Shown here: piece by piece, positions 1 through 64,000 of the stretch | How the letters are laid out: the number at the start of each line of letters is the position of its first letter | Position numbering within the stretch: position 1 is the first letter of the stretch | Translations under genes and position numbers: made by a program | Assembly (NCBI GenBank): GCA_023251095.1 | Contig: JAHEZL010000004.1 | Coordinates: 48,226-112,225 of the forward strand | DNA: 64,000 nt | DNA from: Flavobacteriales bacterium | Lineage (GTDB): Bacteria > Bacteroidota > Bacteroidia > Flavobacteriales_C > GCA-002722245 | Reading direction: 5' to 3' | The notes under the pieces: generated by a model | Database searches by the model: none | Told to the model about the DNA's origin: nothing | Seen by the model: the letters and a program-made list of their open reading frames with translations, nothing else

Positions 1-721
1 CGAGTTCATAGGCTTTGTTGATGGCGTCACTTCCGTTGGTGCTGCCCGATGAGGCCAAATCATCAAGGGCTGCAAATATTTTGTTTTTGTTGCTGCAGGA
101 AGTCGGCGTTAAAACCACGCGATTTTCTCCGGCATAAGTAACGATGGATATTTTATCGTCTTCACCCAAACGGTTAACCAGTTTTTTAAAGCATTGTTTT
201 AGCAGAGGTAATTTATTTTCATCCGACATGGATCCTGAAACATCGAGCAACAAAACCAGATTGGATTTCGGGAATTTAGTTTCCTGACCTTTGATGCCGA
301 TGCGCACCAGTTTGTGTCCGCTCGTCCACGGACAATCACTAATCTCGCCATTTACAGTAATATTGTCGGCAGAGTTTCCGCTGTAGTTGTAAGAGAAATA
401 ATTGATAAATTCTTCAATGCGAACGGCATCTTTATTGGGTTTTTCTCCTGCCATAATCATTCGTCGCACATTGCTGTATGATCCGCCGTCGGCATCAATA
501 GAAAAAGTGGAAATTGGTTTTTCACTGGCTTTTACAAAAGTGTTTTCTGAAATTTCATTGTATTTTTCTCCTGTGTTTATTTCTTCTACGCTGGGAGTAG
601 CGGCAGCTTCCGACATGTCCATTCTTACTTCTTCGTTGGATGCTGATTCGTCGCGACAGCTGCTTACTGTTAGGATTATTCCCGCTCCCAGAGCAAAAAT
701 AAAGGATGAGTTACGTTTCAT
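1..721 (-). CDS. von Willebrand factor type A (vWA) domain protein, YfbK/BatA-like; 3' end truncated by window edge
   Basis: Reverse-strand translation from the ATG at 721: MKRNSSFIFALGAGIILTVSSC... (lipoprotein-like signal), then ...LVLLLDVSGSMSDENKLPLLKQ...ISIVTYAGE...SSGSTNGSDAI. The DxSGS MIDAS motif and downstream S/T/D positions are typical of vWA. Not in the ORF track because no stop codon lies inside the window. Confidence 0.75.
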   Translation of the reverse strand, partial: MKRNSSFIFALGAGIILTVSSCRDESASNEEVRMDMSEAAATPSVEEINTGEKYNEISENTFVKASEKPISTFSIDADGGSYSNVRRMIMAGEKPNKDAVRIEEFINYFSYNYSGNSADNITVNGEISDCPWTSGHKLVRIGIKGQETKFPKSNLVLLLDVSGSMSDENKLPLLKQCFKKLVNRLGEDDKISIVTYAGENRVVLTPTSCSNKNKIFAALDDLASSGSTNGSDAINKAYEL

Positions 722-815
722 ATATTTTATGTTTAAGAGATTTTCAGTTGATACCTCCTAAATTGAAAAGGTAACCCGTCATTCTTTTCTTATTTTAGTG
801 CAATAATTTCATCGC

Positions 816-1538
816 ATGAGAAACGCCCTTTTTATTCTTTTGTTATTTCCTTTTACTTTTTGTTTGGCGCAAACTCCAAAAAAAATATTGGAGTGTATTG
901 CAGCACAAAAGGGGATTTTCATAGGTGAGTTTGTGTATGAATCAAAAACATTTTATTTGGCGTTGAAGCAGAGTAAACTTTCTTCAAAAGATGTGGCTTC
1001 TTCAGTCAGTGTATATACTCTTGAAGCAAAGGGAAGAATAAACGATACAGTTCTTGAAAAGCCTTTACTTATTGAATATGATGAGCTACTTGCGCAAAAG
1101 ATGGACTCCGTTCCTGCAATTCATTTTAATCAGGAGCAGTCGGTTTTGTTTGTTCCGCGGGTAATAGATGACAGGTTAACCAATGACTATCTCCAATACA
1201 AATTCAATGGCAAATATTTTGAGTGCAAGGAATTTGAAAATGCTTTGGATGAGGTGATGCTCACTTTAAAATCCGGCAGCGTTCATAATGTTGTGAATCT
1301 CGAATCCAGTATTATTAAAGACAAAAAAACCGCCATAGCTGTTGCCGAACCTATTCTTTTCGGAATTTACGGAAAGGAAAATATTGAAAGACAAAAACCT
1401 TACGATGTGCAGTATGTGGAAGTGTATTGGGTGATTTCAGGGACTTTGAAAGAAGGTGGTTTTGCTTTTGGTGGAACTTTTTTAATTATTATGGATTCTC
1501 GTAACGGACAGGTATTACGGATGACGCATGGGAAGTAA
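816..1538 (+). CDS. hypothetical secreted protein
   Basis: ATG start followed by a signal peptide (MRNALFILLLFPFTFCLAQ). No recognisable catalytic motif. The downstream gene starts 12 nt later. Confidence 0.5.
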   Translation: MRNALFILLLFPFTFCLAQTPKKILECIAAQKGIFIGEFVYESKTFYLALKQSKLSSKDVASSVSVYTLEAKGRINDTVLEKPLLIEYDELLAQKMDSVPAIHFNQEQSVLFVPRVIDDRLTNDYLQYKFNGKYFECKEFENALDEVMLTLKSGSVHNVVNLESSIIKDKKTAIAVAEPILFGIYGKENIERQKPYDVQYVEVYWVISGTLKEGGFAFGGTFLIIMDSRNGQVLRMTHGK

Positions 1539-1549
1539 AAGAATGTGAA

Positions 1550-2311
1550 ATGGAAGAAGTTGATAAAGAAAAGGAAAAGCTTTTACAAAATAGCAAGTAC
1601 GGTTCAACAGAAGAAATTCGAAAAAAAACCTTGGAGCAGGCAAGCCTAACATCTCATGTGCTCAATTTATTGGGTTGTATAATAGGTGTTCTTAGTTATT
1701 TTGATGTATTTGTTGATTGGCTTGTTTTGCTTGCTTGGTTTTATTTGGCGGCAATAGTTATTTATTCCTTTTGGTATAAAGGATTGATAGTAATCGGACC
1801 AACTAATAAAGAGAGTCCTTACGAGTCGCATTTTTTGGGACTTTTTATTGGCGCAATGTGGTTGATGTTTTTAAGTTTCGATTTCAATATCATTGATTAT
1901 TCATATGCTCTTTATCTTACTTTAATTTTTTCGGCGATAATAATGATTTTAGTGTTTTTTGCTACTAAAGAACTTAAAGGTGAAAGTGCTATTTATAAAA
2001 TTGTAAATGTGTTTTCAGTTTCACTGTCCCTGGGTTGTTTCGTTTTTGGATTAATCATTTCCTACAATTGTATTTATGATTCTTCAGAAAAAGCAGTTGC
2101 TTATTATGAAACAGTGGTAGTAAACAAATACAATACAGGAGGGAAAGACTCACAGGATATTTTATCGGTTAATCCCTGGGGCGATGAAAAGGAAGAAAAT
2201 GATGTGCTGGTAGACAAAGAAACTTTTGATAAAGTAAATGCAGGAGACACTGTTGGAATCTATGTTGAAAATGGAGCTTTTGGTATTCATTGGTATCATG
2301 CCGTTCATTAA
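1550..2311 (+). CDS. hypothetical integral membrane protein
   Basis: Several hydrophobic helices after a charged N-terminus. Probably co-transcribed with 816..1538. Confidence 0.5.
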   Translation: MEEVDKEKEKLLQNSKYGSTEEIRKKTLEQASLTSHVLNLLGCIIGVLSYFDVFVDWLVLLAWFYLAAIVIYSFWYKGLIVIGPTNKESPYESHFLGLFIGAMWLMFLSFDFNIIDYSYALYLTLIFSAIIMILVFFATKELKGESAIYKIVNVFSVSLSLGCFVFGLIISYNCIYDSSEKAVAYYETVVVNKYNTGGKDSQDILSVNPWGDEKEENDVLVDKETFDKVNAGDTVGIYVENGAFGIHWYHAVH

Positions 2312-2640
2312 CTCAACATCCCAATTAAAATAAGCAGCGGCAGAAATGCCACCGGATATTTAAAAGTTTGCGTGAACCACCACGCAAACTCTTTGTCGAT
2401 AAAATAAATCACGTAAGTGCCCACCCATGTCAAGGTGTAAAAGAAATTAAAGATGAAGGTCCCGAAAATAAAAATCATGGTGTCGTTGTGGCTAATACGA
2501 TTATTGATAAATCCATCGTGATTTAGCTTGGGCAAAAAAACCGGTATTAATGCGGCGGCGATCCATACCACATTAAAGAGGATGCGGTTTTTCTCCCAAA
2601 TTTTTAATATGTCGAGAAACTTAGGCGGCTGGTTTTTCAT
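2308..2640 (-). CDS. hypothetical small membrane protein
   Basis: 110 aa with 3 predicted TM helices. Overlaps the upstream gene 2621..3163 by 20 nt, an operonic arrangement. Confidence 0.4.
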   Translation of the reverse strand: MKNQPPKFLDILKIWEKNRILFNVVWIAAALIPVFLPKLNHDGFINNRISHNDTMIFIFGTFIFNFFYTLTWVGTYVIYFIDKEFAWWFTQTFKYPVAFLPLLILIGMLS

Positions 2641-3163
2641 AAGAATGGATGTTAGTAGTGTCGTTGTTTTGATCTTTTAGTTTTTGTATTTTTTTCATCA
2701 GAACGCTTATTCTCCATAGTACTCCATAGCCAATTACTCCGAAAGAACAATCTATAAATCTCCACAACATTGGGATTTCCCGAATTTGTCCGAAGAGCAA
2801 AGCAGTTGGAATAAGTAAAGCACAAGCCATCATTCCGAAGCGGATGATCCATTCATTTTTAAAAGGATCGCGGAGCGGACCAACAAACAACAGCGCGAAC
2901 ATAAAGTGAGCAAAGGCCAGCCAGTCGGTGCCGTAAGCCATGAAGGGAAAATGCTCATCGTTGTAAACCAGCGCTTGTCGTACTTCACTCACAAAGGAAA
3001 ATATTGTTCCATGCGCTTGAATTTCATCGAGGGATTCCACCAGTACGTCAACACCCCAGAGGAGAGGAATAGCGCTGAGTCCGCTTAAGAACAATCCGAT
3101 AATAAAAATCCATAAGTATTTACGGAGTTTTTTTTCTGCTGAAATAATTTCAAGTGTTTTCAT
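2621..3163 (-). CDS. hypothetical membrane protein
   Basis: 180 aa with about 4 TM helices. ATG at 3163, just 2 nt downstream of the stop of 3165..4724. Confidence 0.5.
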   Translation of the reverse strand: MKTLEIISAEKKLRKYLWIFIIGLFLSGLSAIPLLWGVDVLVESLDEIQAHGTIFSFVSEVRQALVYNDEHFPFMAYGTDWLAFAHFMFALLFVGPLRDPFKNEWIIRFGMMACALLIPTALLFGQIREIPMLWRFIDCSFGVIGYGVLWRISVLMKKIQKLKDQNNDTTNIHSYEKPAA

Positions 3164-3164
3164 A

Positions 3165-4724
3165 TTATTGAAGTTTAGATTGTATTAGTTCTTCTGTTCT
3201 TTTGTATCCTTTCGAGCGGAAGTAATCCACTAAATACTGATCTGATTTGTTCCACGACATTAAGGTGAGTTCGTTTTGAGTTTCCAGGTAATTTCGAATT
3301 CTATATTCGAAATCAATAGGTTGGTAGTTTAACGCATCAGTATCAGTGGAATCAATAACTGTTGGTAAGGTTTTGTGATTGTATTCATAAAAAGTTTTGT
3401 TTTCTAAAAGTACCGGAAGTGTTTTGGTTGATAATGAAATCAGGTATTCATAATCAGCAACACCTGATTTTGATTGAGAAAGATTGTATTCCGCTATCAT
3501 CACATCCCAGTTCACCAGCGATGCGCAAACGAAGAACAAATACACAAACCATGAATTGCTTCTGAGTAAAAAGTAAACACTTTTTCTTTTTTCTACTTTA
3601 AAAAACATCATGATGAGTCCGAAGATGGTTAAGCTCAAAAACATGAGCACGCCTATTCTTTTATAAGTTAAACTGTAGTAATTGATGTAGTACAAACATT
3701 TTAAAAAGGCAGTGATGGCCAAAGCGATATTTTGCACCAGCCAGATGAAGCCCAGTATTTTTAAATGTTTGTTTTTTTGCATGAAGTTGATGTTCCCTTT
3801 AAAGAAGTAAACCAAAATGCCAATCGACAAGAGGAGGGAGAGGATCAGTAAATAAATTCCCTCGTGCAGTTCGGCCGACAGGCTTACGCCTACTTTATAA
3901 TCAAAGGCTATCCATACTTTCCAAACATCCACCGCATTTACCATTAGCAGCAAAAGGTTGAGAGAAATTAAAGTGATGAAGGCAATTCTGTATTCATTCA
4001 TCAAAGCATTTAAGGCAAAGGGGAAGGAATGTTTTTTTCTTTTTCTTTCAATGTCGTCGGATTGCTGGTCTTCCAGTTTTTGAAAGACTTCACCTTTTTT
4101 GTAAAAGATAAGGTAGCAGGCGATCAATGCGCCCCAGCCAATAAATACAAAGCGAAGAGGAGGGTAGTGCTCAAAAAATGCGCTGAAATATTGCCATATG
4201 CCGTCGAACACTTTTATGCTGAATTTTTCGACAAAGGGATTCGATCGAAAATAAATCAGGTAGAAAACCAAAGTAATGACAACAGGAATCACTAGTAATT
4301 TAGCCCATTTCCATGCTTTTTTGCCTGAAGCTGTTTTTTGAGAAATTCTTCCTGCCGATTCAAAAAAGGTTCCGAAGGAATAAAAAAAGTTGATGGCTGA
4401 TGCCGGCACCACATAATAAATGGACCGCAGTTCCTCCTGATAGTAAAAGGTGATGAACAAAACCGCAGAGGAAAAAAACATAATGATACTCAGTACACTA
4501 TTGATGTAAACCAGCGCAAAAAGAGAAATCAGAATCCCGATGAGCGACACCAATACATATTTTCTTTTTAATTTCTGAGGTTCTAAAAAAGCCAGTACGC
4601 CAATAAATAGCAGGGAGTAAAGGGCATAGTTGATTCCCGGTTTTTCCTGCCAGAAGAGGAAGTTGAATGCTGCGCTTAAAGTGAAGAAGGTGGCTACCCG
4701 GATTTTTCTTTGTGTGATTTCCAT
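3165..4724 (-). CDS. hypothetical polytopic membrane protein (about 10-12 TM)
   Basis: 519 aa, highly hydrophobic, no enzymatic motif recognised. Heads a 3-gene membrane-protein operon on the minus strand. Confidence 0.55.
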   Translation of the reverse strand: MEITQRKIRVATFFTLSAAFNFLFWQEKPGINYALYSLLFIGVLAFLEPQKLKRKYVLVSLIGILISLFALVYINSVLSIIMFFSSAVLFITFYYQEELRSIYYVVPASAINFFYSFGTFFESAGRISQKTASGKKAWKWAKLLVIPVVITLVFYLIYFRSNPFVEKFSIKVFDGIWQYFSAFFEHYPPLRFVFIGWGALIACYLIFYKKGEVFQKLEDQQSDDIERKRKKHSFPFALNALMNEYRIAFITLISLNLLLLMVNAVDVWKVWIAFDYKVGVSLSAELHEGIYLLILSLLLSIGILVYFFKGNINFMQKNKHLKILGFIWLVQNIALAITAFLKCLYYINYYSLTYKRIGVLMFLSLTIFGLIMMFFKVEKRKSVYFLLRSNSWFVYLFFVCASLVNWDVMIAEYNLSQSKSGVADYEYLISLSTKTLPVLLENKTFYEYNHKTLPTVIDSTDTDALNYQPIDFEYRIRNYLETQNELTLMSWNKSDQYLVDYFRSKGYKRTEELIQSKLQ

Positions 4725-4982
4725 ATGTATTGTATTAGTTATTTGTTTATTTAAAGTACTTTGTAATTCAAAGTAAATGGGTGAAAAAATAATATTAACT
4801 CAGTGTTGGTTGGTAATATTGTGTTGTTGACGTCATTTATAAGTTTTGTTTAAAGTACTTTGAAATACAAAGTTAAAATGAAATTTGAGATGTGCAAGAG
4901 AAAGGAAGAAATATTTTTTGCATGTAGTTTCAGATTTTTAATCTGAAACAAAACTTAAAGCGATTTTTAATCGCAATGAACT

Positions 4983-5612
4983 ATGTCCTATCTTTGTTTC
5001 ACAATGATTATTCACGCAGTAAAGAAAAAAGTAGCCATCACCGAAAGGGTTTTTGATCCTTGTCCGGATTGCGGCAGATCTAACGCCATCGATATTACGA
5101 TATACCAAAGGTATTACCGCTTGTTCTGGATTCCTTTTTTTCCATTGGGCAAAACGGGGGAGACGGTGTGCTTGAATTGCGATAAGGAATACAAATCGAA
5201 AAAACTCACGGGATCATTAAAGTTGGCGTATGAAAATTTAAAACGACAAACGCCCGTGCCCAAGTACCTATATTCAGGATTGATCCTTGTGTTGGTTTTA
5301 ATTCCGGTGATGATTTATATGTCGATGAATGGCCGTGCAGAAAAACACCAATTGATCTCCACACCTCAATTGAACGACGTTTACAAAGTGCAGCTGCCTA
5401 ACCGAAAATACGCTTTATATAAAGTGGCGGAAATAAAAGGAGATACTGTGTTTGTCAGGAAAAGCAACAAGGAAGCCGCTAAGCTGTTTGGTATTTCAGC
5501 TCTCGACAATAAAGGTGATTCTTCTTTTTTCCGCGGGAAAATACCTTTTCTGAAAAAGGATTTGCAAAGCATGAATGAGCAAGGGGATATTTTCTCCATC
5601 GACAGGGAATAG
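4983..5612 (+). CDS. hypothetical protein with N-terminal zinc-ribbon (CPDCG...CLNCD) and one TM helix
   Basis: Two CxxC pairs about 30 aa apart, then a hydrophobic segment (LILVLVLIPVMIYM). The start is uncertain because several in-frame Met codons exist. Confidence 0.45.
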   Translation: MSYLCFTMIIHAVKKKVAITERVFDPCPDCGRSNAIDITIYQRYYRLFWIPFFPLGKTGETVCLNCDKEYKSKKLTGSLKLAYENLKRQTPVPKYLYSGLILVLVLIPVMIYMSMNGRAEKHQLISTPQLNDVYKVQLPNRKYALYKVAEIKGDTVFVRKSNKEAAKLFGISALDNKGDSSFFRGKIPFLKKDLQSMNEQGDIFSIDRE

Positions 5613-5678
5613 GAATAAATACTTTTAATTTTAAATTTGCCCTGCCTAAGAATGGATGTTAAACACAAATTTTATCAC

Positions 5679-6461
5679 ATGCCTAAATATTTTAAACTTC
5701 TGCTTGCTGCTGCAATTTTTTTGAGCACTCAGCATATGAATGCTCAAAACGGATCAGCTGATTATTATAAAAAACCAACACCCGATACACTTAAAAAAGA
5801 CAATGATTTTCCTCATTTCCGCTTCGCTATAAGTGGAGGCCTTAGTGCTATACCGGTTTCGGTGTCGAGTAGTGTCCCTTCTTATCTGACGTCATTTGTA
5901 CAGGGATTAACAACAGGTGGAAATTTTAGTACGGAGTTGAATTATTTCTGGAACAGGAACAACGGTTTTGGATTGAAATACAATGTTTATTCTGCAGGCA
6001 ATAGTGCCCTTATAGATTTTCCTGCATCGGGAGGCGGAACAGTTTCTGCTGTAGTATCTGTTTCTAATGCTTACAGCTTTATCGGTCCGGAATACTATTC
6101 GCGGCTGATCAGTAAAAACAAAAAAGCAGCTTTAATTTTAGGAGTTGGACTCGGTTACATGGATTATTATTCTCATATTTTTGTTGGTACTTTAGAGGCA
6201 CAACAAACAGGAAATACATTCGGATTGAGTTATGATTTTGCTTACGATTATGCGGTGAGCGATAATTTTTCGATAGGTGTGCAACTGTCGTATATCAAAG
6301 GAACTTTGTTTTCATACCAGGAAAATGATGGCACAACAGTGAAGACTGTTACGTTAACTCAGGGCTCTTATGAAAGTTTGAATCATTTGGATATTTCAAT
6401 CGGAGTAAGATATACACCCATTCCAAAAGCAGCCAAGAGCAATGTGCATACTTATATGTAA
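5679..6461 (+). CDS. putative outer-membrane beta-barrel protein
   Basis: Signal peptide MPKYFKLLLAAAIFLSTQHMNAQ. Alternating aromatic/Gly-rich beta-strand pattern and a C-terminal aromatic residue. The ORF-track start at 5637 is TTG, so the ATG at 5679 is preferred. Confidence 0.5.
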   Translation: MPKYFKLLLAAAIFLSTQHMNAQNGSADYYKKPTPDTLKKDNDFPHFRFAISGGLSAIPVSVSSSVPSYLTSFVQGLTTGGNFSTELNYFWNRNNGFGLKYNVYSAGNSALIDFPASGGGTVSAVVSVSNAYSFIGPEYYSRLISKNKKAALILGVGLGYMDYYSHIFVGTLEAQQTGNTFGLSYDFAYDYAVSDNFSIGVQLSYIKGTLFSYQENDGTTVKTVTLTQGSYESLNHLDISIGVRYTPIPKAAKSNVHTYM

Positions 6462-6464
6462 GCG

Positions 6465-7145
6465 CTAGCTTTTGTAAGCTGTAAAAGCTTTCCAGTAAGG
6501 ATTATCAGGAACAGGGGCTTCAATAGTAATTTTCTCGTTGCTTACCGGATGCATAAATGTGAGGTAGCGCGCGTGTAAACAAATCGATCGGTCTTTATTT
6601 GGAGTGGGGGCACCATACTTGGTATCGCCCTGAATGATGCAACCTATTTTCGACAGCTGCACTCTGATTTGATGATGGCGTCCGGTTTTTGGATACACTT
6701 CTACCAAAGTTTGATTGCCTTCTGTAGTGAGCCATTTGTAGGATAAGATGGCGAGTTTTGAATTTTTTATTTCCTGTTTGAAAGCGAAGGATTTATTTTT
6801 TTCGCCATTCTTCACCAGGTAATTTTGCAGTGTATCTTCTTTTAGCGGCGGTGCCTGAATCACTATTGCCCAATAGGTTTTTTGAATGGTTTTTTCCTGA
6901 AACATCAGATTCATTCGCGCCAAAGCTTTGGAAGTTTTTGCAAAGAGAACAATGCCTGTAACCGGACGGTCGATGCGGTGCGTGATGCCCAGATAAGCCT
7001 CTCCGGGCTTGTTGTATTTTACGCGTAAAAATTCTTTTACTCTGTCGGCCAATGTTTCATCGCCGGTTTTGTCGCCCTGAACCAAATCTGAAGAAGCTTT
7101 GTTCACAGCAATCAAATGATTGTCTTCGTATAAAACCTGAACCAT
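6465..7145 (-). CDS. RluA-family pseudouridine synthase
   Basis: HRIDRPVTGIVLFAKTSKA catalytic-Asp motif (HRLD...TSG type) and a small S4-less RluA-like architecture. Confidence 0.85.
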   Translation of the reverse strand: MVQVLYEDNHLIAVNKASSDLVQGDKTGDETLADRVKEFLRVKYNKPGEAYLGITHRIDRPVTGIVLFAKTSKALARMNLMFQEKTIQKTYWAIVIQAPPLKEDTLQNYLVKNGEKNKSFAFKQEIKNSKLAILSYKWLTTEGNQTLVEVYPKTGRHHQIRVQLSKIGCIIQGDTKYGAPTPNKDRSICLHARYLTFMHPVSNEKITIEAPVPDNPYWKAFTAYKS

Positions 7146-7963
7146 TAATATTGTTCTTTTTCGCTTGGGAATTTATTTTCCTGAACATCCTTGATATAGT
7201 TCTTGGTGGCTTTTGTCATATCATCGAAAAGATGAAGGTAGCGGCGTAAAAAACGCGGACTGAATTCTTCGTTCATTCCAAACATATCATGAGAAACCAA
7301 AACCTGACCGTCCACCCATTTTCCGGCACCGATACCGATAACGGGGATGCTTAATTTTTTTGCAATTTGCTTAGCGAGCACAGCCGGAACTTTTTCTAAC
7401 ACTAAAGCAAAAACGCCGGCTTGTTGTAAAATTAAAGCATCTTCCATTAATTTTTTTGCTTCCACTTCTTCTTTGGCTCTTACTTCGTAAGTTCCGAATT
7501 TATAAATGGATTGAGGCGTTAAGCCCAAGTGACCCATCACCGGAATTCCGGCCGTTAATATTCTTTCAATGGATTCTTTAATTTCTTTTCCGCCTTCCAG
7601 TTTCACGGAGTGCGCTCCTGATTCTTTCATGATGCGGATAGCGGAGTTCAAAGCTTCCTTTGAATTTCCCTGATAAGAACCAAAGGGAAGATCCACTACC
7701 ACTAAAGCGCGTGATGTGGCACGAATTACCGATGCCGCATGATAAATCATTTGATCCAGCGTGATGGGTAAAGTCGTTTCATGTCCGGCCATCACATTAG
7801 ATGCAGAATCACCTACCAATATAATATCGGTTCCTGCTCCGTCAATGATTTTCGCCATCGTAAAATCGTACGCAGTAAGCATAGAGATTTTGTGCTTTTG
7901 GCGTTTCATCTCCTGAAGAGTATTGGTGGTTACTCTTTTTATAGTGTTGAATTCTGCTGACAT
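7145..7963 (-). CDS. panB: 3-methyl-2-oxobutanoate hydroxymethyltransferase
   Basis: [40 protein letters not shown] and GHLGLTPQS motifs match PanB. The stop overlaps the start of the RluA gene. Confidence 0.9.
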
Positions 7964-7993
7964 TATTATGTATTAAGTAGTAAAGTTAGTAGT

Positions 7994-9010
7994 TTATTCC
8001 CCTTCTTTTTTTCCAACTTCCTTATTGATAGGAGTGGTAGTGTTTGTTGGATTTTCGGGCAAAGTTTCTTCCGTTTTTGCATCCAGCATGTCAATCACTT
8101 GAAGCATTCGTTTGTTTTCTGCTTCCAAACTATCCACTTTTTGCAAGAGCATTTTCATTGCATTGGCATTGGTAGAAGTGACTTTTTTCTTCAGGGCTGC
8201 ATTTTCTTTATAAGAGATTTCCAATTGTTGCTGAAGAATTTTAATGGCTGCTTCAGCATCCTTAACATTAGGATTGGCGTGTGTGCTGAGCTCGAGTTTT
8301 AAACTGTCGTTCTCTTTTCTCAAACTGTCCATGGCTGCTGCCAAAGCTTCTTTTTCATCTACTTCGGGCATGCTTGCCATGAGTTTATATACATAGAAAT
8401 AATCTACTTTTCCTTTTGCTTCGGGTCCGATGAGTAAGCCCATTCCGCCGTTTTTAAAGCTGGCATTTTGAAAAGAGAAATTGTAAACGTCGTTGATATA
8501 AATATCATATTTACCGGCAAAGCCTTTGATTACAATTTTATTGAACTCGTTGCTCACCAGGTTTTTTGATTTTACCCATCCGGCTTCACCGGTGGTAATA
8601 TATTGTCCCGAAGAAACGATGCCACGCACACGGAACTGTTGTTTTCTGTTGATTTCCATTACAAATCCGCCTGAGCCGTCACTTTGAGTCATGAAGAGTA
8701 TACCTAAGGTTTGTGCATCGGTATTTCCTGGTCCGAGTAAGAGCGCCGTTTTAATCATGAATTTATTACTCACATCAGGAAAACTAGGCATTACCGCTCT
8801 CGATTTGTTACTTCCCGGTCGCTCCATATAATAGGAACCCTGCAAAACCATAGATTTTATGTTTGCTTCATTAAGGGTTGGCCAGTTTTGCGTTTCATCA
8901 GTGAAATCGTCGAAATACATTTTTTCTATGGTTTCATTTGTGATGAGAGGTTGCGCTAACACTGATAGCGGTAGAAGAGCAGAGACAAGAAGGTGTACAA
9001 ATAATTTCAT
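7994..9010 (-). CDS. hypothetical secreted protein with C-terminal coiled coil
   Basis: Signal peptide MKLFVHLLVSALLPLSVLAQ and heptad-like K/E/L-rich C-terminal ~120 aa. Confidence 0.5.
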   Translation of the reverse strand: MKLFVHLLVSALLPLSVLAQPLITNETIEKMYFDDFTDETQNWPTLNEANIKSMVLQGSYYMERPGSNKSRAVMPSFPDVSNKFMIKTALLLGPGNTDAQTLGILFMTQSDGSGGFVMEINRKQQFRVRGIVSSGQYITTGEAGWVKSKNLVSNEFNKIVIKGFAGKYDIYINDVYNFSFQNASFKNGGMGLLIGPEAKGKVDYFYVYKLMASMPEVDEKEALAAAMDSLRKENDSLKLELSTHANPNVKDAEAAIKILQQQLEISYKENAALKKKVTSTNANAMKMLLQKVDSLEAENKRMLQVIDMLDAKTEETLPENPTNTTTPINKEVGKKEGE

Positions 9011-9221
9011 GACAATCCGGTTAATTCGCTAAAGGTAAAAAAAATAGGCAATTGGAAACAGTCCCCTGATTTTAGGGGCTGAATGTCGTTTTGTCAGGAC
9101 TATCCTCGGACTTTTAAATCTTTGTCGGATATATAATGACAAAAGGTGTCAACCTGTCTATTAAAAACCAATGGCACAGGCATTGACAGTAGCACAGCAT
9201 AACAATTTAAAAAACACAATA

Positions 9222-11144
9222 ATGGCTAAAATTATAGGAATCGACTTAGGAACAACCAACTCATGTGTGGCTGTAATGGAGGGAAATGAACCGGTTGTAA
9301 TTTCCAACAGTGAAGGTAAAAGAACAACACCTTCTATTGTTGCATTTACAGAAAACGGAGAAAGAAAAGTGGGCGACCCGGCTAAACGTCAGGCGATCAC
9401 CAATCCAACAAAAACTATATTCTCTATTAAGAGATTTATGGGGGTTACTTTTGATCAGGTGACTGAAGAAATCAAAAGAGTACCTTATACAATAGTAAAA
9501 GGTGACAACAATACACCAAGAGTAAAAATCGACAATAGAGATTATACCGCTCAGGAAATTTCTGCGATGATCCTTCAAAAAATGAAAGGAACTGCGAAAG
9601 ACTTTTTGGGTACTGAGGTAGTAGATGCTGTTATTACAGTACCTGCTTACTTTAACGATGCACAAAGAAAAGCAACTAAAGAAGCCGGAGAAATTGCCGG
9701 TTTGAATGTAAAAAGAATTATCAACGAGCCTACTGCTGCTGCGTTAGCGTATGGTTTGGATAAAAAAGGAAAAGATATGAAAATCGTTGTGTTCGACTGT
9801 GGTGGCGGAACACATGACGTATCAATATTAGAATTGGGTGACGGTGTATTTGAAGTAAAATCTACTGATGGTGATACTCACTTAGGTGGTGACGACTTTG
9901 ACCACGTGATCATCGACTGGTTGGCTGCTGAGTTTCAAAGCGAAGAAGGTTTGGATTTGAGAAAAGATCCAATGGCTTTGCAACGTTTGAAAGATGCTGC
10001 TGAAAAAGCAAAAATCGAATTGTCAAGCACAGCTTCTACTGAAATCAACTTGCCATACATTATGCCGGTAAACGGAATTCCTAAACATTTAGTGAAAACC
10101 TTAACCCGTGCTAAATTTGAGCAATTGGCAGATAGCTTAATCAAAAGAACGATCGAGCCTTGTAAAACAGCTTTGAAAAACTCTGGTTTCACTGTAAGTC
10201 AAATCGATGAGGTTATCTTAGTAGGTGGATCTACACGTATTCCTGCTATCCAGGATGCAGTTAAAGCTTTCTTCGGAAAAGAGCCTTCTAAAGGTGTTAA
10301 CCCTGACGAGGTAGTGGCAATTGGTGCTGCAATCCAAGGTGGTGTATTGACCGGTGAAGTGAAAGACGTATTGTTATTAGATGTAATTCCTCTTTCTTTC
10401 GGTATTGAAACTTTAGGTGGTGTATTGACTAAAATGGTAGAAGCAAATACTACTATTCCAACCAACAAAAAAGAAGTTTTCTCTACTGCTGCTGATAACC
10501 AACCTTCTGTTGAAATTCACGTATTGCAAGGAGAACGCGCAATGGCGAAAGACAATAAATCATTAGGAAGATTCCACTTAGATGGCATTCCTGCAATGAG
10601 AAGAGGTGAAGCGCAAATTGAAGTTACTTTCGATATTGATGCCAACGGTATCTTAAACGTAAGTGCTAAAGAAAACAAAACAGGTAAACAACAAAGCATT
10701 CGTATCGAGGCTTCTTCCGGATTATCTAAAGAAGAAATCGAAAAAATGAAACGTGAAGCTGAATTGAATGCTGACTCTGATAAAATAGCCAGAGAAAAAG
10801 TAGACAAATTAAACCAGGCTGATGCTCTTGTTTTCCAAATTGAAAAACAATTGGAAGAGTTGGGTGATAAATTGGCTGATGATAAAAAGAAACCTTTGGT
10901 TGATGCGTTGACTGCTTTGAAAGCTGCTCACCAATTGCAGGATTTGAGTTTATTGGAATCGGCTACTAAAGGTGTTAATGATGCTCACCAAGCCATAGCT
11001 GCTGACATTCAAGCTGCTTACCAAGCTGGTGCAGGTGCTGCCGGACAAGCGCAGGGAGCTGCTCCGGGTGGTGCTTCTTCTACAGGAAAAGATCAGGAAG
11101 TAACTGATGTTGACTTTGAAGAAGTTGCTGACGAGAAAAAATAA
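9222..11144 (+). CDS. dnaK: molecular chaperone DnaK (Hsp70)
   Basis: [26 protein letters not shown]-type ([14 protein letters not shown]) and [11 protein letters not shown] motifs. The ORF-track start at 9171 is extended upstream; the ATG at 9222 gives the canonical N-terminus. Confidence 0.97.
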
Positions 11145-11164
11145 GAAGTGATTCTTAGTATATG

Positions 11165-11199
11165 AAAAAAGGAGAGTAGAAATACTCTCCTTTTTTTGT
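11165..11199 (+). terminator. rho-independent terminator of dnaK
   Basis: Hairpin GGAGAGTA-gaaa-TACTCTCC followed by T7. Confidence 0.8.
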
Positions 11200-11227
11200 T
11201 TTATTTGGTTGATTGGGGAATCGCGAT

Positions 11228-11368
11228 TCCTCTCTACGTCATTGCGAAATTTTTGTACTCAAAAATGAAGCAACCTTATGTTGGTTAACTAATTAAAAAA
11301 ATAAGTATAATGAGGTTGCTTCATTTTTGAGTACAAAAATTTCGCAATGACGTAGGGGGAAATGACGA
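11228..11368. repeat. long-palindrome intergenic repeat, copy 1 (arms ~45 bp: CGTCATTGCGAAATTTTTGTACTCAAAAATGAAGCAACC)
   Basis: Near-perfect inverted arms separated by a ~40-nt loop. A second copy with the same arms lies at 41522..41678. Confidence 0.8.
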
Positions 11369-11394
11369 AGTATCCGGAGATGATAAATGTTGAT

Positions 11395-12426
11395 TTACAA
11401 CTTCATCATCTCCTCCAACACCACTCTCAAATCAATTTTTATTTCATGTAAATCTTCGCTTGAAGGTTTGTTCTTAGCGAATATGATCAGGTAGTCCTCG
11501 GTTACCTGAATGTTTTCCATGTAGCGGGCATCAGGAAATTTGCTCAATAAAAATTTGCGGTTGAGTTCTACAATTTTTCCTCTTTTCCAATCTACAATAA
11601 ACAAACTGTTTTGAATAGCGGGGTAGGGTTGGTTGAGAACAATCACATAGTCGTTGTAAGTTTTTACATCAATGATACTTTCCCATTCCACTTTTTGAAT
11701 GTTGTTGTATAAAGCACCGTCACTTACGAATACCCAGGAATACAAAGAATCTTTTTTAATAAAAATTCCATGTGCCGACTGGAAGAGCTGGAAGTTTTTT
11801 GCACTGTCGAGTCTTATAGGATAAACAGCATTGACATCATTTCTGTTGAGTGAAATGGCCGACGAGTGATATTTCCCGAGATAAGTAACATAGGCAGCGG
11901 AGCAAGTGTCTTTCAGTTGGTGAGAAGAGTAAAGTCCTTTTAATAAAAGAGTATCGGTAATGAGTAATCTGTAGTTTTTGGGAAGAGCAGGTTTTTGTTT
12001 TGTCCATGCCGATTGAAAAATACTGTAGCCGGTGAAGTAGGTATTGTTGAGTATTGTTTTGGTAACGTAATTATCCAGAAGCCATAATAATGATTGGTCG
12101 GCTTTTTTAGTGAGCGGTACAGAAAACATCAGAGAATCAATTTTTGGTAAAGCTTTCGCTCCGATACTGTCTGTAAAATAATTTGGAAGAGGAGTGACTT
12201 TTACCAAACTGTGTTTTGTTTCCTGGCGCTGATAAGGAAGTTTGTATTGTGTTTTTGTTGCGCCGTCGGTATAGCTTGCAAAATCAAGAGTTCCGATAAA
12301 GTAAGTTACGGTGAGTTCATCTACAATGCCGTCTTCGTTAAAGTCGGCAGAAAAATATTTGGTATCATTTTGGGCAAAGGCAGAGCAAGTGAACAGGAAA
12401 AATAAAATGAAGCAAATTGTTTTCAT
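11395..12426 (-). CDS. hypothetical secreted protein
   Basis: Internal Met at 12426 gives the signal peptide MKTICFILFFLFTCSAFAQ. The ORF-track N-terminal extension (MPIIPKRKK...) lacks signal logic. Confidence 0.5.
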   Translation of the reverse strand: MKTICFILFFLFTCSAFAQNDTKYFSADFNEDGIVDELTVTYFIGTLDFASYTDGATKTQYKLPYQRQETKHSLVKVTPLPNYFTDSIGAKALPKIDSLMFSVPLTKKADQSLLWLLDNYVTKTILNNTYFTGYSIFQSAWTKQKPALPKNYRLLITDTLLLKGLYSSHQLKDTCSAAYVTYLGKYHSSAISLNRNDVNAVYPIRLDSAKNFQLFQSAHGIFIKKDSLYSWVFVSDGALYNNIQKVEWESIIDVKTYNDYVIVLNQPYPAIQNSLFIVDWKRGKIVELNRKFLLSKFPDARYMENIQVTEDYLIIFAKNKPSSEDLHEIKIDLRVVLEEMMKL

Positions 12427-12650
12427 CTGGAATTCTCGTTTTCTTTTTATTGTCATATGGAATGCCATCATTGTTATTTTTTTTCTTTTTGGAATGATGG
12501 GCATTTCATATTCCTTCGAAGATAGATTTTTGCAAGCTTACTCTGTACGAATAATTTGTATTTAGGTTTTCTCATTCTGATGTTGAAAACAAAAGTGTTG
12601 TTTAGTGAACTTGCAAAGCGTGTGCCGCGTATTACAAGAAAACTACATTT

Positions 12651-12899
12651 ATGACTGTAAAGCAATACCGGAAATTAACTACTACAGAGGGATACCTCTT
12701 GTTGAACCGACATGGAGTAATGTTGGATGAGTTGACTCTTTATGGAATGCTACGCTTAAGATTGTACAGCTTTCATAATTTTTATGTGCAGGTGGTTTTC
12801 AATAAACACGACAATAAATTACTGGAGGTAAAACCTCTTCAGGATGAAGATGATTGGGAGCCGTATCTGGAATCAAAAGATTTGAAATCTTTTTTCTAA
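12651..12899 (+). CDS. hypothetical small protein (82 aa)
   Basis: ORF only, in an AT-rich context, with no motif recognised. Confidence 0.3.
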   Translation: MTVKQYRKLTTTEGYLLLNRHGVMLDELTLYGMLRLRLYSFHNFYVQVVFNKHDNKLLEVKPLQDEDDWEPYLESKDLKSFF

Positions 12900-13162
12900 C
12901 GTTGATGATCACCTTTTATTAAATGGTAGGCATTCATCCCTGAAAGAAATACATTTAATATAATTACGGGCACACTTACTATAAATATTCCATATACTAC
13001 AAACAATAGCGCTCCCGCTAAGTTCCATGCACGCAAGTGTTTTATCTTTTAAAGGATAAAGAAATTCCAACGCATATCATTGCTATGTATCCTATTATTT
13101 CTGAGTATTCCATGAGAGGTATACTTCATTTGAGAAGTATGGTTACTTGGTGATTTTTTTAC

Positions 13163-13216
13163 ATGATGCCAGCTAACTAACTCTCCTCCTTGAAAAGGAG
13201 GAGAGTTAGTTAGCGA
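13163..13216. repeat. solo hairpin repeat of the CTCC-TTTGAAAAA-GGAG family
   Basis: ATGCCAGCTAACTAACTCTCCTCCTTGAAAAGGAGGAGAGTTAGTTAGC. Same family as the repeats flanking the DUF559 gene at 21.6-22.2 kb. Confidence 0.7.
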
Positions 13217-13253
13217 TTCATTCTCTGAAGTATATTTTTTAAAAATTGTAATC

Positions 13254-13292
13254 ACAAAAAAAAGACCCGTGTAAACACGAGTCTTTTTTTTA
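13254..13292 (-). terminator. intrinsic (bidirectional-looking) terminator of the first H1-like gene
   Basis: A-run, then AGACCCGTG-taaa-CACGAGTCT, then T8. Confidence 0.75.
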
Positions 13293-13313
13293 ATCTTCGG
13301 TTTCCCGTTGAGA

Positions 13314-13595
13314 TTACTTCTTTTTAGCAGGAGCTTTTTTAGCGGCAGCTTTTTTCGGTGCAGCTTCTTTTTTAGGAGCAGCGGCTTTTTTCTCAGCAAC
13401 TTCTTTTTTAGGAGCGGCAGCTTTAGCAGTAGCTACTTTTTTAGGAGCAGCAGCTTTTTTAGTTGTGTCGTCCTTTTTAGCACCTGCAGCTTTCTTAGCA
13501 GCTACAACTGTTTTAGACGGTTTTGCCGGTCTGGAATTTCCTCTTGATCCTTTGAATCTTTTTCCTTTTGCGGTTTTTTTATCTCCTTTTCCCAT
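13314..13595 (-). CDS. histone H1-like (lysine/alanine-rich) DNA-binding protein
   Basis: 93 aa made almost entirely of AKK/PKK/AAK repeats (…KKAAAPKKVATAKAAAPKKEVAEKKAAAPKKEAAPKKAAAKKAPAKKK). Confidence 0.8.
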   Translation of the reverse strand: MGKGDKKTAKGKRFKGSRGNSRPAKPSKTVVAAKKAAGAKKDDTTKKAAAPKKVATAKAAAPKKEVAEKKAAAPKKEAAPKKAAAKKAPAKKK

Positions 13596-13629
13596 GATTA
13601 AAAATTTAATTTTTTATTGGTTGAATACT

Positions 13630-13661
13630 CAAATGTAATTAAAATATTTTTGCTGTATCAA
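13630..13661 (-). promoter_or_regulatory. Bacteroidetes sigma-A-type promoter (TTG-N21-TAcaTTTG) of the first H1-like gene
   Basis: Minus-strand read: TTGATACAGCAAAAATATTTTAATTACATTTG, about 35 nt upstream of the ATG. An identical architecture sits upstream of the second H1-like gene. Confidence 0.5.
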
Positions 13662-13707
13662 TAAATAGTTGGAATGGTGTTGTGGGGGTGATGGAAAAAT
13701 AAAGGCA

Positions 13708-13744
13708 CAAAAAAAAGGTTCATGTAAACATGAACCTTTTTTGT
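13708..13744 (-). terminator. intrinsic terminator of the second H1-like gene
   Basis: A8, then AGGTTCATG-taaa-CATGAACCT, then T7. Same taaa loop as the terminator of the first gene. Confidence 0.75.
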
Positions 13745-13760
13745 TTGCTTTAAGCTAAGA

Positions 13761-13958
13761 CTATTTTTTCTTAGCAGCGGCTTTTTTCGCTGGAGCTTTT
13801 TTTGCAGCAGCTTTCTTAGCTGGAGCAGCTTTCTTAGCAGCAGCTTTTTTAGGAGCAGCTTTTTTCTTAGGAGCAGCTTTAACAGCTTTTTTCGCAGCAC
13901 CTACTTTTGTAGTTTTTTTCTTAGCTACTACTTTTTTTGTTTTTGCTTTTGTTGCCAT
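13761..13958 (-). CDS. histone H1-like (lysine/alanine-rich) DNA-binding protein, paralog
   Basis: 65 aa, MATKAKTKKVVAKKKTTKVGAAKKAVKAAPKKKAAPKKAAAKK.... Confidence 0.8.
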   Translation of the reverse strand: MATKAKTKKVVAKKKTTKVGAAKKAVKAAPKKKAAPKKAAAKKAAPAKKAAAKKAPAKKAAAKKK

Positions 13959-13987
13959 AATTTTAAAATTTAAATGGTTGATTTAGT

Positions 13988-14019
13988 CAAATGTAATTAA
14001 TTAAACTTAGCAATGTCAA
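13988..14019 (-). promoter_or_regulatory. Bacteroidetes-type promoter (TTG-N21-TAcaTTTG) of the second H1-like gene
   Basis: Minus-strand read: TTGACATTGCTAAGTTTAATTAATTACATTTG. Overlaps the stop codon of the TrmH-family gene. Confidence 0.5.
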
Positions 14020-14711
14020 TTTTTGTTATCATTCATTTCATTTATTTTAAAAAACTCTTTTTCAAGCAATTCCGGTTTCTTAAGTACTTGTTTTGTCCAG
14101 TCGGTTAAAATTTCTGTTTTCTCTACATCACTTAATTTATATGGTGTTTCTGAAGAATTTATTTTCCATTTTAAGTGATGTAAACAGATCGCTGCACTCA
14201 CTGAAATGTTGAAACTTTCCGTAAATCCAAACATTGGAATGTTAATAAATTCGTCACATTCTTCCATTGCAATTTTTGAAAGTCCGGGTTCTTCCGATCC
14301 AAAAACCAAAGCAAACTTTCCTTTTGTAACATCAAAATCTTCGAGCGCACAACTTTTTGAATGAGGAGTTGTTCCAACAATTCTGTATCCTTCTTTTTTT
14401 AAAGCGCGCAAACAATTTAGGGTGTTGTTTTTTTCTTCGTTGTATTTTTTTAGTGTGATCCATTTTGTTGAACCCATAGCAACATCAGGGTTTATAAGAT
14501 ATTCGTTTTCATTTTCAATAACATGAATATCCTGTATGCCGAAGCAATCGCACGAGCGCATCACAGCACTTGCGTTGTGTGATTGAAATAAATCTTCCAG
14601 AACAACAGTCATGTATTTTGTTCGGTGTTCAATATTTTTCTGAAACAAATTTTTCTTGTTGTCGGAAATAAATCCGCTAAGAAACTCGAGTAATTTTTCT
14701 TTTTGGTTCAT
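14016..14711 (-). CDS. TrmH/SpoU-family RNA 2'-O-methyltransferase
   Basis: SpoU motifs: ALVFGSEEPGLS and INIPMFGFTESFNISVSAAICLHHL. Confidence 0.85.
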   Translation of the reverse strand: MNQKEKLLEFLSGFISDNKKNLFQKNIEHRTKYMTVVLEDLFQSHNASAVMRSCDCFGIQDIHVIENENEYLINPDVAMGSTKWITLKKYNEEKNNTLNCLRALKKEGYRIVGTTPHSKSCALEDFDVTKGKFALVFGSEEPGLSKIAMEECDEFINIPMFGFTESFNISVSAAICLHHLKWKINSSETPYKLSDVEKTEILTDWTKQVLKKPELLEKEFFKINEMNDNKN

Positions 14712-14822
14712 AGGAGTATAATTTGTTTTTTCATCTTGATAAACAAGATTAATATTTTTTAGGGTGCATTGCTAATAGTAAAAAAAGTTTCTAACTTAAC
14801 GTAGATTTAAAAACAGTACTGT

Positions 14823-14957
14823 ATGAAAACTTTGGGAACCACATTTTTTTTAGCGCTAAGTTTTACTTTGCTTTTGAACTCTTGTAAATCAGGAGACCGA
14901 CAAGCGGGACATCAACAGAAGGTGGATAGATTCCATATGGAAAAAGAAGTGAAGTAG
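14823..14957 (+). CDS. putative small lipoprotein (44 aa), not in ORF track
   Basis: MKTLGTTFFLALSFTLLLNSC-KSG... with a lipobox (LLNSC), followed by a strong terminator at 14979..15012. Confidence 0.35.
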   Translation: MKTLGTTFFLALSFTLLLNSCKSGDRQAGHQQKVDRFHMEKEVK

Positions 14958-14978
14958 TTTGATGATCATCAACAAACA

Positions 14979-15012
14979 AAAAAAAAGAGGCAATATATAT
15001 TGCCTCTTTTTT
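14979..15012. terminator. bidirectional intrinsic terminator
   Basis: A9, then GAGGCAATATATATTGCCTC, then T8. Sits between convergent genes. Confidence 0.8.
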
Positions 15013-15029
15013 TTGCCGGTCAGCTTATA

Positions 15030-16502
15030 TTAATGTTCTCCTTCTTCGTGTTTGATGTCTTTGTTGTTATCATTTTCCTTGAACAATCTTTCGTCCTGAG
15101 GAATTTTCAAATCCCATGTTCTAAGTAGAAAGTCGTAAAGTCCTTCAGGGTCTAATCTCTTTGCAATGATTCTTTTGTCTTTGTCTAAAAGGTACATTAC
15201 AGGAGTGGAGTAGATGTCGTAATAATCTCTGAAGCGTGATTCAAAAGTAGTGTCGATGACATTGGTCCATTTTTCCAATCCGGTTTCTTTCACAAACTTT
15301 TTATATCCCACTGTTTCATTTTCAATGTTTACGGCATATACTACTATGCTGTCTTTAAAAGGAGAGGTATCGGTAATTTTTTTAAGTTTTGGTGTTTGTG
15401 CTTTGCAGTGTCCGCAATCCGAATCCCAAAACCAAACTACGGTATAAGGGGATTTTATTTTACTCAACTGATGGTATTTATTATCGAGGCCGATTAATTT
15501 TAAATCATGTGCCACTTGTCCGCAACCAACATACTGTAAACTTTTAGCGCGTGTTTTCATTTTTATCAAAGTGGTTTCATTTACCCACGGACAGCTTTCT
15601 TTGGAATAAAATTTATTTACCAGATGAACGAATATTCCATCAAAGCACATGATTTGTGATCTTTCATATTTACTGGTGAGGGTTTGTAAAATGAATCTGA
15701 ACATTAATGGATGTGCTTTCGATTTTTCCACTAAAAAATCTGCAGCAACAATTATGGAGTCGGGATCTTGAGAAATAATTTTATCGAAATAGCGGGTTAC
15801 TTTAGGTTGCAACATCGGAGTGCGCAACAGGCCTTCTTCTGAAAAATCAACTTTGTCCCAAAAATGATTTTTATAATACTGGTACTTTAAAGTGTCGTTG
15901 CTCAGGGTTTCGGGAATTTCAACTTCCTGCAACATTAAAAATATTTTTGAGAGCAAATGATCAGGATGGGTTTTGATGTAATTTTTTTGTTCGTTCTCCA
16001 CTTCTTTATTGAGAGCAATGAGTTTTTCTTCAGTACTTTTTACTACGTCTGCTTTATTTTCTTTTTTTGCGGCTTCATATACTTTCATCAATGAATCTCT
16101 TTCTTTTCCTTTTGAACTTATCCAGCGATTGTGTTCCAGGAATAAAGTGTTTTGCTCCGAACCTTTAAATTTTAGGTTTTTAGCATAATCAGTAGTGTCG
16201 GTTGTTAAGGTGAAATGCTGTTCATTGTGTATGATAAATTCGAAGTAATTTCTTTTGTTTTGAGGTACTATCATATAAATACCATGCTCGAGTGCGCTAT
16301 CTTGTTTTATGGTAGCCCATCCTTTAATAAACGGAATGGTGTCCTGAATATATAATTTATCATCGCCATAGTTGTGGGCCAGATAAATTACAGAGTCTTT
16401 ATAATGATTGATTTTAATTTTGATCTCGGCGCCTTTTTGAATTTGGGCGGAAAGGGAGAGGGTCAATAAAAGTGAGCTGAATATTATTGCAAACTTCTTC
16501 AT
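15030..16502 (-). CDS. thioredoxin-fold (TlpA/AhpC-TSA-like) thiol-disulfide oxidoreductase with N-terminal extension domain
   Basis: WFWDSDCGHCKAQ gives a CxxC active site. Signal peptide MKKFAIIFSSLLLTLSLSAQ from the ATG at 16502; the ORF-track start at 16556 is extended. Confidence 0.75.
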   Translation of the reverse strand: MKKFAIIFSSLLLTLSLSAQIQKGAEIKIKINHYKDSVIYLAHNYGDDKLYIQDTIPFIKGWATIKQDSALEHGIYMIVPQNKRNYFEFIIHNEQHFTLTTDTTDYAKNLKFKGSEQNTLFLEHNRWISSKGKERDSLMKVYEAAKKENKADVVKSTEEKLIALNKEVENEQKNYIKTHPDHLLSKIFLMLQEVEIPETLSNDTLKYQYYKNHFWDKVDFSEEGLLRTPMLQPKVTRYFDKIISQDPDSIIVAADFLVEKSKAHPLMFRFILQTLTSKYERSQIMCFDGIFVHLVNKFYSKESCPWVNETTLIKMKTRAKSLQYVGCGQVAHDLKLIGLDNKYHQLSKIKSPYTVVWFWDSDCGHCKAQTPKLKKITDTSPFKDSIVVYAVNIENETVGYKKFVKETGLEKWTNVIDTTFESRFRDYYDIYSTPVMYLLDKDKRIIAKRLDPEGLYDFLLRTWDLKIPQDERLFKENDNNKDIKHEEGEH

Positions 16503-16722
16503 ATATATATATGTATTAAAAATGAGCTCGGTAAAAGTAAACAAAACTGGTGCCACTATAAAAACAATTAGCGAAGTTAAAACGTTACCGGCTTTTTCGC
16601 AATTAACAAGTCTTTAACACAGCGACGACCGCTTTTTTATTTTTTGGTGTTTTCTTCTTTCTGTAATATAAAAGAGCTAAATTTAAAACACGGTTCTTTG
16701 ACCATAAGATATTTAAGAGTGT

Positions 16723-16904
16723 CCACACAGACGTGCTCGAGAAACTTACATTTAATTCATTTGGAGTAGTGCTCATGCGAGCACAGGGCGTGCCTGACTT
16801 GCCTGCCTCTGGTAGGCTGGTTTCAGGATTACCGAATTTCGCGGCATCTTCATTCGTACCTTTAAAAGTTTCTTCAAGTTAGTTCTGTGTGGATTTTTTG
16901 TTTT
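16723..16904 (+). ncRNA. candidate structured ncRNA (about 180 nt), unassigned family
   Basis: 5' CCACACAG (16723-16730) pairs with 3' CTGTGTGG (16885-16892), followed by ATTTTTTGTTTT. Internal GC-rich hairpins (GTGCTCatgcGAGCAC; GGCGTGCC) sit inside an AT-rich 460-bp intergenic region. Confidence 0.25.
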
Positions 16905-16945
16905 AAAACACCCATACATATATATAGGTATAAAAAAAGGGTGTA

Positions 16946-16961
16946 AATCAACCATTTAGAC
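16946..16961. promoter_or_regulatory. putative MntR/DtxR operator (perfect palindrome TTTAGACTAGTCTAAA)
   Basis: 16-bp perfect palindrome resembling the DtxR box half-site TTAGG...CCTAA, located 64 bp upstream of the regulator-gene ATG. Confidence 0.55.
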
Positions 16962-17024
16962 TAGTCTAAACATTTCTTTGAATTAATCTAATATATTGTT
17001 ATTTTTGATGGAAACTGGCATATT

Positions 17025-17696
17025 ATGAATTCATCAACAGAAGAAGATTATTTAAAGGCTATTTATAAATTAAGTCCGAAATTCCCTGACGGAGTGCTCA
17101 CTTCAGCGATTGCTGAGGTGTTGGAAACCAAAGCATCATCGGTTACCGATATGCTTAAAAAGCTTTCTGAAAAAGGCTATATCAATTATGTGAAATACCA
17201 AGGGGTTACTTTGCAGCCTATCGGTGAAGAAGTTGCTATCCGCGTTATCCGTAAACACCGCCTGTGGGAGGTGTTCCTGGCGGAAAAGCTGGATTTTACG
17301 TGGGATGAAATTCATGAAATTGCCGAGCAGCTGGAGCACATCGTGTCGGTGAACCTAATCGACAGATTGGATAAATATTTAGGCTTCCCTAAGTTTGATC
17401 CGCATGGTGACCCTATTCCCGATAAAAACGGAAAATTCCAAAAGATAAAAGATGTGGCTTTGAGAGATTTAAATGTTGGCGACATCGCTATTTTAGTAGG
17501 TGTTCGTGAACACTCCAAAGAATTTTTACAATACCTGGAGAACATAAAATTGTTATTGGGATCGAAGATAGAAGTGATCAATAAGTTTGCTTTTGATGAA
17601 TCCGTATTGGTGCGAATCAATGGCAAAAGCGAAATTATGTTGTCGAGTTTACTGTGCAAAAACATAAGTGTCACTCATGAAAAACCTAAGAAATAG
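17025..17696 (+). CDS. DtxR/MntR-family metal-dependent transcriptional regulator with C-terminal FeoA/SH3-like domain
   Basis: N-terminal wHTH (YLKAIYKL...SAIAEVLETKASSVTDMLKKL), dimerisation/metal-binding helix (RKHRLWEVFL...DEIHEIAEQLEH) and a C-terminal SH3-like segment. Confidence 0.9.
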   Translation: MNSSTEEDYLKAIYKLSPKFPDGVLTSAIAEVLETKASSVTDMLKKLSEKGYINYVKYQGVTLQPIGEEVAIRVIRKHRLWEVFLAEKLDFTWDEIHEIAEQLEHIVSVNLIDRLDKYLGFPKFDPHGDPIPDKNGKFQKIKDVALRDLNVGDIAILVGVREHSKEFLQYLENIKLLLGSKIEVINKFAFDESVLVRINGKSEIMLSSLLCKNISVTHEKPKK

Positions 17697-18594
17697 CATA
17701 CTCCTCGGAGTTTTGGCTTTTCTTTTTTCATGTGGAGAGAACGGAAAGCAACACTCTTCAAAAATCTATATTGTCACCACCACCGGCATGATTGCCGATG
17801 CGGTGAAAAACATTGCCGATACTTTGCTTGAAGTGGAAGCTTTGATGGGACCCGGTGTTGATCCTCATTTGTATAAAGCCAAGCAAAGCGATACCAAAAA
17901 ATTACTGGAAGCCGATGTGGTGTTTTACAACGGTGTTCATTTGGAAGGCAAGATGGCAGAATCATTGGAGAGTCTGGCCAAAACAAAAGCTGTATACGCA
18001 GTAGCCGATGGCATTCCGGAAAGCAAATTGATCAGTACTTCCCAATTTTCGGGGACGCATGATCCACATATCTGGTTTGATGTGAATTTATGGATGGATG
18101 TAGCAAAATACATCAGCCATCAACTACAGAAAAAATATCCTGAACATCAGGAGCACTTCAAAAAAAATACGGAGGAATATCTTAAAAAACTGGAAGAGTT
18201 CAATGTATGGGTAACAGAAGAAATTAAAAAAGTTCCTGATTCCGTTAGGATATTGGTTACTGCCCACGATGCTTTCGGGTATTTTGGTAGAGCCTATGGA
18301 ATGAAGGTAGAAGGGTTGCAAGGAATATCAACGGTTTCTGAGCCGGGCTTAAAAGACATTACCGCGTTGGTGGAGCACATTTCGCAATTAAAAGTGAAAT
18401 CAATATTTATGGAGTCCTCCGTTTCGGCACGTTTTATTAATGCAGTAGTAGAAGGCTGTAAAGAAAAAGGGCACGATTTGAAATTAGGAGGCACTTTATA
18501 TTCTGATGCGATGGGTGCGGCAGGCACTGAAGACGGAACTTATTTAGGAATGATTCGCCACAACGTGAACACCATCGTTGGCGGTTTAAAATAA
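17668..18594 (+). CDS. metal (Mn/Zn) ABC transporter substrate-binding lipoprotein (TroA/ZnuA/MntC family)
   Basis: Lipobox LAFLFSCG, HDAFGYFGRAYG motif and His/Asp metal-ligand positions. The start may be the ATG at 17677. Confidence 0.9.
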   Translation: MSLMKNLRNSILLGVLAFLFSCGENGKQHSSKIYIVTTTGMIADAVKNIADTLLEVEALMGPGVDPHLYKAKQSDTKKLLEADVVFYNGVHLEGKMAESLESLAKTKAVYAVADGIPESKLISTSQFSGTHDPHIWFDVNLWMDVAKYISHQLQKKYPEHQEHFKKNTEEYLKKLEEFNVWVTEEIKKVPDSVRILVTAHDAFGYFGRAYGMKVEGLQGISTVSEPGLKDITALVEHISQLKVKSIFMESSVSARFINAVVEGCKEKGHDLKLGGTLYSDAMGAAGTEDGTYLGMIRHNVNTIVGGLK

Positions 18595-18600
18595 AGGCTT

Positions 18601-19389
18601 ATGATCATCCACGCAGAAAATCCAATTATAGAAGTGCACGATTTAACGGTGAGTTACAACAACAAACCGGTGTTGTGGAATGTTGATTTTACGCTGCCCG
18701 CCGGACAAATGATTGGCATCATCGGTCCCAACGGAGCTGGGAAATCCACCTTGCTTAAATCGCTCATGAATTTAATTCCCAATAACAGCGGCTATATTAA
18801 ATTGTTCAACGACGATTTAAATAAAGTGCGCCATAAAATTTCTTACGTTCCGCAACGCGAATCGGTGGATTGGGATTTTCCGGCAAGTGTAATGGACATT
18901 GCATTGATGGGAAGATACAAGCCGGGAAATATTTTTAAAAGATTTACTTCTGAAGACAAAGATATTGCAGCCGATTGTTTGAAGCGTGTGAAGATGCTGG
19001 ATTATGCCAAGCGACAAATTTCACAATTGTCGGGAGGGCAACAACAACGCGCTTTTTTGGCGCGTGCTTTGGCGCAGCAAGCCGATTTGTATTTAATGGA
19101 TGAACCTTTCGCAGGCGTAGATGCCTCAACAGAAAAATCCATTATTGAATTGTTTCTTTCCATGAAAGAAGAAGGAAAAACCATTTTGGTGGTACACCAC
19201 GATTTACAATCTGCAGCCGATTATTTCAATTGGATACTTTTAATTAATACCCGTTTGGTGGCCTCCGGACCAACGAGTAAAATTTTCACTCCCGAAATGT
19301 TGCGTGAAACATACGGCGGTAAACTCACCGTGTTAACGAAAGTAGGGGAGATCATAGCCGAAACTCAGTTCCCAATTCGCGAACAATAA
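18601..19389 (+). CDS. metal ABC transporter ATP-binding protein
   Basis: Walker A GPNGAGKST, signature LSGGQQQRAFLARAL, Walker B LYLMDEP. Confidence 0.92.
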   Translation: MIIHAENPIIEVHDLTVSYNNKPVLWNVDFTLPAGQMIGIIGPNGAGKSTLLKSLMNLIPNNSGYIKLFNDDLNKVRHKISYVPQRESVDWDFPASVMDIALMGRYKPGNIFKRFTSEDKDIAADCLKRVKMLDYAKRQISQLSGGQQQRAFLARALAQQADLYLMDEPFAGVDASTEKSIIELFLSMKEEGKTILVVHHDLQSAADYFNWILLINTRLVASGPTSKIFTPEMLRETYGGKLTVLTKVGEIIAETQFPIREQ

Positions 19390-20690
19390 TGATAGCTTTT
19401 GAAAATATCATTGATTTTCTTTCTCTGAAAGAAGCCAACGTTCGCTACGTGGTGCTCGGTACTATATTATTAAGTATCGCTTCTTCGGTGATTGGTTGTT
19501 TTGCTTTGTTGCGCAAACGTGCGCTGATTGTAGATTCTATTTCGCATTCTATTTTACCCGGCGTGTGTATGGGCTTTATGATTTCGGGCACCAAAGATCC
19601 TTTGTTTTTATTAGGAGGAGCAATGCTCACAGGATGGCTGTCGATTTACTTTATTGATATCATTACTCGCTATTCAAAAATAAAAGCCGATACTGCAATC
19701 GGTTTAAATCTCTCGGTATTTTTTGCTGTGGGAATTTTGTTGCTCACCATTATTCAGAATTCAGGAAATCCTAATCAATCGGGTTTATCCGATTTTCTTT
19801 TTGGAAAAGCAGCAACGATGGTGGAGTCGGATTTGTATACTTTCGGAGGAATGGCCTTGCTGGTTATTTCAGGAGTGGTGCTGTTTTACAAGCAATTTGT
19901 GTTGGTTTCCTTTGATATGAATTTTGCGAAAACAATAGGATTGAATATTAAATTCTACGAATTCATTTTATCGATATTGACTGTAATGGCTGTAGCTATT
20001 GGTATACAAACAGTAGGAGTGGTGTTGATGGCGGCGATGCTAATTACACCTGCGGCAACAGCGCGTTACTGGACAGATAATTTAAATAAAATGCTGGTCA
20101 TCGCTGCGCTCATCGGTGCCTTGTCGGGAATAGCCGGAGCCTTTGTTTCCTACTCTTATGAAAACATGCCAACCGGACCGTGGATCGTTATTGTGTTTTC
20201 GGTGATTGCCATGTTGTCGATGGTGTTTGCACCTAAAAAAGGAATTGTTTCAAAGTGGTTGCGACAAAAACGCAATTCGCACAAAATGATGGAAGACAAT
20301 ATCCTCAAAGCCTTTTATCGTTTGGGTGAAAAAGAAGGAGATTTTTATAAAAAACGAACAGTGGAAGATTTGATGAATCTGCGCAAATTCGAAAGAAATA
20401 AATTGCTCACAGGTTTGAAATGGCTGAGTGCAGAAAATACTATCGTGCACATCAATAACACTTATGTACTTTCCAAAAAAGGAAAAGCGATAGGAGAGCG
20501 GATAGTGAAAATTCATCGTTTGTGGGAGTTGTATCTCAAAATTTATTTGCGAGTTGCCGATGATCATGTGCACGATGATGCCGAAACGATTGAGCACATT
20601 ATCACACCGGAATTGGAGTTGCTATTGGAGAAACAATTGGATTATCCGACGGAGGATCCGCATCATCAAAAAATTCCTTATTCAAAATAA
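19389..20690 (+). CDS. metal ABC transporter permease (ABC-3 family) fused to a C-terminal DtxR-like domain
   Basis: About 280 aa of ABC-3 permease, then a ~150-aa tail (…KIHRLWELYLKIYL…DDAETIEHIITPELE…YPTEDPHHQKIP) that aligns with the regulator 17025..17696 (RKHRLWEVFLAEKL…IHEIAEQLEHIVSV…FPKFDPHGDPIP). Confidence 0.85.
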   Translation: MIAFENIIDFLSLKEANVRYVVLGTILLSIASSVIGCFALLRKRALIVDSISHSILPGVCMGFMISGTKDPLFLLGGAMLTGWLSIYFIDIITRYSKIKADTAIGLNLSVFFAVGILLLTIIQNSGNPNQSGLSDFLFGKAATMVESDLYTFGGMALLVISGVVLFYKQFVLVSFDMNFAKTIGLNIKFYEFILSILTVMAVAIGIQTVGVVLMAAMLITPAATARYWTDNLNKMLVIAALIGALSGIAGAFVSYSYENMPTGPWIVIVFSVIAMLSMVFAPKKGIVSKWLRQKRNSHKMMEDNILKAFYRLGEKEGDFYKKRTVEDLMNLRKFERNKLLTGLKWLSAENTIVHINNTYVLSKKGKAIGERIVKIHRLWELYLKIYLRVADDHVHDDAETIEHIITPELELLLEKQLDYPTEDPHHQKIPYSK

Positions 20691-20691
20691 T

Positions 20692-21570
20692 ATGGATTTT
20701 AAATTTGAATTAATCATAATTATCACCGCCTGTCTGGTTGCTGTTAGCAGTAGTATCATCGGTTGTTTTTTGATTCTGCGAAAAATGGCGATGGTGGGTG
20801 ATGCCATTTCACATTCGGTGTTGCCGGGTATTGTGATTGCTTTTATGCTGGGTGGTAAATTAGGTTCGTGGTATTTGTTGGTAGGTGCTGCAGTGTTTGG
20901 AATCATCACTACTTTTTTGATAGAATTTTTTAATAAAAAAGGAGGGATGCAGCACGATGCAACCATTGGTGTGGTGTTTACATCGCTCTTTGCTTTCGGA
21001 ATTATTTTGGTGACGGTGTATGCGCGCGATGTGGATATTGATCAGGATTGCGTGTTGTATGGAGAGTTGGATCATGTGGCTTTTGAGGAAGGGATAACCA
21101 TGTTCGGACAAATTATTCCTTACACGATCGTTCGTTTGTCGGTAATGTTACTGTGCATTATTACCATGGTAGTGATGGGTTACCGCGGATTATTTCTTAC
21201 CACTTTCGATCCGGCTTATGCTGCAACAATAGGTATTTCAGTGATGGCCTGGCATTATGTGCTAATGGCATCGGTGTCGCTTTCCACCGTACTTTCCTTT
21301 GGATCGGTGGGCGCAATTTTAGTGGTTGCGTTTTTAATCACTCCACCTGCCACAGCGTATTTGCTCACCGATAAATTAAAGCAAATGATTTTTCTTTCTG
21401 TTGGATTTGGAATTACAGGATCTGTTATCGGTTATTATTTCGCAACAGCGATTGATGGTGCTACTTCAGCAGCGATAGCAAGTGTGCTGGGAATGCAGTT
21501 TATTTTGGTGTTTGTAGGGAAGATGGTGGAGAAGAAGTATTTTAATAAAGTAGCGGTCACAGGGGAGTAA
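20692..21570 (+). CDS. metal ABC transporter permease (ABC-3 family), second subunit
   Basis: Paralogous to the N-terminal part of 19389..20690 (…SSIIGCFLILRKMAMVGDAISHSVLPG…). The ATG at 20692 directly follows the stop of the upstream gene; the ORF-track start is extended. Confidence 0.85.
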   Translation: MDFKFELIIIITACLVAVSSSIIGCFLILRKMAMVGDAISHSVLPGIVIAFMLGGKLGSWYLLVGAAVFGIITTFLIEFFNKKGGMQHDATIGVVFTSLFAFGIILVTVYARDVDIDQDCVLYGELDHVAFEEGITMFGQIIPYTIVRLSVMLLCIITMVVMGYRGLFLTTFDPAYAATIGISVMAWHYVLMASVSLSTVLSFGSVGAILVVAFLITPPATAYLLTDKLKQMIFLSVGFGITGSVIGYYFATAIDGATSAAIASVLGMQFILVFVGKMVEKKYFNKVAVTGE

Positions 21571-21596
21571 TTCCACATTCACGAAATCCTCCTTCC

Positions 21597-21653
21597 CTTC
21601 ACACATTCAACGCACTCCTCCTTTTTCAAAGGAGGAAGGAAGTTAGCTGGCAT
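21597..21653. repeat. hairpin repeat of the CTCC-TTTTTCAAA-GGAG family (inverted copy of the 13163 repeat)
   Basis: CTCCTCCTTTTTCAAAGGAGGAAGGAAGTTAGCTGGCAT is the reverse complement of the 13163..13216 unit ATGCCAGCTAAC...CTCCTCCTTGAAAAGGAGGAG. Confidence 0.7.
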
Positions 21654-21693
21654 TTCCTGAAAAACATATTTTGAGAATGGATGAGTATGGGAC

Positions 21694-21752
21694 TTCTCCC
21701 TTTGAAAAAGGGAGAGTGCGAGGGATTCTGTGCGAAGGCAAGAGGGATTTTT
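21694..21752. repeat. left inverted repeat of the DUF559 cassette
   Basis: CTTCTCCCTTTGAAAAAGGGAGAGTGCGAGGGATTCTGTGCGAAGGCAAGAGGGATTTT. Matches the reverse complement of 22152..22211 (first 24 nt identical, about 85% overall). Confidence 0.75.
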
Positions 21753-21787
21753 TTATCTTTATCCCGCCAAACTAAACATTTTACTCA

Positions 21788-22153
21788 GTGAAAATCCATT
21801 ATAAAAACTACTTGAATCGCTATGCGAAGAATTTGAGGAATGTCTCTACTTATTCCGAAATATTATTGTGGAATGAATTAAAACAAAAACAAATTTTGAA
21901 TATGCAATTCAATCGTCAAAGACCAATTGGTAATTATATAGCGGATTTCTATTGCGCTAAAGCAAAGCTGATTATTGAATTAGATGGAATTACTCATCAT
22001 AGCGAGGAGCAGTATAGTTTGGATGTGCTGAGGCAAGCGGAATTAGAAAATATGGGGTATAAAGTTTTAAGATTTTCGGATGAAGAAGTGATGAAGGATA
22101 GACAAAATGTGTTGAGGACAATTGAGATAGAGTTAGAAAAACGATTCGGGTAA
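21788..22153 (+). CDS. DUF559 (Vsr-like endonuclease fold) domain protein
   Basis: …AKNLRNVSTYSEILLWNELKQKQ…FNRQRPIGNYIADFYCAKAKLIIELDG…H…E… matches the DUF559 pattern. GTG start; AT-rich relative to neighbouring genes. Confidence 0.75.
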   Translation: MKIHYKNYLNRYAKNLRNVSTYSEILLWNELKQKQILNMQFNRQRPIGNYIADFYCAKAKLIIELDGITHHSEEQYSLDVLRQAELENMGYKVLRFSDEEVMKDRQNVLRTIEIELEKRFG

Positions 22154-22211
22154 AATCCCTCTTTCCGCCGCACCATAAGCCCTCGCGCTCTCCCTTTTTC
22201 AAAGGGAGAAG
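22152..22211. repeat. right inverted repeat of the DUF559 cassette
   Basis: Reverse complement reads CTTCTCCCTTTGAAAAAGGGAGAGCGCGAGGGCTTATGGTGCGGCGGAAAGAGGGATTTT. Overlaps the last codons of the DUF559 ORF. Confidence 0.75.
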
Positions 22212-22264
22212 TTAGTTAGCGACCATACTTTGAAGTAGTGGATTTAAAAATCACTCCATTTTAG

Positions 22265-23191
22265 CTACTTCATCAATCCAAATGGATACAGCGTATAATA
22301 ATTATTCATTTTTTTGAAATACTTTTCGCTCATTGCTTTTTGATTAATGTCATTGGCGGTAACAAACATGTAGCTGTATAATACATATCGTTGAATGGAA
22401 GTTTCTTCCTTTTTCAAAAGTTCATTATCGATGGTGTTCAATAATTTTGAAGCGCGTTTTTTCAAATCTTCCATGGAGCCTTCAAAGTAATTTTCTTCAC
22501 TTTGCATGGAATCATAAATTAGTTTTAGTTCAACAATTTGTTGCGTTAAACGACGAGAGGGAAGAGCTGCCATTAATTCCTGAATCATTTCAATATTTCC
22601 GTTCCATTTCGGTTGAATAACTTCTGAGTATGCGATATAAGGCCAAAGTTTGTTTGGGTCTTTTGCCACAGCTTTAGTGAAAAATTCTTTGGCTTCTTCT
22701 ACTTGTCCATAGCCCATGTGTGCTCTAATTAACCGGGTGTATGCTTCGGTGCTTAATTTTGAATGGTCAGAAATTTCTGTCAGTTGTTCAAAGGCTTTAT
22801 CCTGATAAAATTGAAAGCCGTCTATTCCTTCCGGTGATACATCCTCAGCTACTGAATGTCCTCTGGAGAGCCATGCCTGATGTATATAATGTACGCCTAA
22901 AAGTAAGGTGGGAACTTCTGTAGATGTGGAGTTGTTTTGCCATTTCATTATTTTTTTCTCATTTACAGAAAGCGCAATGTAATCCAGTGCTTGCGTGAGC
23001 ATGTCGGAATTTAAACTGTAAATTTCAGTTTCTGCATCAGCGTATGCTCCTGAATCAATTAAGGATTTGAGCTTTTTAATGGTAGGATCACCGAACGAAT
23101 AATCTACTTTTTTACTTCCTCTGAACCATTTCAGAAATAAGAATATTGCAACAGCAGCAATTAGAACTAGGACTAGAATAATTAATTTCAT
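22265..23191 (-). CDS. hypothetical membrane-anchored protein (N-terminal TM, helical/TPR-like body)
   Basis: The ATG at 23191 gives MKLIILVLVLIAAVAIFLFLKW (signal anchor); the ORF-track start at 23266 is extended. Remainder is helical with Ala/Leu/Tyr-rich repeats. Confidence 0.5.
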   Translation of the reverse strand: MKLIILVLVLIAAVAIFLFLKWFRGSKKVDYSFGDPTIKKLKSLIDSGAYADAETEIYSLNSDMLTQALDYIALSVNEKKIMKWQNNSTSTEVPTLLLGVHYIHQAWLSRGHSVAEDVSPEGIDGFQFYQDKAFEQLTEISDHSKLSTEAYTRLIRAHMGYGQVEEAKEFFTKAVAKDPNKLWPYIAYSEVIQPKWNGNIEMIQELMAALPSRRLTQQIVELKLIYDSMQSEENYFEGSMEDLKKRASKLLNTIDNELLKKEETSIQRYVLYSYMFVTANDINQKAMSEKYFKKMNNYYTLYPFGLMK

Positions 23192-23310
23192 TTTAATTAG
23201 GATTAAGCAGTCGCAAAAGTACAGTAATACTTTTGGTTTTTTATAAGCAGAAGCTGAAAGCTTCAAGAAAATATTCCGCTAAGTTGAAAACTTAGCGGAG
23301 CGTTGTGTTA

Positions 23311-24939
23311 TTATTCTTTATCCATAAACGGATAAGGGTAATCCTTTGGCGGATTTAAATTTTCTTTGATGGTGCGTGCGCTGGTCCAGCGCAATAAGTT
23401 GATGAAAGATCCCGCTTTATCGTTGGTACCCGAGCTGCGCGCACCGCCGAAAGGTTGTTGGTTCACCACAGCACCTGTTGGTTTGTCGTTGATGTAAATA
23501 TTTCCGGCGGCGTGTTCCAGTATTTTTAGTGCCTGAACGAGAGCAAATCTGTCTTCGGAAATAATGGCGCCGGTGAGTGCGTATTCACTTGTTTGATCAA
23601 TGAGTTTTAAAGTTTCTTCAAAGAGCTTGTCTTCGTAAACATAGATGGTGAGCACCGGACCGAAAATTTCTTCGCACATCGTTTTGTATTTCGGATCCTT
23701 GGTCAACACCACGGTTGGTTCTATAAAATAACCGTCCGTTTCATCATAACCCCCGCCAATTAATATTTCAACTTCGGGAGATGATTTGATGTATTCTATA
23801 TAACTAACAATTCTGTCGAAAGCTTTTTTGTCGATGACGGCATTGATGAAATTTTCAAAATTTTCAGTGGGTCCGATTTTAAAAGAAGCCACATCTTTCA
23901 GTAAATTTTCTTTCACTGCAGGCCATAAGGATTGCGGAATATAAGCCCGTGAAGCCGCCGAACATTTTTGTCCCTGGTATTCAAAAGCACCTCTTGAAAG
24001 TGCAGTGCTAACAATTTTAACATCGGCAGAAGGATGAGCGATCACAAAATCTTTTCCGCCGGTTTCACCAACGATGCGCGGATAGGTTTTGTATTTTTCA
24101 ATGTTGTTGCCAATGGTTTTCCAGAGTTGTTTAAATACTTTGGTGGAGCCTGTGAAATGCAATCCTGCAAAATCGCGGTGATTAAAAATTACTTCGCCTA
24201 CTGCGGGTCCGTCGGCAATTACCATATTGATCACACCATCGGGCAATCCAGCTTCTTTAAAAATTCCCATGAGGAAATAAGCCGAGTAAGCTTGTGCTTC
24301 ATTTGGTTTCCAAACCACTGTATTTCCCATGAGTGCCGGTGCAGCAAATAAATTTCCTGCGATGGCGGTGAAGTTAAAAGGAGTGAGGGCAAACACAAAT
24401 CCTTCCAGCGCACGGTATTCTACTTTGTTGCTTATTTCAGTGGTGGAAGAAGGTTGATCATTGTAAATTTTCTCCATGAAGTAAACGTTGAAACGGAGAA
24501 AATCGGCAAGTTCACACGCCGCATCAATTTCGGCCTGGTAGGCATTTTTCGATTGTCCGAGCATGGTGCTCGCCAAAATTTTATAGCGCCATTTTTGTGA
24601 AACAAGATCGGCAGCTTTTAAAAATATTTTTGCTCTTTCCTGCCATGGCGTCGCGCTCCATTTTGCTTTGGCAGCAAGGGCAGCATCAATGGCTTGTTGA
24701 ACATGCTTTATGTCTCCAACGCTGTAAGTTCCCAGTTTGAGATTTAAATCGTGAGGAGGAAAAATATCAATTTTATGATCGGTGAAAATTTCTTTTCCGC
24801 CAATGTATAAAGGGATGTCGATGTGTTTGCTTCTGAGGTGGAGTAATTCTTTCTGAAGGAGTTCTCGTTCTTTGGTACCGGGAGCAAAGGAATAGGTGAT
24901 TTCGTTTTCGGGGACTGGAAAATGAAAAGAAGAGGTCAT
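23311..24939 (-). CDS. pruA: L-glutamate gamma-semialdehyde (1-pyrroline-5-carboxylate) dehydrogenase, aldehyde dehydrogenase family
   Basis: ALDH catalytic region FEYQGQKCSAASR, the ETGGKD Glu-active-site motif, and a length of 542 aa typical of the RocA/PruA clade. Confidence 0.85.
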   Translation of the reverse strand: MTSSFHFPVPENEITYSFAPGTKERELLQKELLHLRSKHIDIPLYIGGKEIFTDHKIDIFPPHDLNLKLGTYSVGDIKHVQQAIDAALAAKAKWSATPWQERAKIFLKAADLVSQKWRYKILASTMLGQSKNAYQAEIDAACELADFLRFNVYFMEKIYNDQPSSTTEISNKVEYRALEGFVFALTPFNFTAIAGNLFAAPALMGNTVVWKPNEAQAYSAYFLMGIFKEAGLPDGVINMVIADGPAVGEVIFNHRDFAGLHFTGSTKVFKQLWKTIGNNIEKYKTYPRIVGETGGKDFVIAHPSADVKIVSTALSRGAFEYQGQKCSAASRAYIPQSLWPAVKENLLKDVASFKIGPTENFENFINAVIDKKAFDRIVSYIEYIKSSPEVEILIGGGYDETDGYFIEPTVVLTKDPKYKTMCEEIFGPVLTIYVYEDKLFEETLKLIDQTSEYALTGAIISEDRFALVQALKILEHAAGNIYINDKPTGAVVNQQPFGGARSSGTNDKAGSFINLLRWTSARTIKENLNPPKDYPYPFMDKE

Positions 24940-24943
24940 GACA

Positions 24944-25330
24944 TTAGTTTAAAACAAATTTAGCCAGTAAATCGAATTTAGGAATGAAAACATCAAATTC
25001 TTCTCCTGTATCTAAATTTAAAAAAGTGTAATGTCCTTCCATGGTACCGATTCCTGTCTTTAAATCCGTGCCCGACTCATATCTATAAACATCGCCGGGA
25101 TTTAAAACCGGTTGCTGACCAACAACGCCTTCGCCTTCTACTTCGAGCTGTTCGCCAACGGAATCAATGATGTACCAAGAACGGGAAAGCAGCTGAACGC
25201 GGTGTTCTCCTAAATTACGGATGGTGATTTTATAAGCAAAAACAAAAACACCTTCACGGGGCATGGAATGCTTTTCCTTGAAAATGGATTCCACTGCGAC
25301 TTCTATATTTTCTGTGATTAGTTTTTCCAT
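24944..25330 (-). CDS. apaG: ApaG (DUF525) protein
   Basis: GEGVVGQQPVLNPGDVYRYESG core of the ApaG domain. Confidence 0.85.
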   Translation of the reverse strand: MEKLITENIEVAVESIFKEKHSMPREGVFVFAYKITIRNLGEHRVQLLSRSWYIIDSVGEQLEVEGEGVVGQQPVLNPGDVYRYESGTDLKTGIGTMEGHYTFLNLDTGEEFDVFIPKFDLLAKFVLN

Positions 25331-25337
25331 ACTCTTG

Positions 25338-26630
25338 TCATCTTAACGCACTTTTTACTAAAGAGGTTCCAAGTAACTGATAATAATCTCCGACAACACT
25401 TTTGAAATACACCAACACCTGATAAACGTTTTCGGTTTGGTAGAAATTGCCTTCGTAATAACCCTCGTCGGGCTTGAGTTCTTTGTCGCGAAGCACCACA
25501 TATTTATAATTGTAGTAGCCTTGTTTCAGCAGTAAAGTATTTTCGTAAGCTTTGGCTTCTTCGTTGTATTTCATTTTCGCTTCAGGCAATAGTTCCCAAT
25601 TGGTAAGTTGTCCGAAAACATACACATTGCCATCTTTCAAAGGAGGAATAGTATTGAGTTTAAAATGCACATAGGAATAATCAGCTTCTATTTCCGAGCG
25701 GTTTCCCACTTGCACTTCAATGCTTCTTTCGCCATCGATATCTCCGTAAAATCTGTATTGTTTGAAATTTCTTTTATCGTCGGGTTTTAACAAAGTATGA
25801 TAAATACCATCGGTAAATTCGTAATTTAAAATCCTTTCGGATTGATAGGTGAGTGAGCGGATATCAAAATAGCGCCATTCATTACCGGCATCAAAATTAT
25901 TTTCACCATCGTAATTGTAGTTCAACGATTCATTGCTGATGAAACGTGGTTTTAATCCTGTTATGGCATGGCTCCAGTTGTAGTTTTGAAGGAGCACTAC
26001 TTTAATTTCGGAAAAGGGATCGGTAATGTCTTTTTGTGCGGTAAGTAGATTAAAATCCAATTCATGTTTGTAGTATTGATCGGCCGGAATGCTGGATGGA
26101 CGAAGGGTGGGTTGAATTTCAAATTGTGCGTCTACCATCATGAAGCGCATGGTGAGCACAATGTTTTCGGGATTGTAATCCTGATATACTTTCACGATAT
26201 AATTTCCCGATTTGCTGATTTGGAAATTCTCGTGAGGAAAGGCAATGGAGTAGTGAATGTATTTTTGAAAAGTGTTGAAAGAGTATTCGTAGCCCGAAAT
26301 ATTTTCTTCGGTATAGCCTGATATATAATCGGAAGTAAAAAGATTGGTGGTGGGTTTCCAGTCGGGAGTACAATGAATAATGGTGTAAGTATAATTGTTG
26401 ATGTTCGGACTCAGATCATCGAAACTCAGTAAAAACTGCTGCCCCGAATTTAAAGCGATAACCGGAAAAGAAAGCGGCGCATCCTTAGGATGAAGGAGGG
26501 GAGTGCGGATGTTTTTTTTGTAAGCATGATTGTCGTAACGCAAATACTTATCGCTATAATAACTGCTGTCTTCTGCTGTTTGCGAAAACAAAAACAAAGG
26601 AGAAATCAATAAAAAGAAAAGTATTCGCAT
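25338..26630 (-). CDS. hypothetical secreted protein (DUF-type, beta-rich)
   Basis: Signal peptide MRILFFLLISPLFLFSQ. Operonic with apaG. Confidence 0.5.
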   Translation of the reverse strand: MRILFFLLISPLFLFSQTAEDSSYYSDKYLRYDNHAYKKNIRTPLLHPKDAPLSFPVIALNSGQQFLLSFDDLSPNINNYTYTIIHCTPDWKPTTNLFTSDYISGYTEENISGYEYSFNTFQKYIHYSIAFPHENFQISKSGNYIVKVYQDYNPENIVLTMRFMMVDAQFEIQPTLRPSSIPADQYYKHELDFNLLTAQKDITDPFSEIKVVLLQNYNWSHAITGLKPRFISNESLNYNYDGENNFDAGNEWRYFDIRSLTYQSERILNYEFTDGIYHTLLKPDDKRNFKQYRFYGDIDGERSIEVQVGNRSEIEADYSYVHFKLNTIPPLKDGNVYVFGQLTNWELLPEAKMKYNEEAKAYENTLLLKQGYYNYKYVVLRDKELKPDEGYYEGNFYQTENVYQVLVYFKSVVGDYYQLLGTSLVKSALR

Positions 26631-26763
26631 TTTTAAAAGTGTTCAAAAACCACGCCAGATAACATATTGCATTAATTTAGAGGTGATTTTCTGATTTTGA
26701 TTTTGCAGTTAATTCAAAGATAGATATTTTGCACTCACTTTAAAGCCAACGAAAACAATAGGT

Positions 26764-29148
26764 ATGAAATTTTTAAGAATATATATTCAGTGTGTTTTTC
26801 TATTATTGACAGTGGTGTCCAACGCTCAGTTGCAATGGAAAAATGTATCAATAGTGCCAGATCCGAGGATATACGGCAATTCATATAGGTTTTCTGAAAA
26901 CAAAATTTTACTCCATGGCACTGAAAATTTAAATTATGAGGCTTTGTATGTATTGGATAATGACAATGTGAAAGTTAGTTTTTCTAGTGCGCAGTATAAT
27001 TATATAAGGGATTTTTATTTTGTCGATAACGATTTGGGATGGTTGCTTACCTCTAATGGTAAGGTTTATAAAACCATTGATGGAGCTGCAACATGGGATA
27101 TTATTGGGATGTGTGCTGCAGTTAATAGCGGTCGTGATATATTGTTTGTTGATTCTTTGGTAGGTTTTGTTACTGGAGATAAAATTTTTTATAGAACACT
27201 GGATGGAGGTAAAAATTGGGCGTTAGATACCGTAGGTATGAACTTGAATTCAAGTGTCAGAATTCAAAAAGATAATCAGGGAGGGTTGTATCTTGATAGA
27301 GATGATAATCATTTTTCATACTCTTTAGATAGTGGGAAAGTATGGGCAGATATGTCTGTAATAACTCAAAACAATGAAAGATGTAAGCTGAAAGTGTTTA
27401 ATGATTCTGTTTTTTGCCTTTATGGTAAAAGTCAGGGGTCTTCGAAACCGGATTCTTCACTTTTATATCTTACTTACGATAGGGGAAAAAAATGGGTCAA
27501 GTATAAATTCCCTAATAATAGTCAAGTACTTCAGGCATATAATATTGGTGCTGATTCTTTGTATTTTGCTACTAGTGAAAAATTATTTTATTCTTATAAT
27601 AGAGGACTTAAATGGACCGAAGTAGGGATTACGACTATCTTAGGTTCAGGCGAGAGTATTATTTCTCTTTTTTACGAAAAAAATATTTTCACTTTAACTA
27701 CTTATTTAGGGAATGTACTTACAAGTAAAGACTTTCATCAATGGAAATCCATTGTAAAAAGTATTGATTTCCCCTATCTGAAAATTCATTTAATAGATAA
27801 CCATAGAGGAGTTGCCATAGCGAATGATTCGAATTTATATGCAACTAATAACGGAGGGGTCTCATGGATTAATTACCTTAATGATATTGATCCCGTACTT
27901 ATGAGTTTCCCTAATGATACTTTAGGATTTGTAGTATCGAATAATTCAATGATTTATGCTACCAAAGATGGAGGAGTAACCTGGAATAATCATCCTATGG
28001 TAATGGATCAAAAGCCTCAGGGCGTTAAAGGTCGATTTGAGGTATCATTTAGCAATGATAAAATAGGCTGGATGTCTTTTTATCATGATTTTTATAAAAC
28101 AACAGATGCTGGTGCAACATGGAAAAAAACAGATGTGAATTCCAGTTTTGTTCATGGTTACTTTGGTGTAGCTTTTGGTTCTGAGAGCAATGGATGCGTG
28201 GTAAAGGAGGAGTCTTCTTGGTGGGAAACTATATACTGTACTTCTAACGGAGGTTTGACATGGAATAGCAAGATGAATCTGACTGCAGCTAAAGTATACT
28301 TTTTGGATAGCCTTAATGCATGGGCAATTGGAGTGTATAATAATGATTATCCGCAAATACAACATAGTAATAATGGAGGAAAGACTTGGAGTGTACAGTA
28401 TACAGGAAATACTGGGGGGCAATTTTTTGATATCTGTTTTTTAAATAAAAATGTTGGTTATGCTGTTGGTAAGGATGGGGTTATTTTTGAAACAATTAAT
28501 GGAGGGATAGATTGGAAGTCCTATGCTTCTTCAACGTTTTTTAATTTAAGGAGAATCTATATTAAAAATGACTCTATTGGGTGGATTACTGGAGATGGGA
28601 ATACAGTATTGAGTTTGAGTGACATGAAATCCGAAGGCAATTATTCCTGTGATCCGTTTGATGTTGGATTTACTTATGAAAACACAAATTACACTGTAAT
28701 TGTTCATGATGCCAGTCAGGGTAAACCTGGTATAATCTGGGATTTTGGAGATGGTACAATTACCAATGGAAAAGATACGGTGCATGTATATAATAAAGAA
28801 GGGAATTATAATATCTGTCAGCTCGGAAAGAGTTTTTGCGAGACGAAGTCCTTGTGTTATTCATTGGCTGTATCTAATGCAATAGAAGAACAAAATTCGT
28901 TTGAAAGTATTACAGTGTTTAATACCGCTAATGATGTCCTGATCAAATTAAACCAGGAAAATGATATGAAAACACGGCGTTTGATTTTTACAAATGCTAT
29001 CGGACAGCAAATGCAGGAAATAGTTGTTTCAGGAAACAGTACCGTGGAAATTTCAAAAAACAACTTGCAAGAAGGTGTTTACGTCATTGCTTTTTACAAT
29101 GAGCAAAACGAACTGGAAGCCAGAAAAAAAATTATCCTACTGAATTGA
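26764..29148 (+). CDS. BNR/Asp-box repeat (Ycf48/sortilin-like beta-propeller) protein with PKD domain and T9SS type-A C-terminal sorting domain
   Basis: At least 10 SxDxGxTW-type repeats (DGAATW, DGGKNW, DSGKVW, NNGGVSW, DGGVTW, DAGATW, NGGLTW, NGGKTW, NGGIDW). PKD-like WDFGDGT. C-terminal ~80 aa with a T9SS CTD pattern. Confidence 0.75.
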   Translation: MKFLRIYIQCVFLLLTVVSNAQLQWKNVSIVPDPRIYGNSYRFSENKILLHGTENLNYEALYVLDNDNVKVSFSSAQYNYIRDFYFVDNDLGWLLTSNGKVYKTIDGAATWDIIGMCAAVNSGRDILFVDSLVGFVTGDKIFYRTLDGGKNWALDTVGMNLNSSVRIQKDNQGGLYLDRDDNHFSYSLDSGKVWADMSVITQNNERCKLKVFNDSVFCLYGKSQGSSKPDSSLLYLTYDRGKKWVKYKFPNNSQVLQAYNIGADSLYFATSEKLFYSYNRGLKWTEVGITTILGSGESIISLFYEKNIFTLTTYLGNVLTSKDFHQWKSIVKSIDFPYLKIHLIDNHRGVAIANDSNLYATNNGGVSWINYLNDIDPVLMSFPNDTLGFVVSNNSMIYATKDGGVTWNNHPMVMDQKPQGVKGRFEVSFSNDKIGWMSFYHDFYKTTDAGATWKKTDVNSSFVHGYFGVAFGSESNGCVVKEESSWWETIYCTSNGGLTWNSKMNLTAAKVYFLDSLNAWAIGVYNNDYPQIQHSNNGGKTWSVQYTGNTGGQFFDICFLNKNVGYAVGKDGVIFETINGGIDWKSYASSTFFNLRRIYIKNDSIGWITGDGNTVLSLSDMKSEGNYSCDPFDVGFTYENTNYTVIVHDASQGKPGIIWDFGDGTITNGKDTVHVYNKEGNYNICQLGKSFCETKSLCYSLAVSNAIEEQNSFESITVFNTANDVLIKLNQENDMKTRRLIFTNAIGQQMQEIVVSGNSTVEISKNNLQEGVYVIAFYNEQNELEARKKIILLN

Positions 29149-29149
29149 T

Positions 29150-30118
29150 TTATTTTATAAGTTTCGCGTAATCTTTAGCGAAGTAAGTAAGGATAACATC
29201 GGCGCCGGCTCTTCTCATACTGTACAACGTTTCGGGCATGGCTTTATTGAAATCGAGCCAGCCGTTTTTACAAGCAGCAATGAGCATGGCACATTCACCG
29301 CTTACATGATAAGCAGCAATAGGAATATCAAATTCATCTTTCAGTGCTTTCACCACATCCAAATAATGCAAGGCAGGTTTTACCATCAGAAAATCGGCGC
29401 CTTCATTAAAATCCAAATGGGCTTCCAGTAAAGCTTCACGGATATTTCGTGGATCCATCTGGTAAGTTTTTTTGTCGCCTTTTTTAGGAGCCGAATTCAA
29501 AGCATCTCTGAACGGACCGTAAAAAGCGCTGGCGTATTTTGCGGTATAGGCCATGATGCTGAGATCAGGAAATCCGTTGTAATCCAATGCCTCTCTTAAA
29601 AATCCAACTCTGCCGTCCATCATATCCGACGGGCCGATGATGTCAATTCCCGCTTCCGCTTGCGCCAAAGCCATGTTGGCCAAAATAGGCAGGGTTTCAT
29701 CGTTGAGGATTTCGCCGTTTTTCACCAATCCGTCGTGGCCATCGGAACTGTATGGATCCATCGCCACATCGCTGATCAGAATAATTTGAGGAAAGCGTTT
29801 TTTTATTTCTTTGATGGCTCGTAAATAAAAGTTTTTAGAGCTAAAGCTGTAGCTGGCTTTTTTGTCTTTGTGCCGGTCTTCCACACTTGGAAAAAGGATG
29901 AAAGAATGCAAGCCGAGTTTAACGCAGGAATCAATTTCCCGCAATAAGTGTTCAATGGAGAAGCGGTAGTTGCCAGGCAAGGAAGCAATTTCTTTTTTAA
30001 CGTTTGTTCCGTCTACCAGAAAAAGAGGATAGATTAAGTTAGAAAGTTCCAGAGTTGTTTCGGCAACCATTTCTCTCATTGGAGCAGATGATCTTCGGCG
30101 GCGTGGTCGGATTTGCAT
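29150..30118 (-). CDS. hemB: porphobilinogen synthase (delta-aminolevulinic acid dehydratase)
   Basis: MQIRPRRRRSSAPMREMVAETTLELSNLIYPLFLV matches the HemB N-terminus. The active-site region GPSDMMDGRV and the Lys Schiff-base context are present. The ORF-track start at 30133 is a TTG extension. Confidence 0.93.
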   Translation of the reverse strand: MQIRPRRRRSSAPMREMVAETTLELSNLIYPLFLVDGTNVKKEIASLPGNYRFSIEHLLREIDSCVKLGLHSFILFPSVEDRHKDKKASYSFSSKNFYLRAIKEIKKRFPQIILISDVAMDPYSSDGHDGLVKNGEILNDETLPILANMALAQAEAGIDIIGPSDMMDGRVGFLREALDYNGFPDLSIMAYTAKYASAFYGPFRDALNSAPKKGDKKTYQMDPRNIREALLEAHLDFNEGADFLMVKPALHYLDVVKALKDEFDIPIAAYHVSGECAMLIAACKNGWLDFNKAMPETLYSMRRAGADVILTYFAKDYAKLIK

Positions 30119-30268
30119 AGTTTGAGTTTTCAATTCCTAACAATATTACTAAACTGTTGGGGATTAAAAGCGAGTATTTTAAAAAAATAAGCGGAGGATA
30201 TTTTTATGTGAAATTCTGATATGCTAAAAAAAATAATATATTTTTAACGTTTCCAATTAACAACAGGC

Positions 30269-30970
30269 ATGAAAGTAAATAATCCTGAGAAGAGACTAAA
30301 TCAGTTTTGGGGGCTAGTGGATCAAAAGCACGTGGAGGTAATAGCTAAAAAAATTGTTGGTAAAAATGTATTGGATATGGGGTCAGGATTAGGAACCACC
30401 ACCAAGCAGCTTACGGATAAAGGGTTTAATTGCATTGGATTTGACTATGATTCTGAATCGGTTGAATATTGTAAAAAAGTATATCCTGATTGTAAATTTG
30501 TAGTAGCCAATGCTGAGCACTTGCCTTACGATGACAATTGTTTTGATACTATAATATTAAGGGATGCCTTGCATCACTTTTATTGTGAAGGAGATTTCGA
30601 AAAGATAGCCAAAGAGATGGTGAGAGTTTCTAAGAACAATGCCCGCATTATCTTTTTTGATCCCAACGTCAATTTCATGATAAAAACCCTGCGTAAAATT
30701 TCTGCGCATAAAGATGTGGAATGCAAGTTTGAAACCGCTATGGAGATCATGAAAAAACTAGGCGCTGTCAATATTGAACATCGTTTTAACACTATATATA
30801 GTCTTCAACTCAGTGGTGGTTATGTTGGGGTAAATTTCACGCCTAATGTAAAGTTCATTCAGAAAATGATTTTAAGCAGTGAGCGGTTTTTTGAAAGTAT
30901 TTTCAATAAAATCGGACTAGGGCGTTATCTCTGTTGGCGCTACATCATCACCGGTGATTTAAAAAAATAA
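30269..30970 (+). CDS. class I SAM-dependent methyltransferase
   Basis: Motif I VLDMGSGLGTTT, followed by an acidic residue at the end of beta2 and motif post-I. Confidence 0.8.
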   Translation: MKVNNPEKRLNQFWGLVDQKHVEVIAKKIVGKNVLDMGSGLGTTTKQLTDKGFNCIGFDYDSESVEYCKKVYPDCKFVVANAEHLPYDDNCFDTIILRDALHHFYCEGDFEKIAKEMVRVSKNNARIIFFDPNVNFMIKTLRKISAHKDVECKFETAMEIMKKLGAVNIEHRFNTIYSLQLSGGYVGVNFTPNVKFIQKMILSSERFFESIFNKIGLGRYLCWRYIITGDLKK

Positions 30971-31121
30971 ACCCCACTAAGGTTTATTTTTTTTTGCACG
31001 GTAACTTTTCCTTCCTTAAATTGTTCTACGATAGAGGCATCCCAAGATGCAACTATGAAAAACTACTGATTTGCTGATGTAAAGAAATCTTCTGTTCTGT
31101 GAGAAATTATTGATGCAGATT

Positions 31122-31159
31122 GCGACACTACTATTTTTTTGAATTTTATATTACTACAA
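31122..31159 (+). promoter_or_regulatory. conserved 5' regulatory motif of the giant CTD paralogs (copy 1)
   Basis: GCGACACTACTATTTTTTTGAATTTTATATTACTACAA immediately precedes the ATG. About 85% identical to 36791..36828 upstream of the second paralog. Confidence 0.5.
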
Positions 31160-34100
31160 ATGACAACAAATCTTAGGGGGCTAGGTCTTGTTTTATTGTT
31201 TGCTTTTTCAGCAAACTTAAAGGCGCAAAACGATTGTGCTGCATATCCTAAAACAGGAAAATTCGATACACTTACTTATATTAAATCTTCGGTTCCTACT
31301 GATCCCGGAAAGGGCGCTGGGATCTGGCTCGGACAAGGGACCATCTTAAGAAACGGATCTGAGGTGAGACCTGCCTTTATTCCTTCTAACCATCCTGAAT
31401 GGGCCATTGCCATTGCGGTAGCTTGGAATTACACCAGAAATACTATTAACCGGGTGGAGTATCCGCAAATAGGATACTGGCTGGGAACCGTGGTGCAGGA
31501 AACCGAACTGGCTTGCGTTACAGGAACCACCTGGTCAACGCCCGCTCAAACATCCAACAACATGGCAAATGCAACAACCATTATGGGGCACGACGGTTGT
31601 TTTCAAATAGAAGGTCCGGGTTCGGCTTACGGACAGCTCAATCAGAATTACCCGATGGGACGTTTTCCATCCTCCTTACATCCCACGTTAATCATGGGGC
31701 CTACCAATTTTGAAACATCAGCAATGGTGAAATCTTATTTTGATGTGTATACTACTTCTGTGTACAATGACCATGTGGGTTGGGATGTGTATGAAAGCAT
31801 TGATTGTACTACTGATCCTTATGCTTATATCAAAACATCGGCATCGGGTTATAACGGAGGTATCAATGCTTTTGCCGGAAATGCAGGGAAGTTCAACGGG
31901 AGTCAGGACGGTAATAGTTGTTGGGGAGGAATGGCGGCCACCACTGCCAACTATGCCAACGATGTAGCAAAATGGGTATCGGTGTTGGAAAATACTCCAT
32001 CGTACTGCGAGTATCCAACAGGAAGTTCTTTCGATTCTTATTACAATGGAGACATGACTTGGACGATGGTAAGTAATTACATCAACTCTATTAAAGTAAT
32101 GTATCCGGAAGTAAATTGGACTACAGTAACGGCGGCCGTGCAGGCAAAGTTTAATTCATTAGCCGTAGGCGGAAAAATCAAGTTCCAGCAAATGGGTGAT
32201 GTAATTGATGCAATCGTCATCAATCTTCCCAAAGATTATCCTCAAACAGTAGAAGGGTCTCCTGTAGGAGTGGATGTTTTTGGTTGCTCGGGAAATAAAG
32301 TGCCTTACGGTCATTTTCAAATTTTAAATGGAGCGCAAACGGTTTGCTTAGGAGAATCGGTGACTATGAATATTGTGGTAGATGCAGGAGGTGGAGCAAC
32401 GCCTACTTTTAAGTGGTATAAATCCTCGGCACCGGGAACGATATTAGCAACTACACAATCCTATACTATCACACCAACTGCCGTCGGTAGTGTAGTGTAT
32501 TCGGCAGAGGTTTGTAATTCGGCGGGATGTTATAGGTTAAACAGTAATGAATGTAATGCCTGCATGGATTCTCGTAATTTATGCGGTGTTCAGATTAATG
32601 CCAAACAATGTTCAAATTGCACTTTTACTGCAGCAGCAACTTCTACAAATACGCCTTGTAAAGGAATTCCTGGTGGAAAAATCAATTTAACGCTGACCAA
32701 CACTCCTGCAAACTATACTGTAAATTATACAGGTACCACATCAACAGGAACAGTTGTAGGTTCTTTTGCTTCAACAGGAAATTCAGTGCTAATAGATCAA
32801 TTGCGCGATGGATCATATAATGTTGAGTTGGTAAGCGCCACCGATCCTTTGTGCAAAGCTACCACAACAGTAATTGTTGGTTATACTACAAACGTTAATT
32901 ATTATTTGGACGCCAACGTTACCGGTACCGCCAACTGCGTAGCCGGTGTGAAAGCGGAGGTGAAAGAATTGCCATCGCCATGTAACTGGAAAGTGCGTGT
33001 ACATGTGCCTACTTATTTTATGTGGGAAAATCCTGTAAACTTCGGAGTGAGCACAACAACAGGATTGACCAATGTTGACCGTTATACCCGTACTGCAGCA
33101 AAACCTGAGATTGATCTATGGAACGACGCGCAGATTTACGAATCGGTTTTTTCTTTGAATACCGGTGATGTCATGACTTTCAAGTTCGGCTTAACCAACA
33201 CTCCCGGCGCTACGATGTGGAGAGATTATCAGATTACGGTTTTTGATGAAAACAACAATCAGGTATATACCAAACTTGTAGCGGCAGGATCGGCAAAACT
33301 GGATTTGCCATATACAGCAGGTACTTACGGCGTAACCTGTCCGGCTACCATACCCAATTATACTTTTTCATGGTCGCCTTCCTTAACCGCAGTGAACACC
33401 ACCACTACTACTTCTACCGGAACAGTACCTGTGGATAAAACCACCGATAAAACGTATACTGTAACGGCCATTAATTTGGCGAGTCCGCAATGTACTTTAA
33501 CTGATACAGTAATAGTTCGCAAAAACCCTGCGTGTACCACAACAGCTTGTGTGAAGCCATCGGCGGTGATTTCAGGAAGTGGATCAATTTGTCCGGGCGA
33601 CAGCATCAAATTAACGGTTACTTTAACCGGAAGTGCCAACTGGAAACTGCGCATTAAAAACGGAGCCAGCATTACCAAGGTTCAAAACATCACGGCGAGT
33701 CCTTATACTTTTTATGCAAAAACAGCGGGGACTTATTCCATAGATACCGTGTGGGATGCCAATTGCGATACTTTAGGAAAAGGAGCGGGAGCAGTGGTGA
33801 CAGTGAAAACTGCGCCAACGGCAACCATCACCGGAGCGGCAACCATTTGTCAGGGCGACAGTACCTTGATGACCGTTGCATTAACAGGAACAGCCAACTG
33901 GAAATTAAAAATCAATAAAGCAGGAGTTGTTTCAACAGTAAGCAATATCGCTTCCATTCCTTATACCTTCTGGGCAAAAACAGGAGGGACTTATACTGTA
34001 GATTCTGTTTGGGATGCCAACTGTTCGGCGAAAGGAATAGGCAGTCCGGTAGTAGTTGCGAATCCGCAGCCAACCATTGCAACAGCAGGAAGCACCACTA

Positions 34101-36691
34101 TTTGTCAGGGCGATACTGCAAAAATAACGCTCACCTTAACCGGAACTGCACCTTTTACCATTAAAGCAAAAGTGGGAGCAATCACCGGAACTTATGTGAC
34201 CAACACCACCAGTTTTATAGTTCCTTTAACCACCGCCGGAACAGATACTATAAATGTTACTGATGCCACTGGCTGCAAGGCCGTCACAAAAACAATTACA
34301 ATTGTGGTTAATCCTAAAGTAACAGTTGCTTTTGCAAAAGACACCATGAATATTTGTGCGGGAACTCCTGTGAATTTAACGCCTGTTGTAACAGGTGGTA
34401 CAGCGCCTGTTACTTACGTGTGGACGGGCTTAGGCTCGGGCGCCGGAACCAGCTACAATGCAAATGCGCAAGGCTATTATTATGTGGCCGTTACCGACAA
34501 CAAAGGTTGTATTGGTAAGGATACTGTTTATGTAAAAGTGAGTTCGAGTTTAACGGTCAACCTCGTAAACAAATCTATTTGTGTTGGTGATTCATTGATC
34601 CTTGATGCCGGTTATGATGTGGTGAATTATCATTTGCAATGGAATACTCCTGATACCACTCAGACTATAAAAGTAAAAACCGTAGGGATTTATGGCGTAG
34701 TGGTGCAAACCCGAACGGGCGGATGTACGGGAAGCGATAGTATGAATCTTTCGATGTTTGCAATGCCTGTTGTTAGCTTGGGAGTCGACGATACTATATG
34801 TATTGGCGCTAAAGCAACCTTGAATGCGGGCAACGGATTTTCTTCTTATTTATGGTCCACAACCGATGTTACGCCTACCATTTCAAAAGGAAACGGAACT
34901 TACAATGTAACGGTAACAGATGCCAACGGATGTAAAGCCAAAGACACTATTCAGGTAACAGAGATAGCAAAACCAAGTCCTGATGTTATTCAGGATATCG
35001 CCACTTGTGCCGGAACCAATCTTACTTTTAAAGAAGGATCTTACAATAATTTACACGGACCATATACTTACAAATGGCTGTATGACAACAGTACTGCCGA
35101 CAGTTTGAAATTCACCAATTTGAGCAACGCCCACAATCTGATGACTTCTTTTGGAGGCTGGGTAAAAGTAGATGTGAGTGATAAATTTGGTTGTAAAGGA
35201 AGAGACAGTGCGCGTGTTACCATTAATTCGGCATTGCCTGTTCAAATCAGCGGAGTGCCTGATACCATGATGTGTGCAGGAGGAGCGGCCATTACTTTGA
35301 GTTCGCAATATACTGCTGCGGGAGGTTATACTTTCAATTGGACGGGCACCACTCCGGCAACAACAGAAAGCATTTCGGTAACGAAAGCAGGATTGATTAC
35401 GCTTGTTGTTTCCAGCGGTGGATGTACCGGAACCGATGCCATTACTATTGTGGTGAATCCTTTGCCGGATATGAATTTAATTACTACCACCAAATCCATT
35501 TGCAGTGGTGATGCTGCTTTACTGGGCTACAACTACGGAGCCAATCACAGTTATTTGTGGGAAGATAATGCGCCGTCAACACTAAGTACAAACACCATTT
35601 ATTCTACAACAACAGGAGGTACTTATACAGTAACGGTTACCAATACTGTAACAGGTTGTAAAGCCGATACCAATATTGTGGTTACTGCGCACGCAAAACC
35701 AAATGTGGGCATAGGAAATGATATTGATACCTGTAACAATGTAACGCTGACTTTGAGCGAAACCACGGGGCAAACAGGTGTGACTTACAGCTGGACAAAA
35801 TTAAGTACGGCGCCAATAGTGCTGGGAACAACAGCGACACTGCCGGTTTCAAACAGTGATCAGTATAAATTAACAGTGACCGATGCTTTTGGTTGTTTTA
35901 AATCCGATAGTTTGAATGCACTTTTCAGAATTATGCCCGTGGTGAATTTACTAGGAGCGGATACGTCGACAATTAAAATAATATGTGAAGGAGAAATCTT
36001 GCCACTTAATGCAATAAATGCTGCTTCAGGCATGACTTATCTGTGGAATAATTCATCGGTAAATCCGGTGTTGAATGTTAATCAAAGCGGAACCTATTCG
36101 GTGACGGTGAGCAATGGAAATTGCGTTGCCAAAGACACACAAATAGTTCAGCAAATAGTTCTTCCTGATGAGGTTTTAAATGATACTATTTTTCCAATCA
36201 AATCCATTTATTGTTTTGCTGAGGAAGGTCCGGTGGTACTATCGGCCCTCACCCATGATCCTGCAAGCAGCGCTTACAATTATCTATGGAACAACGGAGC
36301 AACTACACCTCAGATTAATTTAACTGCAGGAGGATTGTACAGCGTGAAAATAGGTTTGGATAAATGTAATGTGATAGATGAAATTGCTGTGACGGATTAT
36401 TGTCCGACTACCTTTTTCGTTCCTAATTCATTCACTCCGAATGGCGACAATACCAATGATGTATTTTATGCTGTAGGATATTATGTGAACGATTATCAGT
36501 TGTTGATTTTTGATCGCTGGGGGAATCTTATTTTCAAAAGCAACGACATGGCAACGGGCTGGAACGGAATGGTGAATGGCCGACCGGTGCAGCAAGATGT
36601 ATATGTTTGGAAAGTGAATTACAGCATAAATATGGATACCGGAAAAACCAAAGCGAAAGAAAAAATCGGACACGTAACAGTGATTTATTAA
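31160..36691 (+). CDS. giant cell-surface protein with Ig-like repeats and gliding-motility-associated (T9SS type B) C-terminal domain
   Basis: Signal peptide MTTNLRGLGLVLLFAFSANLKAQ, repeated ~85-aa Ig-like modules (…ICxGDS…LTGTANWKL…YTF…VWDANC…) and the C-terminus CPTTFFVPNSFTPNGDNTNDVF…LLIFDRWGNLIFKS…GWNG…. Confidence 0.85.
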   Translation: MTTNLRGLGLVLLFAFSANLKAQNDCAAYPKTGKFDTLTYIKSSVPTDPGKGAGIWLGQGTILRNGSEVRPAFIPSNHPEWAIAIAVAWNYTRNTINRVEYPQIGYWLGTVVQETELACVTGTTWSTPAQTSNNMANATTIMGHDGCFQIEGPGSAYGQLNQNYPMGRFPSSLHPTLIMGPTNFETSAMVKSYFDVYTTSVYNDHVGWDVYESIDCTTDPYAYIKTSASGYNGGINAFAGNAGKFNGSQDGNSCWGGMAATTANYANDVAKWVSVLENTPSYCEYPTGSSFDSYYNGDMTWTMVSNYINSIKVMYPEVNWTTVTAAVQAKFNSLAVGGKIKFQQMGDVIDAIVINLPKDYPQTVEGSPVGVDVFGCSGNKVPYGHFQILNGAQTVCLGESVTMNIVVDAGGGATPTFKWYKSSAPGTILATTQSYTITPTAVGSVVYSAEVCNSAGCYRLNSNECNACMDSRNLCGVQINAKQCSNCTFTAAATSTNTPCKGIPGGKINLTLTNTPANYTVNYTGTTSTGTVVGSFASTGNSVLIDQLRDGSYNVELVSATDPLCKATTTVIVGYTTNVNYYLDANVTGTANCVAGVKAEVKELPSPCNWKVRVHVPTYFMWENPVNFGVSTTTGLTNVDRYTRTAAKPEIDLWNDAQIYESVFSLNTGDVMTFKFGLTNTPGATMWRDYQITVFDENNNQVYTKLVAAGSAKLDLPYTAGTYGVTCPATIPNYTFSWSPSLTAVNTTTTTSTGTVPVDKTTDKTYTVTAINLASPQCTLTDTVIVRKNPACTTTACVKPSAVISGSGSICPGDSIKLTVTLTGSANWKLRIKNGASITKVQNITASPYTFYAKTAGTYSIDTVWDANCDTLGKGAGAVVTVKTAPTATITGAATICQGDSTLMTVALTGTANWKLKINKAGVVSTVSNIASIPYTFWAKTGGTYTVDSVWDANCSAKGIGSPVVVANPQPTIATAGSTTICQGDTAKITLTLTGTAPFTIKAKVGAITGTYVTNTTSFIVPLTTAGTDTINVTDATGCKAVTKTITIVVNPKVTVAFAKDTMNICAGTPVNLTPVVTGGTAPVTYVWTGLGSGAGTSYNANAQGYYYVAVTDNKGCIGKDTVYVKVSSSLTVNLVNKSICVGDSLILDAGYDVVNYHLQWNTPDTTQTIKVKTVGIYGVVVQTRTGGCTGSDSMNLSMFAMPVVSLGVDDTICIGAKATLNAGNGFSSYLWSTTDVTPTISKGNGTYNVTVTDANGCKAKDTIQVTEIAKPSPDVIQDIATCAGTNLTFKEGSYNNLHGPYTYKWLYDNSTADSLKFTNLSNAHNLMTSFGGWVKVDVSDKFGCKGRDSARVTINSALPVQISGVPDTMMCAGGAAITLSSQYTAAGGYTFNWTGTTPATTESISVTKAGLITLVVSSGGCTGTDAITIVVNPLPDMNLITTTKSICSGDAALLGYNYGANHSYLWEDNAPSTLSTNTIYSTTTGGTYTVTVTNTVTGCKADTNIVVTAHAKPNVGIGNDIDTCNNVTLTLSETTGQTGVTYSWTKLSTAPIVLGTTATLPVSNSDQYKLTVTDAFGCFKSDSLNALFRIMPVVNLLGADTSTIKIICEGEILPLNAINAASGMTYLWNNSSVNPVLNVNQSGTYSVTVSNGNCVAKDTQIVQQIVLPDEVLNDTIFPIKSIYCFAEEGPVVLSALTHDPASSAYNYLWNNGATTPQINLTAGGLYSVKIGLDKCNVIDEIAVTDYCPTTFFVPNSFTPNGDNTNDVFYAVGYYVNDYQLLIFDRWGNLIFKSNDMATGWNGMVNGRPVQQDVYVWKVNYSINMDTGKTKAKEKIGHVTVIY

Positions 36692-36790
36692 CCCCCGCTG
36701 TAACATTTCCTCTCTTACTTTGTTTTACGTAGACTACTTGCTGTTTTAACAGATCTTCTTTAGATTTAAGGAAACTCTTAACAGCCGATG

Positions 36791-36828
36791 CGAACACTAC
36801 TATTTTTGAATTTTATTTTATTACTACA
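36791..36828 (+). promoter_or_regulatory. conserved 5' regulatory motif of the giant CTD paralogs (copy 2)
   Basis: CGAACACTACTATTTTTGAATTTTATTTTATTACTACA contains TAttTTTG (the Bacteroidetes -7 consensus TAnnTTTG) and sits directly before the ATG at 36829. Confidence 0.5.
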
Positions 36829-39800
36829 ATGGGGGCAAAAAATTTCTTTACAAAGAAGTTAAGAGCATTATGTGTTTTCTCTTTTCTTTCTTTTTCTTCT
36901 CTTCAATTATTTTCAGCAGATATTACTGTTTCTTTTTGTCCTGTTTCTAAGATTCAGGCAGGAAAGCAGTGGAATGCAACTATTCAGATTCAAAACAACA
37001 CTGGAGTTATTCTTGATTTAAACAACCCGGCTAATTTATTTACTTTCAATTGGCCAAGCTTGGTTTCTTTGCCATACCCTTATCAAAACGGGACGCAGGC
37101 GGGTACTACCTGGAAATTTAATATAGCGGGTGTTGTTACCTGGGATTCTAAAATGCCTGTTGGTGCTACGTGGTCACAAGCTTTTACAGGTGCTTTGTTT
37201 TCCGGAGTTCTTCAGTTTCCTACATCGGGTACCTTTAAACAAGGCGCTACCACTTATACCGTGTCGGTTGCAAACTGTAATCAAACTCAAAACTATGAGT
37301 TGTACGATGCTACTTTCGATTTCAAACGGGAATGCTTTATTTATTCTCCAACAAAATTATGTTTAGGTCAGGCTGCAACTGAGATTTGGCAAGGTGAAGG
37401 AGTGTTTGATGCGATGGTGCCTACCAATAAACCAAGCTGGGCTATTGCCGATATGGTGGCGCATCGTTTGTTTACCAATTTAGTTGGACAAGACATTGTA
37501 TCTCCTAACTTTTGGATGGCGACGGCGATGAACGAATCAAGAATGACTTGTGATCCAACGATTACTCCGAATTTAACAGGCGGACATACTTACATTAATG
37601 CGAATGCCAGTTCAGGGGTTCCCGGCGCAGGAATTTCCAATACAACCGACAACTGTTTTCAGGTTTTAAATATCGGGTATACCCAAATTGAAAACAATCA
37701 ACCCGATTTATTCGCACAAACAAATGCCTACGGAACGGCCAGTTATTCCACAGTAGTGGATAACGGAAACTGGGAAACAGGTGCTTTGGCAGTTGCTTAT
37801 TATCACTATCAGGATTTGAGATATTGGGATCAGATTTACTGTTTCAATGTTCCTAAAACATGGAAAGATGCCAAAGATCCATATGCGATAGAAAAGATTT
37901 TTTATCATGCTTTTCATGATGGCCCGAATGCAGGTATTTCTTTATTAAACGACATTAAAGCCAATTATGCAGCGGCTACAAATGCTGTCAATATGAATAC
38001 TGTTATTACTACAGGCGGTACGTGGAGTGCGCCAAATGGCGGTAGTAGTATGAAGGTGGGGAACTTTACAAGTTTATTGGATGGGGGTAGCGGACTTCTT
38101 TATCCCGGACAAACAAAAACAAATTACACTACTCAGTATTTGGGTTGTTACAATGCAGCTATCAAATGGACTGATGTGGTTTACTACCTGGGAAAAATTA
38201 AAATTCTTTATCCTAAGTTGCAAACGGCTGCAATACAAACAGCAATTAAAGCTGTGTTTGATGGTATCAACGGCGGAGCGAATGTGAATTTCGAAGACCT
38301 CGGTCCGGTGATTGATGAAATCGTTATTCAAATGGGTGGGCACGATCCTTCAAAATACATTGCCACACAATTCAGCGCATCTCATACTTGTCCTACTAAT
38401 GCATTGGGTATTTCTTTAAGAACCAACGATACTATTTGTCCGGGCACAACAGGGACTTTACAAGTATGGCTGTCGGGAGATGCTAATTTTAAAGTAACCA
38501 TTAAATATCCTGATGCTTCACTGCATACTTTTTCGAATATTAATTATTCTCCTTACAATGTTCCTATTACTCAGCCGGGAGCTTATGAAGTGACTTATTT
38601 TGAAGACAATTCCCGAATTGGTGATTTGAACTGCTTGTTCAGCAAACTCACTGTTCAAAGTAAAAACGGAAATGTGGTGACCTGGGATAAAACCAATGTC
38701 ACCGGAGTAGGTGCTGCGAAATGCGCAACGGGTGATTTGATTTTAAAAAATACCGGTCCGAATGCAGTAGCCATTACTTATACAAAAGACGGGGGAGCTC
38801 CAATCACTGTGAATTTCACTGCCGGACAAACAACAAAAACCATTGCTTCTCCGGGTTTAGCCGGACAGTATATCATCAAAACAATGACGCCCAATACATG
38901 TGGAACATCTATTCTCGATACCATTACCATTTGTAATACTTCCTGTACCAAACCAACTGCTGCTATCAGCGGTGGCGCTCCAATTTGTCAGGGCGACAGT
39001 ACTCAGCTGAGTGTAGCGCTGACAGGAACTTCTCCATGGAAAATTAAAATCAATGATGGTACAATAGTGAAAACTTATAAATCGGGCATCACTACTATTC
39101 CTTATACTTTTTATGTGAAAACTGCAGGAGTGTATAAAATAGATTCAGTGTGGGATGCCACCTGCAGCAATGTTGGAACCGTTGCTACGTCAGCCGTTAC
39201 AGTAAATCCTTTGTCAACAATTGCTATTGCGGGAGATACCAGTATTTGTCCGGGAGGAACTGCTACGCTCACCTTGACTTTAACAGGAACCGCACCCTAT
39301 GCTATCAAGGTCACTACAGGTGTTACTATTGTTAATCTAGTAGCGCCGGGTAATACTTATGTCGTTCCTTTAACAACGATTGGAACTTATACTTTAGATG
39401 TTACCGATGCCAACGGATGTAAAAAATCGAAGACAGTAAAAATCATCAATGAAACTCCGCCAACGGTGACGATTGGCGATACCATTAAATTTTGTCCTGG
39501 TGGAAGCACACCTGTTTCAGTGCCTGCAGGATTTACATCTTATTTATGGTCGACTAACGGAATTACAAATTCCATCACTGTGAATGCAGCAACAACTTCT
39601 CCGGTGTGGATTGAAGTGACCGATGCCAATGGTTGTAAAGCCAGAGACAGCGCGGTAACCAAACAAGGACAATTGTCGGTGAACATCGGTCCGGCAGATA
39701 CTACTTTGTGTTTCGGATCAAGCATCACTTTAGATGGTGGAGCAGGATTTTCTACTTACGCGTGGACGGGCGCAAAAACAGGATCGGCACAAACTTTAGT

Positions 39801-41514
39801 GGCTACCACTGCGGGAACTTATAATTTAAGTGTTACCGATGCTTCAAGTTGTACTGCAACAGATGCGATCAATGTACATATCAATGCGGCCATCACGCTG
39901 AGTCTCGGGACTTCTGATACTTTGTTTATTTGTCCGGGAGGATCCGTTACTATAAATCCTGTTGTTCCTGCGGGAACTTTAACTTACTTATGGTCAAACA
40001 TAGCGAGTGGATCAGCCACTACTTACAACGCTACTTTAGAAGGATGGCACACCGTAAAAATTACCGATGCTTTGGGTTGCAATGCCAAAGACAGTGTGTA
40101 TGTGAAAGAAAACAGCAAGTTGGTTTTTTCACTCGCAGATAAAACAATTTGTGTTGGCGACAGCATCGTTTTAAATCCGGGATATTCCGGTGCAGGTTAT
40201 ACTTTTGCATGGAATACGGGTGATGTTACACCAACCAAAACTGTGAAAACAGCGGGGATTTATGGACTGGTAGTCACCTACAATGGATCTTGTTCGGGAA
40301 GTGATTCAATGAATTTAATTATGTATCCAGTGGCTGATGTTAATTTGGGTGCTGATACCATTTTTGTTTGTGCAGGTGCTACAACATCTATTGATGCAGG
40401 TGGTGCATTTACAAATTATGTTTGGTCGAGTTCGGAACAAACAAAAGTAATCAACAATAAAGCACCGAATAAATATGTGGTGAATGTTACCGATGCAAAC
40501 GGATGTAAAGACAAGGATTCGGTAATAGTATTTGCGCGACCTTTGCCAATTGTAAATATCGCTAATGATATAGATACTTGTGCGGGAGTGACTGTTACTT
40601 TATCGAATAGCGTTAATCAAACAGGCATCACTTATAAATGGACTAAAATAAGCACGGGCGCGAATTCACAGGGCGCTACATCTACTTTGGTCATTACACA
40701 AAATGATACTTATATTTTAACTGCTACTGATGCTTCTTCCTGCAGCGACAGCGATACAGCATTGGCCAATTTCAGAATAGTTCCTGTTGTGGATTTATGG
40801 CCTACTGATACTGCTGTGATGTGTTCGGGTGATGTGTTGCCGCTGGATGCTGCTAACGTGGGTGATACTTATTTATGGAATACTACTCAAACTTCACAAA
40901 CGATTTCAGCCACCAGCGAAGGGTTATATTTTGTTACCGTAAGCAATGGAATGTGTAAAGATCAGGATTCCCTTTACGTTAAAGAAATTACACTTCCGCG
41001 CGGAGTATTGAATGATACACTGCTTCCTTTGTTGCCTTATTATTGTTTCGCCGAAGAAAGTGCAACACTGTCGGCAGCAAGCATGGATAACGTTACTTAC
41101 AATTATTTGTGGAGCACGGGAGCTACTACACAATCCATAGCGATAACTGCGGAAGGGACTTATAGCGTCACGGTAAGTGCCGACAATTGTTCGGTGAAGG
41201 ACGATGTTTCGGTGATTGATTTTTGTCCGACTACCTTCTTTGTTCCTAATGCCTTCACGCCAAATGGAAATGGAAGCAATGAAACTTTTCAGGTGGTGGG
41301 ACAATACATAGAAAATTTTGAGCTATTGATTTTTAACCGATGGGGAGAAATCATTTATAAGAGTACTGATTTTCACCAGGGATGGGATGCTACTTGTCAC
41401 GGCAGAAAAGTACAACAGGATGTGTATGTATGGAAAGTGCACTATGCCGTAAATTTACCGAATGGTAAAACTCAGGAAAGAGAAAGAATGGGGCATGTGA
41501 CGGTGATTTATTAA
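36829..41514 (+). CDS. giant cell-surface protein, paralog of 31160..36691, with T9SS type-B C-terminal domain
   Basis: The N-terminal ~400 aa and C-terminal ~100 aa align with the upstream paralog (PTNKPSWAIADMVAHR // PSNHPEWAIAIAVAWN; CPTTFFVPNAFTPNGNGSNETF…LLIFNRWGEIIYKS…). Same Ig-like module repeats. Confidence 0.85.
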   Translation: MGAKNFFTKKLRALCVFSFLSFSSLQLFSADITVSFCPVSKIQAGKQWNATIQIQNNTGVILDLNNPANLFTFNWPSLVSLPYPYQNGTQAGTTWKFNIAGVVTWDSKMPVGATWSQAFTGALFSGVLQFPTSGTFKQGATTYTVSVANCNQTQNYELYDATFDFKRECFIYSPTKLCLGQAATEIWQGEGVFDAMVPTNKPSWAIADMVAHRLFTNLVGQDIVSPNFWMATAMNESRMTCDPTITPNLTGGHTYINANASSGVPGAGISNTTDNCFQVLNIGYTQIENNQPDLFAQTNAYGTASYSTVVDNGNWETGALAVAYYHYQDLRYWDQIYCFNVPKTWKDAKDPYAIEKIFYHAFHDGPNAGISLLNDIKANYAAATNAVNMNTVITTGGTWSAPNGGSSMKVGNFTSLLDGGSGLLYPGQTKTNYTTQYLGCYNAAIKWTDVVYYLGKIKILYPKLQTAAIQTAIKAVFDGINGGANVNFEDLGPVIDEIVIQMGGHDPSKYIATQFSASHTCPTNALGISLRTNDTICPGTTGTLQVWLSGDANFKVTIKYPDASLHTFSNINYSPYNVPITQPGAYEVTYFEDNSRIGDLNCLFSKLTVQSKNGNVVTWDKTNVTGVGAAKCATGDLILKNTGPNAVAITYTKDGGAPITVNFTAGQTTKTIASPGLAGQYIIKTMTPNTCGTSILDTITICNTSCTKPTAAISGGAPICQGDSTQLSVALTGTSPWKIKINDGTIVKTYKSGITTIPYTFYVKTAGVYKIDSVWDATCSNVGTVATSAVTVNPLSTIAIAGDTSICPGGTATLTLTLTGTAPYAIKVTTGVTIVNLVAPGNTYVVPLTTIGTYTLDVTDANGCKKSKTVKIINETPPTVTIGDTIKFCPGGSTPVSVPAGFTSYLWSTNGITNSITVNAATTSPVWIEVTDANGCKARDSAVTKQGQLSVNIGPADTTLCFGSSITLDGGAGFSTYAWTGAKTGSAQTLVATTAGTYNLSVTDASSCTATDAINVHINAAITLSLGTSDTLFICPGGSVTINPVVPAGTLTYLWSNIASGSATTYNATLEGWHTVKITDALGCNAKDSVYVKENSKLVFSLADKTICVGDSIVLNPGYSGAGYTFAWNTGDVTPTKTVKTAGIYGLVVTYNGSCSGSDSMNLIMYPVADVNLGADTIFVCAGATTSIDAGGAFTNYVWSSSEQTKVINNKAPNKYVVNVTDANGCKDKDSVIVFARPLPIVNIANDIDTCAGVTVTLSNSVNQTGITYKWTKISTGANSQGATSTLVITQNDTYILTATDASSCSDSDTALANFRIVPVVDLWPTDTAVMCSGDVLPLDAANVGDTYLWNTTQTSQTISATSEGLYFVTVSNGMCKDQDSLYVKEITLPRGVLNDTLLPLLPYYCFAEESATLSAASMDNVTYNYLWSTGATTQSIAITAEGTYSVTVSADNCSVKDDVSVIDFCPTTFFVPNAFTPNGNGSNETFQVVGQYIENFELLIFNRWGEIIYKSTDFHQGWDATCHGRKVQQDVYVWKVHYAVNLPNGKTQERERMGHVTVIY

Positions 41515-41521
41515 GCTCCTC

Positions 41522-41678
41522 CTCGTCATTGCCCTCTCCGTCATTGCGAAATTTTTGTACTCAAAAATGAAGCAAACTCATTACATAATAAGTTCACTTT
41601 TTTTAGCTACTTCCCATTATGAGGTTGCTTCATTTTTGAGTACAAAAATTTCGCAATGACGGAGAGGGCAATGACGGG
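41522..41678. repeat. long-palindrome intergenic repeat, copy 2 (arms ~60 bp)
   Basis: CTCGTCATTGCCCTCTCCGTCATTGCGAAATTTTTGTACTCAAAAATGAAGCAAACTCAT … ATGAGGTTGCTTCATTTTTGAGTACAAAAATTTCGCAATGACGGAGAGGGCAATGACGGG. Starts 8 nt after the stop of the giant gene. Confidence 0.8.
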
Positions 41679-41690
41679 AGTGTAATGTTT

Positions 41691-41819
41691 TACCCTTTCA
41701 CTTCTTTCTTCACTTCAGCTTTTGTGTAAGCAGGACAAACTTCATGTGATCCTGTGCAAGAACTAAGGATTAATGACAATAGGAATAAGCCCAATAAGAT
41801 TCTGGATGAGTATTTCATA
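41691..41819 (-). CDS. putative small lipoprotein (42 aa), not in ORF track
   Basis: MKYSSRILLGLFLLSLILSSC-TGSHEVCPAYTKAEVKKEVKG with a lipobox LSSC. Ends in …KEVK like the 14823 mini-lipoprotein. Confidence 0.35.
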
Positions 41820-41929
41820 AGTTAAGTTTTAATTTAGGTTCGACAAAAATAGGAATTTAAAATGAGTATTATTTTTGCTGAATCATAATTGCTCGTCCAT
41901 TGTTATTAATTTAGCACCAAAATTTTCGC

Positions 41930-42802
41930 ATGCGTCATTGTCTCACTTTTCTTTTGTTTTCGTTTTTCTTCTCTTTGCAAGCTCAGCAAAATGCCTTGCT
42001 GTGGGAGGTGTCGGGTAATGGATTGGAGAAACCTTCTTACCTTTTCGGAACCATTCATTTGCAGGATAAACGTGTGTTTTGTTTTACCGATTCCATGCTG
42101 ATTGCCTTTGATAAATGCGATATTCTGGCTTTGGAAATTGTAATGGACTTTAGTGATCCAAAAGCTATCCTTGATAAAATAATGATTAAGGATGAAAGTA
42201 AATCTCTCAAAAATTTATTGACCAAACAGCAATATAAAAAAGTAAAAAAGGCAGTGAGTAAAAATCTCTATGTGAGCATGGTTTTGCTGATGGATAAAAT
42301 TCTTCCCGTTTTAATTGCTGCCGAATTAATGAGTTCGCAAACGCACAAGGATGAAAAATATCCAATGGATTTATATTTGCAAAAGCAAGCCGAGAAAAAA
42401 GAAAAAAAGTTGTTTTCACTTGAAAGTGTAGAATCCCAGTTTGCTGTTCTGGACAAAATATCTATTGAAAAACAAAAAGAAGAATTGCTTGCTGTTGTGG
42501 ATAGCATGGAGGTTTACAAACAAATTACCGACAGTATGATTACTTTATATCAGCATCAGGATATTGAAGCTTTGTATTGTATTACTAATTCGTACAATTC
42601 GTCTTTTGATGAGGCCTGGCAGGAAGAATTGCTGGACAAAAGAAATGTGGCAATGGTCACTAAACTCAAAGAAAAAATGAAAGAAGGATCGGTGTTTGTT
42701 GCGGTGGGCGCCGGACATTTACCGGGTGCAACCGGACTCGTTTTTTTATTAAAAGCACAAGGCTATACAGTGCGCCCCGTTTATTCAAGTTGTACAAAAT
42801 GA
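41930..42802 (+). CDS. TraB/GumN-family protein
   Basis: Signal peptide plus the LWEVSG…PSYLFGTIHL motif of the TraB/GumN family. Confidence 0.8.
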   Translation: MRHCLTFLLFSFFFSLQAQQNALLWEVSGNGLEKPSYLFGTIHLQDKRVFCFTDSMLIAFDKCDILALEIVMDFSDPKAILDKIMIKDESKSLKNLLTKQQYKKVKKAVSKNLYVSMVLLMDKILPVLIAAELMSSQTHKDEKYPMDLYLQKQAEKKEKKLFSLESVESQFAVLDKISIEKQKEELLAVVDSMEVYKQITDSMITLYQHQDIEALYCITNSYNSSFDEAWQEELLDKRNVAMVTKLKEKMKEGSVFVAVGAGHLPGATGLVFLLKAQGYTVRPVYSSCTK

Positions 42803-43653
42803 AGATAGCCGACAATACCATAAAAGCTACCGAAAAATATCTTCGCGATAATTTGAAAGAGATTTATGATGAAAGAGAAATCGCTTCTTTTACTGATATT
42901 CTTTTTGAAGATTTATTGGCTATTTCCAAAACCGAAAGATTTTTAAATGCAGATAAGCGATTGAGTGAATCGGAATTGTTGTTGTTTGTTTATGCCTGCA
43001 AAGATTTAAAAAAACATATTCCCGTTCAGCACATCACTGGCAAAGCATTTTTTATGGATTTGGAATTGGAAGTGAATAAAAATGTTTTGATTCCTCGTCC
43101 TGAAACAGAAGAACTCGTGAGTATTGTTATTCGCGAAAATAAAAATCTCTCAAAAATTATTGATTTCTGTACGGGTAGCGGATGTATTTCGCTGGCGATG
43201 AAAACAGCATTTCCTGCTGCGGAGGTAATGGCTACTGATGTTTCTGATGAAGCTTTAAAAGTAGCAGAGCGTAACGCGCAAAAAAATAAACTCGAAGTAA
43301 AATTTTTGAAAGAGGATGTTTTACTTTCTTCTTCACAATTTGAAAACGTAGATATTATCATTTCCAATCCGCCTTACGTTTTGGAAAGTGACAAAGAAAA
43401 TATGTCATCCAATGTTTTGAATCACGAACCACATTTAGCACTTTTTGTTCCGGATCATGACGCATTGAAATTTTATAAATCCATCACTGAAAAAGCAACT
43501 CAAATTTTAAAAAAAGGAGGGAAGCTCTACTTTGAAATTCATGAGGAGAAAGGAAAAGAAGTTGCGGAGTTGCTGGTGAAAAATGGTTTTTCTGAAGTGT
43601 GTATTTTGAAAGATATGTATGAAAAGGATAGGTTTGTGGGTGGGATTTTTTAA
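42790..43653 (+). CDS. prmC: release-factor glutamine N5-methyltransferase (HemK/PrmC)
   Basis: IISNPPYV (NPPY) motif, SAM-binding DFCTGSGCISLA, and a length of 287 aa. Confidence 0.88.
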   Translation: MYKMKIADNTIKATEKYLRDNLKEIYDEREIASFTDILFEDLLAISKTERFLNADKRLSESELLLFVYACKDLKKHIPVQHITGKAFFMDLELEVNKNVLIPRPETEELVSIVIRENKNLSKIIDFCTGSGCISLAMKTAFPAAEVMATDVSDEALKVAERNAQKNKLEVKFLKEDVLLSSSQFENVDIIISNPPYVLESDKENMSSNVLNHEPHLALFVPDHDALKFYKSITEKATQILKKGGKLYFEIHEEKGKEVAELLVKNGFSEVCILKDMYEKDRFVGGIF

Positions 43654-43657
43654 ATCT

Positions 43658-43782
43658 GTTCGTCACGTTCGCTCCGCGCTCACGGCTTTGCCGGCGCGGA
43701 ATCTTTTTTCTTACGAAGCTTTGCTTCGTTAATTAATAATGAAATACGAGGCGAAGCCGTGAGCGCGGAGCGTGTGAACGAC
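43658..43782. repeat. GC-rich long inverted repeat / bidirectional terminator-like structure between convergent prmC and argS
   Basis: 20-bp perfect arms GCTCCGCGCTCACGGCTT…AAGCCGTGAGCGCGGAGC separated by ~65 nt that contain a secondary hairpin CGAAGCttTGCTTCG. About 70% GC in an AT-rich genome. Confidence 0.6.
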
Positions 43783-43795
43783 GCCCGAAAAAAAA

Positions 43796-45562
43796 TTACA
43801 TCCTCTCCGGCATTTCAATCCCCAGCAAATTCATCCCCTGCGCTAAAGTATCACCTACGGATTTTGACAATACCACACGGAAATTTTTGATGTTGTTGTC
43901 TTCCGCTTTTAATATCTGATGATCGCTCCAAAACGCGCTGTAGTCTTTAGCTAAATCATAACAGTAGTTTGCAATAATTGCCGGACTATGCAATTTTGCA
44001 GCTTCCTTAATCGCATTCGGGAAATCGGTGATTTTTTTGATAAGGTCTTTTTCTTTGGCTGAGATAGTTTCAATACTCCAGCTTAAATCCTGATTTTCTA
44101 TTTTGCGCAGCAATGATCGTGTACGCACATAAATGTATTGTATGAACGGCCCTGTGTGTCCGTTAAAATCAATCGACTCTTCAGGGTTGAAAAGCATGCT
44201 TCTTTTAGGGTCCACTTTCACCATGTAGTATTTCAAAGCGCCAATTGCGATTTTTCGAATCACATCATTTTTTTCTTCGGAACTTAATTCATCCAGCTTT
44301 CCTTTTTCTGCTGTGCTTTGCGCTGAGGTGGCAATCATTTCATCAATTAAATCATCGGCGTCAACAACAGTTCCTTCGCGTGTTTTCATTCGTCCTGAAG
44401 GGAGTTCAACCATTCCGTAAGACAAGTGGAAAAGTCCTTCCCAAAAGGAATAGCCGAGTTTTTTCAAAATCAAAAACAAAACTTTGAAATGATAATCCTG
44501 TTCATTCATCACGGTGTAAACGATACCGTCTAATTTGTAATCGTTGTAGCGATCAACGGCAGTACCAATGTCCTGCGTGATATAAACAGATGTTCCGTCG
44601 GAGCGCAACAATAATTTTTCATCCAGTCCGTCGGCAGTTAAATCGATCCATACCGAGCCATCATCCTTTTTGAAAAACACACCTTTTGCTAAACCTTCTT
44701 CAACTATTTTTTTGCCGAGAATGTAAGTCTGCGATTCATAATAGATCTTTTCAAAATCCACTCCGAATTTTTTGTAAGTGGTGTCAAATCCTTCGTAAAC
44801 CCAGTTGTTCATGGTTTTCCAAAGCTCCACTGTTTTTGCATCTCCGGCTTCCCACTGACGCAATAAATTGGAGGCTTCCTGAAAAAGAGCGGCTTTTGTT
44901 TTGGCGTCTTTTTCCGACATGCCTTCTGCTATTAAAGCCTGTTGTTCTTTTTTATAATATTGTTCAAACAGCACATAATATCTTCCCACAAAATGATCTC
45001 CTTTTTCATTTGTTGATTGCGGAGTTTCTCCATTTCCCCATTTCATCCACGCCAGCATCGATTTGCAAATATGAATCCCACGGTCGTTGATGATTTGTGT
45101 TTTGATCACTTTATTTCCGGCAGCTTTTAAAATTTCTGCAACTGAATGTCCTAAAAAAATATTTCTCGCGTGACCTAAGTGTAAAGGTTTGTTGGTATTT
45201 GGTGAAGAATATTCCACCATTAATATTTTGCTGTTCGGATTGGGAAGAGGAAGTGTGTTGTTTAAATTTTTAAAAGCATTGAGCCAGTATTTTTCGGAAA
45301 CCGATAAATTCAAAAATCCTTTTACCACATTGAAAGCAGAAATTTCGGGACTTGAATTTTGAATAGCCTCGCCTAAATCCTTGGCGGTTTCTTCGGGTGA
45401 TTTTTTGGAGATCTTTAATAAAGGAAAAACAACGATGGTTAAATCGCCTTCAAACTCAGGTTTGGTGTTTTGCACCTGAACTTGTTTGTCAGTGATATCG
45501 GTATTGTATAATTGTTTAACGGCTTTTATCGCTGCTTCAACAAGGATTGCTTCAATGCTCAT
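43796..45562 (-). CDS. argS: arginine--tRNA ligase
   Basis: Class-I HIGH motif SSPNTNKPLHLGHARN, an ArgS-type N-terminal additional domain and a C-terminal DALR-like anticodon-binding region. Confidence 0.95.
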   Translation of the reverse strand: MSIEAILVEAAIKAVKQLYNTDITDKQVQVQNTKPEFEGDLTIVVFPLLKISKKSPEETAKDLGEAIQNSSPEISAFNVVKGFLNLSVSEKYWLNAFKNLNNTLPLPNPNSKILMVEYSSPNTNKPLHLGHARNIFLGHSVAEILKAAGNKVIKTQIINDRGIHICKSMLAWMKWGNGETPQSTNEKGDHFVGRYYVLFEQYYKKEQQALIAEGMSEKDAKTKAALFQEASNLLRQWEAGDAKTVELWKTMNNWVYEGFDTTYKKFGVDFEKIYYESQTYILGKKIVEEGLAKGVFFKKDDGSVWIDLTADGLDEKLLLRSDGTSVYITQDIGTAVDRYNDYKLDGIVYTVMNEQDYHFKVLFLILKKLGYSFWEGLFHLSYGMVELPSGRMKTREGTVVDADDLIDEMIATSAQSTAEKGKLDELSSEEKNDVIRKIAIGALKYYMVKVDPKRSMLFNPEESIDFNGHTGPFIQYIYVRTRSLLRKIENQDLSWSIETISAKEKDLIKKITDFPNAIKEAAKLHSPAIIANYCYDLAKDYSAFWSDHQILKAEDNNIKNFRVVLSKSVGDTLAQGMNLLGIEMPERM

Positions 45563-45599
45563 GAAATTATTTTTGAGCCGCTAAGTTAGTAAACTAAGC

Positions 45600-45959
45600 T
45601 TAGTTTTTAATGGGGCAGAGTATAGGATCTAAAGGATGTCCCAAATTTACTCCAAATCCAGGGTGATCGTACCGGATGGTTTTGCATAAGAGTCCGTTTA
45701 ACCTTATTTCTAATTCAATATATTTTTGGTTGTCCCGAAAAACATAAGCCGTGAAATACCCGTCGGCAGAGCTATGGAAAGTATCGCTCTTCTCTTGTTT
45801 TCCATCGGGATATATTATTGTAAGCGTTGCTCCTGAAATTGCTTTTCCTGCTGCGTTTAACAATTTTCCTGAAATAGTGGTGGGGCCGGGAGGAAGTGCG
45901 TTCTCTTGTTGTGCAAACAAAGATCCGCTGATGAATAAGAGTAAAAACAATAATCTCAT
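45600..45959 (-). CDS. small secreted protein with carboxypeptidase-regulatory-like (CarbopepD_reg) fold
   Basis: The ATG at 45959 gives the signal peptide MRLLFLLLFISGSLFAQQ. ISGKLLNAAGKAISGATLTII is typical of the CarbopepD_reg beta-sandwich. Confidence 0.45.
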   Translation of the reverse strand: MRLLFLLLFISGSLFAQQENALPPGPTTISGKLLNAAGKAISGATLTIIYPDGKQEKSDTFHSSADGYFTAYVFRDNQKYIELEIRLNGLLCKTIRYDHPGFGVNLGHPLDPILCPIKN

Positions 45960-45999
45960 AGAAAGTATTTTCTTTTTGAAGACGAAAATTATGCCATAG

Positions 46000-46029
46000 C
46001 TACCCAACCTTTCTTTTTCAGCATCCGTA
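46000..46029 (+). promoter_or_regulatory. ECF-sigma-like promoter motif CTACCCAACC-N15-CCGTA (copy 1)
   Basis: The motif ends 19 nt before the ATG of 46049. Shared with 52827..52857, 57753..57779 and, inverted, 47408..47437. Confidence 0.45.
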
Positions 46030-46048
46030 GTTTTTAGAAACATCAATT

Positions 46049-47260
46049 ATGAAGAATATAATTTTACGAAGTTTAGTATTTGTGTCAATGTTGTTGAATA
46101 GTGTTAATCTGAATGCGCAAGCCGCTTCGGGTCCGCTCGTTTATAGCGGAAAATCGAATATTATTATCAACGGTAAAGCATTCACCTCAGGTACAAGTGG
46201 GGTGGCTATCACCTTAACCAATTGCTCAAAGGTGGTGATTTCCAATTGTGAATTTATTCTTACTAAAGACATTATAGGAATTCAATTGAACAATTGTAGT
46301 AACGTAGAAATTACGGGTTGTTATTTTGAGAATTTTCGCTCGGGGGTATATGCTGTAAATTGTACAGGCGGCATTAATATTCATTGTAATTCATATAAAA
46401 ATATAGCGGGAATAAAACCACGCGGACAAATGGTGCAGTTCAATACCTGCAGCGGTGCGGGAAATAAAGTGAATTACAATACGCTGGATCATACTTTCGG
46501 ATCGGGCACTCCCGAAGATTTGATTAATATGTATGCGTCGTACGGAACTACTGCCGATCCTATTCAGATCATAGGAAACCAGTTGCGTGGTGGCGGACCG
46601 AGTACTTCGGGCGGAGGAATTATGGTGGGCGACAACGGCGGACATGATGTGCGCATAGAAGACAATATTCTGGTGGATGTTGGTCAGTATGGCATCGGTG
46701 TGCCTGCCGGATACAACATTACTGTGATCAATAATAAGGTGTATGGCGCAAAACAAACCTGGACCAACGTGGGGCTTTATGTTGGTTTACAAGGAGAGGT
46801 GGATGGTGGCTATGCCTGTACCGGAAGCAGTATTCAGGTAAAAGACAATCAGATTAAATTCACCAATAAAAGCAATGTGGTGAACGGCTGGTACAATTGC
46901 ACTTGTTGTTCGGGAGTGGTGCAAAGCGGAAATAATTTTAAAGCGAGTATTACTTCCTCTGTTTTGCCTGCCAATTTAAGTTTGAATACCACACAATGTG
47001 GAAGTGTTGCTACTGCTGTTGCAGAAAAAAAATCATCAGATGCTTTTGATGTGTACCCCAACCCGGCAGAGCATCTATTAGTAGTGACTAATCTTACGGG
47101 AAGTGAAAATGTTCAGATTTTCAATTCTTTGGGTCAGGAGGTGTTTACTGCGAAAAACAATCTTGAAAATTCGCTGATACAAATTGATGTCGATGGATTT
47201 CCTTCAGGAATTTATTTTATTCAAATCAATAATCAGGTGAAAAAATTTATAAAGCAATAA
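46049..47260 (+). CDS. right-handed parallel beta-helix repeat protein with T9SS type-A C-terminal sorting domain
   Basis: Repeated NCS/NCT…ITGC…F beta-helix rungs (VISNCEF, VEITGCYFENF, INIHCNSY). C-terminal VYPNPAEHLLVV…GIYFIQINNQ T9SS CTD. Confidence 0.75.
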   Translation: MKNIILRSLVFVSMLLNSVNLNAQAASGPLVYSGKSNIIINGKAFTSGTSGVAITLTNCSKVVISNCEFILTKDIIGIQLNNCSNVEITGCYFENFRSGVYAVNCTGGINIHCNSYKNIAGIKPRGQMVQFNTCSGAGNKVNYNTLDHTFGSGTPEDLINMYASYGTTADPIQIIGNQLRGGGPSTSGGGIMVGDNGGHDVRIEDNILVDVGQYGIGVPAGYNITVINNKVYGAKQTWTNVGLYVGLQGEVDGGYACTGSSIQVKDNQIKFTNKSNVVNGWYNCTCCSGVVQSGNNFKASITSSVLPANLSLNTTQCGSVATAVAEKKSSDAFDVYPNPAEHLLVVTNLTGSENVQIFNSLGQEVFTAKNNLENSLIQIDVDGFPSGIYFIQINNQVKKFIKQ

Positions 47261-47407
47261 GAGCAACGATAGATCCTGAGGGATAATCCACGGAAGATGA
47301 CTATTCTTAATTACCCCTCATATAGTTCATTATAAGTGTCCTAATGATTCTTCTAATTCCAAAGGGATCTATCGCTTTTCCACTTAAAAATCAGTTCTTT
47401 TTTTCCG

Positions 47408-47437
47408 GTACGGATCACAGGGTCATTAGGTTGGGTA
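47408..47437 (-). promoter_or_regulatory. ECF-sigma-like promoter motif CTACCCAACC-N15-CCGTA (copy 3, minus strand, no downstream ORF)
   Basis: Reverse complement of GGTACGG…GGTTGGGTAG. It points into the 47261..47407 spacer, where no ORF longer than 7 aa exists. Confidence 0.35.
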
Positions 47438-47579
47438 GCATGAAATAATAACGATTTTTCTGTTTTTATATCGATCTAAGTCGTATTTTTTCCTTCTTCA
47501 ATATCTTATGAAGGAAAAGGGGCTTTCATAGGCATAAGAAAATTAACTTGTAAATTCTTGTCTTTTAATCAACGTCTAC

Positions 47580-48143
47580 GTGATTACAAACGATTTAATA
47601 GATAAATGTGTTCGTCAGGATATCCGTGCTCAGCTTGAAATGCATGAGTGTTGTTTCCGTATGCTGATGCCTGTTTGCTATAAGTTTGTACGCAATGAAG
47701 AAATGGCGCGTGAGTTATACAATCAAGGATTTTTAAAGATTTTGGATGCCTTGCAATATTTCGATCAAAATAAAGATTTTACGCAATGGGCCAAAAAGAT
47801 CATGATGAATAAGCTGATCGACGATTATAGAAGTAAGAAGTCCTTGCAGAAACTGATCGATGACAATTTGCAGCCCGATTTTGCTTCAAATACCATTCGT
47901 TTAAAAGATGAAAACACATATCTGAACCAGGCTGAAGAGGAAAGAGTAAACTACTTGCTGGAAAAATTGCCTGAAACCACCCGTCGTGTTTTTAGGCTCT
48001 TTGCCCTAGAGGGTTATTCTCACCAGGAGATCAGCGATTTGATGAAGATGTCAACCGGAACTTCCAAATGGCATGTGTCGAATGCGCGAAATTTATTGAA
48101 GCGTTTTGTTACAAAAAAATTAAATGTAGTGAGTCATGAATAG
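47580..48143 (+). CDS. RNA polymerase ECF-type sigma-70 factor
   Basis: Region 2 (…FLKILDALQYFDQNKDFTQWAKKIMMNKLIDDYR) and region 4 HTH (FRLFALEGYSHQEISDLMKMSTGTSKWHVSNARNLLK). GTG start. Confidence 0.85.
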   Translation: MITNDLIDKCVRQDIRAQLEMHECCFRMLMPVCYKFVRNEEMARELYNQGFLKILDALQYFDQNKDFTQWAKKIMMNKLIDDYRSKKSLQKLIDDNLQPDFASNTIRLKDENTYLNQAEEERVNYLLEKLPETTRRVFRLFALEGYSHQEISDLMKMSTGTSKWHVSNARNLLKRFVTKKLNVVSHE

Positions 48144-49422
48144 TGGGAATAACGACATACCGTCTTTTGAATACAAACCTGAGTTCAGACAGGAGATGGA
48201 AAAGATTTTGGTTAAAAGGAAATCGAAAAAGCGTTTTCTGTTTTTTTTAACCTGGACTTTAGGCGGGCTTGTCCTTGCTGCGGGATCCTTCTATTTCATG
48301 CAGGAAGAGCAACAAATACCGGAAGAAAAAATACAGAAAGAGCAAAATGTTCAGGAGATCTTTACATCGGAATCTGTTGCTGATGAAAGTGCTAAAAAGC
48401 AAATATTGACTACCGTAAATTCCAATGGAAGTACTACACCTGCGGAACAGAAAATTAAAAAGACCTTGGCTCAGAAAAAAACTGTAAGCACTTCACCTTC
48501 AATAAATACCTTTCAGCAGCAAACAAAACAAGAAGCAACAACACCGCAGGAGATACCGATAAATGCTATTGTTTCTACCGAAGTTGTTCAAAACGATTCT
48601 TCTTTATTGGAACAGGATAGTTTGCTTTCAACTACCGAAAACAAAATTTCTTTTGAAGATTCGTTAATGAGTTTTGCGCATAACAACAGCGATACTAATT
48701 TAACTGATACACTGGCTAAAGTTCCCGAGGATTCTGTAAAAAATTCATCAGATCATCAATGGCTATTGTACGTTGGTGCAGGAGCGAACAACAGCATTGG
48801 AGAAGGAGAATACAGCAATGGAATCGCTCCTTCTTTCAAATTAGGGGTGCATTATCTCAAAGAGTTCACTAAGGAACATGCTGTGGGAATAGGCTTACAA
48901 AGCAAGTTGTATAGGGGTCTATACAACTGGGGAGGCTACGATACGGTGAAGACAAGTATTACCAATCCTAACAACTCCGGCTACGATAAAATGGAAGCAC
49001 GTGTGGTAACGCACAATCAAAATAAATATGCAATGGCTTTGTCGCTGCCTTTGTATTATCGCTATTCCACTCCTAAATTCAGTTTCAGCGTTGGCGCGAG
49101 CATTGATTATCTGGCGGCAAATTTGTACGAACAAACTGCAGATTCTTCCAAGTATGGCATCAATACTTTTGTTTTTTACACAGAAGTTTTAACGGAGAAA
49201 ACAAGTGCTGCAAAAGTAAAGAAACAGGATTTCAGAGGAATCAATCAACTCAATTTCGGTCCGTTTATAGAAGTGGATTATCACTTGTCTCCCAAAATTT
49301 CTATGGGACTTACGGGGCAGATGCTGGTTCAGGATATTACCAATAATGCTGTTGTAAACGTCAATAAAAACAGTCCGATTTATTCTTTAAATGTAAGTTT
49401 GAAATATCATTTTTGTAAATGA
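48136..49422 (+). CDS. membrane protein co-transcribed with ECF sigma (putative anti-sigma factor with beta-barrel-like C-terminal domain)
   Basis: Overlaps the sigma gene by 8 nt. Short cytoplasmic N-terminus, one TM (FLFFLTWTLGGLVLAAGSFYF), and a large extracytoplasmic domain ending in an aromatic-rich beta pattern. No zinc anti-sigma motif is recognised, so the call is low confidence. Confidence 0.45.
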   Translation: MNSGNNDIPSFEYKPEFRQEMEKILVKRKSKKRFLFFLTWTLGGLVLAAGSFYFMQEEQQIPEEKIQKEQNVQEIFTSESVADESAKKQILTTVNSNGSTTPAEQKIKKTLAQKKTVSTSPSINTFQQQTKQEATTPQEIPINAIVSTEVVQNDSSLLEQDSLLSTTENKISFEDSLMSFAHNNSDTNLTDTLAKVPEDSVKNSSDHQWLLYVGAGANNSIGEGEYSNGIAPSFKLGVHYLKEFTKEHAVGIGLQSKLYRGLYNWGGYDTVKTSITNPNNSGYDKMEARVVTHNQNKYAMALSLPLYYRYSTPKFSFSVGASIDYLAANLYEQTADSSKYGINTFVFYTEVLTEKTSAAKVKKQDFRGINQLNFGPFIEVDYHLSPKISMGLTGQMLVQDITNNAVVNVNKNSPIYSLNVSLKYHFCK

Positions 49423-52400
49423 TGTTTTGGTATAAATTGATATTGGAAAAAACACGTTTTCCTGCAAGATTACTTGTGTGGCTTTTTCTGCTTTTGTTTT
49501 TACCCGACACTTATGCCCAGCAGTCGAAACAAGGATCTGCAAATATTTCTACTGCAAAAATTGTAAACGAATATGCTTATCTCACCACCGATGCAAAAAA
49601 GGGAACAGCCTTACTTAAGCTGAACAATGCTCAGCTGAATTCCAATAGTCGTTTTGCTTCCAATTTATCACCCGGAGATTTATTGTTTGTTCTTCAGGTA
49701 CAGGGAGCGATAATATCTACAGCAAATGATGCTTCTTATGGGTCGGTATTGTCGTTCAACGGTGCGGGCTTGAATGAATTTGTGCAGGTGAGATCTGTGA
49801 GCGGAAATAACGTGACCATTGATTGCGCATTAAAAAACGATTATAGCGCTGCGGGAAAAACAATGGTGATTCGTGTGCCCCGCTATCAAACGCTTACCAT
49901 TACTAATACAGGTGTGTTGAGCGCTGATGCATGGAACGGAAACAAGGGAGGAATTGTGGTGCTGGAAGTTGCAGGAGATTTAAAAATCGACGGAAAAATT
50001 GATGTTAGTGCAAAGGGATTCAGAGGCGGCGGCTATGATAACGGAACTTATAAAATCACTGATTCAATTGATCACAATCTCTTCGTTACTCCAGATTCTA
50101 ACGCCAGTGCTGAGAAAGGAGAAAGTATTGCCGGATATCAAAGTGATTATGATTTTATGGGAGGAAGGTATGGAAGAGGAGCAGCGGCGAATGGCGGCGG
50201 TGGTGGTAATACGCATAATGCCGGCGGTGGTGGCGGAGCCAATGGCGGAGATTTGTTGTTGTGGACAGGCTTAGGAAATCCAAATCATAGTCATCCTCAT
50301 TGGGTGAGTGCCTGGAATCTGGAGGGAAGTGGTTTTGCTTTTCAAATTTCTTCAGGCGGAGGAAGAGGAGGTTATTCTTATTCAAAGGTTCAGGAGGATC
50401 CCCTGATTACTGCGCCCGGTTCAATTGATTGGCTGGGAGATTTAAGAAGAAATATTGGTGGTTTTGGTGGACATCCCTTGCAATATGATGCAGCGGGTTC
50501 TCTTGTGTTTTTTGGTGGTGGCGGTGGTGCAGGCGATGCCAATAATTACGCTGTTGATACCACCGGCGGGAATGGTGGAGGTATTGTTGTTATAGTGGTG
50601 AAAGGGAATATAAGCGGTAGCGGAATAATTATTGCCGACGGAGGAAAAGGTGGCGATACCAGTCCGGCCGGAACTTTGAACGACGGTACAGGCGGTGGTG
50701 GCGGTGGCGGCGCCATTATTTTGACTGCTTCAGGAACTATTTCATCACTGACTTTGCAAGCCAACGGAGGAGACGGAGGGAGTCAGCTCATTGGTACTTT
50801 ACTCACTAAGCAAAAGTACGAGGCAGAAGGAATGGGCGGTGGCGGCAGTGGCGGATACATTGCTACTACCAATAGCTTAGTCTCTGTTTCTGTGTCGGGA
50901 GGGAAAAACGGAATTACCTCTTCGCAGGCGATGCTCAATTTTATTCATAACGGTGCAACTAAGGGAGGATCGGGATCGGTAGTTGTTATAGGTACTTCCA
51001 ATTATCAGTCGGTAAAAGTGGAAGTAAAACACGATACGGTGTGTGCCGGACAAACGGCTACGCTTATCGCTAATCCGGTGGGTGGCACGCCTTCTTTGGT
51101 GGAGTGGTATAGCGCCCCCGCGGGAGGAGTGCCTATACATACCGGTGGAACTTATTCTTTTACAGCCAACAATGCGGTGTGTTATTATGTGCAATATTGT
51201 CCGAATATTACCAGAGATACAGTGTGCGCGAAAATAGACCTTCCACCTGTTTTCGATTTAGGTAAGGAAGTCTACGTTTGTGCCGGCTTATCAGTGGAAC
51301 TGGATGCGGGCAGCGGATATTCCTACACCTGGAATACGGGAGAACATACCCGGAAAATTGCTGTGAAAAATGCCGGTAAATATTGGGTGTCGGTGAATGC
51401 ATCAGCTTGCGCAGCTTCCGATTCAGTCAATGTATATCTGTCTCCAAATCCTTTCGATTTGGGAGGAAATATAAGTGTGTGCGAAGGAAATCTGGTGACT
51501 CTGGATGCAGGATACTGGAGTTCGTATTCGTGGAGCACCGGCGCAAATACAAAAACCATTGCTGTGCTAACAGCGGGAGTGTATAAAGTATCGGTTTCTT
51601 CGGTATTGTGTTCAGGTATTGATTCTGTGAAAGTAACTTTGCTGCCTCTTCCTTCTTTTCAGGTATCCAGCGAAACCATTTGTGAGGGAGAGACAACAGA
51701 GCTGGAAGTGAAAATCACTGATCCTTTGAACAATCCTTCCAACTGGATTGTACAGTGGCAGGGAGGAGGAACAGCATTAAAAAAAACGCTGAGCAGCGAA
51801 GGGAAAAATCTTGTGAAAGTAACCAACAAAACCACCTTATGCGCCGATACTTCTTCGGGATACATATTCATTGATCCTCCTTTTGAAATTGATCTCGGAC
51901 CCGATCGCAATATTTGTGAAGGAGATTCCGTGCTGTTGAAAGTTCCGGGAACCTATCCCAAAAATATATGGAACGACCTTTCTCAGGGAACATCATTGCT
52001 CGTGAAAAAAACGGGATCTTATCGGGTGGAAGTCAGCGATGCAGTGGGATGCACAGCCATTGATAATGTTCAGGTGAATGTATTGTCGTTTACAGGATTT
52101 ACTTTGGGCGATGATATTGTCGCCTGCACCGGACAACAGGTAAGCATCGGAACAGCCGTCGAGACCGATTATTATTTATGGTCGGATGGAGCAACTACTC
52201 CTGAAATTGTTGTAGATGCCAACGGAGATTATATTCTTACCGTCAGCAATGAAATTTCCTGTTCGGCAACAGACACCGTCAACGTTCACTTTTTGCCTTA
52301 TCCACAGGTATATCCTGCCAACGATACTACTTTATGTTTTCTGGATTCAAAAGGTGAAGTTACGTTGAGTGCCGAATCCAAACCGGGCTATCAGTATTTG

Positions 52401-52811
52401 TGGAGTACAGGTGATACCAGTGCTGCCATAAGCATAGATGAAGAAGGAATTTATTTGTTGGAAATTCAATTGCCCTCGGTAAGTTGTGTATACAATAAAG
52501 AGGTAAAAGTGAATGATTACTGCGACGCGAAAATATTTTTTCCAACGGCTTTCACACCCAATGGAGACGGAATAAATGATATTTTTTATACTCCCAATTT
52601 TGCTTTGAAAGGTTATCGTTTTTTGATTTTGGATCGCTGGGGAAAGGAACTTTTTATAACAGAAGATCCTTCGTTGGGCTGGGATGGCAGATATCAGGGA
52701 AGAATAGTTCAGGAAGATGTGTATGTGTGGAAAGCATATTTTGATATGGAGCAGGAAAACGGACAAATCAAAAAGCAATCCCGTGTGGGACGGGTTGCTT
52801 TATTGAAATAA
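49419..52811 (+). CDS. giant Gly-rich surface protein with Ig-like repeats and T9SS type-B (gliding-motility-associated) C-terminal domain
   Basis: Overlaps the upstream gene by 4 nt (ATGA). Poly-Gly tracts GGGGGNTHNAGGGGGANGG. C-terminus CDAKIFFPTAFTPNGDGINDIF…FLILDRWGKELF…GWDG…, same family as the 31 kb and 37 kb genes. Confidence 0.8.
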   Translation: MMFWYKLILEKTRFPARLLVWLFLLLFLPDTYAQQSKQGSANISTAKIVNEYAYLTTDAKKGTALLKLNNAQLNSNSRFASNLSPGDLLFVLQVQGAIISTANDASYGSVLSFNGAGLNEFVQVRSVSGNNVTIDCALKNDYSAAGKTMVIRVPRYQTLTITNTGVLSADAWNGNKGGIVVLEVAGDLKIDGKIDVSAKGFRGGGYDNGTYKITDSIDHNLFVTPDSNASAEKGESIAGYQSDYDFMGGRYGRGAAANGGGGGNTHNAGGGGGANGGDLLLWTGLGNPNHSHPHWVSAWNLEGSGFAFQISSGGGRGGYSYSKVQEDPLITAPGSIDWLGDLRRNIGGFGGHPLQYDAAGSLVFFGGGGGAGDANNYAVDTTGGNGGGIVVIVVKGNISGSGIIIADGGKGGDTSPAGTLNDGTGGGGGGGAIILTASGTISSLTLQANGGDGGSQLIGTLLTKQKYEAEGMGGGGSGGYIATTNSLVSVSVSGGKNGITSSQAMLNFIHNGATKGGSGSVVVIGTSNYQSVKVEVKHDTVCAGQTATLIANPVGGTPSLVEWYSAPAGGVPIHTGGTYSFTANNAVCYYVQYCPNITRDTVCAKIDLPPVFDLGKEVYVCAGLSVELDAGSGYSYTWNTGEHTRKIAVKNAGKYWVSVNASACAASDSVNVYLSPNPFDLGGNISVCEGNLVTLDAGYWSSYSWSTGANTKTIAVLTAGVYKVSVSSVLCSGIDSVKVTLLPLPSFQVSSETICEGETTELEVKITDPLNNPSNWIVQWQGGGTALKKTLSSEGKNLVKVTNKTTLCADTSSGYIFIDPPFEIDLGPDRNICEGDSVLLKVPGTYPKNIWNDLSQGTSLLVKKTGSYRVEVSDAVGCTAIDNVQVNVLSFTGFTLGDDIVACTGQQVSIGTAVETDYYLWSDGATTPEIVVDANGDYILTVSNEISCSATDTVNVHFLPYPQVYPANDTTLCFLDSKGEVTLSAESKPGYQYLWSTGDTSAAISIDEEGIYLLEIQLPSVSCVYNKEVKVNDYCDAKIFFPTAFTPNGDGINDIFYTPNFALKGYRFLILDRWGKELFITEDPSLGWDGRYQGRIVQEDVYVWKAYFDMEQENGQIKKQSRVGRVALLK

Positions 52812-52826
52812 AATAAAAAATTACTT

Positions 52827-52857
52827 CTACCCAACCTTTCCGCTTTCACAAACGGTA
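52827..52857 (+). promoter_or_regulatory. ECF-sigma-like promoter motif CTACCCAACC-N16-CGGTA (copy 2)
   Basis: CTACCCAACCTTTCCGCTTTCACAAACGGTA lies 47 nt upstream of the ATG of 52904. Confidence 0.45.
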
Positions 52858-52903
52858 TTCTTGTTTAAGGGGCTATAAATGGGTATAATTTAAAATTTCA
52901 ACT

Positions 52904-54814
52904 ATGTTAAAATCATTACTGTTTACTTCAGTATTGCTGATGTCTCAAATTTTGGTTCCCGCACAAACGTGGAGAAGCGCTTATTATCCTACTACCTGGA
53001 AAGCGCCGGTCACAAAGAATTTTTATACCGATGCTTTTTTGCAGGATTATTCTTACGCCGGATATCAGCGTGGCGAAGTAGATGTACCCGCACCAACCGG
53101 AAAAGTTTTTGATGTGACCAAGACGCCTTACAACGCCGATAAAACCGGAGCTGCTGATGCAACTGCCGCCATTCAAAAAGCCATTGATGATGCTCAAATC
53201 AATAATGGTGGTGTAGTTTATCTTCCTGCGGGAACATATAAAGTGAGTCCGGGTTCCAATCCTCAGGCTTTGCGAATTTCCAAAAGCAATATTTATTTGA
53301 AAGGCGATGGTATCGGAAAAACATTTATCCTCAACTCTTCTTATCAGATGAATAATAAATCGATTATTAAAGTTACTGGATCGGCATCATGGACAAATAT
53401 GCCTTCTTCAAAAGCTTTACTCACTGCTGATGTGATGAATCCTGTAAATGTTTTGCCTATCGACAATCCTTCATTATTTAAAGTAGGCGATTTGATTATG
53501 GTGCGAAATGTTGTGGGTGATGCATGGATCAACGAGCACAAAGAAACAGATTGGATTGGTGCAGGAGCAAACTTGCGTGGCTTGATGTATTGCAGATATG
53601 TTACCGCAATAGATGCAGCAAAAAAAACAATTACCATAGATGTGCCTTTGCGTTATGCACTTAAAACCCGCGATGGTGCTTGTGCATTTATATTGAACGG
53701 AATGATTAGTGAAGTGGGGCTGATGGATTTTTCTATTGGAAATATTCAGCATCCTGCTACTACAGGTTTTGGTGAAAATGATTATACCACTTCAGGAACT
53801 GCAGCTTATGATTGTCACAGCTCTTATGTTATCAATTTAAATGCTGTGTTGAATGGCTGGATGAAAAATATTTCTACCTATAAACCTTCAACAAATACAA
53901 CAGGAAGTCAAATGTTGTCGAATGGTGTTTTGGTGCAGTATTCAAAAAATGTAACGGTTGACAATTGCACCATGCGCTATGCGCAATACGGAGGTGGTGG
54001 TGGAAATGGTTATGCCTACAGGGTTTCAGCGAATGAAGTGTTGATTAGTAATTGTACTGCAACTTATACGCGACACGGATTTGTGTTTTCCAGCATGTGG
54101 ACTTCCGGAAATGTTTTTCATAAATGTAACGATGTGCACACTGGATTTCAATGTGGAAATACAGGCAACATGAGTACTTCGGGTTATGGAAGCGATCATC
54201 ACATGCATTTCAGTCAGTCGAATTTAATTGATAATTCCTACACAGAGAACAGCGGTTTTTATGCTTATTACCGACCGTATGGTTCTGATCCCATGCATCT
54301 TTTAACGGCAACACACACAGCTTACTGGAACATTGCTTCGGGTGGTACAAAAGCATATTGTGTGTGGACGCAGCAAAGCAGATATGGTTATGCCATCGGT
54401 ACTTCGGGAACAGAGTCGGCAGTGTACACCAAAGAAAACGCAACAGGATCGGCGGCAAAAACCGATCCGGTGGATATTGTAGAAGGAGTGGGTAAAGGTG
54501 CAACACTGCAACCGCAATCGCTGTATTTGGATCAGTTGGAAAAACGCACGAACGCTATCAGTACCGATATTTCCGCAGAAGAGGTAAAACGCTCTTTCAT
54601 GATTTATCCCAATCCGGCCAACACTTTGCTGATAGTACAATTGTCGGCAGTAGAAAAAACAGAAGTGCATATTTATGATGCGCTCGGACAAAATGTTATG
54701 CAAAAAAGTTTTGCGAATGAAGCTCAATTTCAAATCGATTTAAGCCAGTTGTCTTCGGGTGTATACTATCTGCAAGTCAATAATGAAGGGCAAAAACTAA
54801 TCATTAATAAATAG
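52904..54814 (+). CDS. pectate-lyase-like/GH28-related beta-helix protein with T9SS type-A C-terminal sorting domain
   Basis: N-terminal TGAADATAAIQKAIDDAQINNGGVVYLPAGTYKV (Pectate_lyase_3/GH28-like), beta-helix rungs, and the C-terminal MIYPNPANTLLIV…GVYYLQVNNEGQ CTD. Confidence 0.7.
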   Translation: MLKSLLFTSVLLMSQILVPAQTWRSAYYPTTWKAPVTKNFYTDAFLQDYSYAGYQRGEVDVPAPTGKVFDVTKTPYNADKTGAADATAAIQKAIDDAQINNGGVVYLPAGTYKVSPGSNPQALRISKSNIYLKGDGIGKTFILNSSYQMNNKSIIKVTGSASWTNMPSSKALLTADVMNPVNVLPIDNPSLFKVGDLIMVRNVVGDAWINEHKETDWIGAGANLRGLMYCRYVTAIDAAKKTITIDVPLRYALKTRDGACAFILNGMISEVGLMDFSIGNIQHPATTGFGENDYTTSGTAAYDCHSSYVINLNAVLNGWMKNISTYKPSTNTTGSQMLSNGVLVQYSKNVTVDNCTMRYAQYGGGGGNGYAYRVSANEVLISNCTATYTRHGFVFSSMWTSGNVFHKCNDVHTGFQCGNTGNMSTSGYGSDHHMHFSQSNLIDNSYTENSGFYAYYRPYGSDPMHLLTATHTAYWNIASGGTKAYCVWTQQSRYGYAIGTSGTESAVYTKENATGSAAKTDPVDIVEGVGKGATLQPQSLYLDQLEKRTNAISTDISAEEVKRSFMIYPNPANTLLIVQLSAVEKTEVHIYDALGQNVMQKSFANEAQFQIDLSQLSSGVYYLQVNNEGQKLIINK

Positions 54815-54818
54815 AATT

Positions 54819-57605
54819 ATGAGAAATAAAATTTTGTTTTTCCTGCTCGTGCTATGCTCTTATGTGAACGCTCAGGTTCCTGCAGCAACAGCCGATTTTT
54901 TTAAGCTGATTGATTTAACCCGGCCTGATATGAAAAACATTTCAGCTTTGGTAACTGCTGCAAAGTATGACGCTGCGCTGGAAGTATGGCGAGATACTGT
55001 GGTGAATCGTTTGCGAAGATTGAATCTCGGACAGTTCAACTGGCACTCTAATTGTCAGAATGGGTATTATATCAACTGGTCGAAAATGCTGGTGGAAAAT
55101 ATTACACCTGCAACTTATAACGCCGGCTCTACGAGTTATAATGATTATTTTGATCTCACCAATTCACCTTACAAAACAGTAAAAAATGTAAAATGGATTG
55201 CTTCACCACCAAGCGGAATGCAAGATGACGACGGTGAAATCGCCAGCTATATGATGTTTGTTCCTTTGCCTGCAACCTATCATAAAATGGGCGATACCAT
55301 TTATTTAAAAAAGTTTATGCAGGTGTCGAGTGATTTTGCAGTGCGACAAAAAACTTTGTTGAAAGCATTATCTGCTGCCGATCAAAAATTATATTCTCCC
55401 AATTGGAGCACCGGCGCTCAGGAAGTTTTATGGCAGGGCGACAGAGTAGCGAACATCGTAAAATGTTTGGGAGTGCTGGCGAAAAATCTTCCGGGTGAAA
55501 CAAAAATTTCTGCATGGGATGGAGTGATCAGCACGGTGAGAGGAAAGGTGACTACACAAAACACAAAATGTATTTCAGCTAAACAATTGTCAAATATTGC
55601 TGCGGCTTTGGTGGGTGATAATCCCGATTTATTATTGTCGGTTTACCGCTATGCAGGTAAAGTTCCCAACCAACGTTTCAACGGATTGTATTCTTTAATG
55701 ATGATGTGTTTAGCTTTTCCCGAGTTTAAATCGGTAGCGGTTGATGAAGTGGAAGTTGTTGCCGGACTCACCGATTTCATGAATACCATGTGCGCAAAAG
55801 ACGGTGGATTTTTAGAGCAATCTTTTAATTACAATCAAACCGATGCCGGTAAAATGAGTGATTTGGTGGATATGGCGGCGTCGGCAGGAAGATCAAGTAT
55901 GCCGGTGATTGCTTTGATTTCAAACGGAGTAGATGATTTTTATAGAATGTTGTGGGCACTTAAAACTCCTTTGATGGCACAGCCTTTAGTGGGCAACTGT
56001 GCACATAGCGGCGCAACAAATGTGTGGACGAGCACTACAGTTGCTGATACGTATAAAAAAACAATTACAGCTTCGTCGGATGCTTTATCCAAACAAATTG
56101 TAAATGCTTTCAATGGTAAAACTCCTGCGCCTAAATTCACTTCCATTTCATTTCCTTACAGCGGATATTATACGCAGCGACAAGGCTGGGAAATTGATGA
56201 TGCTTATTTATTTTTTATGGGCGGGCGTGCGGCACGCGGACATAAAATGGGCGATAACAACAGCATTCAAGTGGTGGCCTTCGGTAGAGAATTACTCGCT
56301 ACCGACGGGCCACCCGATTATTTCGGAGATCTCACCGGTGACCAGGGAACTTACATCAGTGAAAATTCTTCATTGAAAGCCAACACAATTATTGTGGATG
56401 GAAAATCACAAAACAAAAATTCTATTTTAACCAGTCAGGCTTCTGCACCAATTACTTCACGTAACTACAATTCGACTACGGAAGATTTTGTGGAAGGAAC
56501 TTTTGATAAAGGCTATTGCACGATTGGCGCAACGTCGGCTTCGGTGACTGATGTAACGCACAACCGACAAGTTATCTTTTTAAAAGAAGCAGGCATTTGG
56601 ATCATGACTGATTTTATGAATCACACAGGAACCAACACGCATACTTATGCGCAAGTGTGGAATTTTGAACCTTATCTTACCGCTTCAAAAATTTATGGCT
56701 TCACTGAAGCTCAGGTTTCTTTTGATAAAACAAACAAAAGAATTGTAACTGTTGATCCATCCGGACCGAATATCCGATTGCAGAATTTCGGGAAAATCTC
56801 CACTCTCGATTATGTGAAATATTACAATCAGGCTTCTCCTGCAATGGGTTGGTATGCGCCGAGTATCAGTACTATTACTCCTGCGGTGGATATTCATGCA
56901 ACATGGACGGGCACAGGGAATCAGGCTTTGGGAACCATCATCATGCCTGCAAAAGGATTGACGAAAGATGTGGTGTACAAAGATTTATCACCCGATGTAA
57001 AAACTACTGCGCTTTCTCTCACTTTACCGAATGGAAATAAACTGATGTATTCATCGGGCTTCACTGCAAAAGCAACAACGCAATTCAATTTCACTTTCAA
57101 CAGCAAAGGATATTTGTTGCAGGAAAATGCAAATGGCGATGTGACAGGAATGGTGATTGGCGGCGATAAAGCGGCGTTGCTGTGGGATGGTAATTCCATT
57201 GATCACGGATTTTCTGATTACGGAATTTCTTATGACGTAGCAATGCAAACCATTACTTTAACTCCGTTTGAAGTACCCAATACTTTTGTGTGGGACAGTA
57301 AACCTATGGCGTCTATTGTTTCTCCGGCAAAGGCGGATGTGGTATTTGTGATTAGTACAACTGCTGTAAATTCAGTGATTACAGAAGGAGTGGTGGTGTA
57401 TCCGAATCCATCCAACGGAGCTTTCTTTTTAAATTCTGCGCAAGATGTAAAGCAAATTAAAATCTATAATCTTCAGGGAAAAGAAATGGAGAATATTCAA
57501 AATGTGGATTTTGGTTTTGGAGAAAATTTAGCGGAGGGAATGTATATTCTTCAGGTGGAATATATGAATGGAAATATCTTTTATAATAAGATTGAAAAGT
57601 TTTAG
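54819..57605 (+). CDS. T9SS cargo protein, possible polysaccharide lyase (heparinase II/III-like alpha/alpha toroid + beta-sandwich); function uncertain
   Basis: Signal peptide and an N-terminal helical region resembling heparinase II/III N-termini, but no catalytic motif confirmed. C-terminal VVYPNPSNGAFFLNSAQDVKQIKIYNLQGKE…GMYILQVEYMNGNIFYNKIEKF T9SS CTD. Starts 4 nt after the upstream gene, so probably operonic. Confidence 0.5.
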   Translation: MRNKILFFLLVLCSYVNAQVPAATADFFKLIDLTRPDMKNISALVTAAKYDAALEVWRDTVVNRLRRLNLGQFNWHSNCQNGYYINWSKMLVENITPATYNAGSTSYNDYFDLTNSPYKTVKNVKWIASPPSGMQDDDGEIASYMMFVPLPATYHKMGDTIYLKKFMQVSSDFAVRQKTLLKALSAADQKLYSPNWSTGAQEVLWQGDRVANIVKCLGVLAKNLPGETKISAWDGVISTVRGKVTTQNTKCISAKQLSNIAAALVGDNPDLLLSVYRYAGKVPNQRFNGLYSLMMMCLAFPEFKSVAVDEVEVVAGLTDFMNTMCAKDGGFLEQSFNYNQTDAGKMSDLVDMAASAGRSSMPVIALISNGVDDFYRMLWALKTPLMAQPLVGNCAHSGATNVWTSTTVADTYKKTITASSDALSKQIVNAFNGKTPAPKFTSISFPYSGYYTQRQGWEIDDAYLFFMGGRAARGHKMGDNNSIQVVAFGRELLATDGPPDYFGDLTGDQGTYISENSSLKANTIIVDGKSQNKNSILTSQASAPITSRNYNSTTEDFVEGTFDKGYCTIGATSASVTDVTHNRQVIFLKEAGIWIMTDFMNHTGTNTHTYAQVWNFEPYLTASKIYGFTEAQVSFDKTNKRIVTVDPSGPNIRLQNFGKISTLDYVKYYNQASPAMGWYAPSISTITPAVDIHATWTGTGNQALGTIIMPAKGLTKDVVYKDLSPDVKTTALSLTLPNGNKLMYSSGFTAKATTQFNFTFNSKGYLLQENANGDVTGMVIGGDKAALLWDGNSIDHGFSDYGISYDVAMQTITLTPFEVPNTFVWDSKPMASIVSPAKADVVFVISTTAVNSVITEGVVVYPNPSNGAFFLNSAQDVKQIKIYNLQGKEMENIQNVDFGFGENLAEGMYILQVEYMNGNIFYNKIEKF

Positions 57606-57613
57606 TGGGGTTT

Positions 57614-57690
57614 TTTAGGTAATGGTTTTTGTAGAGACGCAAAATTTTGCGTCTCGTGATATGGTTTGTCGGAGACGGAAAATCTTCCGT
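57614..57690 (+). terminator. twin-hairpin terminator region (GAGACGcaaaattttGCGTCTC and GAGACGgaaaatcttcCGTCTC nested in an outer TGTAGAGACG…CGTCTCTACA palindrome)
   Basis: Two near-identical 8-bp-stem hairpins inside a larger palindrome, directly after the stop of 54819..57605. Confidence 0.55.
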
Positions 57691-57752
57691 CTCTACAAGA
57701 AACATACACTCTCTCTGCTTCAAAGGGGGTAATTCCGATAAGTACTTGTTTG

Positions 57753-57779
57753 CCGCAACCCTAAAATTTTCAAAACGTA
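57753..57779 (+). promoter_or_regulatory. ECF-sigma-like promoter motif variant CGCAACC-N15-CGTA (copy 4)
   Basis: GCCGCAACCCTAAAATTTTCAAAACGTA lies 52 nt upstream of the ATG of 57832, with the same spacing as copies 1 and 3. Confidence 0.35.
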
Positions 57780-57831
57780 AACGTTTCCCATATTTGTTTT
57801 AAATTGCAGCTGGGTTTATCCGAGAGAAACA

Positions 57832-60324
57832 ATGGGAATGAAGATTTGTTGGCGTATATTTTTCTGTTTTTTATTGAGTACAATAAATATTATGGCTGCT
57901 ACCAAAACGTGGGATGGCGGAGGGGCTGACGACAACTGGCAAACTGCAGCCAACTGGGATTTGGATGTGGCGCCTGTTGCAGGAGATGCTCTGGTTTTTG
58001 CGGGTTCAACCCGAACAACGCCCAACAATGATTTTGCAGCCAACACAAGTTTTGCTTCCATTACTTTTTCCAATGGAGCCTCTTCCTTTACTTTATCTGG
58101 CAATGATTTAACACTCAGTGGAGGGGCTACGGCCATAACAGCCAGTAATGCAAGCAACGCAATGGTAATTAGCATAAACATTACTTTCAGTACCGCAGCT
58201 CCAACTATCACCAGTACTTCAGGAGGAACACTTACACTATCGGGAACAGTTGCTAACGGCGGATTTTTGCTAACAATAGCCGGAGATGGTGTTATTACCA
58301 TTAGCGGAGTACTTAGTGGAACAGGAGCATTGTATATCAATACTATCCTTGATAACGTTACCATTCTCTCTGGAACAAATACATTTACGGGGAATGTTAC
58401 GATAAATGTTGGAGGAATAAGAATCAGCAGTGCAAGCGGATTGGGAGCGGGTGCAAAAACGATCACGATGACTAATGGGGCGTCATCCAGTTTGAGGCTG
58501 GATGCATCAGGAGGCGACATCACTCTCCCCAACACCCTTTCTTTCAATATCAGCGCCGCATCGGGAACTTATGGGGGAATTATTAATGAAGCTGGTAATA
58601 GCATTATTCAAAGTGATATGTCGGTACCTACTGGTGGAGGAGGTGTTCGGCTGATGTCATCTGTAGGTACAATATCTGCCAGCGGTACATATACTCCTAC
58701 TGCTGCTGGAAGAGTACTAGCTTTATATGGTGCTTCAAATGGCACTTTTAGCGGTACATGGTTGGATGCAGGTTATACTACTACGGAATTAAATAAATTT
58801 GATGCGGGAACGTGGACTTTAACCAATACTGGAAATAGTTATGCAGGAAGAACATACATACAAGTGGGTACATTGAAACTAGGTGCAGCGGGTGTTATTC
58901 CTGATTTGAGTACAGTTACAGGTGCCGGAACCTTTGATATGAATGGTTACAGCGAAACAGTGGGTTCAATGGCTAGAACAGGGATCACTGATATTGTTTC
59001 TGCCGGCGGTACTTCAACACTAACTTGTGGTGGTGACAATACGAGTACCACCAATTCGGGAGTGATAAAAAATACTACCGGAACTTTGTCTCTAACGAAA
59101 GTAGGAAGTGGAACGCTTACTTTATCAGGTACCAATACTTACGCCGGTACCACTACAATTTCCGCTGGTACAATTGCGGTGGGAGCGGGTGGCACTACTG
59201 GAGCCATAGCAGGAAACATTACCAACAACTCCGCACTGCAATTTAACAGAACAAATTCGTATACTTATAGTGGTACTATCAGCGGCTCAGGAACGGTGCT
59301 GCAAGCTGGCTCAGGAACCACTACTTTTTCGGGCTCCAATTCTTACACCGGTACCACTACTATTTCAGCAGGTACTTTGCAGCTGGGTGCTGCGGGTGTT
59401 ATTTCTAATTCAAGTAATGTGGTGCTGAATGGTGGTTATCTGTCTACGGGCTCAGGTGCAGGATACAGCGAAACTGTGGGGACATTAACACTCACCGCTA
59501 ATAGCAGAATTGCACTTGGTACAGGTAGCCATTCTTTAAATTTTGCAGCAAGTGACGGAACTGCGTGGACAGGTGGTACTTTGCTTCGAATCACAGGCTG
59601 GCAAGGTGGATTTGATTGCAGCTCGGGTACTTCCGGTAAAGTTTATACAGGTTCCAGTAACGAGCTTGCTGCCGGAAAATTAGCACAGATATTTTTCTCT
59701 CATCCTATTTCCGGTTTGCCTTTTACGGCCTGTCAGCTCAATACTGGAGAAATTGTGCCTACTTCAACACTTCCTGTGGAACTGGTGTCGTTTAATGGCG
59801 AACTGAACAACAGTGTTGTTGATTTGTACTGGCTCACTGCTTCAGAAATCAATAGTGATTATTTTGAGATATTGCGATCTTCCGATGCCATTCATTTTGA
59901 GTCGATAGGCAAAGTGGAAGCTGCCGGCAACAGCAATGATTTTATATCATATTCTTTTCACGATGCTGAACCACTTTCAGGTTACAGCTATTATAAATTA
60001 GTTGAAATTGATATTGACGGCGCTCAGCAAAATTCAAAAATAATTGGAATTAATCGTGCTTCTGATGAAGCTACTTTATCCATTTTCCCCAATCCGAATG
60101 AAGGCAGTATAATCGTTAGCTTTAATGCCCTCTTTGCAGGGATATTCAATTTAGTAATATACAATATGGAAGGACAGCAAGTGTATCATGCAATGGTTGC
60201 TGCAAACGAAGGGAGCAATAAATTCGATTTGAGCTTGGCTCAGTTGACAGCAGGAAATTACATTGTTGAATTAGTGGATTTCAATCAGCAAAAACAACAA
60301 ACAAAAATCACGAAGAAAGAATAA
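57832..60324 (+). CDS. autotransporter-associated beta-strand-repeat (passenger-like) protein with T9SS type-A C-terminal sorting domain
   Basis: Repeated ~20-aa units (TLTLSGTNTYAGTTTISAGTL; TTFSGSNSYTGTTTISAGTLQLGAAG) typical of autotransporter beta-strand repeats. C-terminal …LSIFPNPNEGSIIVSF…GNYIVELVDF CTD. Confidence 0.7.
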   Translation: MGMKICWRIFFCFLLSTINIMAATKTWDGGGADDNWQTAANWDLDVAPVAGDALVFAGSTRTTPNNDFAANTSFASITFSNGASSFTLSGNDLTLSGGATAITASNASNAMVISINITFSTAAPTITSTSGGTLTLSGTVANGGFLLTIAGDGVITISGVLSGTGALYINTILDNVTILSGTNTFTGNVTINVGGIRISSASGLGAGAKTITMTNGASSSLRLDASGGDITLPNTLSFNISAASGTYGGIINEAGNSIIQSDMSVPTGGGGVRLMSSVGTISASGTYTPTAAGRVLALYGASNGTFSGTWLDAGYTTTELNKFDAGTWTLTNTGNSYAGRTYIQVGTLKLGAAGVIPDLSTVTGAGTFDMNGYSETVGSMARTGITDIVSAGGTSTLTCGGDNTSTTNSGVIKNTTGTLSLTKVGSGTLTLSGTNTYAGTTTISAGTIAVGAGGTTGAIAGNITNNSALQFNRTNSYTYSGTISGSGTVLQAGSGTTTFSGSNSYTGTTTISAGTLQLGAAGVISNSSNVVLNGGYLSTGSGAGYSETVGTLTLTANSRIALGTGSHSLNFAASDGTAWTGGTLLRITGWQGGFDCSSGTSGKVYTGSSNELAAGKLAQIFFSHPISGLPFTACQLNTGEIVPTSTLPVELVSFNGELNNSVVDLYWLTASEINSDYFEILRSSDAIHFESIGKVEAAGNSNDFISYSFHDAEPLSGYSYYKLVEIDIDGAQQNSKIIGINRASDEATLSIFPNPNEGSIIVSFNALFAGIFNLVIYNMEGQQVYHAMVAANEGSNKFDLSLAQLTAGNYIVELVDFNQQKQQTKITKKE

Positions 60325-60436
60325 TTTTTATTTTTTTTTATCCTTCCTGTTTTTAATAATGTAAAAATAACACTATATTGGTGTGCTGCTAGCTTGTAAA
60401 GATCAAGGGGAATTTATTTACATTATACCTTATCTA

Positions 60437-61765
60437 ATGAAAAAGTTAGTTTTAATCTTACCTCTTTTTTTTATCAGTATCACCGGAGATGCGCAAGGTC
60501 TCAAAAGTTTTTTGCCTTCAGGTAAATACATTGGTACTGCCATCAACGATACTTATTTCGATAATCCATCGGCCAACGGAGCGGATTATGAAAACATTGT
60601 TAAAGCCGATTTTAACGTTGTTGTTGCTGAAAATGCTTTTAAGATGAGTACTATTTTAGCCACTAAACCTTCCGATCCTTTGAACTTAAAACTGAGCGAT
60701 TTGAATTTAAGCAAAGTGGATAAATTAATCACTTTCACTCAAAACAATAACATCAGATTAAGAGGTCATAATTTTGTATGGTATTCCTATCCGCCTTATT
60801 GGTTAAACTCCGAAGCGGCAAAATGGAGTGAGGTTCAGTTGTATTCTTTTACCAAACAATACATTACTTTATTGGCCGGCTATTGCAAAGGAAAAGTGAA
60901 AGAATGGGATGTGGTGAATGAAGCAATTGATGACGATGCTACCACTCCTGCTTACCGCAGTATTACCTGGTATTCAAAAGCAAGCTCTGCTCAAACGTTT
61001 ATCGATAGTTGTTTTTATTACGCTCATGCAGCCGATCCTGATGCCGAACTTTTTTACAACGATTACAGCATCGAAATAAGTTATTTTAAAAAACAGGATT
61101 TTATGCTCGCCATGGTTCAGGACATGGTGAATCGCGGTGTTCCAATTAATGGTGTTGGTTTGCAATGTCATTTTGAAAGTGGTGCGAATACAAATGATTG
61201 GGTATACAATGAACTAAGAATATTGATGGATAAACTGGCGGTGATGGGATTGAAATGCAATATCACCGAATTGGATTTGCGTATTTGCGGCAGCGGATCA
61301 TCTTCTGTTGAACAAGCCGATGAGTATAAAAAAATAACAAAAATATTTCTCGATAAAAGCAATTGCACTTCAATGTTGCTATGGGGATTTACCGATAAAT
61401 CATCTTGGATTCCATCGTTTTTTTCAAATTGTGATGATGGTTTAATTTACGATGATGCTTACCAGCCTAAACCTGCTTATACTGCAATTAAAGATGAGTT
61501 GGAAAGTAGTAATGCGGTTGAATTGCCTGATAATGCTGCTGAAGCAAACGCAGGTGTTTATCCAAATCCTTCTTCACAATCTTTCTTTTTGAGAAGTTCT
61601 GCTGATGTAAAACAAATCACAATTTTCAATCTGCAGGGAAAAGAAATTTCTGTTGTTGAAAATGTTAAGGAAGGCTTCGGAGAAAATTTAGCGGAAGGAT
61701 TTTATATGGTAAAAATTCAATATTTTAACGGAGATATTTCTTTCCAAAAAATTGAAAAAATGTAA
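60437..61765 (+). CDS. glycoside hydrolase family 10 endo-1,4-beta-xylanase with T9SS type-A C-terminal sorting domain
   Basis: GH10 signatures: GHNFVWYSYPPYWL, acid/base region WDVVNEAIDDD and nucleophile region NITELDL. The ATG at 60437 gives the signal peptide MKKLVLILPLFFISITGDAQG. C-terminal CTD GVYPNPSSQSFFL…. Confidence 0.85.
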   Translation: MKKLVLILPLFFISITGDAQGLKSFLPSGKYIGTAINDTYFDNPSANGADYENIVKADFNVVVAENAFKMSTILATKPSDPLNLKLSDLNLSKVDKLITFTQNNNIRLRGHNFVWYSYPPYWLNSEAAKWSEVQLYSFTKQYITLLAGYCKGKVKEWDVVNEAIDDDATTPAYRSITWYSKASSAQTFIDSCFYYAHAADPDAELFYNDYSIEISYFKKQDFMLAMVQDMVNRGVPINGVGLQCHFESGANTNDWVYNELRILMDKLAVMGLKCNITELDLRICGSGSSSVEQADEYKKITKIFLDKSNCTSMLLWGFTDKSSWIPSFFSNCDDGLIYDDAYQPKPAYTAIKDELESSNAVELPDNAAEANAGVYPNPSSQSFFLRSSADVKQITIFNLQGKEISVVENVKEGFGENLAEGFYMVKIQYFNGDISFQKIEKM

Positions 61766-62888
61766 ATCGATGCTGAAAGCTCTTGCTTGTTTTATTGTTG
61801 CAATATGGTGTGTTGCATCGCTGAATGCACAAACGGATGTTTTTGGAATTTCAAAACTCTATCCTTCCAAACAAGGGTTTGCCGAATGGACTTCCGCACA
61901 CTGGAACAATGGCGTGGATCGCACTATTACTTATGCTTCCGATGCTTATGATCCTACCAATTGGACGGAAGATCACAGCGGTAGCAGTTACGGTTTTCAC
62001 ATTGACGGCAAAGGTGTAATGACGATGTACGGTACTCCGCGTTTTCATGTGAATCCGAAAATAAGTTCCAAAGTTTCCGCTCAGGTTTTTACCAATATTG
62101 AATTCACCGCTTACTATAAAAAAACAGGATCGCAAGGTGCAAGTTATGGCGGAATGATAGTGGGCATGCGCGGTGCAGCCAATGGTCACGGTTCTTCCAA
62201 CGGAAATAATTGCGATGCGCAATGTTACATGGGGCGTTTTCGCAACGATGGAAAATGGGATTTTGAAAAAGAATTGAAACATCCTGCCACCACTTATTAT
62301 TCAGGATCGGGCTACATGAAACAGGATCCTTTGTGGGGTGGAAAAAAGTTGCCCGAAGACAAATGGATAGGCATGAAATATATTTTGATCAACGTGAATA
62401 ATACGGTGAAAATGACTTTGTATATTGATACGGTATCCAACGGAAATCCCGTGAATGGCGGTGTTTGGCAGCTGGTGGGAGAGGTGATTGATAATGGTAG
62501 TAATTTTCAGGGAGCTGATATTTCGGGCTGTTCTTATTCCGATAAGTATATGCCGATTACAGCAGGTGGAAATGTTTTTTGGAGAACCGATAACGACACG
62601 GCTCAATACAAAATGGTTTCTATCCGCGAGATAGATCCCGTTGCGAATGAGCTGATAGAAGTGACAGGAAATAAAGAGAAATTTTCATTGCGCTTTTCAT
62701 CTACAGAAATAAATATACTGAGTGAAGCGCAAATTTTTAAAGTTGAAATTATTGATGCTGCGGGTCGAATGGTATTGAGTGATTCCTCAAACAATAATAT
62801 TTTTGATATTTCAAATTTAGCAACAGGTGTTTATTTGCTGCGCGCTACAACAAGCGATGGAGTTTTGGTAAAAAGATTTGTGCATTGA
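61752..62888 (+). CDS. T9SS cargo protein with concanavalin-A-like beta-sandwich body (function unknown)
   Basis: Signal peptide, a Gly/Asn-rich beta region, and the C-terminal …FKVEIIDAAGRMVL…GVYLLRATTSDGVLVKRFVH CTD. Overlaps the GH10 gene by 14 nt; the alternative start is at 61770. Confidence 0.55.
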   Translation: MKKCKSMLKALACFIVAIWCVASLNAQTDVFGISKLYPSKQGFAEWTSAHWNNGVDRTITYASDAYDPTNWTEDHSGSSYGFHIDGKGVMTMYGTPRFHVNPKISSKVSAQVFTNIEFTAYYKKTGSQGASYGGMIVGMRGAANGHGSSNGNNCDAQCYMGRFRNDGKWDFEKELKHPATTYYSGSGYMKQDPLWGGKKLPEDKWIGMKYILINVNNTVKMTLYIDTVSNGNPVNGGVWQLVGEVIDNGSNFQGADISGCSYSDKYMPITAGGNVFWRTDNDTAQYKMVSIREIDPVANELIEVTGNKEKFSLRFSSTEINILSEAQIFKVEIIDAAGRMVLSDSSNNNIFDISNLATGVYLLRATTSDGVLVKRFVH

Positions 62889-63911
62889 TTAGTTCAATAC
62901 AATTTTTTTATTGAACGAGCCTTCCGCAGTATTAATATTTACAATATAAATCCCCGCCGGTAATTCCCCGATAAAGACACTATTGTTTACCCTTCCCGAA
63001 AAAACTTTTTTTCCTGAAAGATCAACGATCGTAATTTGATATACATCACTATTGTTGAGGTATAAAGTTTTTTCATTCATAAATAAATCAAATTGCACAG
63101 CGCCATGTTCCTTGCTGCTATTGGGTCCGGCACAAGTTCCTGCGGGAACGCTTCCTGTAAAACCTGTTGCTCCTGAAGTGGTGCAGGATAAAATTAATTT
63201 TCCGTCCTGGGTTCTGATGTTGTTGGGATCGTAATCCACCAGGTTGCCATCAAAGGTCCAGTTTGCCTTTGCCCATCGCGAAGAGTTGTATGTTGTAAAA
63301 TCATCTTTCCATGAAAAAGTAAAGTCGGTGCCATTGTCGCCGGCGCCTTTGGTGTAAGAAGAGTAGGAAAGCCAATCCACAAATTGATGTTTGGGTAAAT
63401 CGCCGGCGGTAAAAGCTCCCACCCATGGCACCGAATTGGAAATCCATGTATTAAAACGATACGACATTGCACTGCTGCAAAGTGTTACTTGTGCGCCTGT
63501 GGTTTTTCTGAGTTCAACGCCATCTAAATACCAGGCAATGTAATCGGGTGTCCACTCCAAAGTATACACATGAAAGTCATCGGCCAGAGATGTAGCGTTG
63601 GTATGTACTTGCTCACTTTTTGTAGCGCCGCCGGTGCCGGTAATAATATTGGATTGAAAACTCAGGGCATTGTTTTTTCCGAAAATTTCAATGTCGATTT
63701 CCTCCCATGCAGCGCCTTGTTGTTCGGAACCATTTTTATACAAAAAGAAAGTAGAAAGGAGTCCGCTTGCTTTTGATGCCTGCATGCACATTTCAAATTT
63801 TCCATATAGTACAGATGAAGTAGAGTAGAGTTCACCTCCTTTGTAAGCTTTGTTTTGCGCTTGTAACTGTAGGGACAAAGCAATAGCGGCGAGAATAAAT
63901 ATTTTTTTCAT
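62889..63911 (-). CDS. glycoside hydrolase family 16 (beta-glucanase/laminarinase-like) with T9SS type-A C-terminal sorting domain
   Basis: GH16 catalytic motif WEEIDIEIFG (ExDxxE), signal peptide MKKIFILAAIALSLQLQAQ, and the C-terminal …YQITIVDLSGKKVF…GIYIVNINTAEGSFNKKIVLN CTD. Confidence 0.8.
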   Translation of the reverse strand: MKKIFILAAIALSLQLQAQNKAYKGGELYSTSSVLYGKFEMCMQASKASGLLSTFFLYKNGSEQQGAAWEEIDIEIFGKNNALSFQSNIITGTGGATKSEQVHTNATSLADDFHVYTLEWTPDYIAWYLDGVELRKTTGAQVTLCSSAMSYRFNTWISNSVPWVGAFTAGDLPKHQFVDWLSYSSYTKGAGDNGTDFTFSWKDDFTTYNSSRWAKANWTFDGNLVDYDPNNIRTQDGKLILSCTTSGATGFTGSVPAGTCAGPNSSKEHGAVQFDLFMNEKTLYLNNSDVYQITIVDLSGKKVFSGRVNNSVFIGELPAGIYIVNINTAEGSFNKKIVLN

Positions 63912-64000
63912 TTTATAACGAGGGGTTAGTACCGGTGCGTAATAAAAATAGGGAAAAGAGTTTAAGAAAGCAATTAATCGCGGGAGGCATAATATCCTGC

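Follow-up and report, generated by a model that had tools for sequence, protein, structure and literature searches.

Anti-sigma factors of the dual membrane-spanning type, paired with ECF21 sigma factors, have been described in the Das1/Dma1 system of Bacteroides thetaiotaomicron and the EcfO/Reo system of B. fragilis and Phocaeicola vulgatus (PMC10927553, PMC13114119). Pulldown and fractionation experiments revealed that the N-terminal ~40 residues of Dma1 bind the cognate sigma factor, and that its barrel resides in the outer membrane (PMC10927553). A promoter consensus for Das/Dma or EcfO/Reo was not found in the literature consulted (PMC10927553, PMC13114119). ECF sigma factors of Bacteroidota have also been tied to type IX secretion, through PorXY-SigP in Porphyromonas gingivalis and, in Flavobacterium psychrophilum, the SM6 promoters (PMC4800418, PMC9723704). 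The ECF-type promoters of SM6 share a CGT -10 box, and include those of a sigma/anti-sigma operon and of a putative regulatory RNA (PMC9723704). Dma-type anti-sigmas were first described in 2024, and their regulons so far come from gut Bacteroidales only, with NigD lipoproteins and vesiculation as the reported outputs.

A locus with the same general layout was analyzed in a 64,000-nt stretch of DNA from an uncultured Flavobacteriales bacterium (the window). Its features, in window coordinates, are:

46002..46029, + strand: predicted promoter P1, an exact core match to ACCCAACC-N16-CGTA, whose end lies 20 nt upstream of the beta-helix cargo gene ATG
46049..47260, + strand: gene X, whose product is a right-handed beta-helix protein bearing a C-terminal sorting domain of T9SS type A
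47267..47374, + strand: structured 3′ UTR/terminator region of gene X, in which CGATAGATCC/GGATCTATCG close a long hairpin and T-runs come after it
47409..47436, - strand: predicted inverted promoter P2, an exact core match to ACCCAACC-N16-CGTA
47440..47495, + strand: conserved block, back-to-back with P2, that resembles a Bacteroidota sigmaA-type promoter (TTG, ~22 nt, TAnnTTT) and would serve the sigma operon
47580..48143, + strand: ECF (group 4) sigma factor, Das/EcfO-like
48136..49422, + strand: Dma-type (dual membrane-spanning) anti-sigma candidate, overlapping the sigma gene by 8 nt
49419..52811, + strand: third gene of the operon, for a surface protein of 1130 aa that carries a T9SS type B sorting domain
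52829..52857, + strand: predicted promoter P3, of the variant form ACCCAACC-N16-CGGT(A), 47 nt upstream of the two-gene lyase operon
52904..57605, + strand: two-gene unit, both proteins with a T9SS type A CTD (Pfam)
52904-54814, + strand: its first gene, a pectate-lyase-like protein
54819-57605, + strand: its second gene, a heparinase II/III-like protein
57753..57779, + strand: doubtful fourth site, CCGCAACC-N15-CGTA, before a PATR/CTD gene (57832-60324)

We propose that the bipartite motif, with the refined consensus tACCCAACC-N16-CGTA, is the promoter of a Bacteroidota ECF family paired with Dma-type anti-sigmas, and that the sigma factor at 47580-48143 is one member of this family. Taken as a whole mechanism, this reading is, by our estimate, about 80% probable.

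The 187-aa sigma factor consists of regions 2 and 4 only, as in ECF factors (Pfam Sigma70_r2, Sigma70_r4_2, and Sigma70_ECF), and scores 84.6 bits against TIGR02937, above the cutoff of 42.9. NCBIfam assigns it to the superfamily only; two further models stay below their cutoffs, with 74 bits for Sig70_bacteroi1 (cutoff 126) and 60 bits for sigma_PG0214 (cutoff 130). The likeness to the ECF21 systems described here is one of partner architecture and operon layout. The coding assignments of the first-pass annotation, namely the ECF sigma at 47580-48143 with a partner overlapping by 8 nt and, after a further overlap of 4 nt, a giant CTD protein, were all confirmed. A FecI/FecR/TonB-transducer arrangement, the ECF type of surface signaling known from Bacteroidota polysaccharide utilization loci, in which a FecR-domain anti-sigma goes with an adjacent SusC/TonB-dependent transducer, was also considered, and neither a FecR match in the partner nor a TonB-dependent receptor in the locus was found. 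A metagenome scan for further orthologues returned two loci only.

The partner is predicted to begin with 33 conserved cytoplasmic residues, followed by one TM helix, ~150 aa of disordered linker, and an outer-membrane beta-barrel at the C-terminus. Alignment and AF2 modeling delimit a conserved segment (residues 1-33), a hydrophobic segment (34-55), and a variable segment with pLDDT below 50 (56-203); the modeled strands span residues 207-427, with pLDDT mostly 76-93 per 10-residue block and low-confidence loops. Foldseek matched the model to OmpA, NspA, Ail, and OmpX with a probability of 1.0 and target-normalized TM-scores of 0.56-0.64, and the protein ends in ...LKYHF. No anti-sigma domain was detected in the partner by Pfam or NCBIfam, and a class I anti-sigma domain would not fit into its short N-terminus. 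PF13568 (OMP_b-brl_2) is matched only by the homologues in two related loci, L006 and L008, the window partner being without a Pfam match; the L006 protein is homologous to it (E 4e-11). The partner directly follows the sigma gene, an order kept in all homologous loci, and combines a short N-terminus, a TM segment and a linker with a small C-terminal barrel. As modeled, this architecture matches that published for Dma1 (PMC10927553). By analogy, the N-terminus would bind the sigma factor and the barrel would reside in the outer membrane.

The operon resembles Das1/Dma1 and EcfO/Reo further, in that the overlapping partner carries an OmpA-like/OMP_b-brl_2 barrel, a surface-protein gene comes next, and the family is restricted to Bacteroidota. 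Here, the third gene encodes CHU_C (4.7e-10), Ig_7, TIGR04131, and an AgmC_N-like region, and it follows the sigma/partner pair also in L003, L004, L005, L014, and L016. The outputs differ: NigD lipoproteins, vesiculation, and stress are associated with the gut systems, whereas enzymes and adhesin-like proteins of the T9SS cargo are predicted as the targets here. The window clade, moreover, adds an inverted promoter and seems to have exchanged autoregulation for a sigmaA-like promoter. Like PorXY-SigP and SM6, the locus ties an ECF sigma factor to type IX secretion in Bacteroidota, but those systems address the T9SS machinery (gldN, porU, and others), while the predicted targets here are cargo genes adjoining the sigma gene (PMC4800418, PMC9723704). 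SigP works through a two-component system, in contrast to the Dma-type partner of the window sigma factor (PMC4800418).

The motif is sharply defined. Exact copies of CTACCCAACCT occur three times in the window, at 46000-46010 (+), 52827-52837 (+), and 47428-47438 (-). The pattern CCCAACC-N14-17-CSGTA likewise has three matches, compared with 0.03 expected, and none of 100 shuffles reached that number. When the survey was extended to 355 kb of non-redundant sequence, comprising the window and related loci, 27 strict sites were found against ~0.05 expected. All 27 are intergenic; the sole site flagged as coding overlaps just the TTG extension, itself spurious, of an ORF on the minus strand. Both boxes, -35 and -10, are invariant and the spacer sequence is free, boxes being conserved and spacers and flanks diverged across orthologous and paralogous loci, and the spacer measures exactly 16 nt in 28 of 30 sites. 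Twenty of the strict sites have a co-oriented gene or ORF starting 8-204 nt downstream, and the remainder are mostly inverted copies, with one running off a contig end. Each annotated gene downstream is a T9SS cargo gene, a sigma gene, or the lead gene of a sigma operon, and T9SS CTDs are encoded downstream of sites in the window, in L018 (five cargo genes), and in L002-L005, L010, L011, and L014.

The motif also accompanies distant relatives of the sigma factor. Among homologues with 29-51% identity, it is found upstream of the sigma or operon-lead gene in L006, L008, L010, L012, L018, and L020, and variants precede the sigma operons of L007, L011, and L013. The region 4.2 helix MSTGTSKWHVSNAR, predicted to read the -35 element, is invariant in the family down to 29% identity. 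The conserved boxes and 16-nt spacing, together with the motif upstream of the distant homologues themselves, support the original interpretation of the motif as an ECF-type -35/-10 promoter. The core, ACCCAACC-N16-CGTA, contains AAC in the -35 element and CGT in the -10 element at a spacing of 16. A comparable arrangement is seen in the sigmaW promoter of Bacillus subtilis (TGAAAC-N16-CGTA), which belongs to the generic ECF (group 4) type reportedly treated by Staron et al. in 2009. As in generic ECF promoters, the two elements are ~16-17 nt apart and a site precedes the operon of the cognate sigma factor in most family members; the extended C-rich -35 ACCCAACC is unlike the generic type, as is the lack of a forward copy before the sigma gene in the window clade.

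That a conventional DNA-binding regulator uses the motif as its operator instead, or that the motif is a relic of a repeat or mobile element, is very improbable. No sequence feature specifically favors this explanation, and several observations stand against it: the motif is asymmetric and in fixed orientation toward genes, and both its AAC/CGT boxes and its 16-nt spacer are typical of ECF promoters; outside the two boxes no similarity is seen, there being no extended repeat and no flanking inverted repeats; and the motif co-occurs with sigma homologues across 29-90% identity.

P1 precedes gene X, whose product matches Pfam Beta_helix (1.3e-10) and Por_Secre_tail (2.5e-13), as well as TIGR04183. 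L002, L004, and L014 have canonical sites at the equivalent position, where L003 has a site with one mismatch (CCCCAACC). The -10 variant of P3, ACGGTA, can be read as CGGT at N16 or as GGTA at N17, and is kept at the orthologous L003 site (17352-17378). CTACCCAACC-N15-CCGTA is common to the 46000 copy and the inverted one, the copy at 52827 having ACGGTA in its place. The proposal that the motif precedes T9SS cargo genes near the sigma gene was borne out, the genes downstream encoding T9SS CTD proteins.

By analogy with Das1/Dma1 and EcfO/Reo, the following mechanism can be drawn. The partner (48136-49422) would hold the sigma factor at the inner membrane via its short cytoplasmic N-terminus, with its C-terminal beta-barrel in the outer membrane, until an envelope or surface cue releases it. 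The freed sigma factor would then direct RNA polymerase to P1, before the beta-helix cargo gene, as well as to P3, before the operon for the pectate-lyase-like and heparinase-like proteins, and to the inverted P2, which would fire across the gene X terminator into the 3′ end of gene X. The protein products of this local regulon are all predicted to be T9SS cargo with glycan-active folds. The link between sigma factor and motif comes from their co-occurrence. What the sequences show is the motif, with its conservation and positions, the gene contents, and the architecture of the partner; that the promoters depend on the sigma factor, the nature of the signal, and the part played by P2 are inferences.

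Does the neighboring sigma factor act alone on these sites? One possibility is that the sites are real ECF promoters shared among several Das-type paralogues, so that the neighboring sigma factor is not the sole, nor necessarily the main, driver. The L002 and L005 genomes each hold a second sigma/Dma locus (L006 and L018, ~50% identity) with ACCCAACC-N16-CGTA sites, the -35-reading helix is identical in all these sigma factors, and overlapping ECF regulons have been discussed for F. psychrophilum (PMC9723704). Since paralogous sigmas of related genomes use the same motif and have the invariant region 4.2 helix in common, the description of the module as "dedicated" is doubtful; its reading as a local ECF-controlled regulon is supported. 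On the other hand, sites cluster tightly round a sigma gene in every locus of the 355-kb set, and a motif scan of the window found none beyond 46-53 kb; both observations favor local pairing. A shared regulon is a possibility to be taken seriously, if not the one we expect. The motif is also absent before several T9SS cargo genes of the window, which indicates a local sub-regulon rather than a general cargo promoter.

Before the sigma gene, the window and every orthologue carry the motif only as an inverted copy, and the sigmaA-like block faces the sigma gene. The argument from autoregulation is accordingly indirect in the window, where the sigma factor has no forward copy upstream. The block aligns without gaps in seven orthologues, with invariant columns, and its likeness to the published Bacteroidota sigmaA promoter consensus, TTTG/TAnnTTTG (PMC9723704), suggests that it is the sigmaA promoter of the operon. 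From these sequence comparisons, the sigma operon of the window clade appears to be driven by this conserved promoter, and not by a classical autoregulatory ECF promoter.

P2 has its back to the sigma gene and is directed into the gene X terminator and 3′ end. The inverted copy had been placed at 47408..47437; it is present, at 47409-47438, one nucleotide further on. It is kept in the same orientation in eight of eight orthologous assemblies, 132-148 nt before the sigma start, amid diverged spacers. Its distance from the conserved sigmaA-like block is fixed: the two align without gaps in seven orthologues, with ~22 bp between their upstream elements. An invertible promoter switch was considered and rejected; there are no inverted repeats flanking 47409-47438, only a single orientation is seen, and the locus contains no recombinase.

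The ORF-free spacer noted below the inverted copy was verified, with a length of 148 nt. A small protein gene was rejected as the product of P2, there being no ORF of at least 20 aa past the predicted transcription start; short ORFs overlapping the spacer are unconserved. A conserved structured small RNA was likewise rejected. The sequence, including that of the gene X terminator region, is common only to L002, whose stem retains a U.G pair on the + strand that would be C.A on the - strand, and L003, L014, and L016 fold on the + strand only, as a terminator (a clear hairpin plus T7 at the equivalent place in L003 and L016). Rfam returned nothing meaningful, either for the whole window at the gathering threshold or for 45900-47700 at a permissive threshold, and the window contains no tRNAs. 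Because no conserved small RNA or ORF follows P2, the most likely product is a sigma-dependent cis-antisense RNA, which may limit gene X or insulate the sigma operon from read-through. Of the two earlier suggestions, an antisense or a small RNA, the former is thus the better reading. The product and role of P2 are nonetheless conjecture; nothing conserved lies downstream.

Stress-sigma-dependent non-coding transcripts have precedents in MicA and RybB, the sigmaE-dependent small RNAs of Escherichia coli, and DonS-type antisense RNAs occur in ECF-controlled Bacteroides glycan loci. The predicted P2 transcript resembles these in being a non-coding RNA driven by a stress-sigma-type promoter within its own regulon, but differs in having no conserved RNA body, seed, or terminator, and in being antisense to the 3′ end of one cargo gene. 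There is a slim chance that P2 drives a discrete trans-acting small RNA that, in the manner of MicA and RybB, tunes the mRNAs of T9SS cargo or outer-membrane proteins. The minus-strand spacer RNA of the window folds well (z -3.5 to -3.6), and the SM6 promoters offer a parallel in their putative regulatory RNA (PMC9723704). Against this, there is no Rfam match, the RNA body is unconserved among orthologues, the minus strand is unstructured in L003, L014, and L016, where the + strand forms the terminator hairpin, and no minus-strand terminator was seen. A trans-acting anti-CTD RNA, in particular, was rejected: other CTD-coding regions of the window are not significantly complementary to the 3′ end of gene X.

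P2 might also act without a functional RNA, its occupancy by sigma-bound RNA polymerase either modulating the adjacent, divergent sigmaA-like promoter, through steric or supercoiling feedback, or blocking read-through from gene X. The gapless arrangement of the two promoters, with their upstream elements so close together, would suit such coupling, as would the lack of conservation downstream of P2 beyond close relatives, the absence of an ORF, and the assignment of the local RNA structure to the + strand. An active promoter, however, yields RNA anyway, and a roadblock seems redundant, since gene X has its own terminator. We consider occupancy unlikely as the function of P2, and retain the cis-antisense RNA as the preferred reading.

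A more elaborate circuit can be imagined for freshwater Flavobacteriales, in which the Dma-type anti-sigma, spanning both membranes, reports the state of T9SS-exported surface proteins, possibly via the co-transcribed type B CTD giant at the barrel. The sigma factor would drive local glycan-active cargo. In place of classical positive autoregulation, this clade would have a constitutive sigmaA promoter, to which an inverted sigma-dependent promoter is coupled, and the antisense transcript of the latter would cap the output. This is speculative, and we think it rather improbable as a whole; if true, a T9SS-reporting Dma circuit would be new to the Das/Dma signaling family in its output as well as in its circuit design. 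The sharp motif and the predicted T9SS glycan-active regulon in environmental Flavobacteriales provide, in any case, a testable handle on Dma-family targets outside the gut, and ACCCAACC-N16-CGTA is a simple pattern for target prediction in genomes and MAGs. The conserved P2 offers a small, clean case for the study of sigma-dependent antisense or divergent control.

Four motif copies had originally been claimed in the window, and three of these stand (46002-46029, 47409-47436, and 52829-52857). The fourth, at 57753-57779, has two core mismatches and a 15-nt spacer, and ~8.8 two-mismatch matches are expected per shuffled window. A relaxed pattern that takes it in has four matches compared with 1.24 expected, and the site is thus indistinguishable from chance by sequence. 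No counterpart was seen before the PATR genes of L016; the L003 orthologue of the PATR/CTD gene (47% identity) does carry a canonical site.

The 64-kb window holds the 11-mer CTACCCAACCT at exactly three places, 46000 (+), 52827 (+) and 47438 (-), and each copy is followed 14-15 nt further on by C(C/G)GTA. The corresponding pattern, CCCAACC-N14-17-CSGTA, has three matches in the window against an expectation of 0.03, a count that 100 shuffles never reached. These sites are referred to as P1 (46002-46029, +), P2 (47409-47436, -, inverted) and P3 (52829-52857, +). The first-pass annotation, which had read them as promoters of an ECF sigma regulon, was largely right in its observation, and domain annotation of the predicted genes bore out its gene calls across 46049-61765:

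46049-47260 (+), gene X, beta-helix protein carrying a type A T9SS CTD
47580-48143, ECF sigma factor
48136-49422, membrane partner (8-nt overlap with the sigma gene)
49419-52811, 1130-aa protein carrying a type B CTD (4-nt overlap with the partner gene)
52904-54814, pectate-lyase-like CTD protein
54819-57605, heparinase II/III-like CTD protein
57832-60324, PATR-type CTD protein
60383-61765, GH10 CTD protein

A small divergent ORF (45600-45962, -) lies between argS and P1; its CarboxypepD_reg-like match (E 6e-4) is weak and under the Pfam cutoff, and a mechanically TTG-extended version of it overlaps P1.

The source organism is uncultured, and its nearest relatives are freshwater Flavobacteriales/Bacteroidota MAGs. 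Related sigma loci comprised orthologues (72-90% identity; L002-L005, L014, L016, L017), paralogues (about 50%; L006, L018-L020) and distant homologues (29-40%; L007-L013, L015). Across these loci the boxes of the motif are invariant while the spacers are free, giving the consensus tACCCAACC-N16-CGTA with a spacer of exactly 16 nt in 28 of 30 sites; the P3 variant ACGGTA recurs at the orthologous site of L003. This is the appearance expected of a bipartite polymerase-binding site. Non-redundant sequence totalling 355 kb holds 27 strict sites, compared with 0-1 per shuffle (20 shuffles). All 27 are intergenic, the sole one flagged as coding overlapping only the spurious TTG extension that had been called for a minus-strand ORF, and a co-oriented ORF begins 8-204 nt downstream at 20 sites. 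A repeat family was rejected, as BLAST of the spacer gave no extended similarity. The region 4.2 helix of the sigma factor, MSTGTSKWHVSNAR, stays unchanged even where overall identity falls to 29%, which fits an invariant -35 box. A motif shared by sigma and target genes, together with an invariant region 4.2 helix, is the standard comparative argument for matching an ECF sigma factor to its promoter. Comparative genomics lends good support to the predicted ECF promoters and regulon.

The annotated genes directly after forward sites all encode T9SS cargo, a Kazal-domain operon leader, or the sigma factor. The cargo includes the window genes, five genes in L018, and beta-helix, PATR, CHU_C and PKD proteins in L002-L005, L010, L011 and L014; the GH18 cargo gene preceding the L005 sigma gene has only a distant, off-spacing site. 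The Kazal-domain gene leads the paralogous sigma operon, after the motif, in L006, L018 and L020 (motif positions 8892-8919, 9122-9218 and 22-49, respectively). The motif stands directly ahead of the sigma gene in L008 and L012, and as a variant in L007; in L010 and L011 a CGTG form precedes the first gene of the sigma operon, which encodes cargo. L018 carries eight copies in 20 kb, each preceding a T9SS cargo gene or sigma operon, with two in tandem 69 nt apart. In the window, the motif is absent from the CHU_C giants (31139, 36829) and from the GH10, GH16 and 61752 cargo genes, so it does not serve T9SS cargo genes in general. The two CHU_C type B CTD paralogues (31139-36691 and 36829-41514) are preceded, immediately ahead of the start codon, by almost the same ~20 nt, GCGACACTACTATTTTTTTGA / GCGAACACTACTATTTTTGAA (31115-31138 and 36800-36828), a stretch that looks like a sigmaA -7 box.

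The inverted site, P2, keeps a perfect core in 8/8 orthologous assemblies; it lies 132-148 nt ahead of the sigma start, and its spacers have diverged. It aligns without gaps together with a conserved block facing the sigma gene (TTG, ~22 nt, TAnnTTT) that resembles the Bacteroidota sigmaA promoter consensus (PMC9723704). Thus, in the orthologue clade, the sigma operon appears to be served by a housekeeping-type promoter of its own, and the putative ECF promoter points the opposite way. An invertible switch was rejected because flanking inverted repeats are missing. P2 had been proposed to drive an antisense or small RNA. Downstream of it there is no plausible ORF, no Rfam family and nothing conserved beyond close relatives, and the sequence has no complementarity to other CTD-coding regions; a sigma-dependent cis-antisense transcript is the most economical reading. 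Such a transcript would read across the terminator and enter gene X at its 3′ end; gene X is convergent and would be equally sigma-dependent. A fair rival is that P2 acts by promoter occupancy, or by being divergently coupled to the sigmaA-like promoter. The shared A7G run corresponds to the T-tract of the + strand terminator of gene X, whose hairpin is clear in L003 and L016. A 108-nt hairpin element between gene X and P2 (47267-47374, closing stem CGATAGATCC/GGATCTATCG) is common to the window and L002 only, the other orthologues having a short hairpin and T7 terminator there. The window minus strand over the P2-side spacer also folds well; in the L002 copy a U.G pair is retained on the + strand, so the hairpin structure belongs to the gene X 3′ UTR.

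The partner begins with a conserved 33-residue N-terminus and a single hydrophobic helix; a variable, low-complexity linker (~150 residues) then leads to a conserved C-terminal domain (~220 residues), which has LKYHF at its end. The AlphaFold model has a helix (16-59), disorder (56-203) and an all-beta domain (207-427). Most strands of this domain are modelled with good confidence (block-mean pLDDT mostly 76-93), and Foldseek matched the domain to the OmpA, NspA, Ail and OmpX barrels (probability 1.0). The L006 partner shows full-length homology to that of the window (E 4e-11), and the L006 and L008 partners match Pfam OMP_b-brl_2. Das1/Dma1, an ECF21 pair from B. thetaiotaomicron (PMC10927553), and EcfO/Reo of B. 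fragilis and P. vulgatus are members of one family; in both, the sigma factor is bound by the N-terminal 40 residues, the barrel sits in the outer membrane, and the regulons known so far are NigD lipoproteins (PMC10927553, PMC13114119). The window system belongs with this type of ECF signalling, and its membrane partner is therefore not a new kind of protein. No promoter consensus for Das/Dma or EcfO/Reo was found in the accessible literature, relative to which three features appear to be new: the explicit consensus, a predicted output of T9SS cargo in environmental Flavobacteriales, and the conserved inverted promoter that is paired with a sigmaA-like one. The third operon gene of the distant members L008 (11874-12998) and L010 (11836-12942) encodes a PKD-domain protein of ~370 aa after sigma and a Dma-like partner, whereas that of the window encodes the 1130-aa type B CTD protein and the adjacent regulon gene in B. 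thetaiotaomicron is nigD2 (BT_4719); given these PKD genes, a surface-type protein after the sigma/partner pair seems to be a general feature.

The four-copy motif of the first-pass annotation holds for three copies. The fourth, ahead of the PATR gene (57753-57779), reads CCGCAACC-N15-CGTA, with two mismatches in the core and a shortened spacer. A shuffled window is expected to hold about 8.8 two-mismatch matches, and a relaxed pattern that takes in this copy has four matches versus 1.24 expected, which is not significant. By sequence it is indistinguishable from chance, and it was left out of the regulon. The PATR genes of L016 have no site of this kind ahead of them. A canonical site precedes the L003 orthologue of the window PATR gene (47% identity), so the fourth copy may be a weak or decayed descendant of such a site. 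Just past the heparinase-like gene (57631-57696), two adjacent near-perfect palindromes, GAGACGCAAAATTTTGCGTCTC (57634-57655) and GGAGACGGAAAATCTTCCGTCTC (57671-57693), whose outer arms GTAGAGAC / GTCTCTAC pair as well, probably form a compound terminator or a REP-like element.

Follow-up and report, generated by a model that had tools for sequence, protein, structure and literature searches.

The question raised by this locus, which occupies 18 kb of a 64,000-nucleotide stretch of a Flavobacteriales genome (contig JAHEZL010000004.1; the whole stretch is hereafter ‘the window’), is whether a run of eight genes for proteins with T9SS C-terminal sorting domains (CTDs) constitutes one locus for polysaccharide degradation or an assemblage of separate parts. 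The original prediction favoured the former, and treated an ECF sigma module found among the cargo genes as incidental; the analysis described here points to a different organisation, in which the region appears instead to be organised around that module. The ten open reading frames that had been named are all present:

46049-47260, plus strand: 403-aa beta-helix protein with signal peptide and type A CTD (Pfam Beta_helix/NosD, PF18962, TIGR04183)
47580-48143, plus strand: ECF sigma factor, 187 aa (Sigma70_r2, Sigma70_r4_2, Sigma70_ECF, TIGR02937)
48136-49422, plus strand: 428-aa membrane protein, putative anti-sigma factor (TM helix and OMP_b-brl_2-related C-terminal domain)
49419-52811, plus strand: 1130-aa surface protein (AgmC_N-like N-terminal domain, glycine-rich stretch, Ig-like repeats, type B CTD)
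52904-54814, plus strand: 636-aa right-handed beta-helix protein with type A CTD (PF12708, predicted structure, Foldseek)
54819-57605, plus strand: 928-aa heparinase II/III-superfamily lyase-like protein with type A CTD (Pfam Hepar_II_III_N and Hepar_II_III_C)
57832-60324, plus strand: 830-aa PATR protein, adhesin-like, with type A CTD (three PF12951 repeats, TIGR02601, TIGR04183)
60383-61765, plus strand: GH10 endo-beta-1,4-xylanase with type A CTD (PF00331, 272.8 bits, E = 4.9e-81)
61752-62888, plus strand: 378-aa protein (372 aa in public data), ConA-like jelly roll with type A CTD (AlphaFold model)
62889-63911, minus strand: GH16 beta-1,3-1,4-glucanase (lichenase) with type A CTD (E = 5e-26; 250 bits against 1mve/1zm1)

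The sorting domains were called with Pfam PF18962 and NCBIfam TIGR04183 (type A) and with PF13585 and TIGR04131 (type B), and between 46049 and 63911 these models identify, as had been proposed, seven type A domains (each matching both models above cut-offs) and the single type B domain of the 1130-aa protein. Sec-type signal peptides, most of them ending at an A/Q junction, are found at the N-terminus of all eight cargo proteins. When an HMM derived from the seven type A CTDs was searched across the 64-kb window, its seven strong matches all fell within the 18 kb, the sole other match being a weak one at 26713-29145; the clustering of CTD genes exceeds chance. A scan of open reading frames of at least 300 aa throughout the window revealed no domain typical of SusC, SusD, a TonB-dependent receptor or a hybrid two-component system, again as claimed (one such frame left outside the scan, at 17668-18594, encodes 308 aa and is too short for any of these proteins). 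Elsewhere in the window, a T9SS plug gene is located at 25338-26630 and two more type B giant genes lie upstream, at 31139 and 36829, while beyond the window end there are further CTD genes, with ppk and ppx in between.

The description of all this cargo as ‘glycan-active’ survives for four proteins at two different levels. Judged from homology, activity on glycans is assignable to the GH10 and GH16 enzymes only, and to the 928-aa and 636-aa proteins at the level of superfamily or fold. Homology gives no such assignment for the 378-aa and 1130-aa proteins, nor for the 403-aa and PATR proteins, which perhaps have no action on glycans at all. The two hydrolase assignments are solid: the GH10 protein (best solved structure 1xyz, 222 bits; true start probably at 60437, at the signal peptide) contains WDVVNE at residue 175 and TELD at residue 295, and the GH16 protein aligns with 1mve/1zm1 across residues 21-256, with an EIDIE motif at residue 71. 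The latter is a naturally circularly permuted lichenase of the Fibrobacter type, sharing with the Fibrobacter succinogenes 1,3-1,4-beta-glucanase (1mve, 1zm1) both the permutation relative to Bacillus lichenases and the EIDIE catalytic motif, but differing from it in its T9SS type A CTD and Bacteroidota host. The GH16 gene is convergent, with zero gap, with the gene for the 378-aa protein, which has no Pfam domain other than its CTD; the AlphaFold model of that protein (pLDDT 89.6) displays the jelly-roll fold expected from its ConA-like designation, and its family is uncharacterised and highly conserved.

Closer to the sigma gene, the 403-aa protein has the Beta_helix/NosD match that its designation as a beta-helix protein required, and its gene keeps its place upstream of the sigma operon in relatives, with orthologues before the sigma gene in related contigs L013 (70% identity) and L008. 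The 830-aa protein, with the three repeats that bear out its description as an autotransporter-repeat protein, is 47% identical to its L008 counterpart. The 636-aa protein had been called ‘pectate-lyase/GH28-like’, of which the beta-helix fold stands and the remainder does not: neither GH28 motifs nor any GH28 or pectate-lyase signature was found in it, its PF12708 match is confined to the N-terminal cap, and the top Foldseek matches of its predicted model (pLDDT 93) are the Klebsiella K1 capsule lyase, phage depolymerases and AlgE4. The missing motifs, together with these structural neighbours (capsule depolymerases and alginate epimerases), speak against a GH28 identity. With more than 795 homologues, many of which are fused to CBM6, CBM35 or F5/8-C domains, it is probably a polysaccharide depolymerase, and its family is uncharacterised.

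The 928-aa gene, which starts 4 nt after the 636-aa gene, encodes the lyase-like protein that had been predicted. It belongs to a small family (19 proteins among 8000 candidates scored), whose similarity to PL12 heparinase III (4mmh) exists at the profile level only (9e-13 for the family profile; E = 0.09 for the single sequence alone). The alignment places the invariant residues N284, Y338 and H475 of this family at the catalytic positions of heparinase III (Asn240, Tyr294 and His424, respectively), and the two-domain architecture of that enzyme (4mmh, 5jmd, 4fnv) is also shared, within a wider class of (alpha/alpha)n-toroid plus beta-sheet lyases that includes PL15, PL17, PL21, PL35 and PL39; the 928-aa protein differs in being about 250 residues longer, with a T9SS CTD. 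Just 3' of its stop codon lies a further element:

57627-57700, plus strand: strong compound hairpin

With a free energy of -40.8 kcal/mol (z = -5.5) and two GAGACG...CGTCTC palindromes, this hairpin is likely, from its sequence, to be a terminator or mRNA-end structure that closes the 636/928 transcription unit.

The sigma, 428-aa and 1130-aa genes are joined by overlaps of 8 nt and 4 nt, and form a translationally coupled operon that is conserved in relatives. The sigma factor, whose domains are present as originally reported, is 84-87% identical to those of L008 and L013. The 428-aa protein starts with a conserved peptide of 32 aa, followed by one TM helix and a variable linker; its C-terminal domain, about 220 aa long, is related to OMP_b-brl_2 (PF13568 is matched in five of nine family members). 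A polypeptide that combined a helix in the inner membrane with a barrel in the outer one would be topologically unusual, and the family comprises only seven representative clusters among 1.84 billion proteins. The 1130-aa protein, 74-75% identical to those of L008, L010 and L013, matches NF047640 at 1.8e-51 (below the cut-off of that model) as well as Ig_7, and its description as a glycine-rich giant with a type B CTD is upheld by the TIGR04131 and PF13585 matches and by a glycine content of 26% over residues 280-520.

What connects this cassette to part of the surrounding cargo is a motif with the consensus CCCAACC-N16-CG(G)TA, which is found upstream of the beta-helix, lyase-like (636/928) and PATR genes, both here and in relatives:

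46003-46029, plus strand: CCCAACC-N16-CGTA, 46 nt upstream of the 403-aa beta-helix gene
47409-47435, minus strand: copy in the gap between the beta-helix and sigma genes, directed away from sigma
52830-52857, plus strand: CCCAACC-N16-CGGTA, 74 nt upstream of the 636-aa gene
57754-57779, plus strand: degenerate CGCAACC-N15-CGTA, 78 nt upstream of the PATR gene

The window contains three strict copies, where 200 dinucleotide-preserving shuffles gave 0.06 on average. Across the window and four related contigs there are 14 instances, all but one of them with a 16-nt spacer (the exception being the degenerate copy), and all ten on the plus strand lie 46-109 nt upstream of cargo-gene start codons; the boxes are invariant and the sequence between them is variable. 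Orthologous positions are occupied upstream of the 403-aa gene in L013, of the 636-aa genes in L002/L009 and L003/L008, and, with the full consensus, of the PATR gene in L008. The minus-strand copy is kept at the matching place in L008 and L013, with no conserved sequence or evident target found downstream. No motif was found upstream of the GH10, 378-aa and GH16 genes or ahead of genes in unrelated control loci; L014 has two loose-pattern matches, neither upstream of the lyase-like gene, and the Hep-like gene of a 66%-identical relative is without the motif. An AAC/CGT architecture is a hallmark of ECF recognition, and in Flavobacterium ECF promoters are distinguished by a CGT -10 box (PMC9723704). 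The motif may thus be regarded as a candidate promoter that the neighbouring sigma factor would read, although it could alternatively be an operator, or be read by another ECF sigma. Besides the minus-strand copy with no evident target and the motif-free Hep-like gene, two points count against this reading: most ECF sigmas autoregulate, yet no plus-strand copy of the motif precedes the sigma gene here, and in the Lac Pavin MAG the motif-bearing genes occur with no adjoining sigma gene on the contig seen.

Comparison with the same contigs bears directly on the unity of the region. In L008 (a Flavobacteriales MAG) the order is beta-helix, ECF sigma (87%), a 438-aa protein (54%), a type B protein of 1118 aa (75%), PATR, two 636-like genes, beta-helix and Hep-like; in L013 and L010 it is beta-helix, ECF sigma, 428-like, 1130-like, GH5, a Pel9A-like beta-helix gene and the 378-aa orthologue; and in L002/L009 the 636/928 pair alone is kept. 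A single co-regulated non-PUL locus that spans all 18 kb, with secreted enzymes that jointly degrade plant-type polysaccharides (xylan, beta-glucan, pectin), is the best of the alternatives and nevertheless unlikely. The unbroken row of eight cargo genes, nine of the ten genes being on one strand, the genuine GH10 and GH16 enzymes, and the position of the 378-aa family behind the cassette in L010 and L013, beside GH5 and PL9-like genes, speak for it; however, GH10 and GH16 are absent near the orthologues of the other genes in relatives, the motif marks only the 403-aa, 636/928 and (in degenerate form) 830-aa genes, the hairpin intervenes after the 928-aa gene, GH16 lies on the opposite strand, and the beta-helix protein lacks a GH28 or pectate-lyase signature. 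The original single-locus claim is therefore not upheld, and a composite island is considered probable: an ECF-sigma cassette and, around it, the apparent regulon of that cassette (46003 to about 60324), adjoining a hemicellulase part (60383-63911). The boundary of the regulon is soft, because the 378-aa gene, placed here outside it, follows the cassette in two other genomes.

A somewhat less likely alternative is a role of the cassette and regulon in cell-surface adhesion, gliding or matrix remodelling instead of nutrition. The AgmC-like type B protein, the PATR protein and the beta-helix proteins would then be adhesins, or would be enzymes for modifying the EPS of the cell itself, under ECF control of the envelope-stress type. 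The AgmC_N-like domain and type B CTD of the 1130-aa protein (a class to which the gliding adhesin SprB belongs; PMC9143113), the two type B giants upstream, the adhesin-typical PATR repeats and the structural resemblance of the 636-aa protein to AlgE-type epimerases, among others, would suit such a role; against this, the frequent fusion of 636-aa homologues to CBM6, CBM35 or CBM32-type modules suits enzymes that act on external polymers, the lyase catalytic set of the 928-aa protein is complete, and GH5 and PL9-like CAZymes follow the cassette in other genomes. Least probable of all is the absence of any functional unit, with abundant cargo genes gathered by chance or local recombination and the motif a repeat left by duplication: the CTD genes past the window end, the shuffled gene order among relatives and the 62% identity of the 928-aa and GH10 CTDs, which suggests local exchange, are outweighed by the confinement of all seven strong CTD matches to 18 kb, by the fixed spacing that the motif keeps, despite diverged flanks, upstream of genes without mutual homology in several genomes, and by the conserved overlapping frames of the sigma operon.

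The composite island can be set against several known systems. Secretion of non-PUL CAZymes by the T9SS has precedents in the cellulases of Cytophaga hutchinsonii, ChiA of Flavobacterium johnsoniae and gene clusters of ‘Ca. Paraporphyromonas polyenzymogenes’ (PMC5831590), so that this strategy is documented and not new; several of the cargo genes here encode credible CAZymes. Those systems and this region have in common an N-terminal signal peptide and TIGR04183 CTD on CAZymes or CAZyme-like proteins, and operon-like runs without a SusC/SusD pair; here, in contrast, part of the run stands behind a conserved ECF-type promoter motif beside a dedicated sigma cassette, and contains lyase-like and beta-helix proteins of uncharacterised families rather than cellulases. 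In type B cargo systems with a cognate PorP/SprF-like outer-membrane barrel (SprB-SprF and PG1035-PorP; PMC9143113), as in this cassette, the type B CTD gene directly adjoins that of an outer-membrane beta-barrel-type protein. The 428-aa protein has no TIGR03519 or PorP_SprF match, however, and its barrel-type domain, of about 220 aa, is of the OMP_b-brl_2 type and not 14-stranded and FadL-like, is fused to an N-terminal TM segment and is encoded beside a sigma gene.

In Bacteroides PULs, FecI/FecR-like ECF sigma/anti-sigma pairs signal via an N-terminal extension of a SusC-like transporter. This region shares with them an ECF sigma factor and an adjoining single-pass membrane protein beside putative glycan-degrading target genes, but the window lacks a SusC-like transducer, the third gene of the operon encodes a type B CTD surface protein, and in Pfam/NCBIfam-type domain searches the 428-aa protein, which ends in the OMP_b-brl_2-type domain, has no recognisable anti-sigma domain, FecR included. 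As an anti-sigma factor, this protein would hold the sigma factor through its short conserved cytoplasmic peptide while extending, by way of its long linker and beta-barrel-type domain, to the outer membrane; the freed sigma would then read the CCCAACC-N16-CG(G)TA promoters of the 403-aa gene, the 636/928 bicistron and, more weakly, the PATR gene. Sec and, after it, the T9SS would export their products, the type A cargo being released or lipid-anchored at the cell surface. The substrate of the enzymes would most likely be a polysaccharide that contains uronic acid, for example from a capsule, EPS or algae. The GH10 xylanase, ConA-like protein and permuted GH16 lichenase are likewise T9SS cargo, but as a hemicellulase set would stand beside the cassette and outside it. 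On the sequence comparisons made here, the cassette built around the sigma gene, together with its apparent regulon, looks undescribed.

Ten open reading frames (ORFs), nine of them on the plus strand, occupy positions 46049-63911, and their family assignments, made with Pfam and NCBIfam, are as follows.

Open reading frames of the cluster (CTD, T9SS C-terminal sorting domain)
46049-47260, plus strand: 403 aa, Beta_helix/NosD, type A CTD
47580-48143, plus strand: 187 aa, ECF sigma factor
48136-49422, plus strand: 428 aa, no family matched
49419-52811, plus strand: 1130 aa, Ig_7, type B CTD; N-terminus resembling NF047640 AgmC_N (1.8e-51, under the cut-off)
52904-54814, plus strand: 636 aa, PF12708, type A CTD
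54819-57605, plus strand: 928 aa, Hepar_II_III_N and _C, type A CTD
57832-60324, plus strand: 830 aa, three PATR repeats, type A CTD
60383-61765, plus strand: 460 aa, GH10 (4.9e-81), type A CTD
61752-62888, plus strand: 378 aa, type A CTD alone
62889-63911, minus strand: 340 aa, GH16 (5e-26), type A CTD

The type A CTDs of seven proteins scored 29.6-58.8 bits with Pfam PF18962 (cut-off 27) and 35-60 bits with TIGR04183 (cut-off 23), while the type B CTD of the 1130-aa protein scored 47.6 bits (cut-off 35) and 39.9 bits (cut-off 27) with TIGR04131 and PF13585. All eight of these T9SS ‘cargo’ proteins also begin with a Sec-type signal peptide, judged by direct reading of the N-termini, in which a hydrophobic core is followed by an A|Q-type site. 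Within the 64-kb window, an HMM trained on the seven type A CTDs gave strong matches confined to the cluster and a single weak one at 26713-29145. Scanned ORFs of at least 300 aa across the window contained no SusC, SusD, TonB-dependent receptor or hybrid two-component domain, nor the adjacent SusC-like transporter and SusD-like lipoprotein by which a PUL is recognized; the only ORF of that size left unscanned (17668-18594, 308 aa) is too short for any of them. The original prediction, of a T9SS cargo cluster with an ECF module and without Sus machinery, is therefore correct, with seven type A CTDs and one type B CTD above the TIGR04183 and TIGR04131 cut-offs. A hint that the host encodes the T9SS itself comes from a plug-protein gene at 25338-26630 on the minus strand (PF17116, 5.7e-41, with a C-terminal AMPK1_CBM-like module), the sole pointer of this kind in the window.

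The CTDs of the 928-aa protein (57400-57605) and the GH10 protein (61560-61765) show an identity of 62% at the protein level and 66% at the DNA level, where the remaining pairs in the cluster are 22-40% identical, which suggests recent exchange or duplication of a sorting domain inside the cluster. T9SS cargo genes also extend beyond adjoining housekeeping genes: on a contig reaching past the right end of the window (L001, positions 1-9000), three small ORFs come after the GH16 gene, next ppk and ppx, and then a GH2 gene (in two pieces, of 168 aa and 735 aa, with a type A CTD) and a further CTD protein.

The question of whether these 18 kb form one functional unit was addressed by comparison with related loci. 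A genome search with the 928-aa protein returned two relatives, at 87% and 80% identity; the other loci were found by exact-protein look-ups and one metagenome search.

Related loci
L008, Flavobacteriales MAG: beta-helix gene; ECF sigma (87%); 438-aa protein (54%); type B protein of 1118 aa (75%); PATR; two 636-like genes; 403-like; Hep-like; unrelated genes after
L013 and L010, lake metagenomes: 403-like; ECF sigma (84%); 428-like; 1130-like (74%); GH5-CBM6; Pel9A-like beta-helix; 378-aa orthologue (81-84%)
L002/L009, Lac Pavin MAG: the 636/928 pair alone stays together, with a second 636-like gene elsewhere on the contig

What is constant across loci is the operon of the sigma, 428-aa and 1130-aa genes (hereafter the ‘cassette’), usually with a beta-helix gene before it, while the surrounding cargo varies. 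Neither GH10 nor GH16 occurs in any of these neighbourhoods. The proposal that the 18 kb constitute a single polysaccharide-degradation locus was thus not borne out, since GH10 and GH16 are missing from the relatives and lack the promoter-like motif described below, and only the cassette is constant.

The first sign of that motif was the sequence CTACCCAACCTTTC, shared by the upstream regions of the 403-aa and 636-aa genes. In full it reads CCCAACC-N16-CG(G)TA, with the AAC (-35) and CGT (-10) boxes that typify ECF promoters. In Flavobacterium psychrophilum, too, ECF promoters are marked by a CGT -10 box (PMC9723704). The window contains three strict copies (46003+, 52830+ and 47435-), where 200 shuffles averaged 0.06, and a degenerate copy (57754+) precedes the PATR gene; in the relatives the motif stands ahead of PATR, 636-like, Hep-like, 403-like and Pel9A-like genes. 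The spacer, variable in sequence between two constant boxes, measures 16 nt in 13 of the 14 instances and 15 nt in the degenerate copy, and the plus-strand copies (n = 10) lie 46-109 nt before start codons. At control loci unrelated to the cassette no copy preceded a gene, and none precedes the GH10, 378-aa or GH16 genes. A metagenome scan for the exact pattern TACCCAACCTTT-N11-13-AACGGTAT returned no match, the pattern being overly strict and the lineage rare. A sigma-70 promoter and terminator scan was uninformative, giving 48 sites where 47.7 were expected, its consensus differing from that of Bacteroidota promoters, and the Bacteroidota TAnnTTTG box is absent from the intergenic gaps ahead of the cargo genes.

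A small secreted protein with a weak CarboxypepD_reg match is encoded between the ArgRS gene and the cluster (148 aa, 45600-46046, minus strand); its true start is probably Met30 (45959), where the signal peptide begins, in which case its overlap with the first motif copy disappears. Downstream of the motif, 636-like genes in three genomes share a 5'-leader block, AAGGG.CT..AAAGGG.ATAATTTAAA (window 52858-52900; L008 9950-10000; L009 17185-17225). On the Lac Pavin contig, proteins of 182-186 aa with a phage tail Collar domain (PF07484; L009 8175-9914) are encoded by three tandem genes located after one 636-like gene that bears the motif.

The gene layout agrees with the grouping that the motif predicts. 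The sigma and 428-aa genes overlap by 8 nt and the 428-aa and 1130-aa genes by 4 nt; the 636-aa and 928-aa genes are separated by 4 nt; and the stop codon of the latter is followed by a hairpin (57627-57700, plus strand; -40.8 kcal/mol, z = -5.5). Within this hairpin two near-identical palindromes, GAGACG-N10-CGTCTC, are nested in a larger inverted repeat, and form the sole such pair in the window. The set of genes marked by the motif also appears close to the set linked by synteny.

The sigma factor of the cassette possesses regions 2 and 4 only (Sigma70_r2, Sigma70_r4_2, Sigma70_ECF) and reaches 84.6 bits with TIGR02937 (cut-off 42.9). The architecture of the 428-aa protein is rare: a search of 1.84 billion proteins with its C-terminal domain found 7 representative clusters and no more, each sharing this architecture. 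In a family alignment, the conserved parts are a 32-aa N-terminal peptide (FEYKPEYR...) and a beta-rich C-terminal domain whose last residues are ...SLKYHF; one transmembrane helix and a variable linker (150-250 aa) lie between them. PF13568 (OMP_b-brl_2) is matched by five members of the nine examined (best E = 3.9e-8), but not by the window's own protein, and a PDB sequence search with the family gave no significant match. No anti-sigma family in Pfam or NCBIfam matched the protein; from its topology, the place of its gene and the overlap of that gene with the sigma gene, we infer that it is likely an anti-sigma factor.

The 1130-aa protein resembles, over residues 29-277 (49419-50250), the N-terminal domain of AgmC, an adventurous-gliding protein of Myxococcus (NCBIfam NF047640, 175 bits; cut-off 275), and this part is followed by a stretch of 26% glycine. 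The usual anchor of a type B CTD protein is a cognate PorP/SprF-like barrel whose gene lies close by (PMC9143113). No member of that family was found in the cluster or among the other scanned ORFs of the window, so the barrel-type domain of the 428-aa protein may, speculatively, serve the 1130-aa protein in its stead; the 428-aa protein is not itself a PorP/SprF protein, since the family is unmatched and the domain too small. Two further giant type B proteins with POM152-type Ig-like repeats are encoded at 31139-36691 (plus strand, 1850 aa) and 36829-41514 (plus strand, 1561 aa), neither adjoined by a PorP/SprF-like gene; over their C-terminal thirds they share 27-31% identity with the same part of the 1130-aa orthologues in L008, L010 and L013.

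Among the cargo, the 928-aa protein is a credible candidate for a lyase acting on a uronate-containing polymer. It matches PF16889 (22.3 bits, the N-terminal alpha/alpha toroid) and PF07940 (36.1 bits, the C-terminal beta-sheet), and its family profile reaches 9e-13 against structures of PL12 heparinase III, aligning along 4mmh in three segments. Its residues N284, Y338 and H475, invariant in the family, align with Asn240, Tyr294 and His424 of 4MMH, of which the first is the neutralizer and the other two are catalytic (PMC12088678). The family is small (19 proteins among 8000 candidates scored), the single sequence reaches only E = 0.09 against 4mmi and 23.9 bits with NF045573 HepC (cut-off 700), and membership of PL12 is not demonstrable.

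Its partner, the 636-aa protein, had been labelled as GH28- or pectate-lyase-like, a label that can be withdrawn: none of the four GH28 motifs (NTD, G/QDD, G/SHG, RIK) is present, and its sequence likeness to known proteins is limited to an N-terminal cap (residues 76-157, against PF12708 and AlgE caps). The predicted model (pLDDT 93) is a right-handed beta-helix, to which the closest solved structures are Klebsiella K1 capsule lyase, phage depolymerases and AlgE4. Its family, with more than 795 matches at about 50% identity in Bacteroidota, Fibrobacteria, Verrucomicrobia and Kiritimatiellales, is frequently fused to CBM6, CBM35 or F5/8-C modules. For the 378-aa protein the earlier assignment of a ConA-like fold proved right; the family, which lacks a Pfam domain, is widespread (Cytophaga, Sporocytophaga and Chitinispirillaceae) and strongly conserved, 64 columns being invariant in an alignment of 55 sequences, and the neighbourhoods of its distant homologues (Cytophaga aurantiaca, Sporocytophaga and others) contain no consistent partner, hence no functional hint. 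PDB sequence searches gave no significant match for the 378-aa and 1130-aa proteins and a match to the CTD only for the 403-aa protein, and no evidence supporting glycan activity of the 403-aa or PATR proteins was found. The 636-aa, 928-aa and 378-aa proteins represent conserved, uncharacterized secreted families, and are candidates for new enzyme activities.

The GH10 protein (PF00331, 272.8 bits; best solved structure XynZ, 1xyz, 222 bits) keeps both catalytic glutamates, the acid/base in WDVVNE (residue 175) and the nucleophile in TELD (295). The GH16 protein is collinear over residues 21-256 with the 1,3-1,4-beta-glucanase of Fibrobacter succinogenes (1mve, 1zm1; 250 bits), whereas only residues 61-213 align with the non-permuted Bacillus enzymes. 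This collinearity, together with the catalytic motif EIDIE (E-x-D-x-E) at residue 71, marks it as a predicted lichenase-type enzyme in the naturally circularly permuted form, a layout shared with the Fibrobacter lichenase but here encoded by a member of the Bacteroidota and joined to a T9SS CTD.

Taken together, the comparative sequence evidence leads us to infer that the sigma factor controls the motif-bearing cargo genes. An envelope signal would free the sigma factor from the 428-aa protein, and the freed factor would then direct transcription of the 403-aa and PATR genes and of the 636/928 pair. Sec would carry the products over the inner membrane and the T9SS over the outer one, and an acidic polysaccharide would be the target of the lyase-like pair. 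GH10 and GH16 would be hemicellulases encoded beside the cassette and expressed separately.

Three observations speak against such control. The first is that the gap before the sigma gene (47261-47579) contains no autoregulatory plus-strand motif, but only a minus-strand copy. Secondly, this copy is conserved in three genomes (window 47409-47435; L008 about 1772-1798; L013 about 7953-7979) yet has no visible target: a transcript initiated there would be antisense to the 3' end of the beta-helix gene, and neither an ORF, nor an Rfam family, nor conserved sequence was found downstream of it. A small ORF or sRNA was rejected as its target for want of conserved sequence downstream, and Rfam gave zero matches across 45000-64000. 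Finally, no motif was found ahead of a 66%-identical relative of the 928-aa gene. Also upstream of the sigma gene is a block, TTTTTCTGTTTTTATATCGATCTAAGTCGTATTTTTT (about 47455-47492, plus strand), near-identical in L008 and possibly an operator or the promoter of the sigma operon itself. Should the sigma link fail, an ordinary cluster of T9SS cargo genes remains.

An extension of sigma control, to which only a slim chance is given, is that the cassette constitutes a T9SS-based trans-envelope sensor, in which the 1130-aa protein, displayed on the surface and docked on the barrel-type domain of the 428-aa protein (in the PorP/SprF role), would relay contact with a polymer or target cell through the linker and transmembrane helix, freeing the sigma factor and turning on the depolymerases. 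If true, this would be a SusC-independent counterpart of the sigma/anti-sigma signalling of PULs, with one polypeptide spanning both membranes.

In PULs, glycan genes are as a rule under ECF/anti-sigma control. Outside PULs, T9SS-linked CAZymes and operon-like clusters have also been documented (PMC5831590). The literature searched did not contain the combination predicted here, of an ECF sigma factor, a transmembrane protein whose end is of the OMP-barrel type, a type B protein resembling AgmC and a promoter-like motif before T9SS cargo genes. The regulation of PULs is well mapped, but that of Bacteroidota T9SS CAZymes outside them is largely uncharted. For uncultured freshwater Flavobacteriales, the conserved sigma cassette and its motif offer a handle for predicting regulons, and the 428-aa protein a rare architecture that may connect two membranes.
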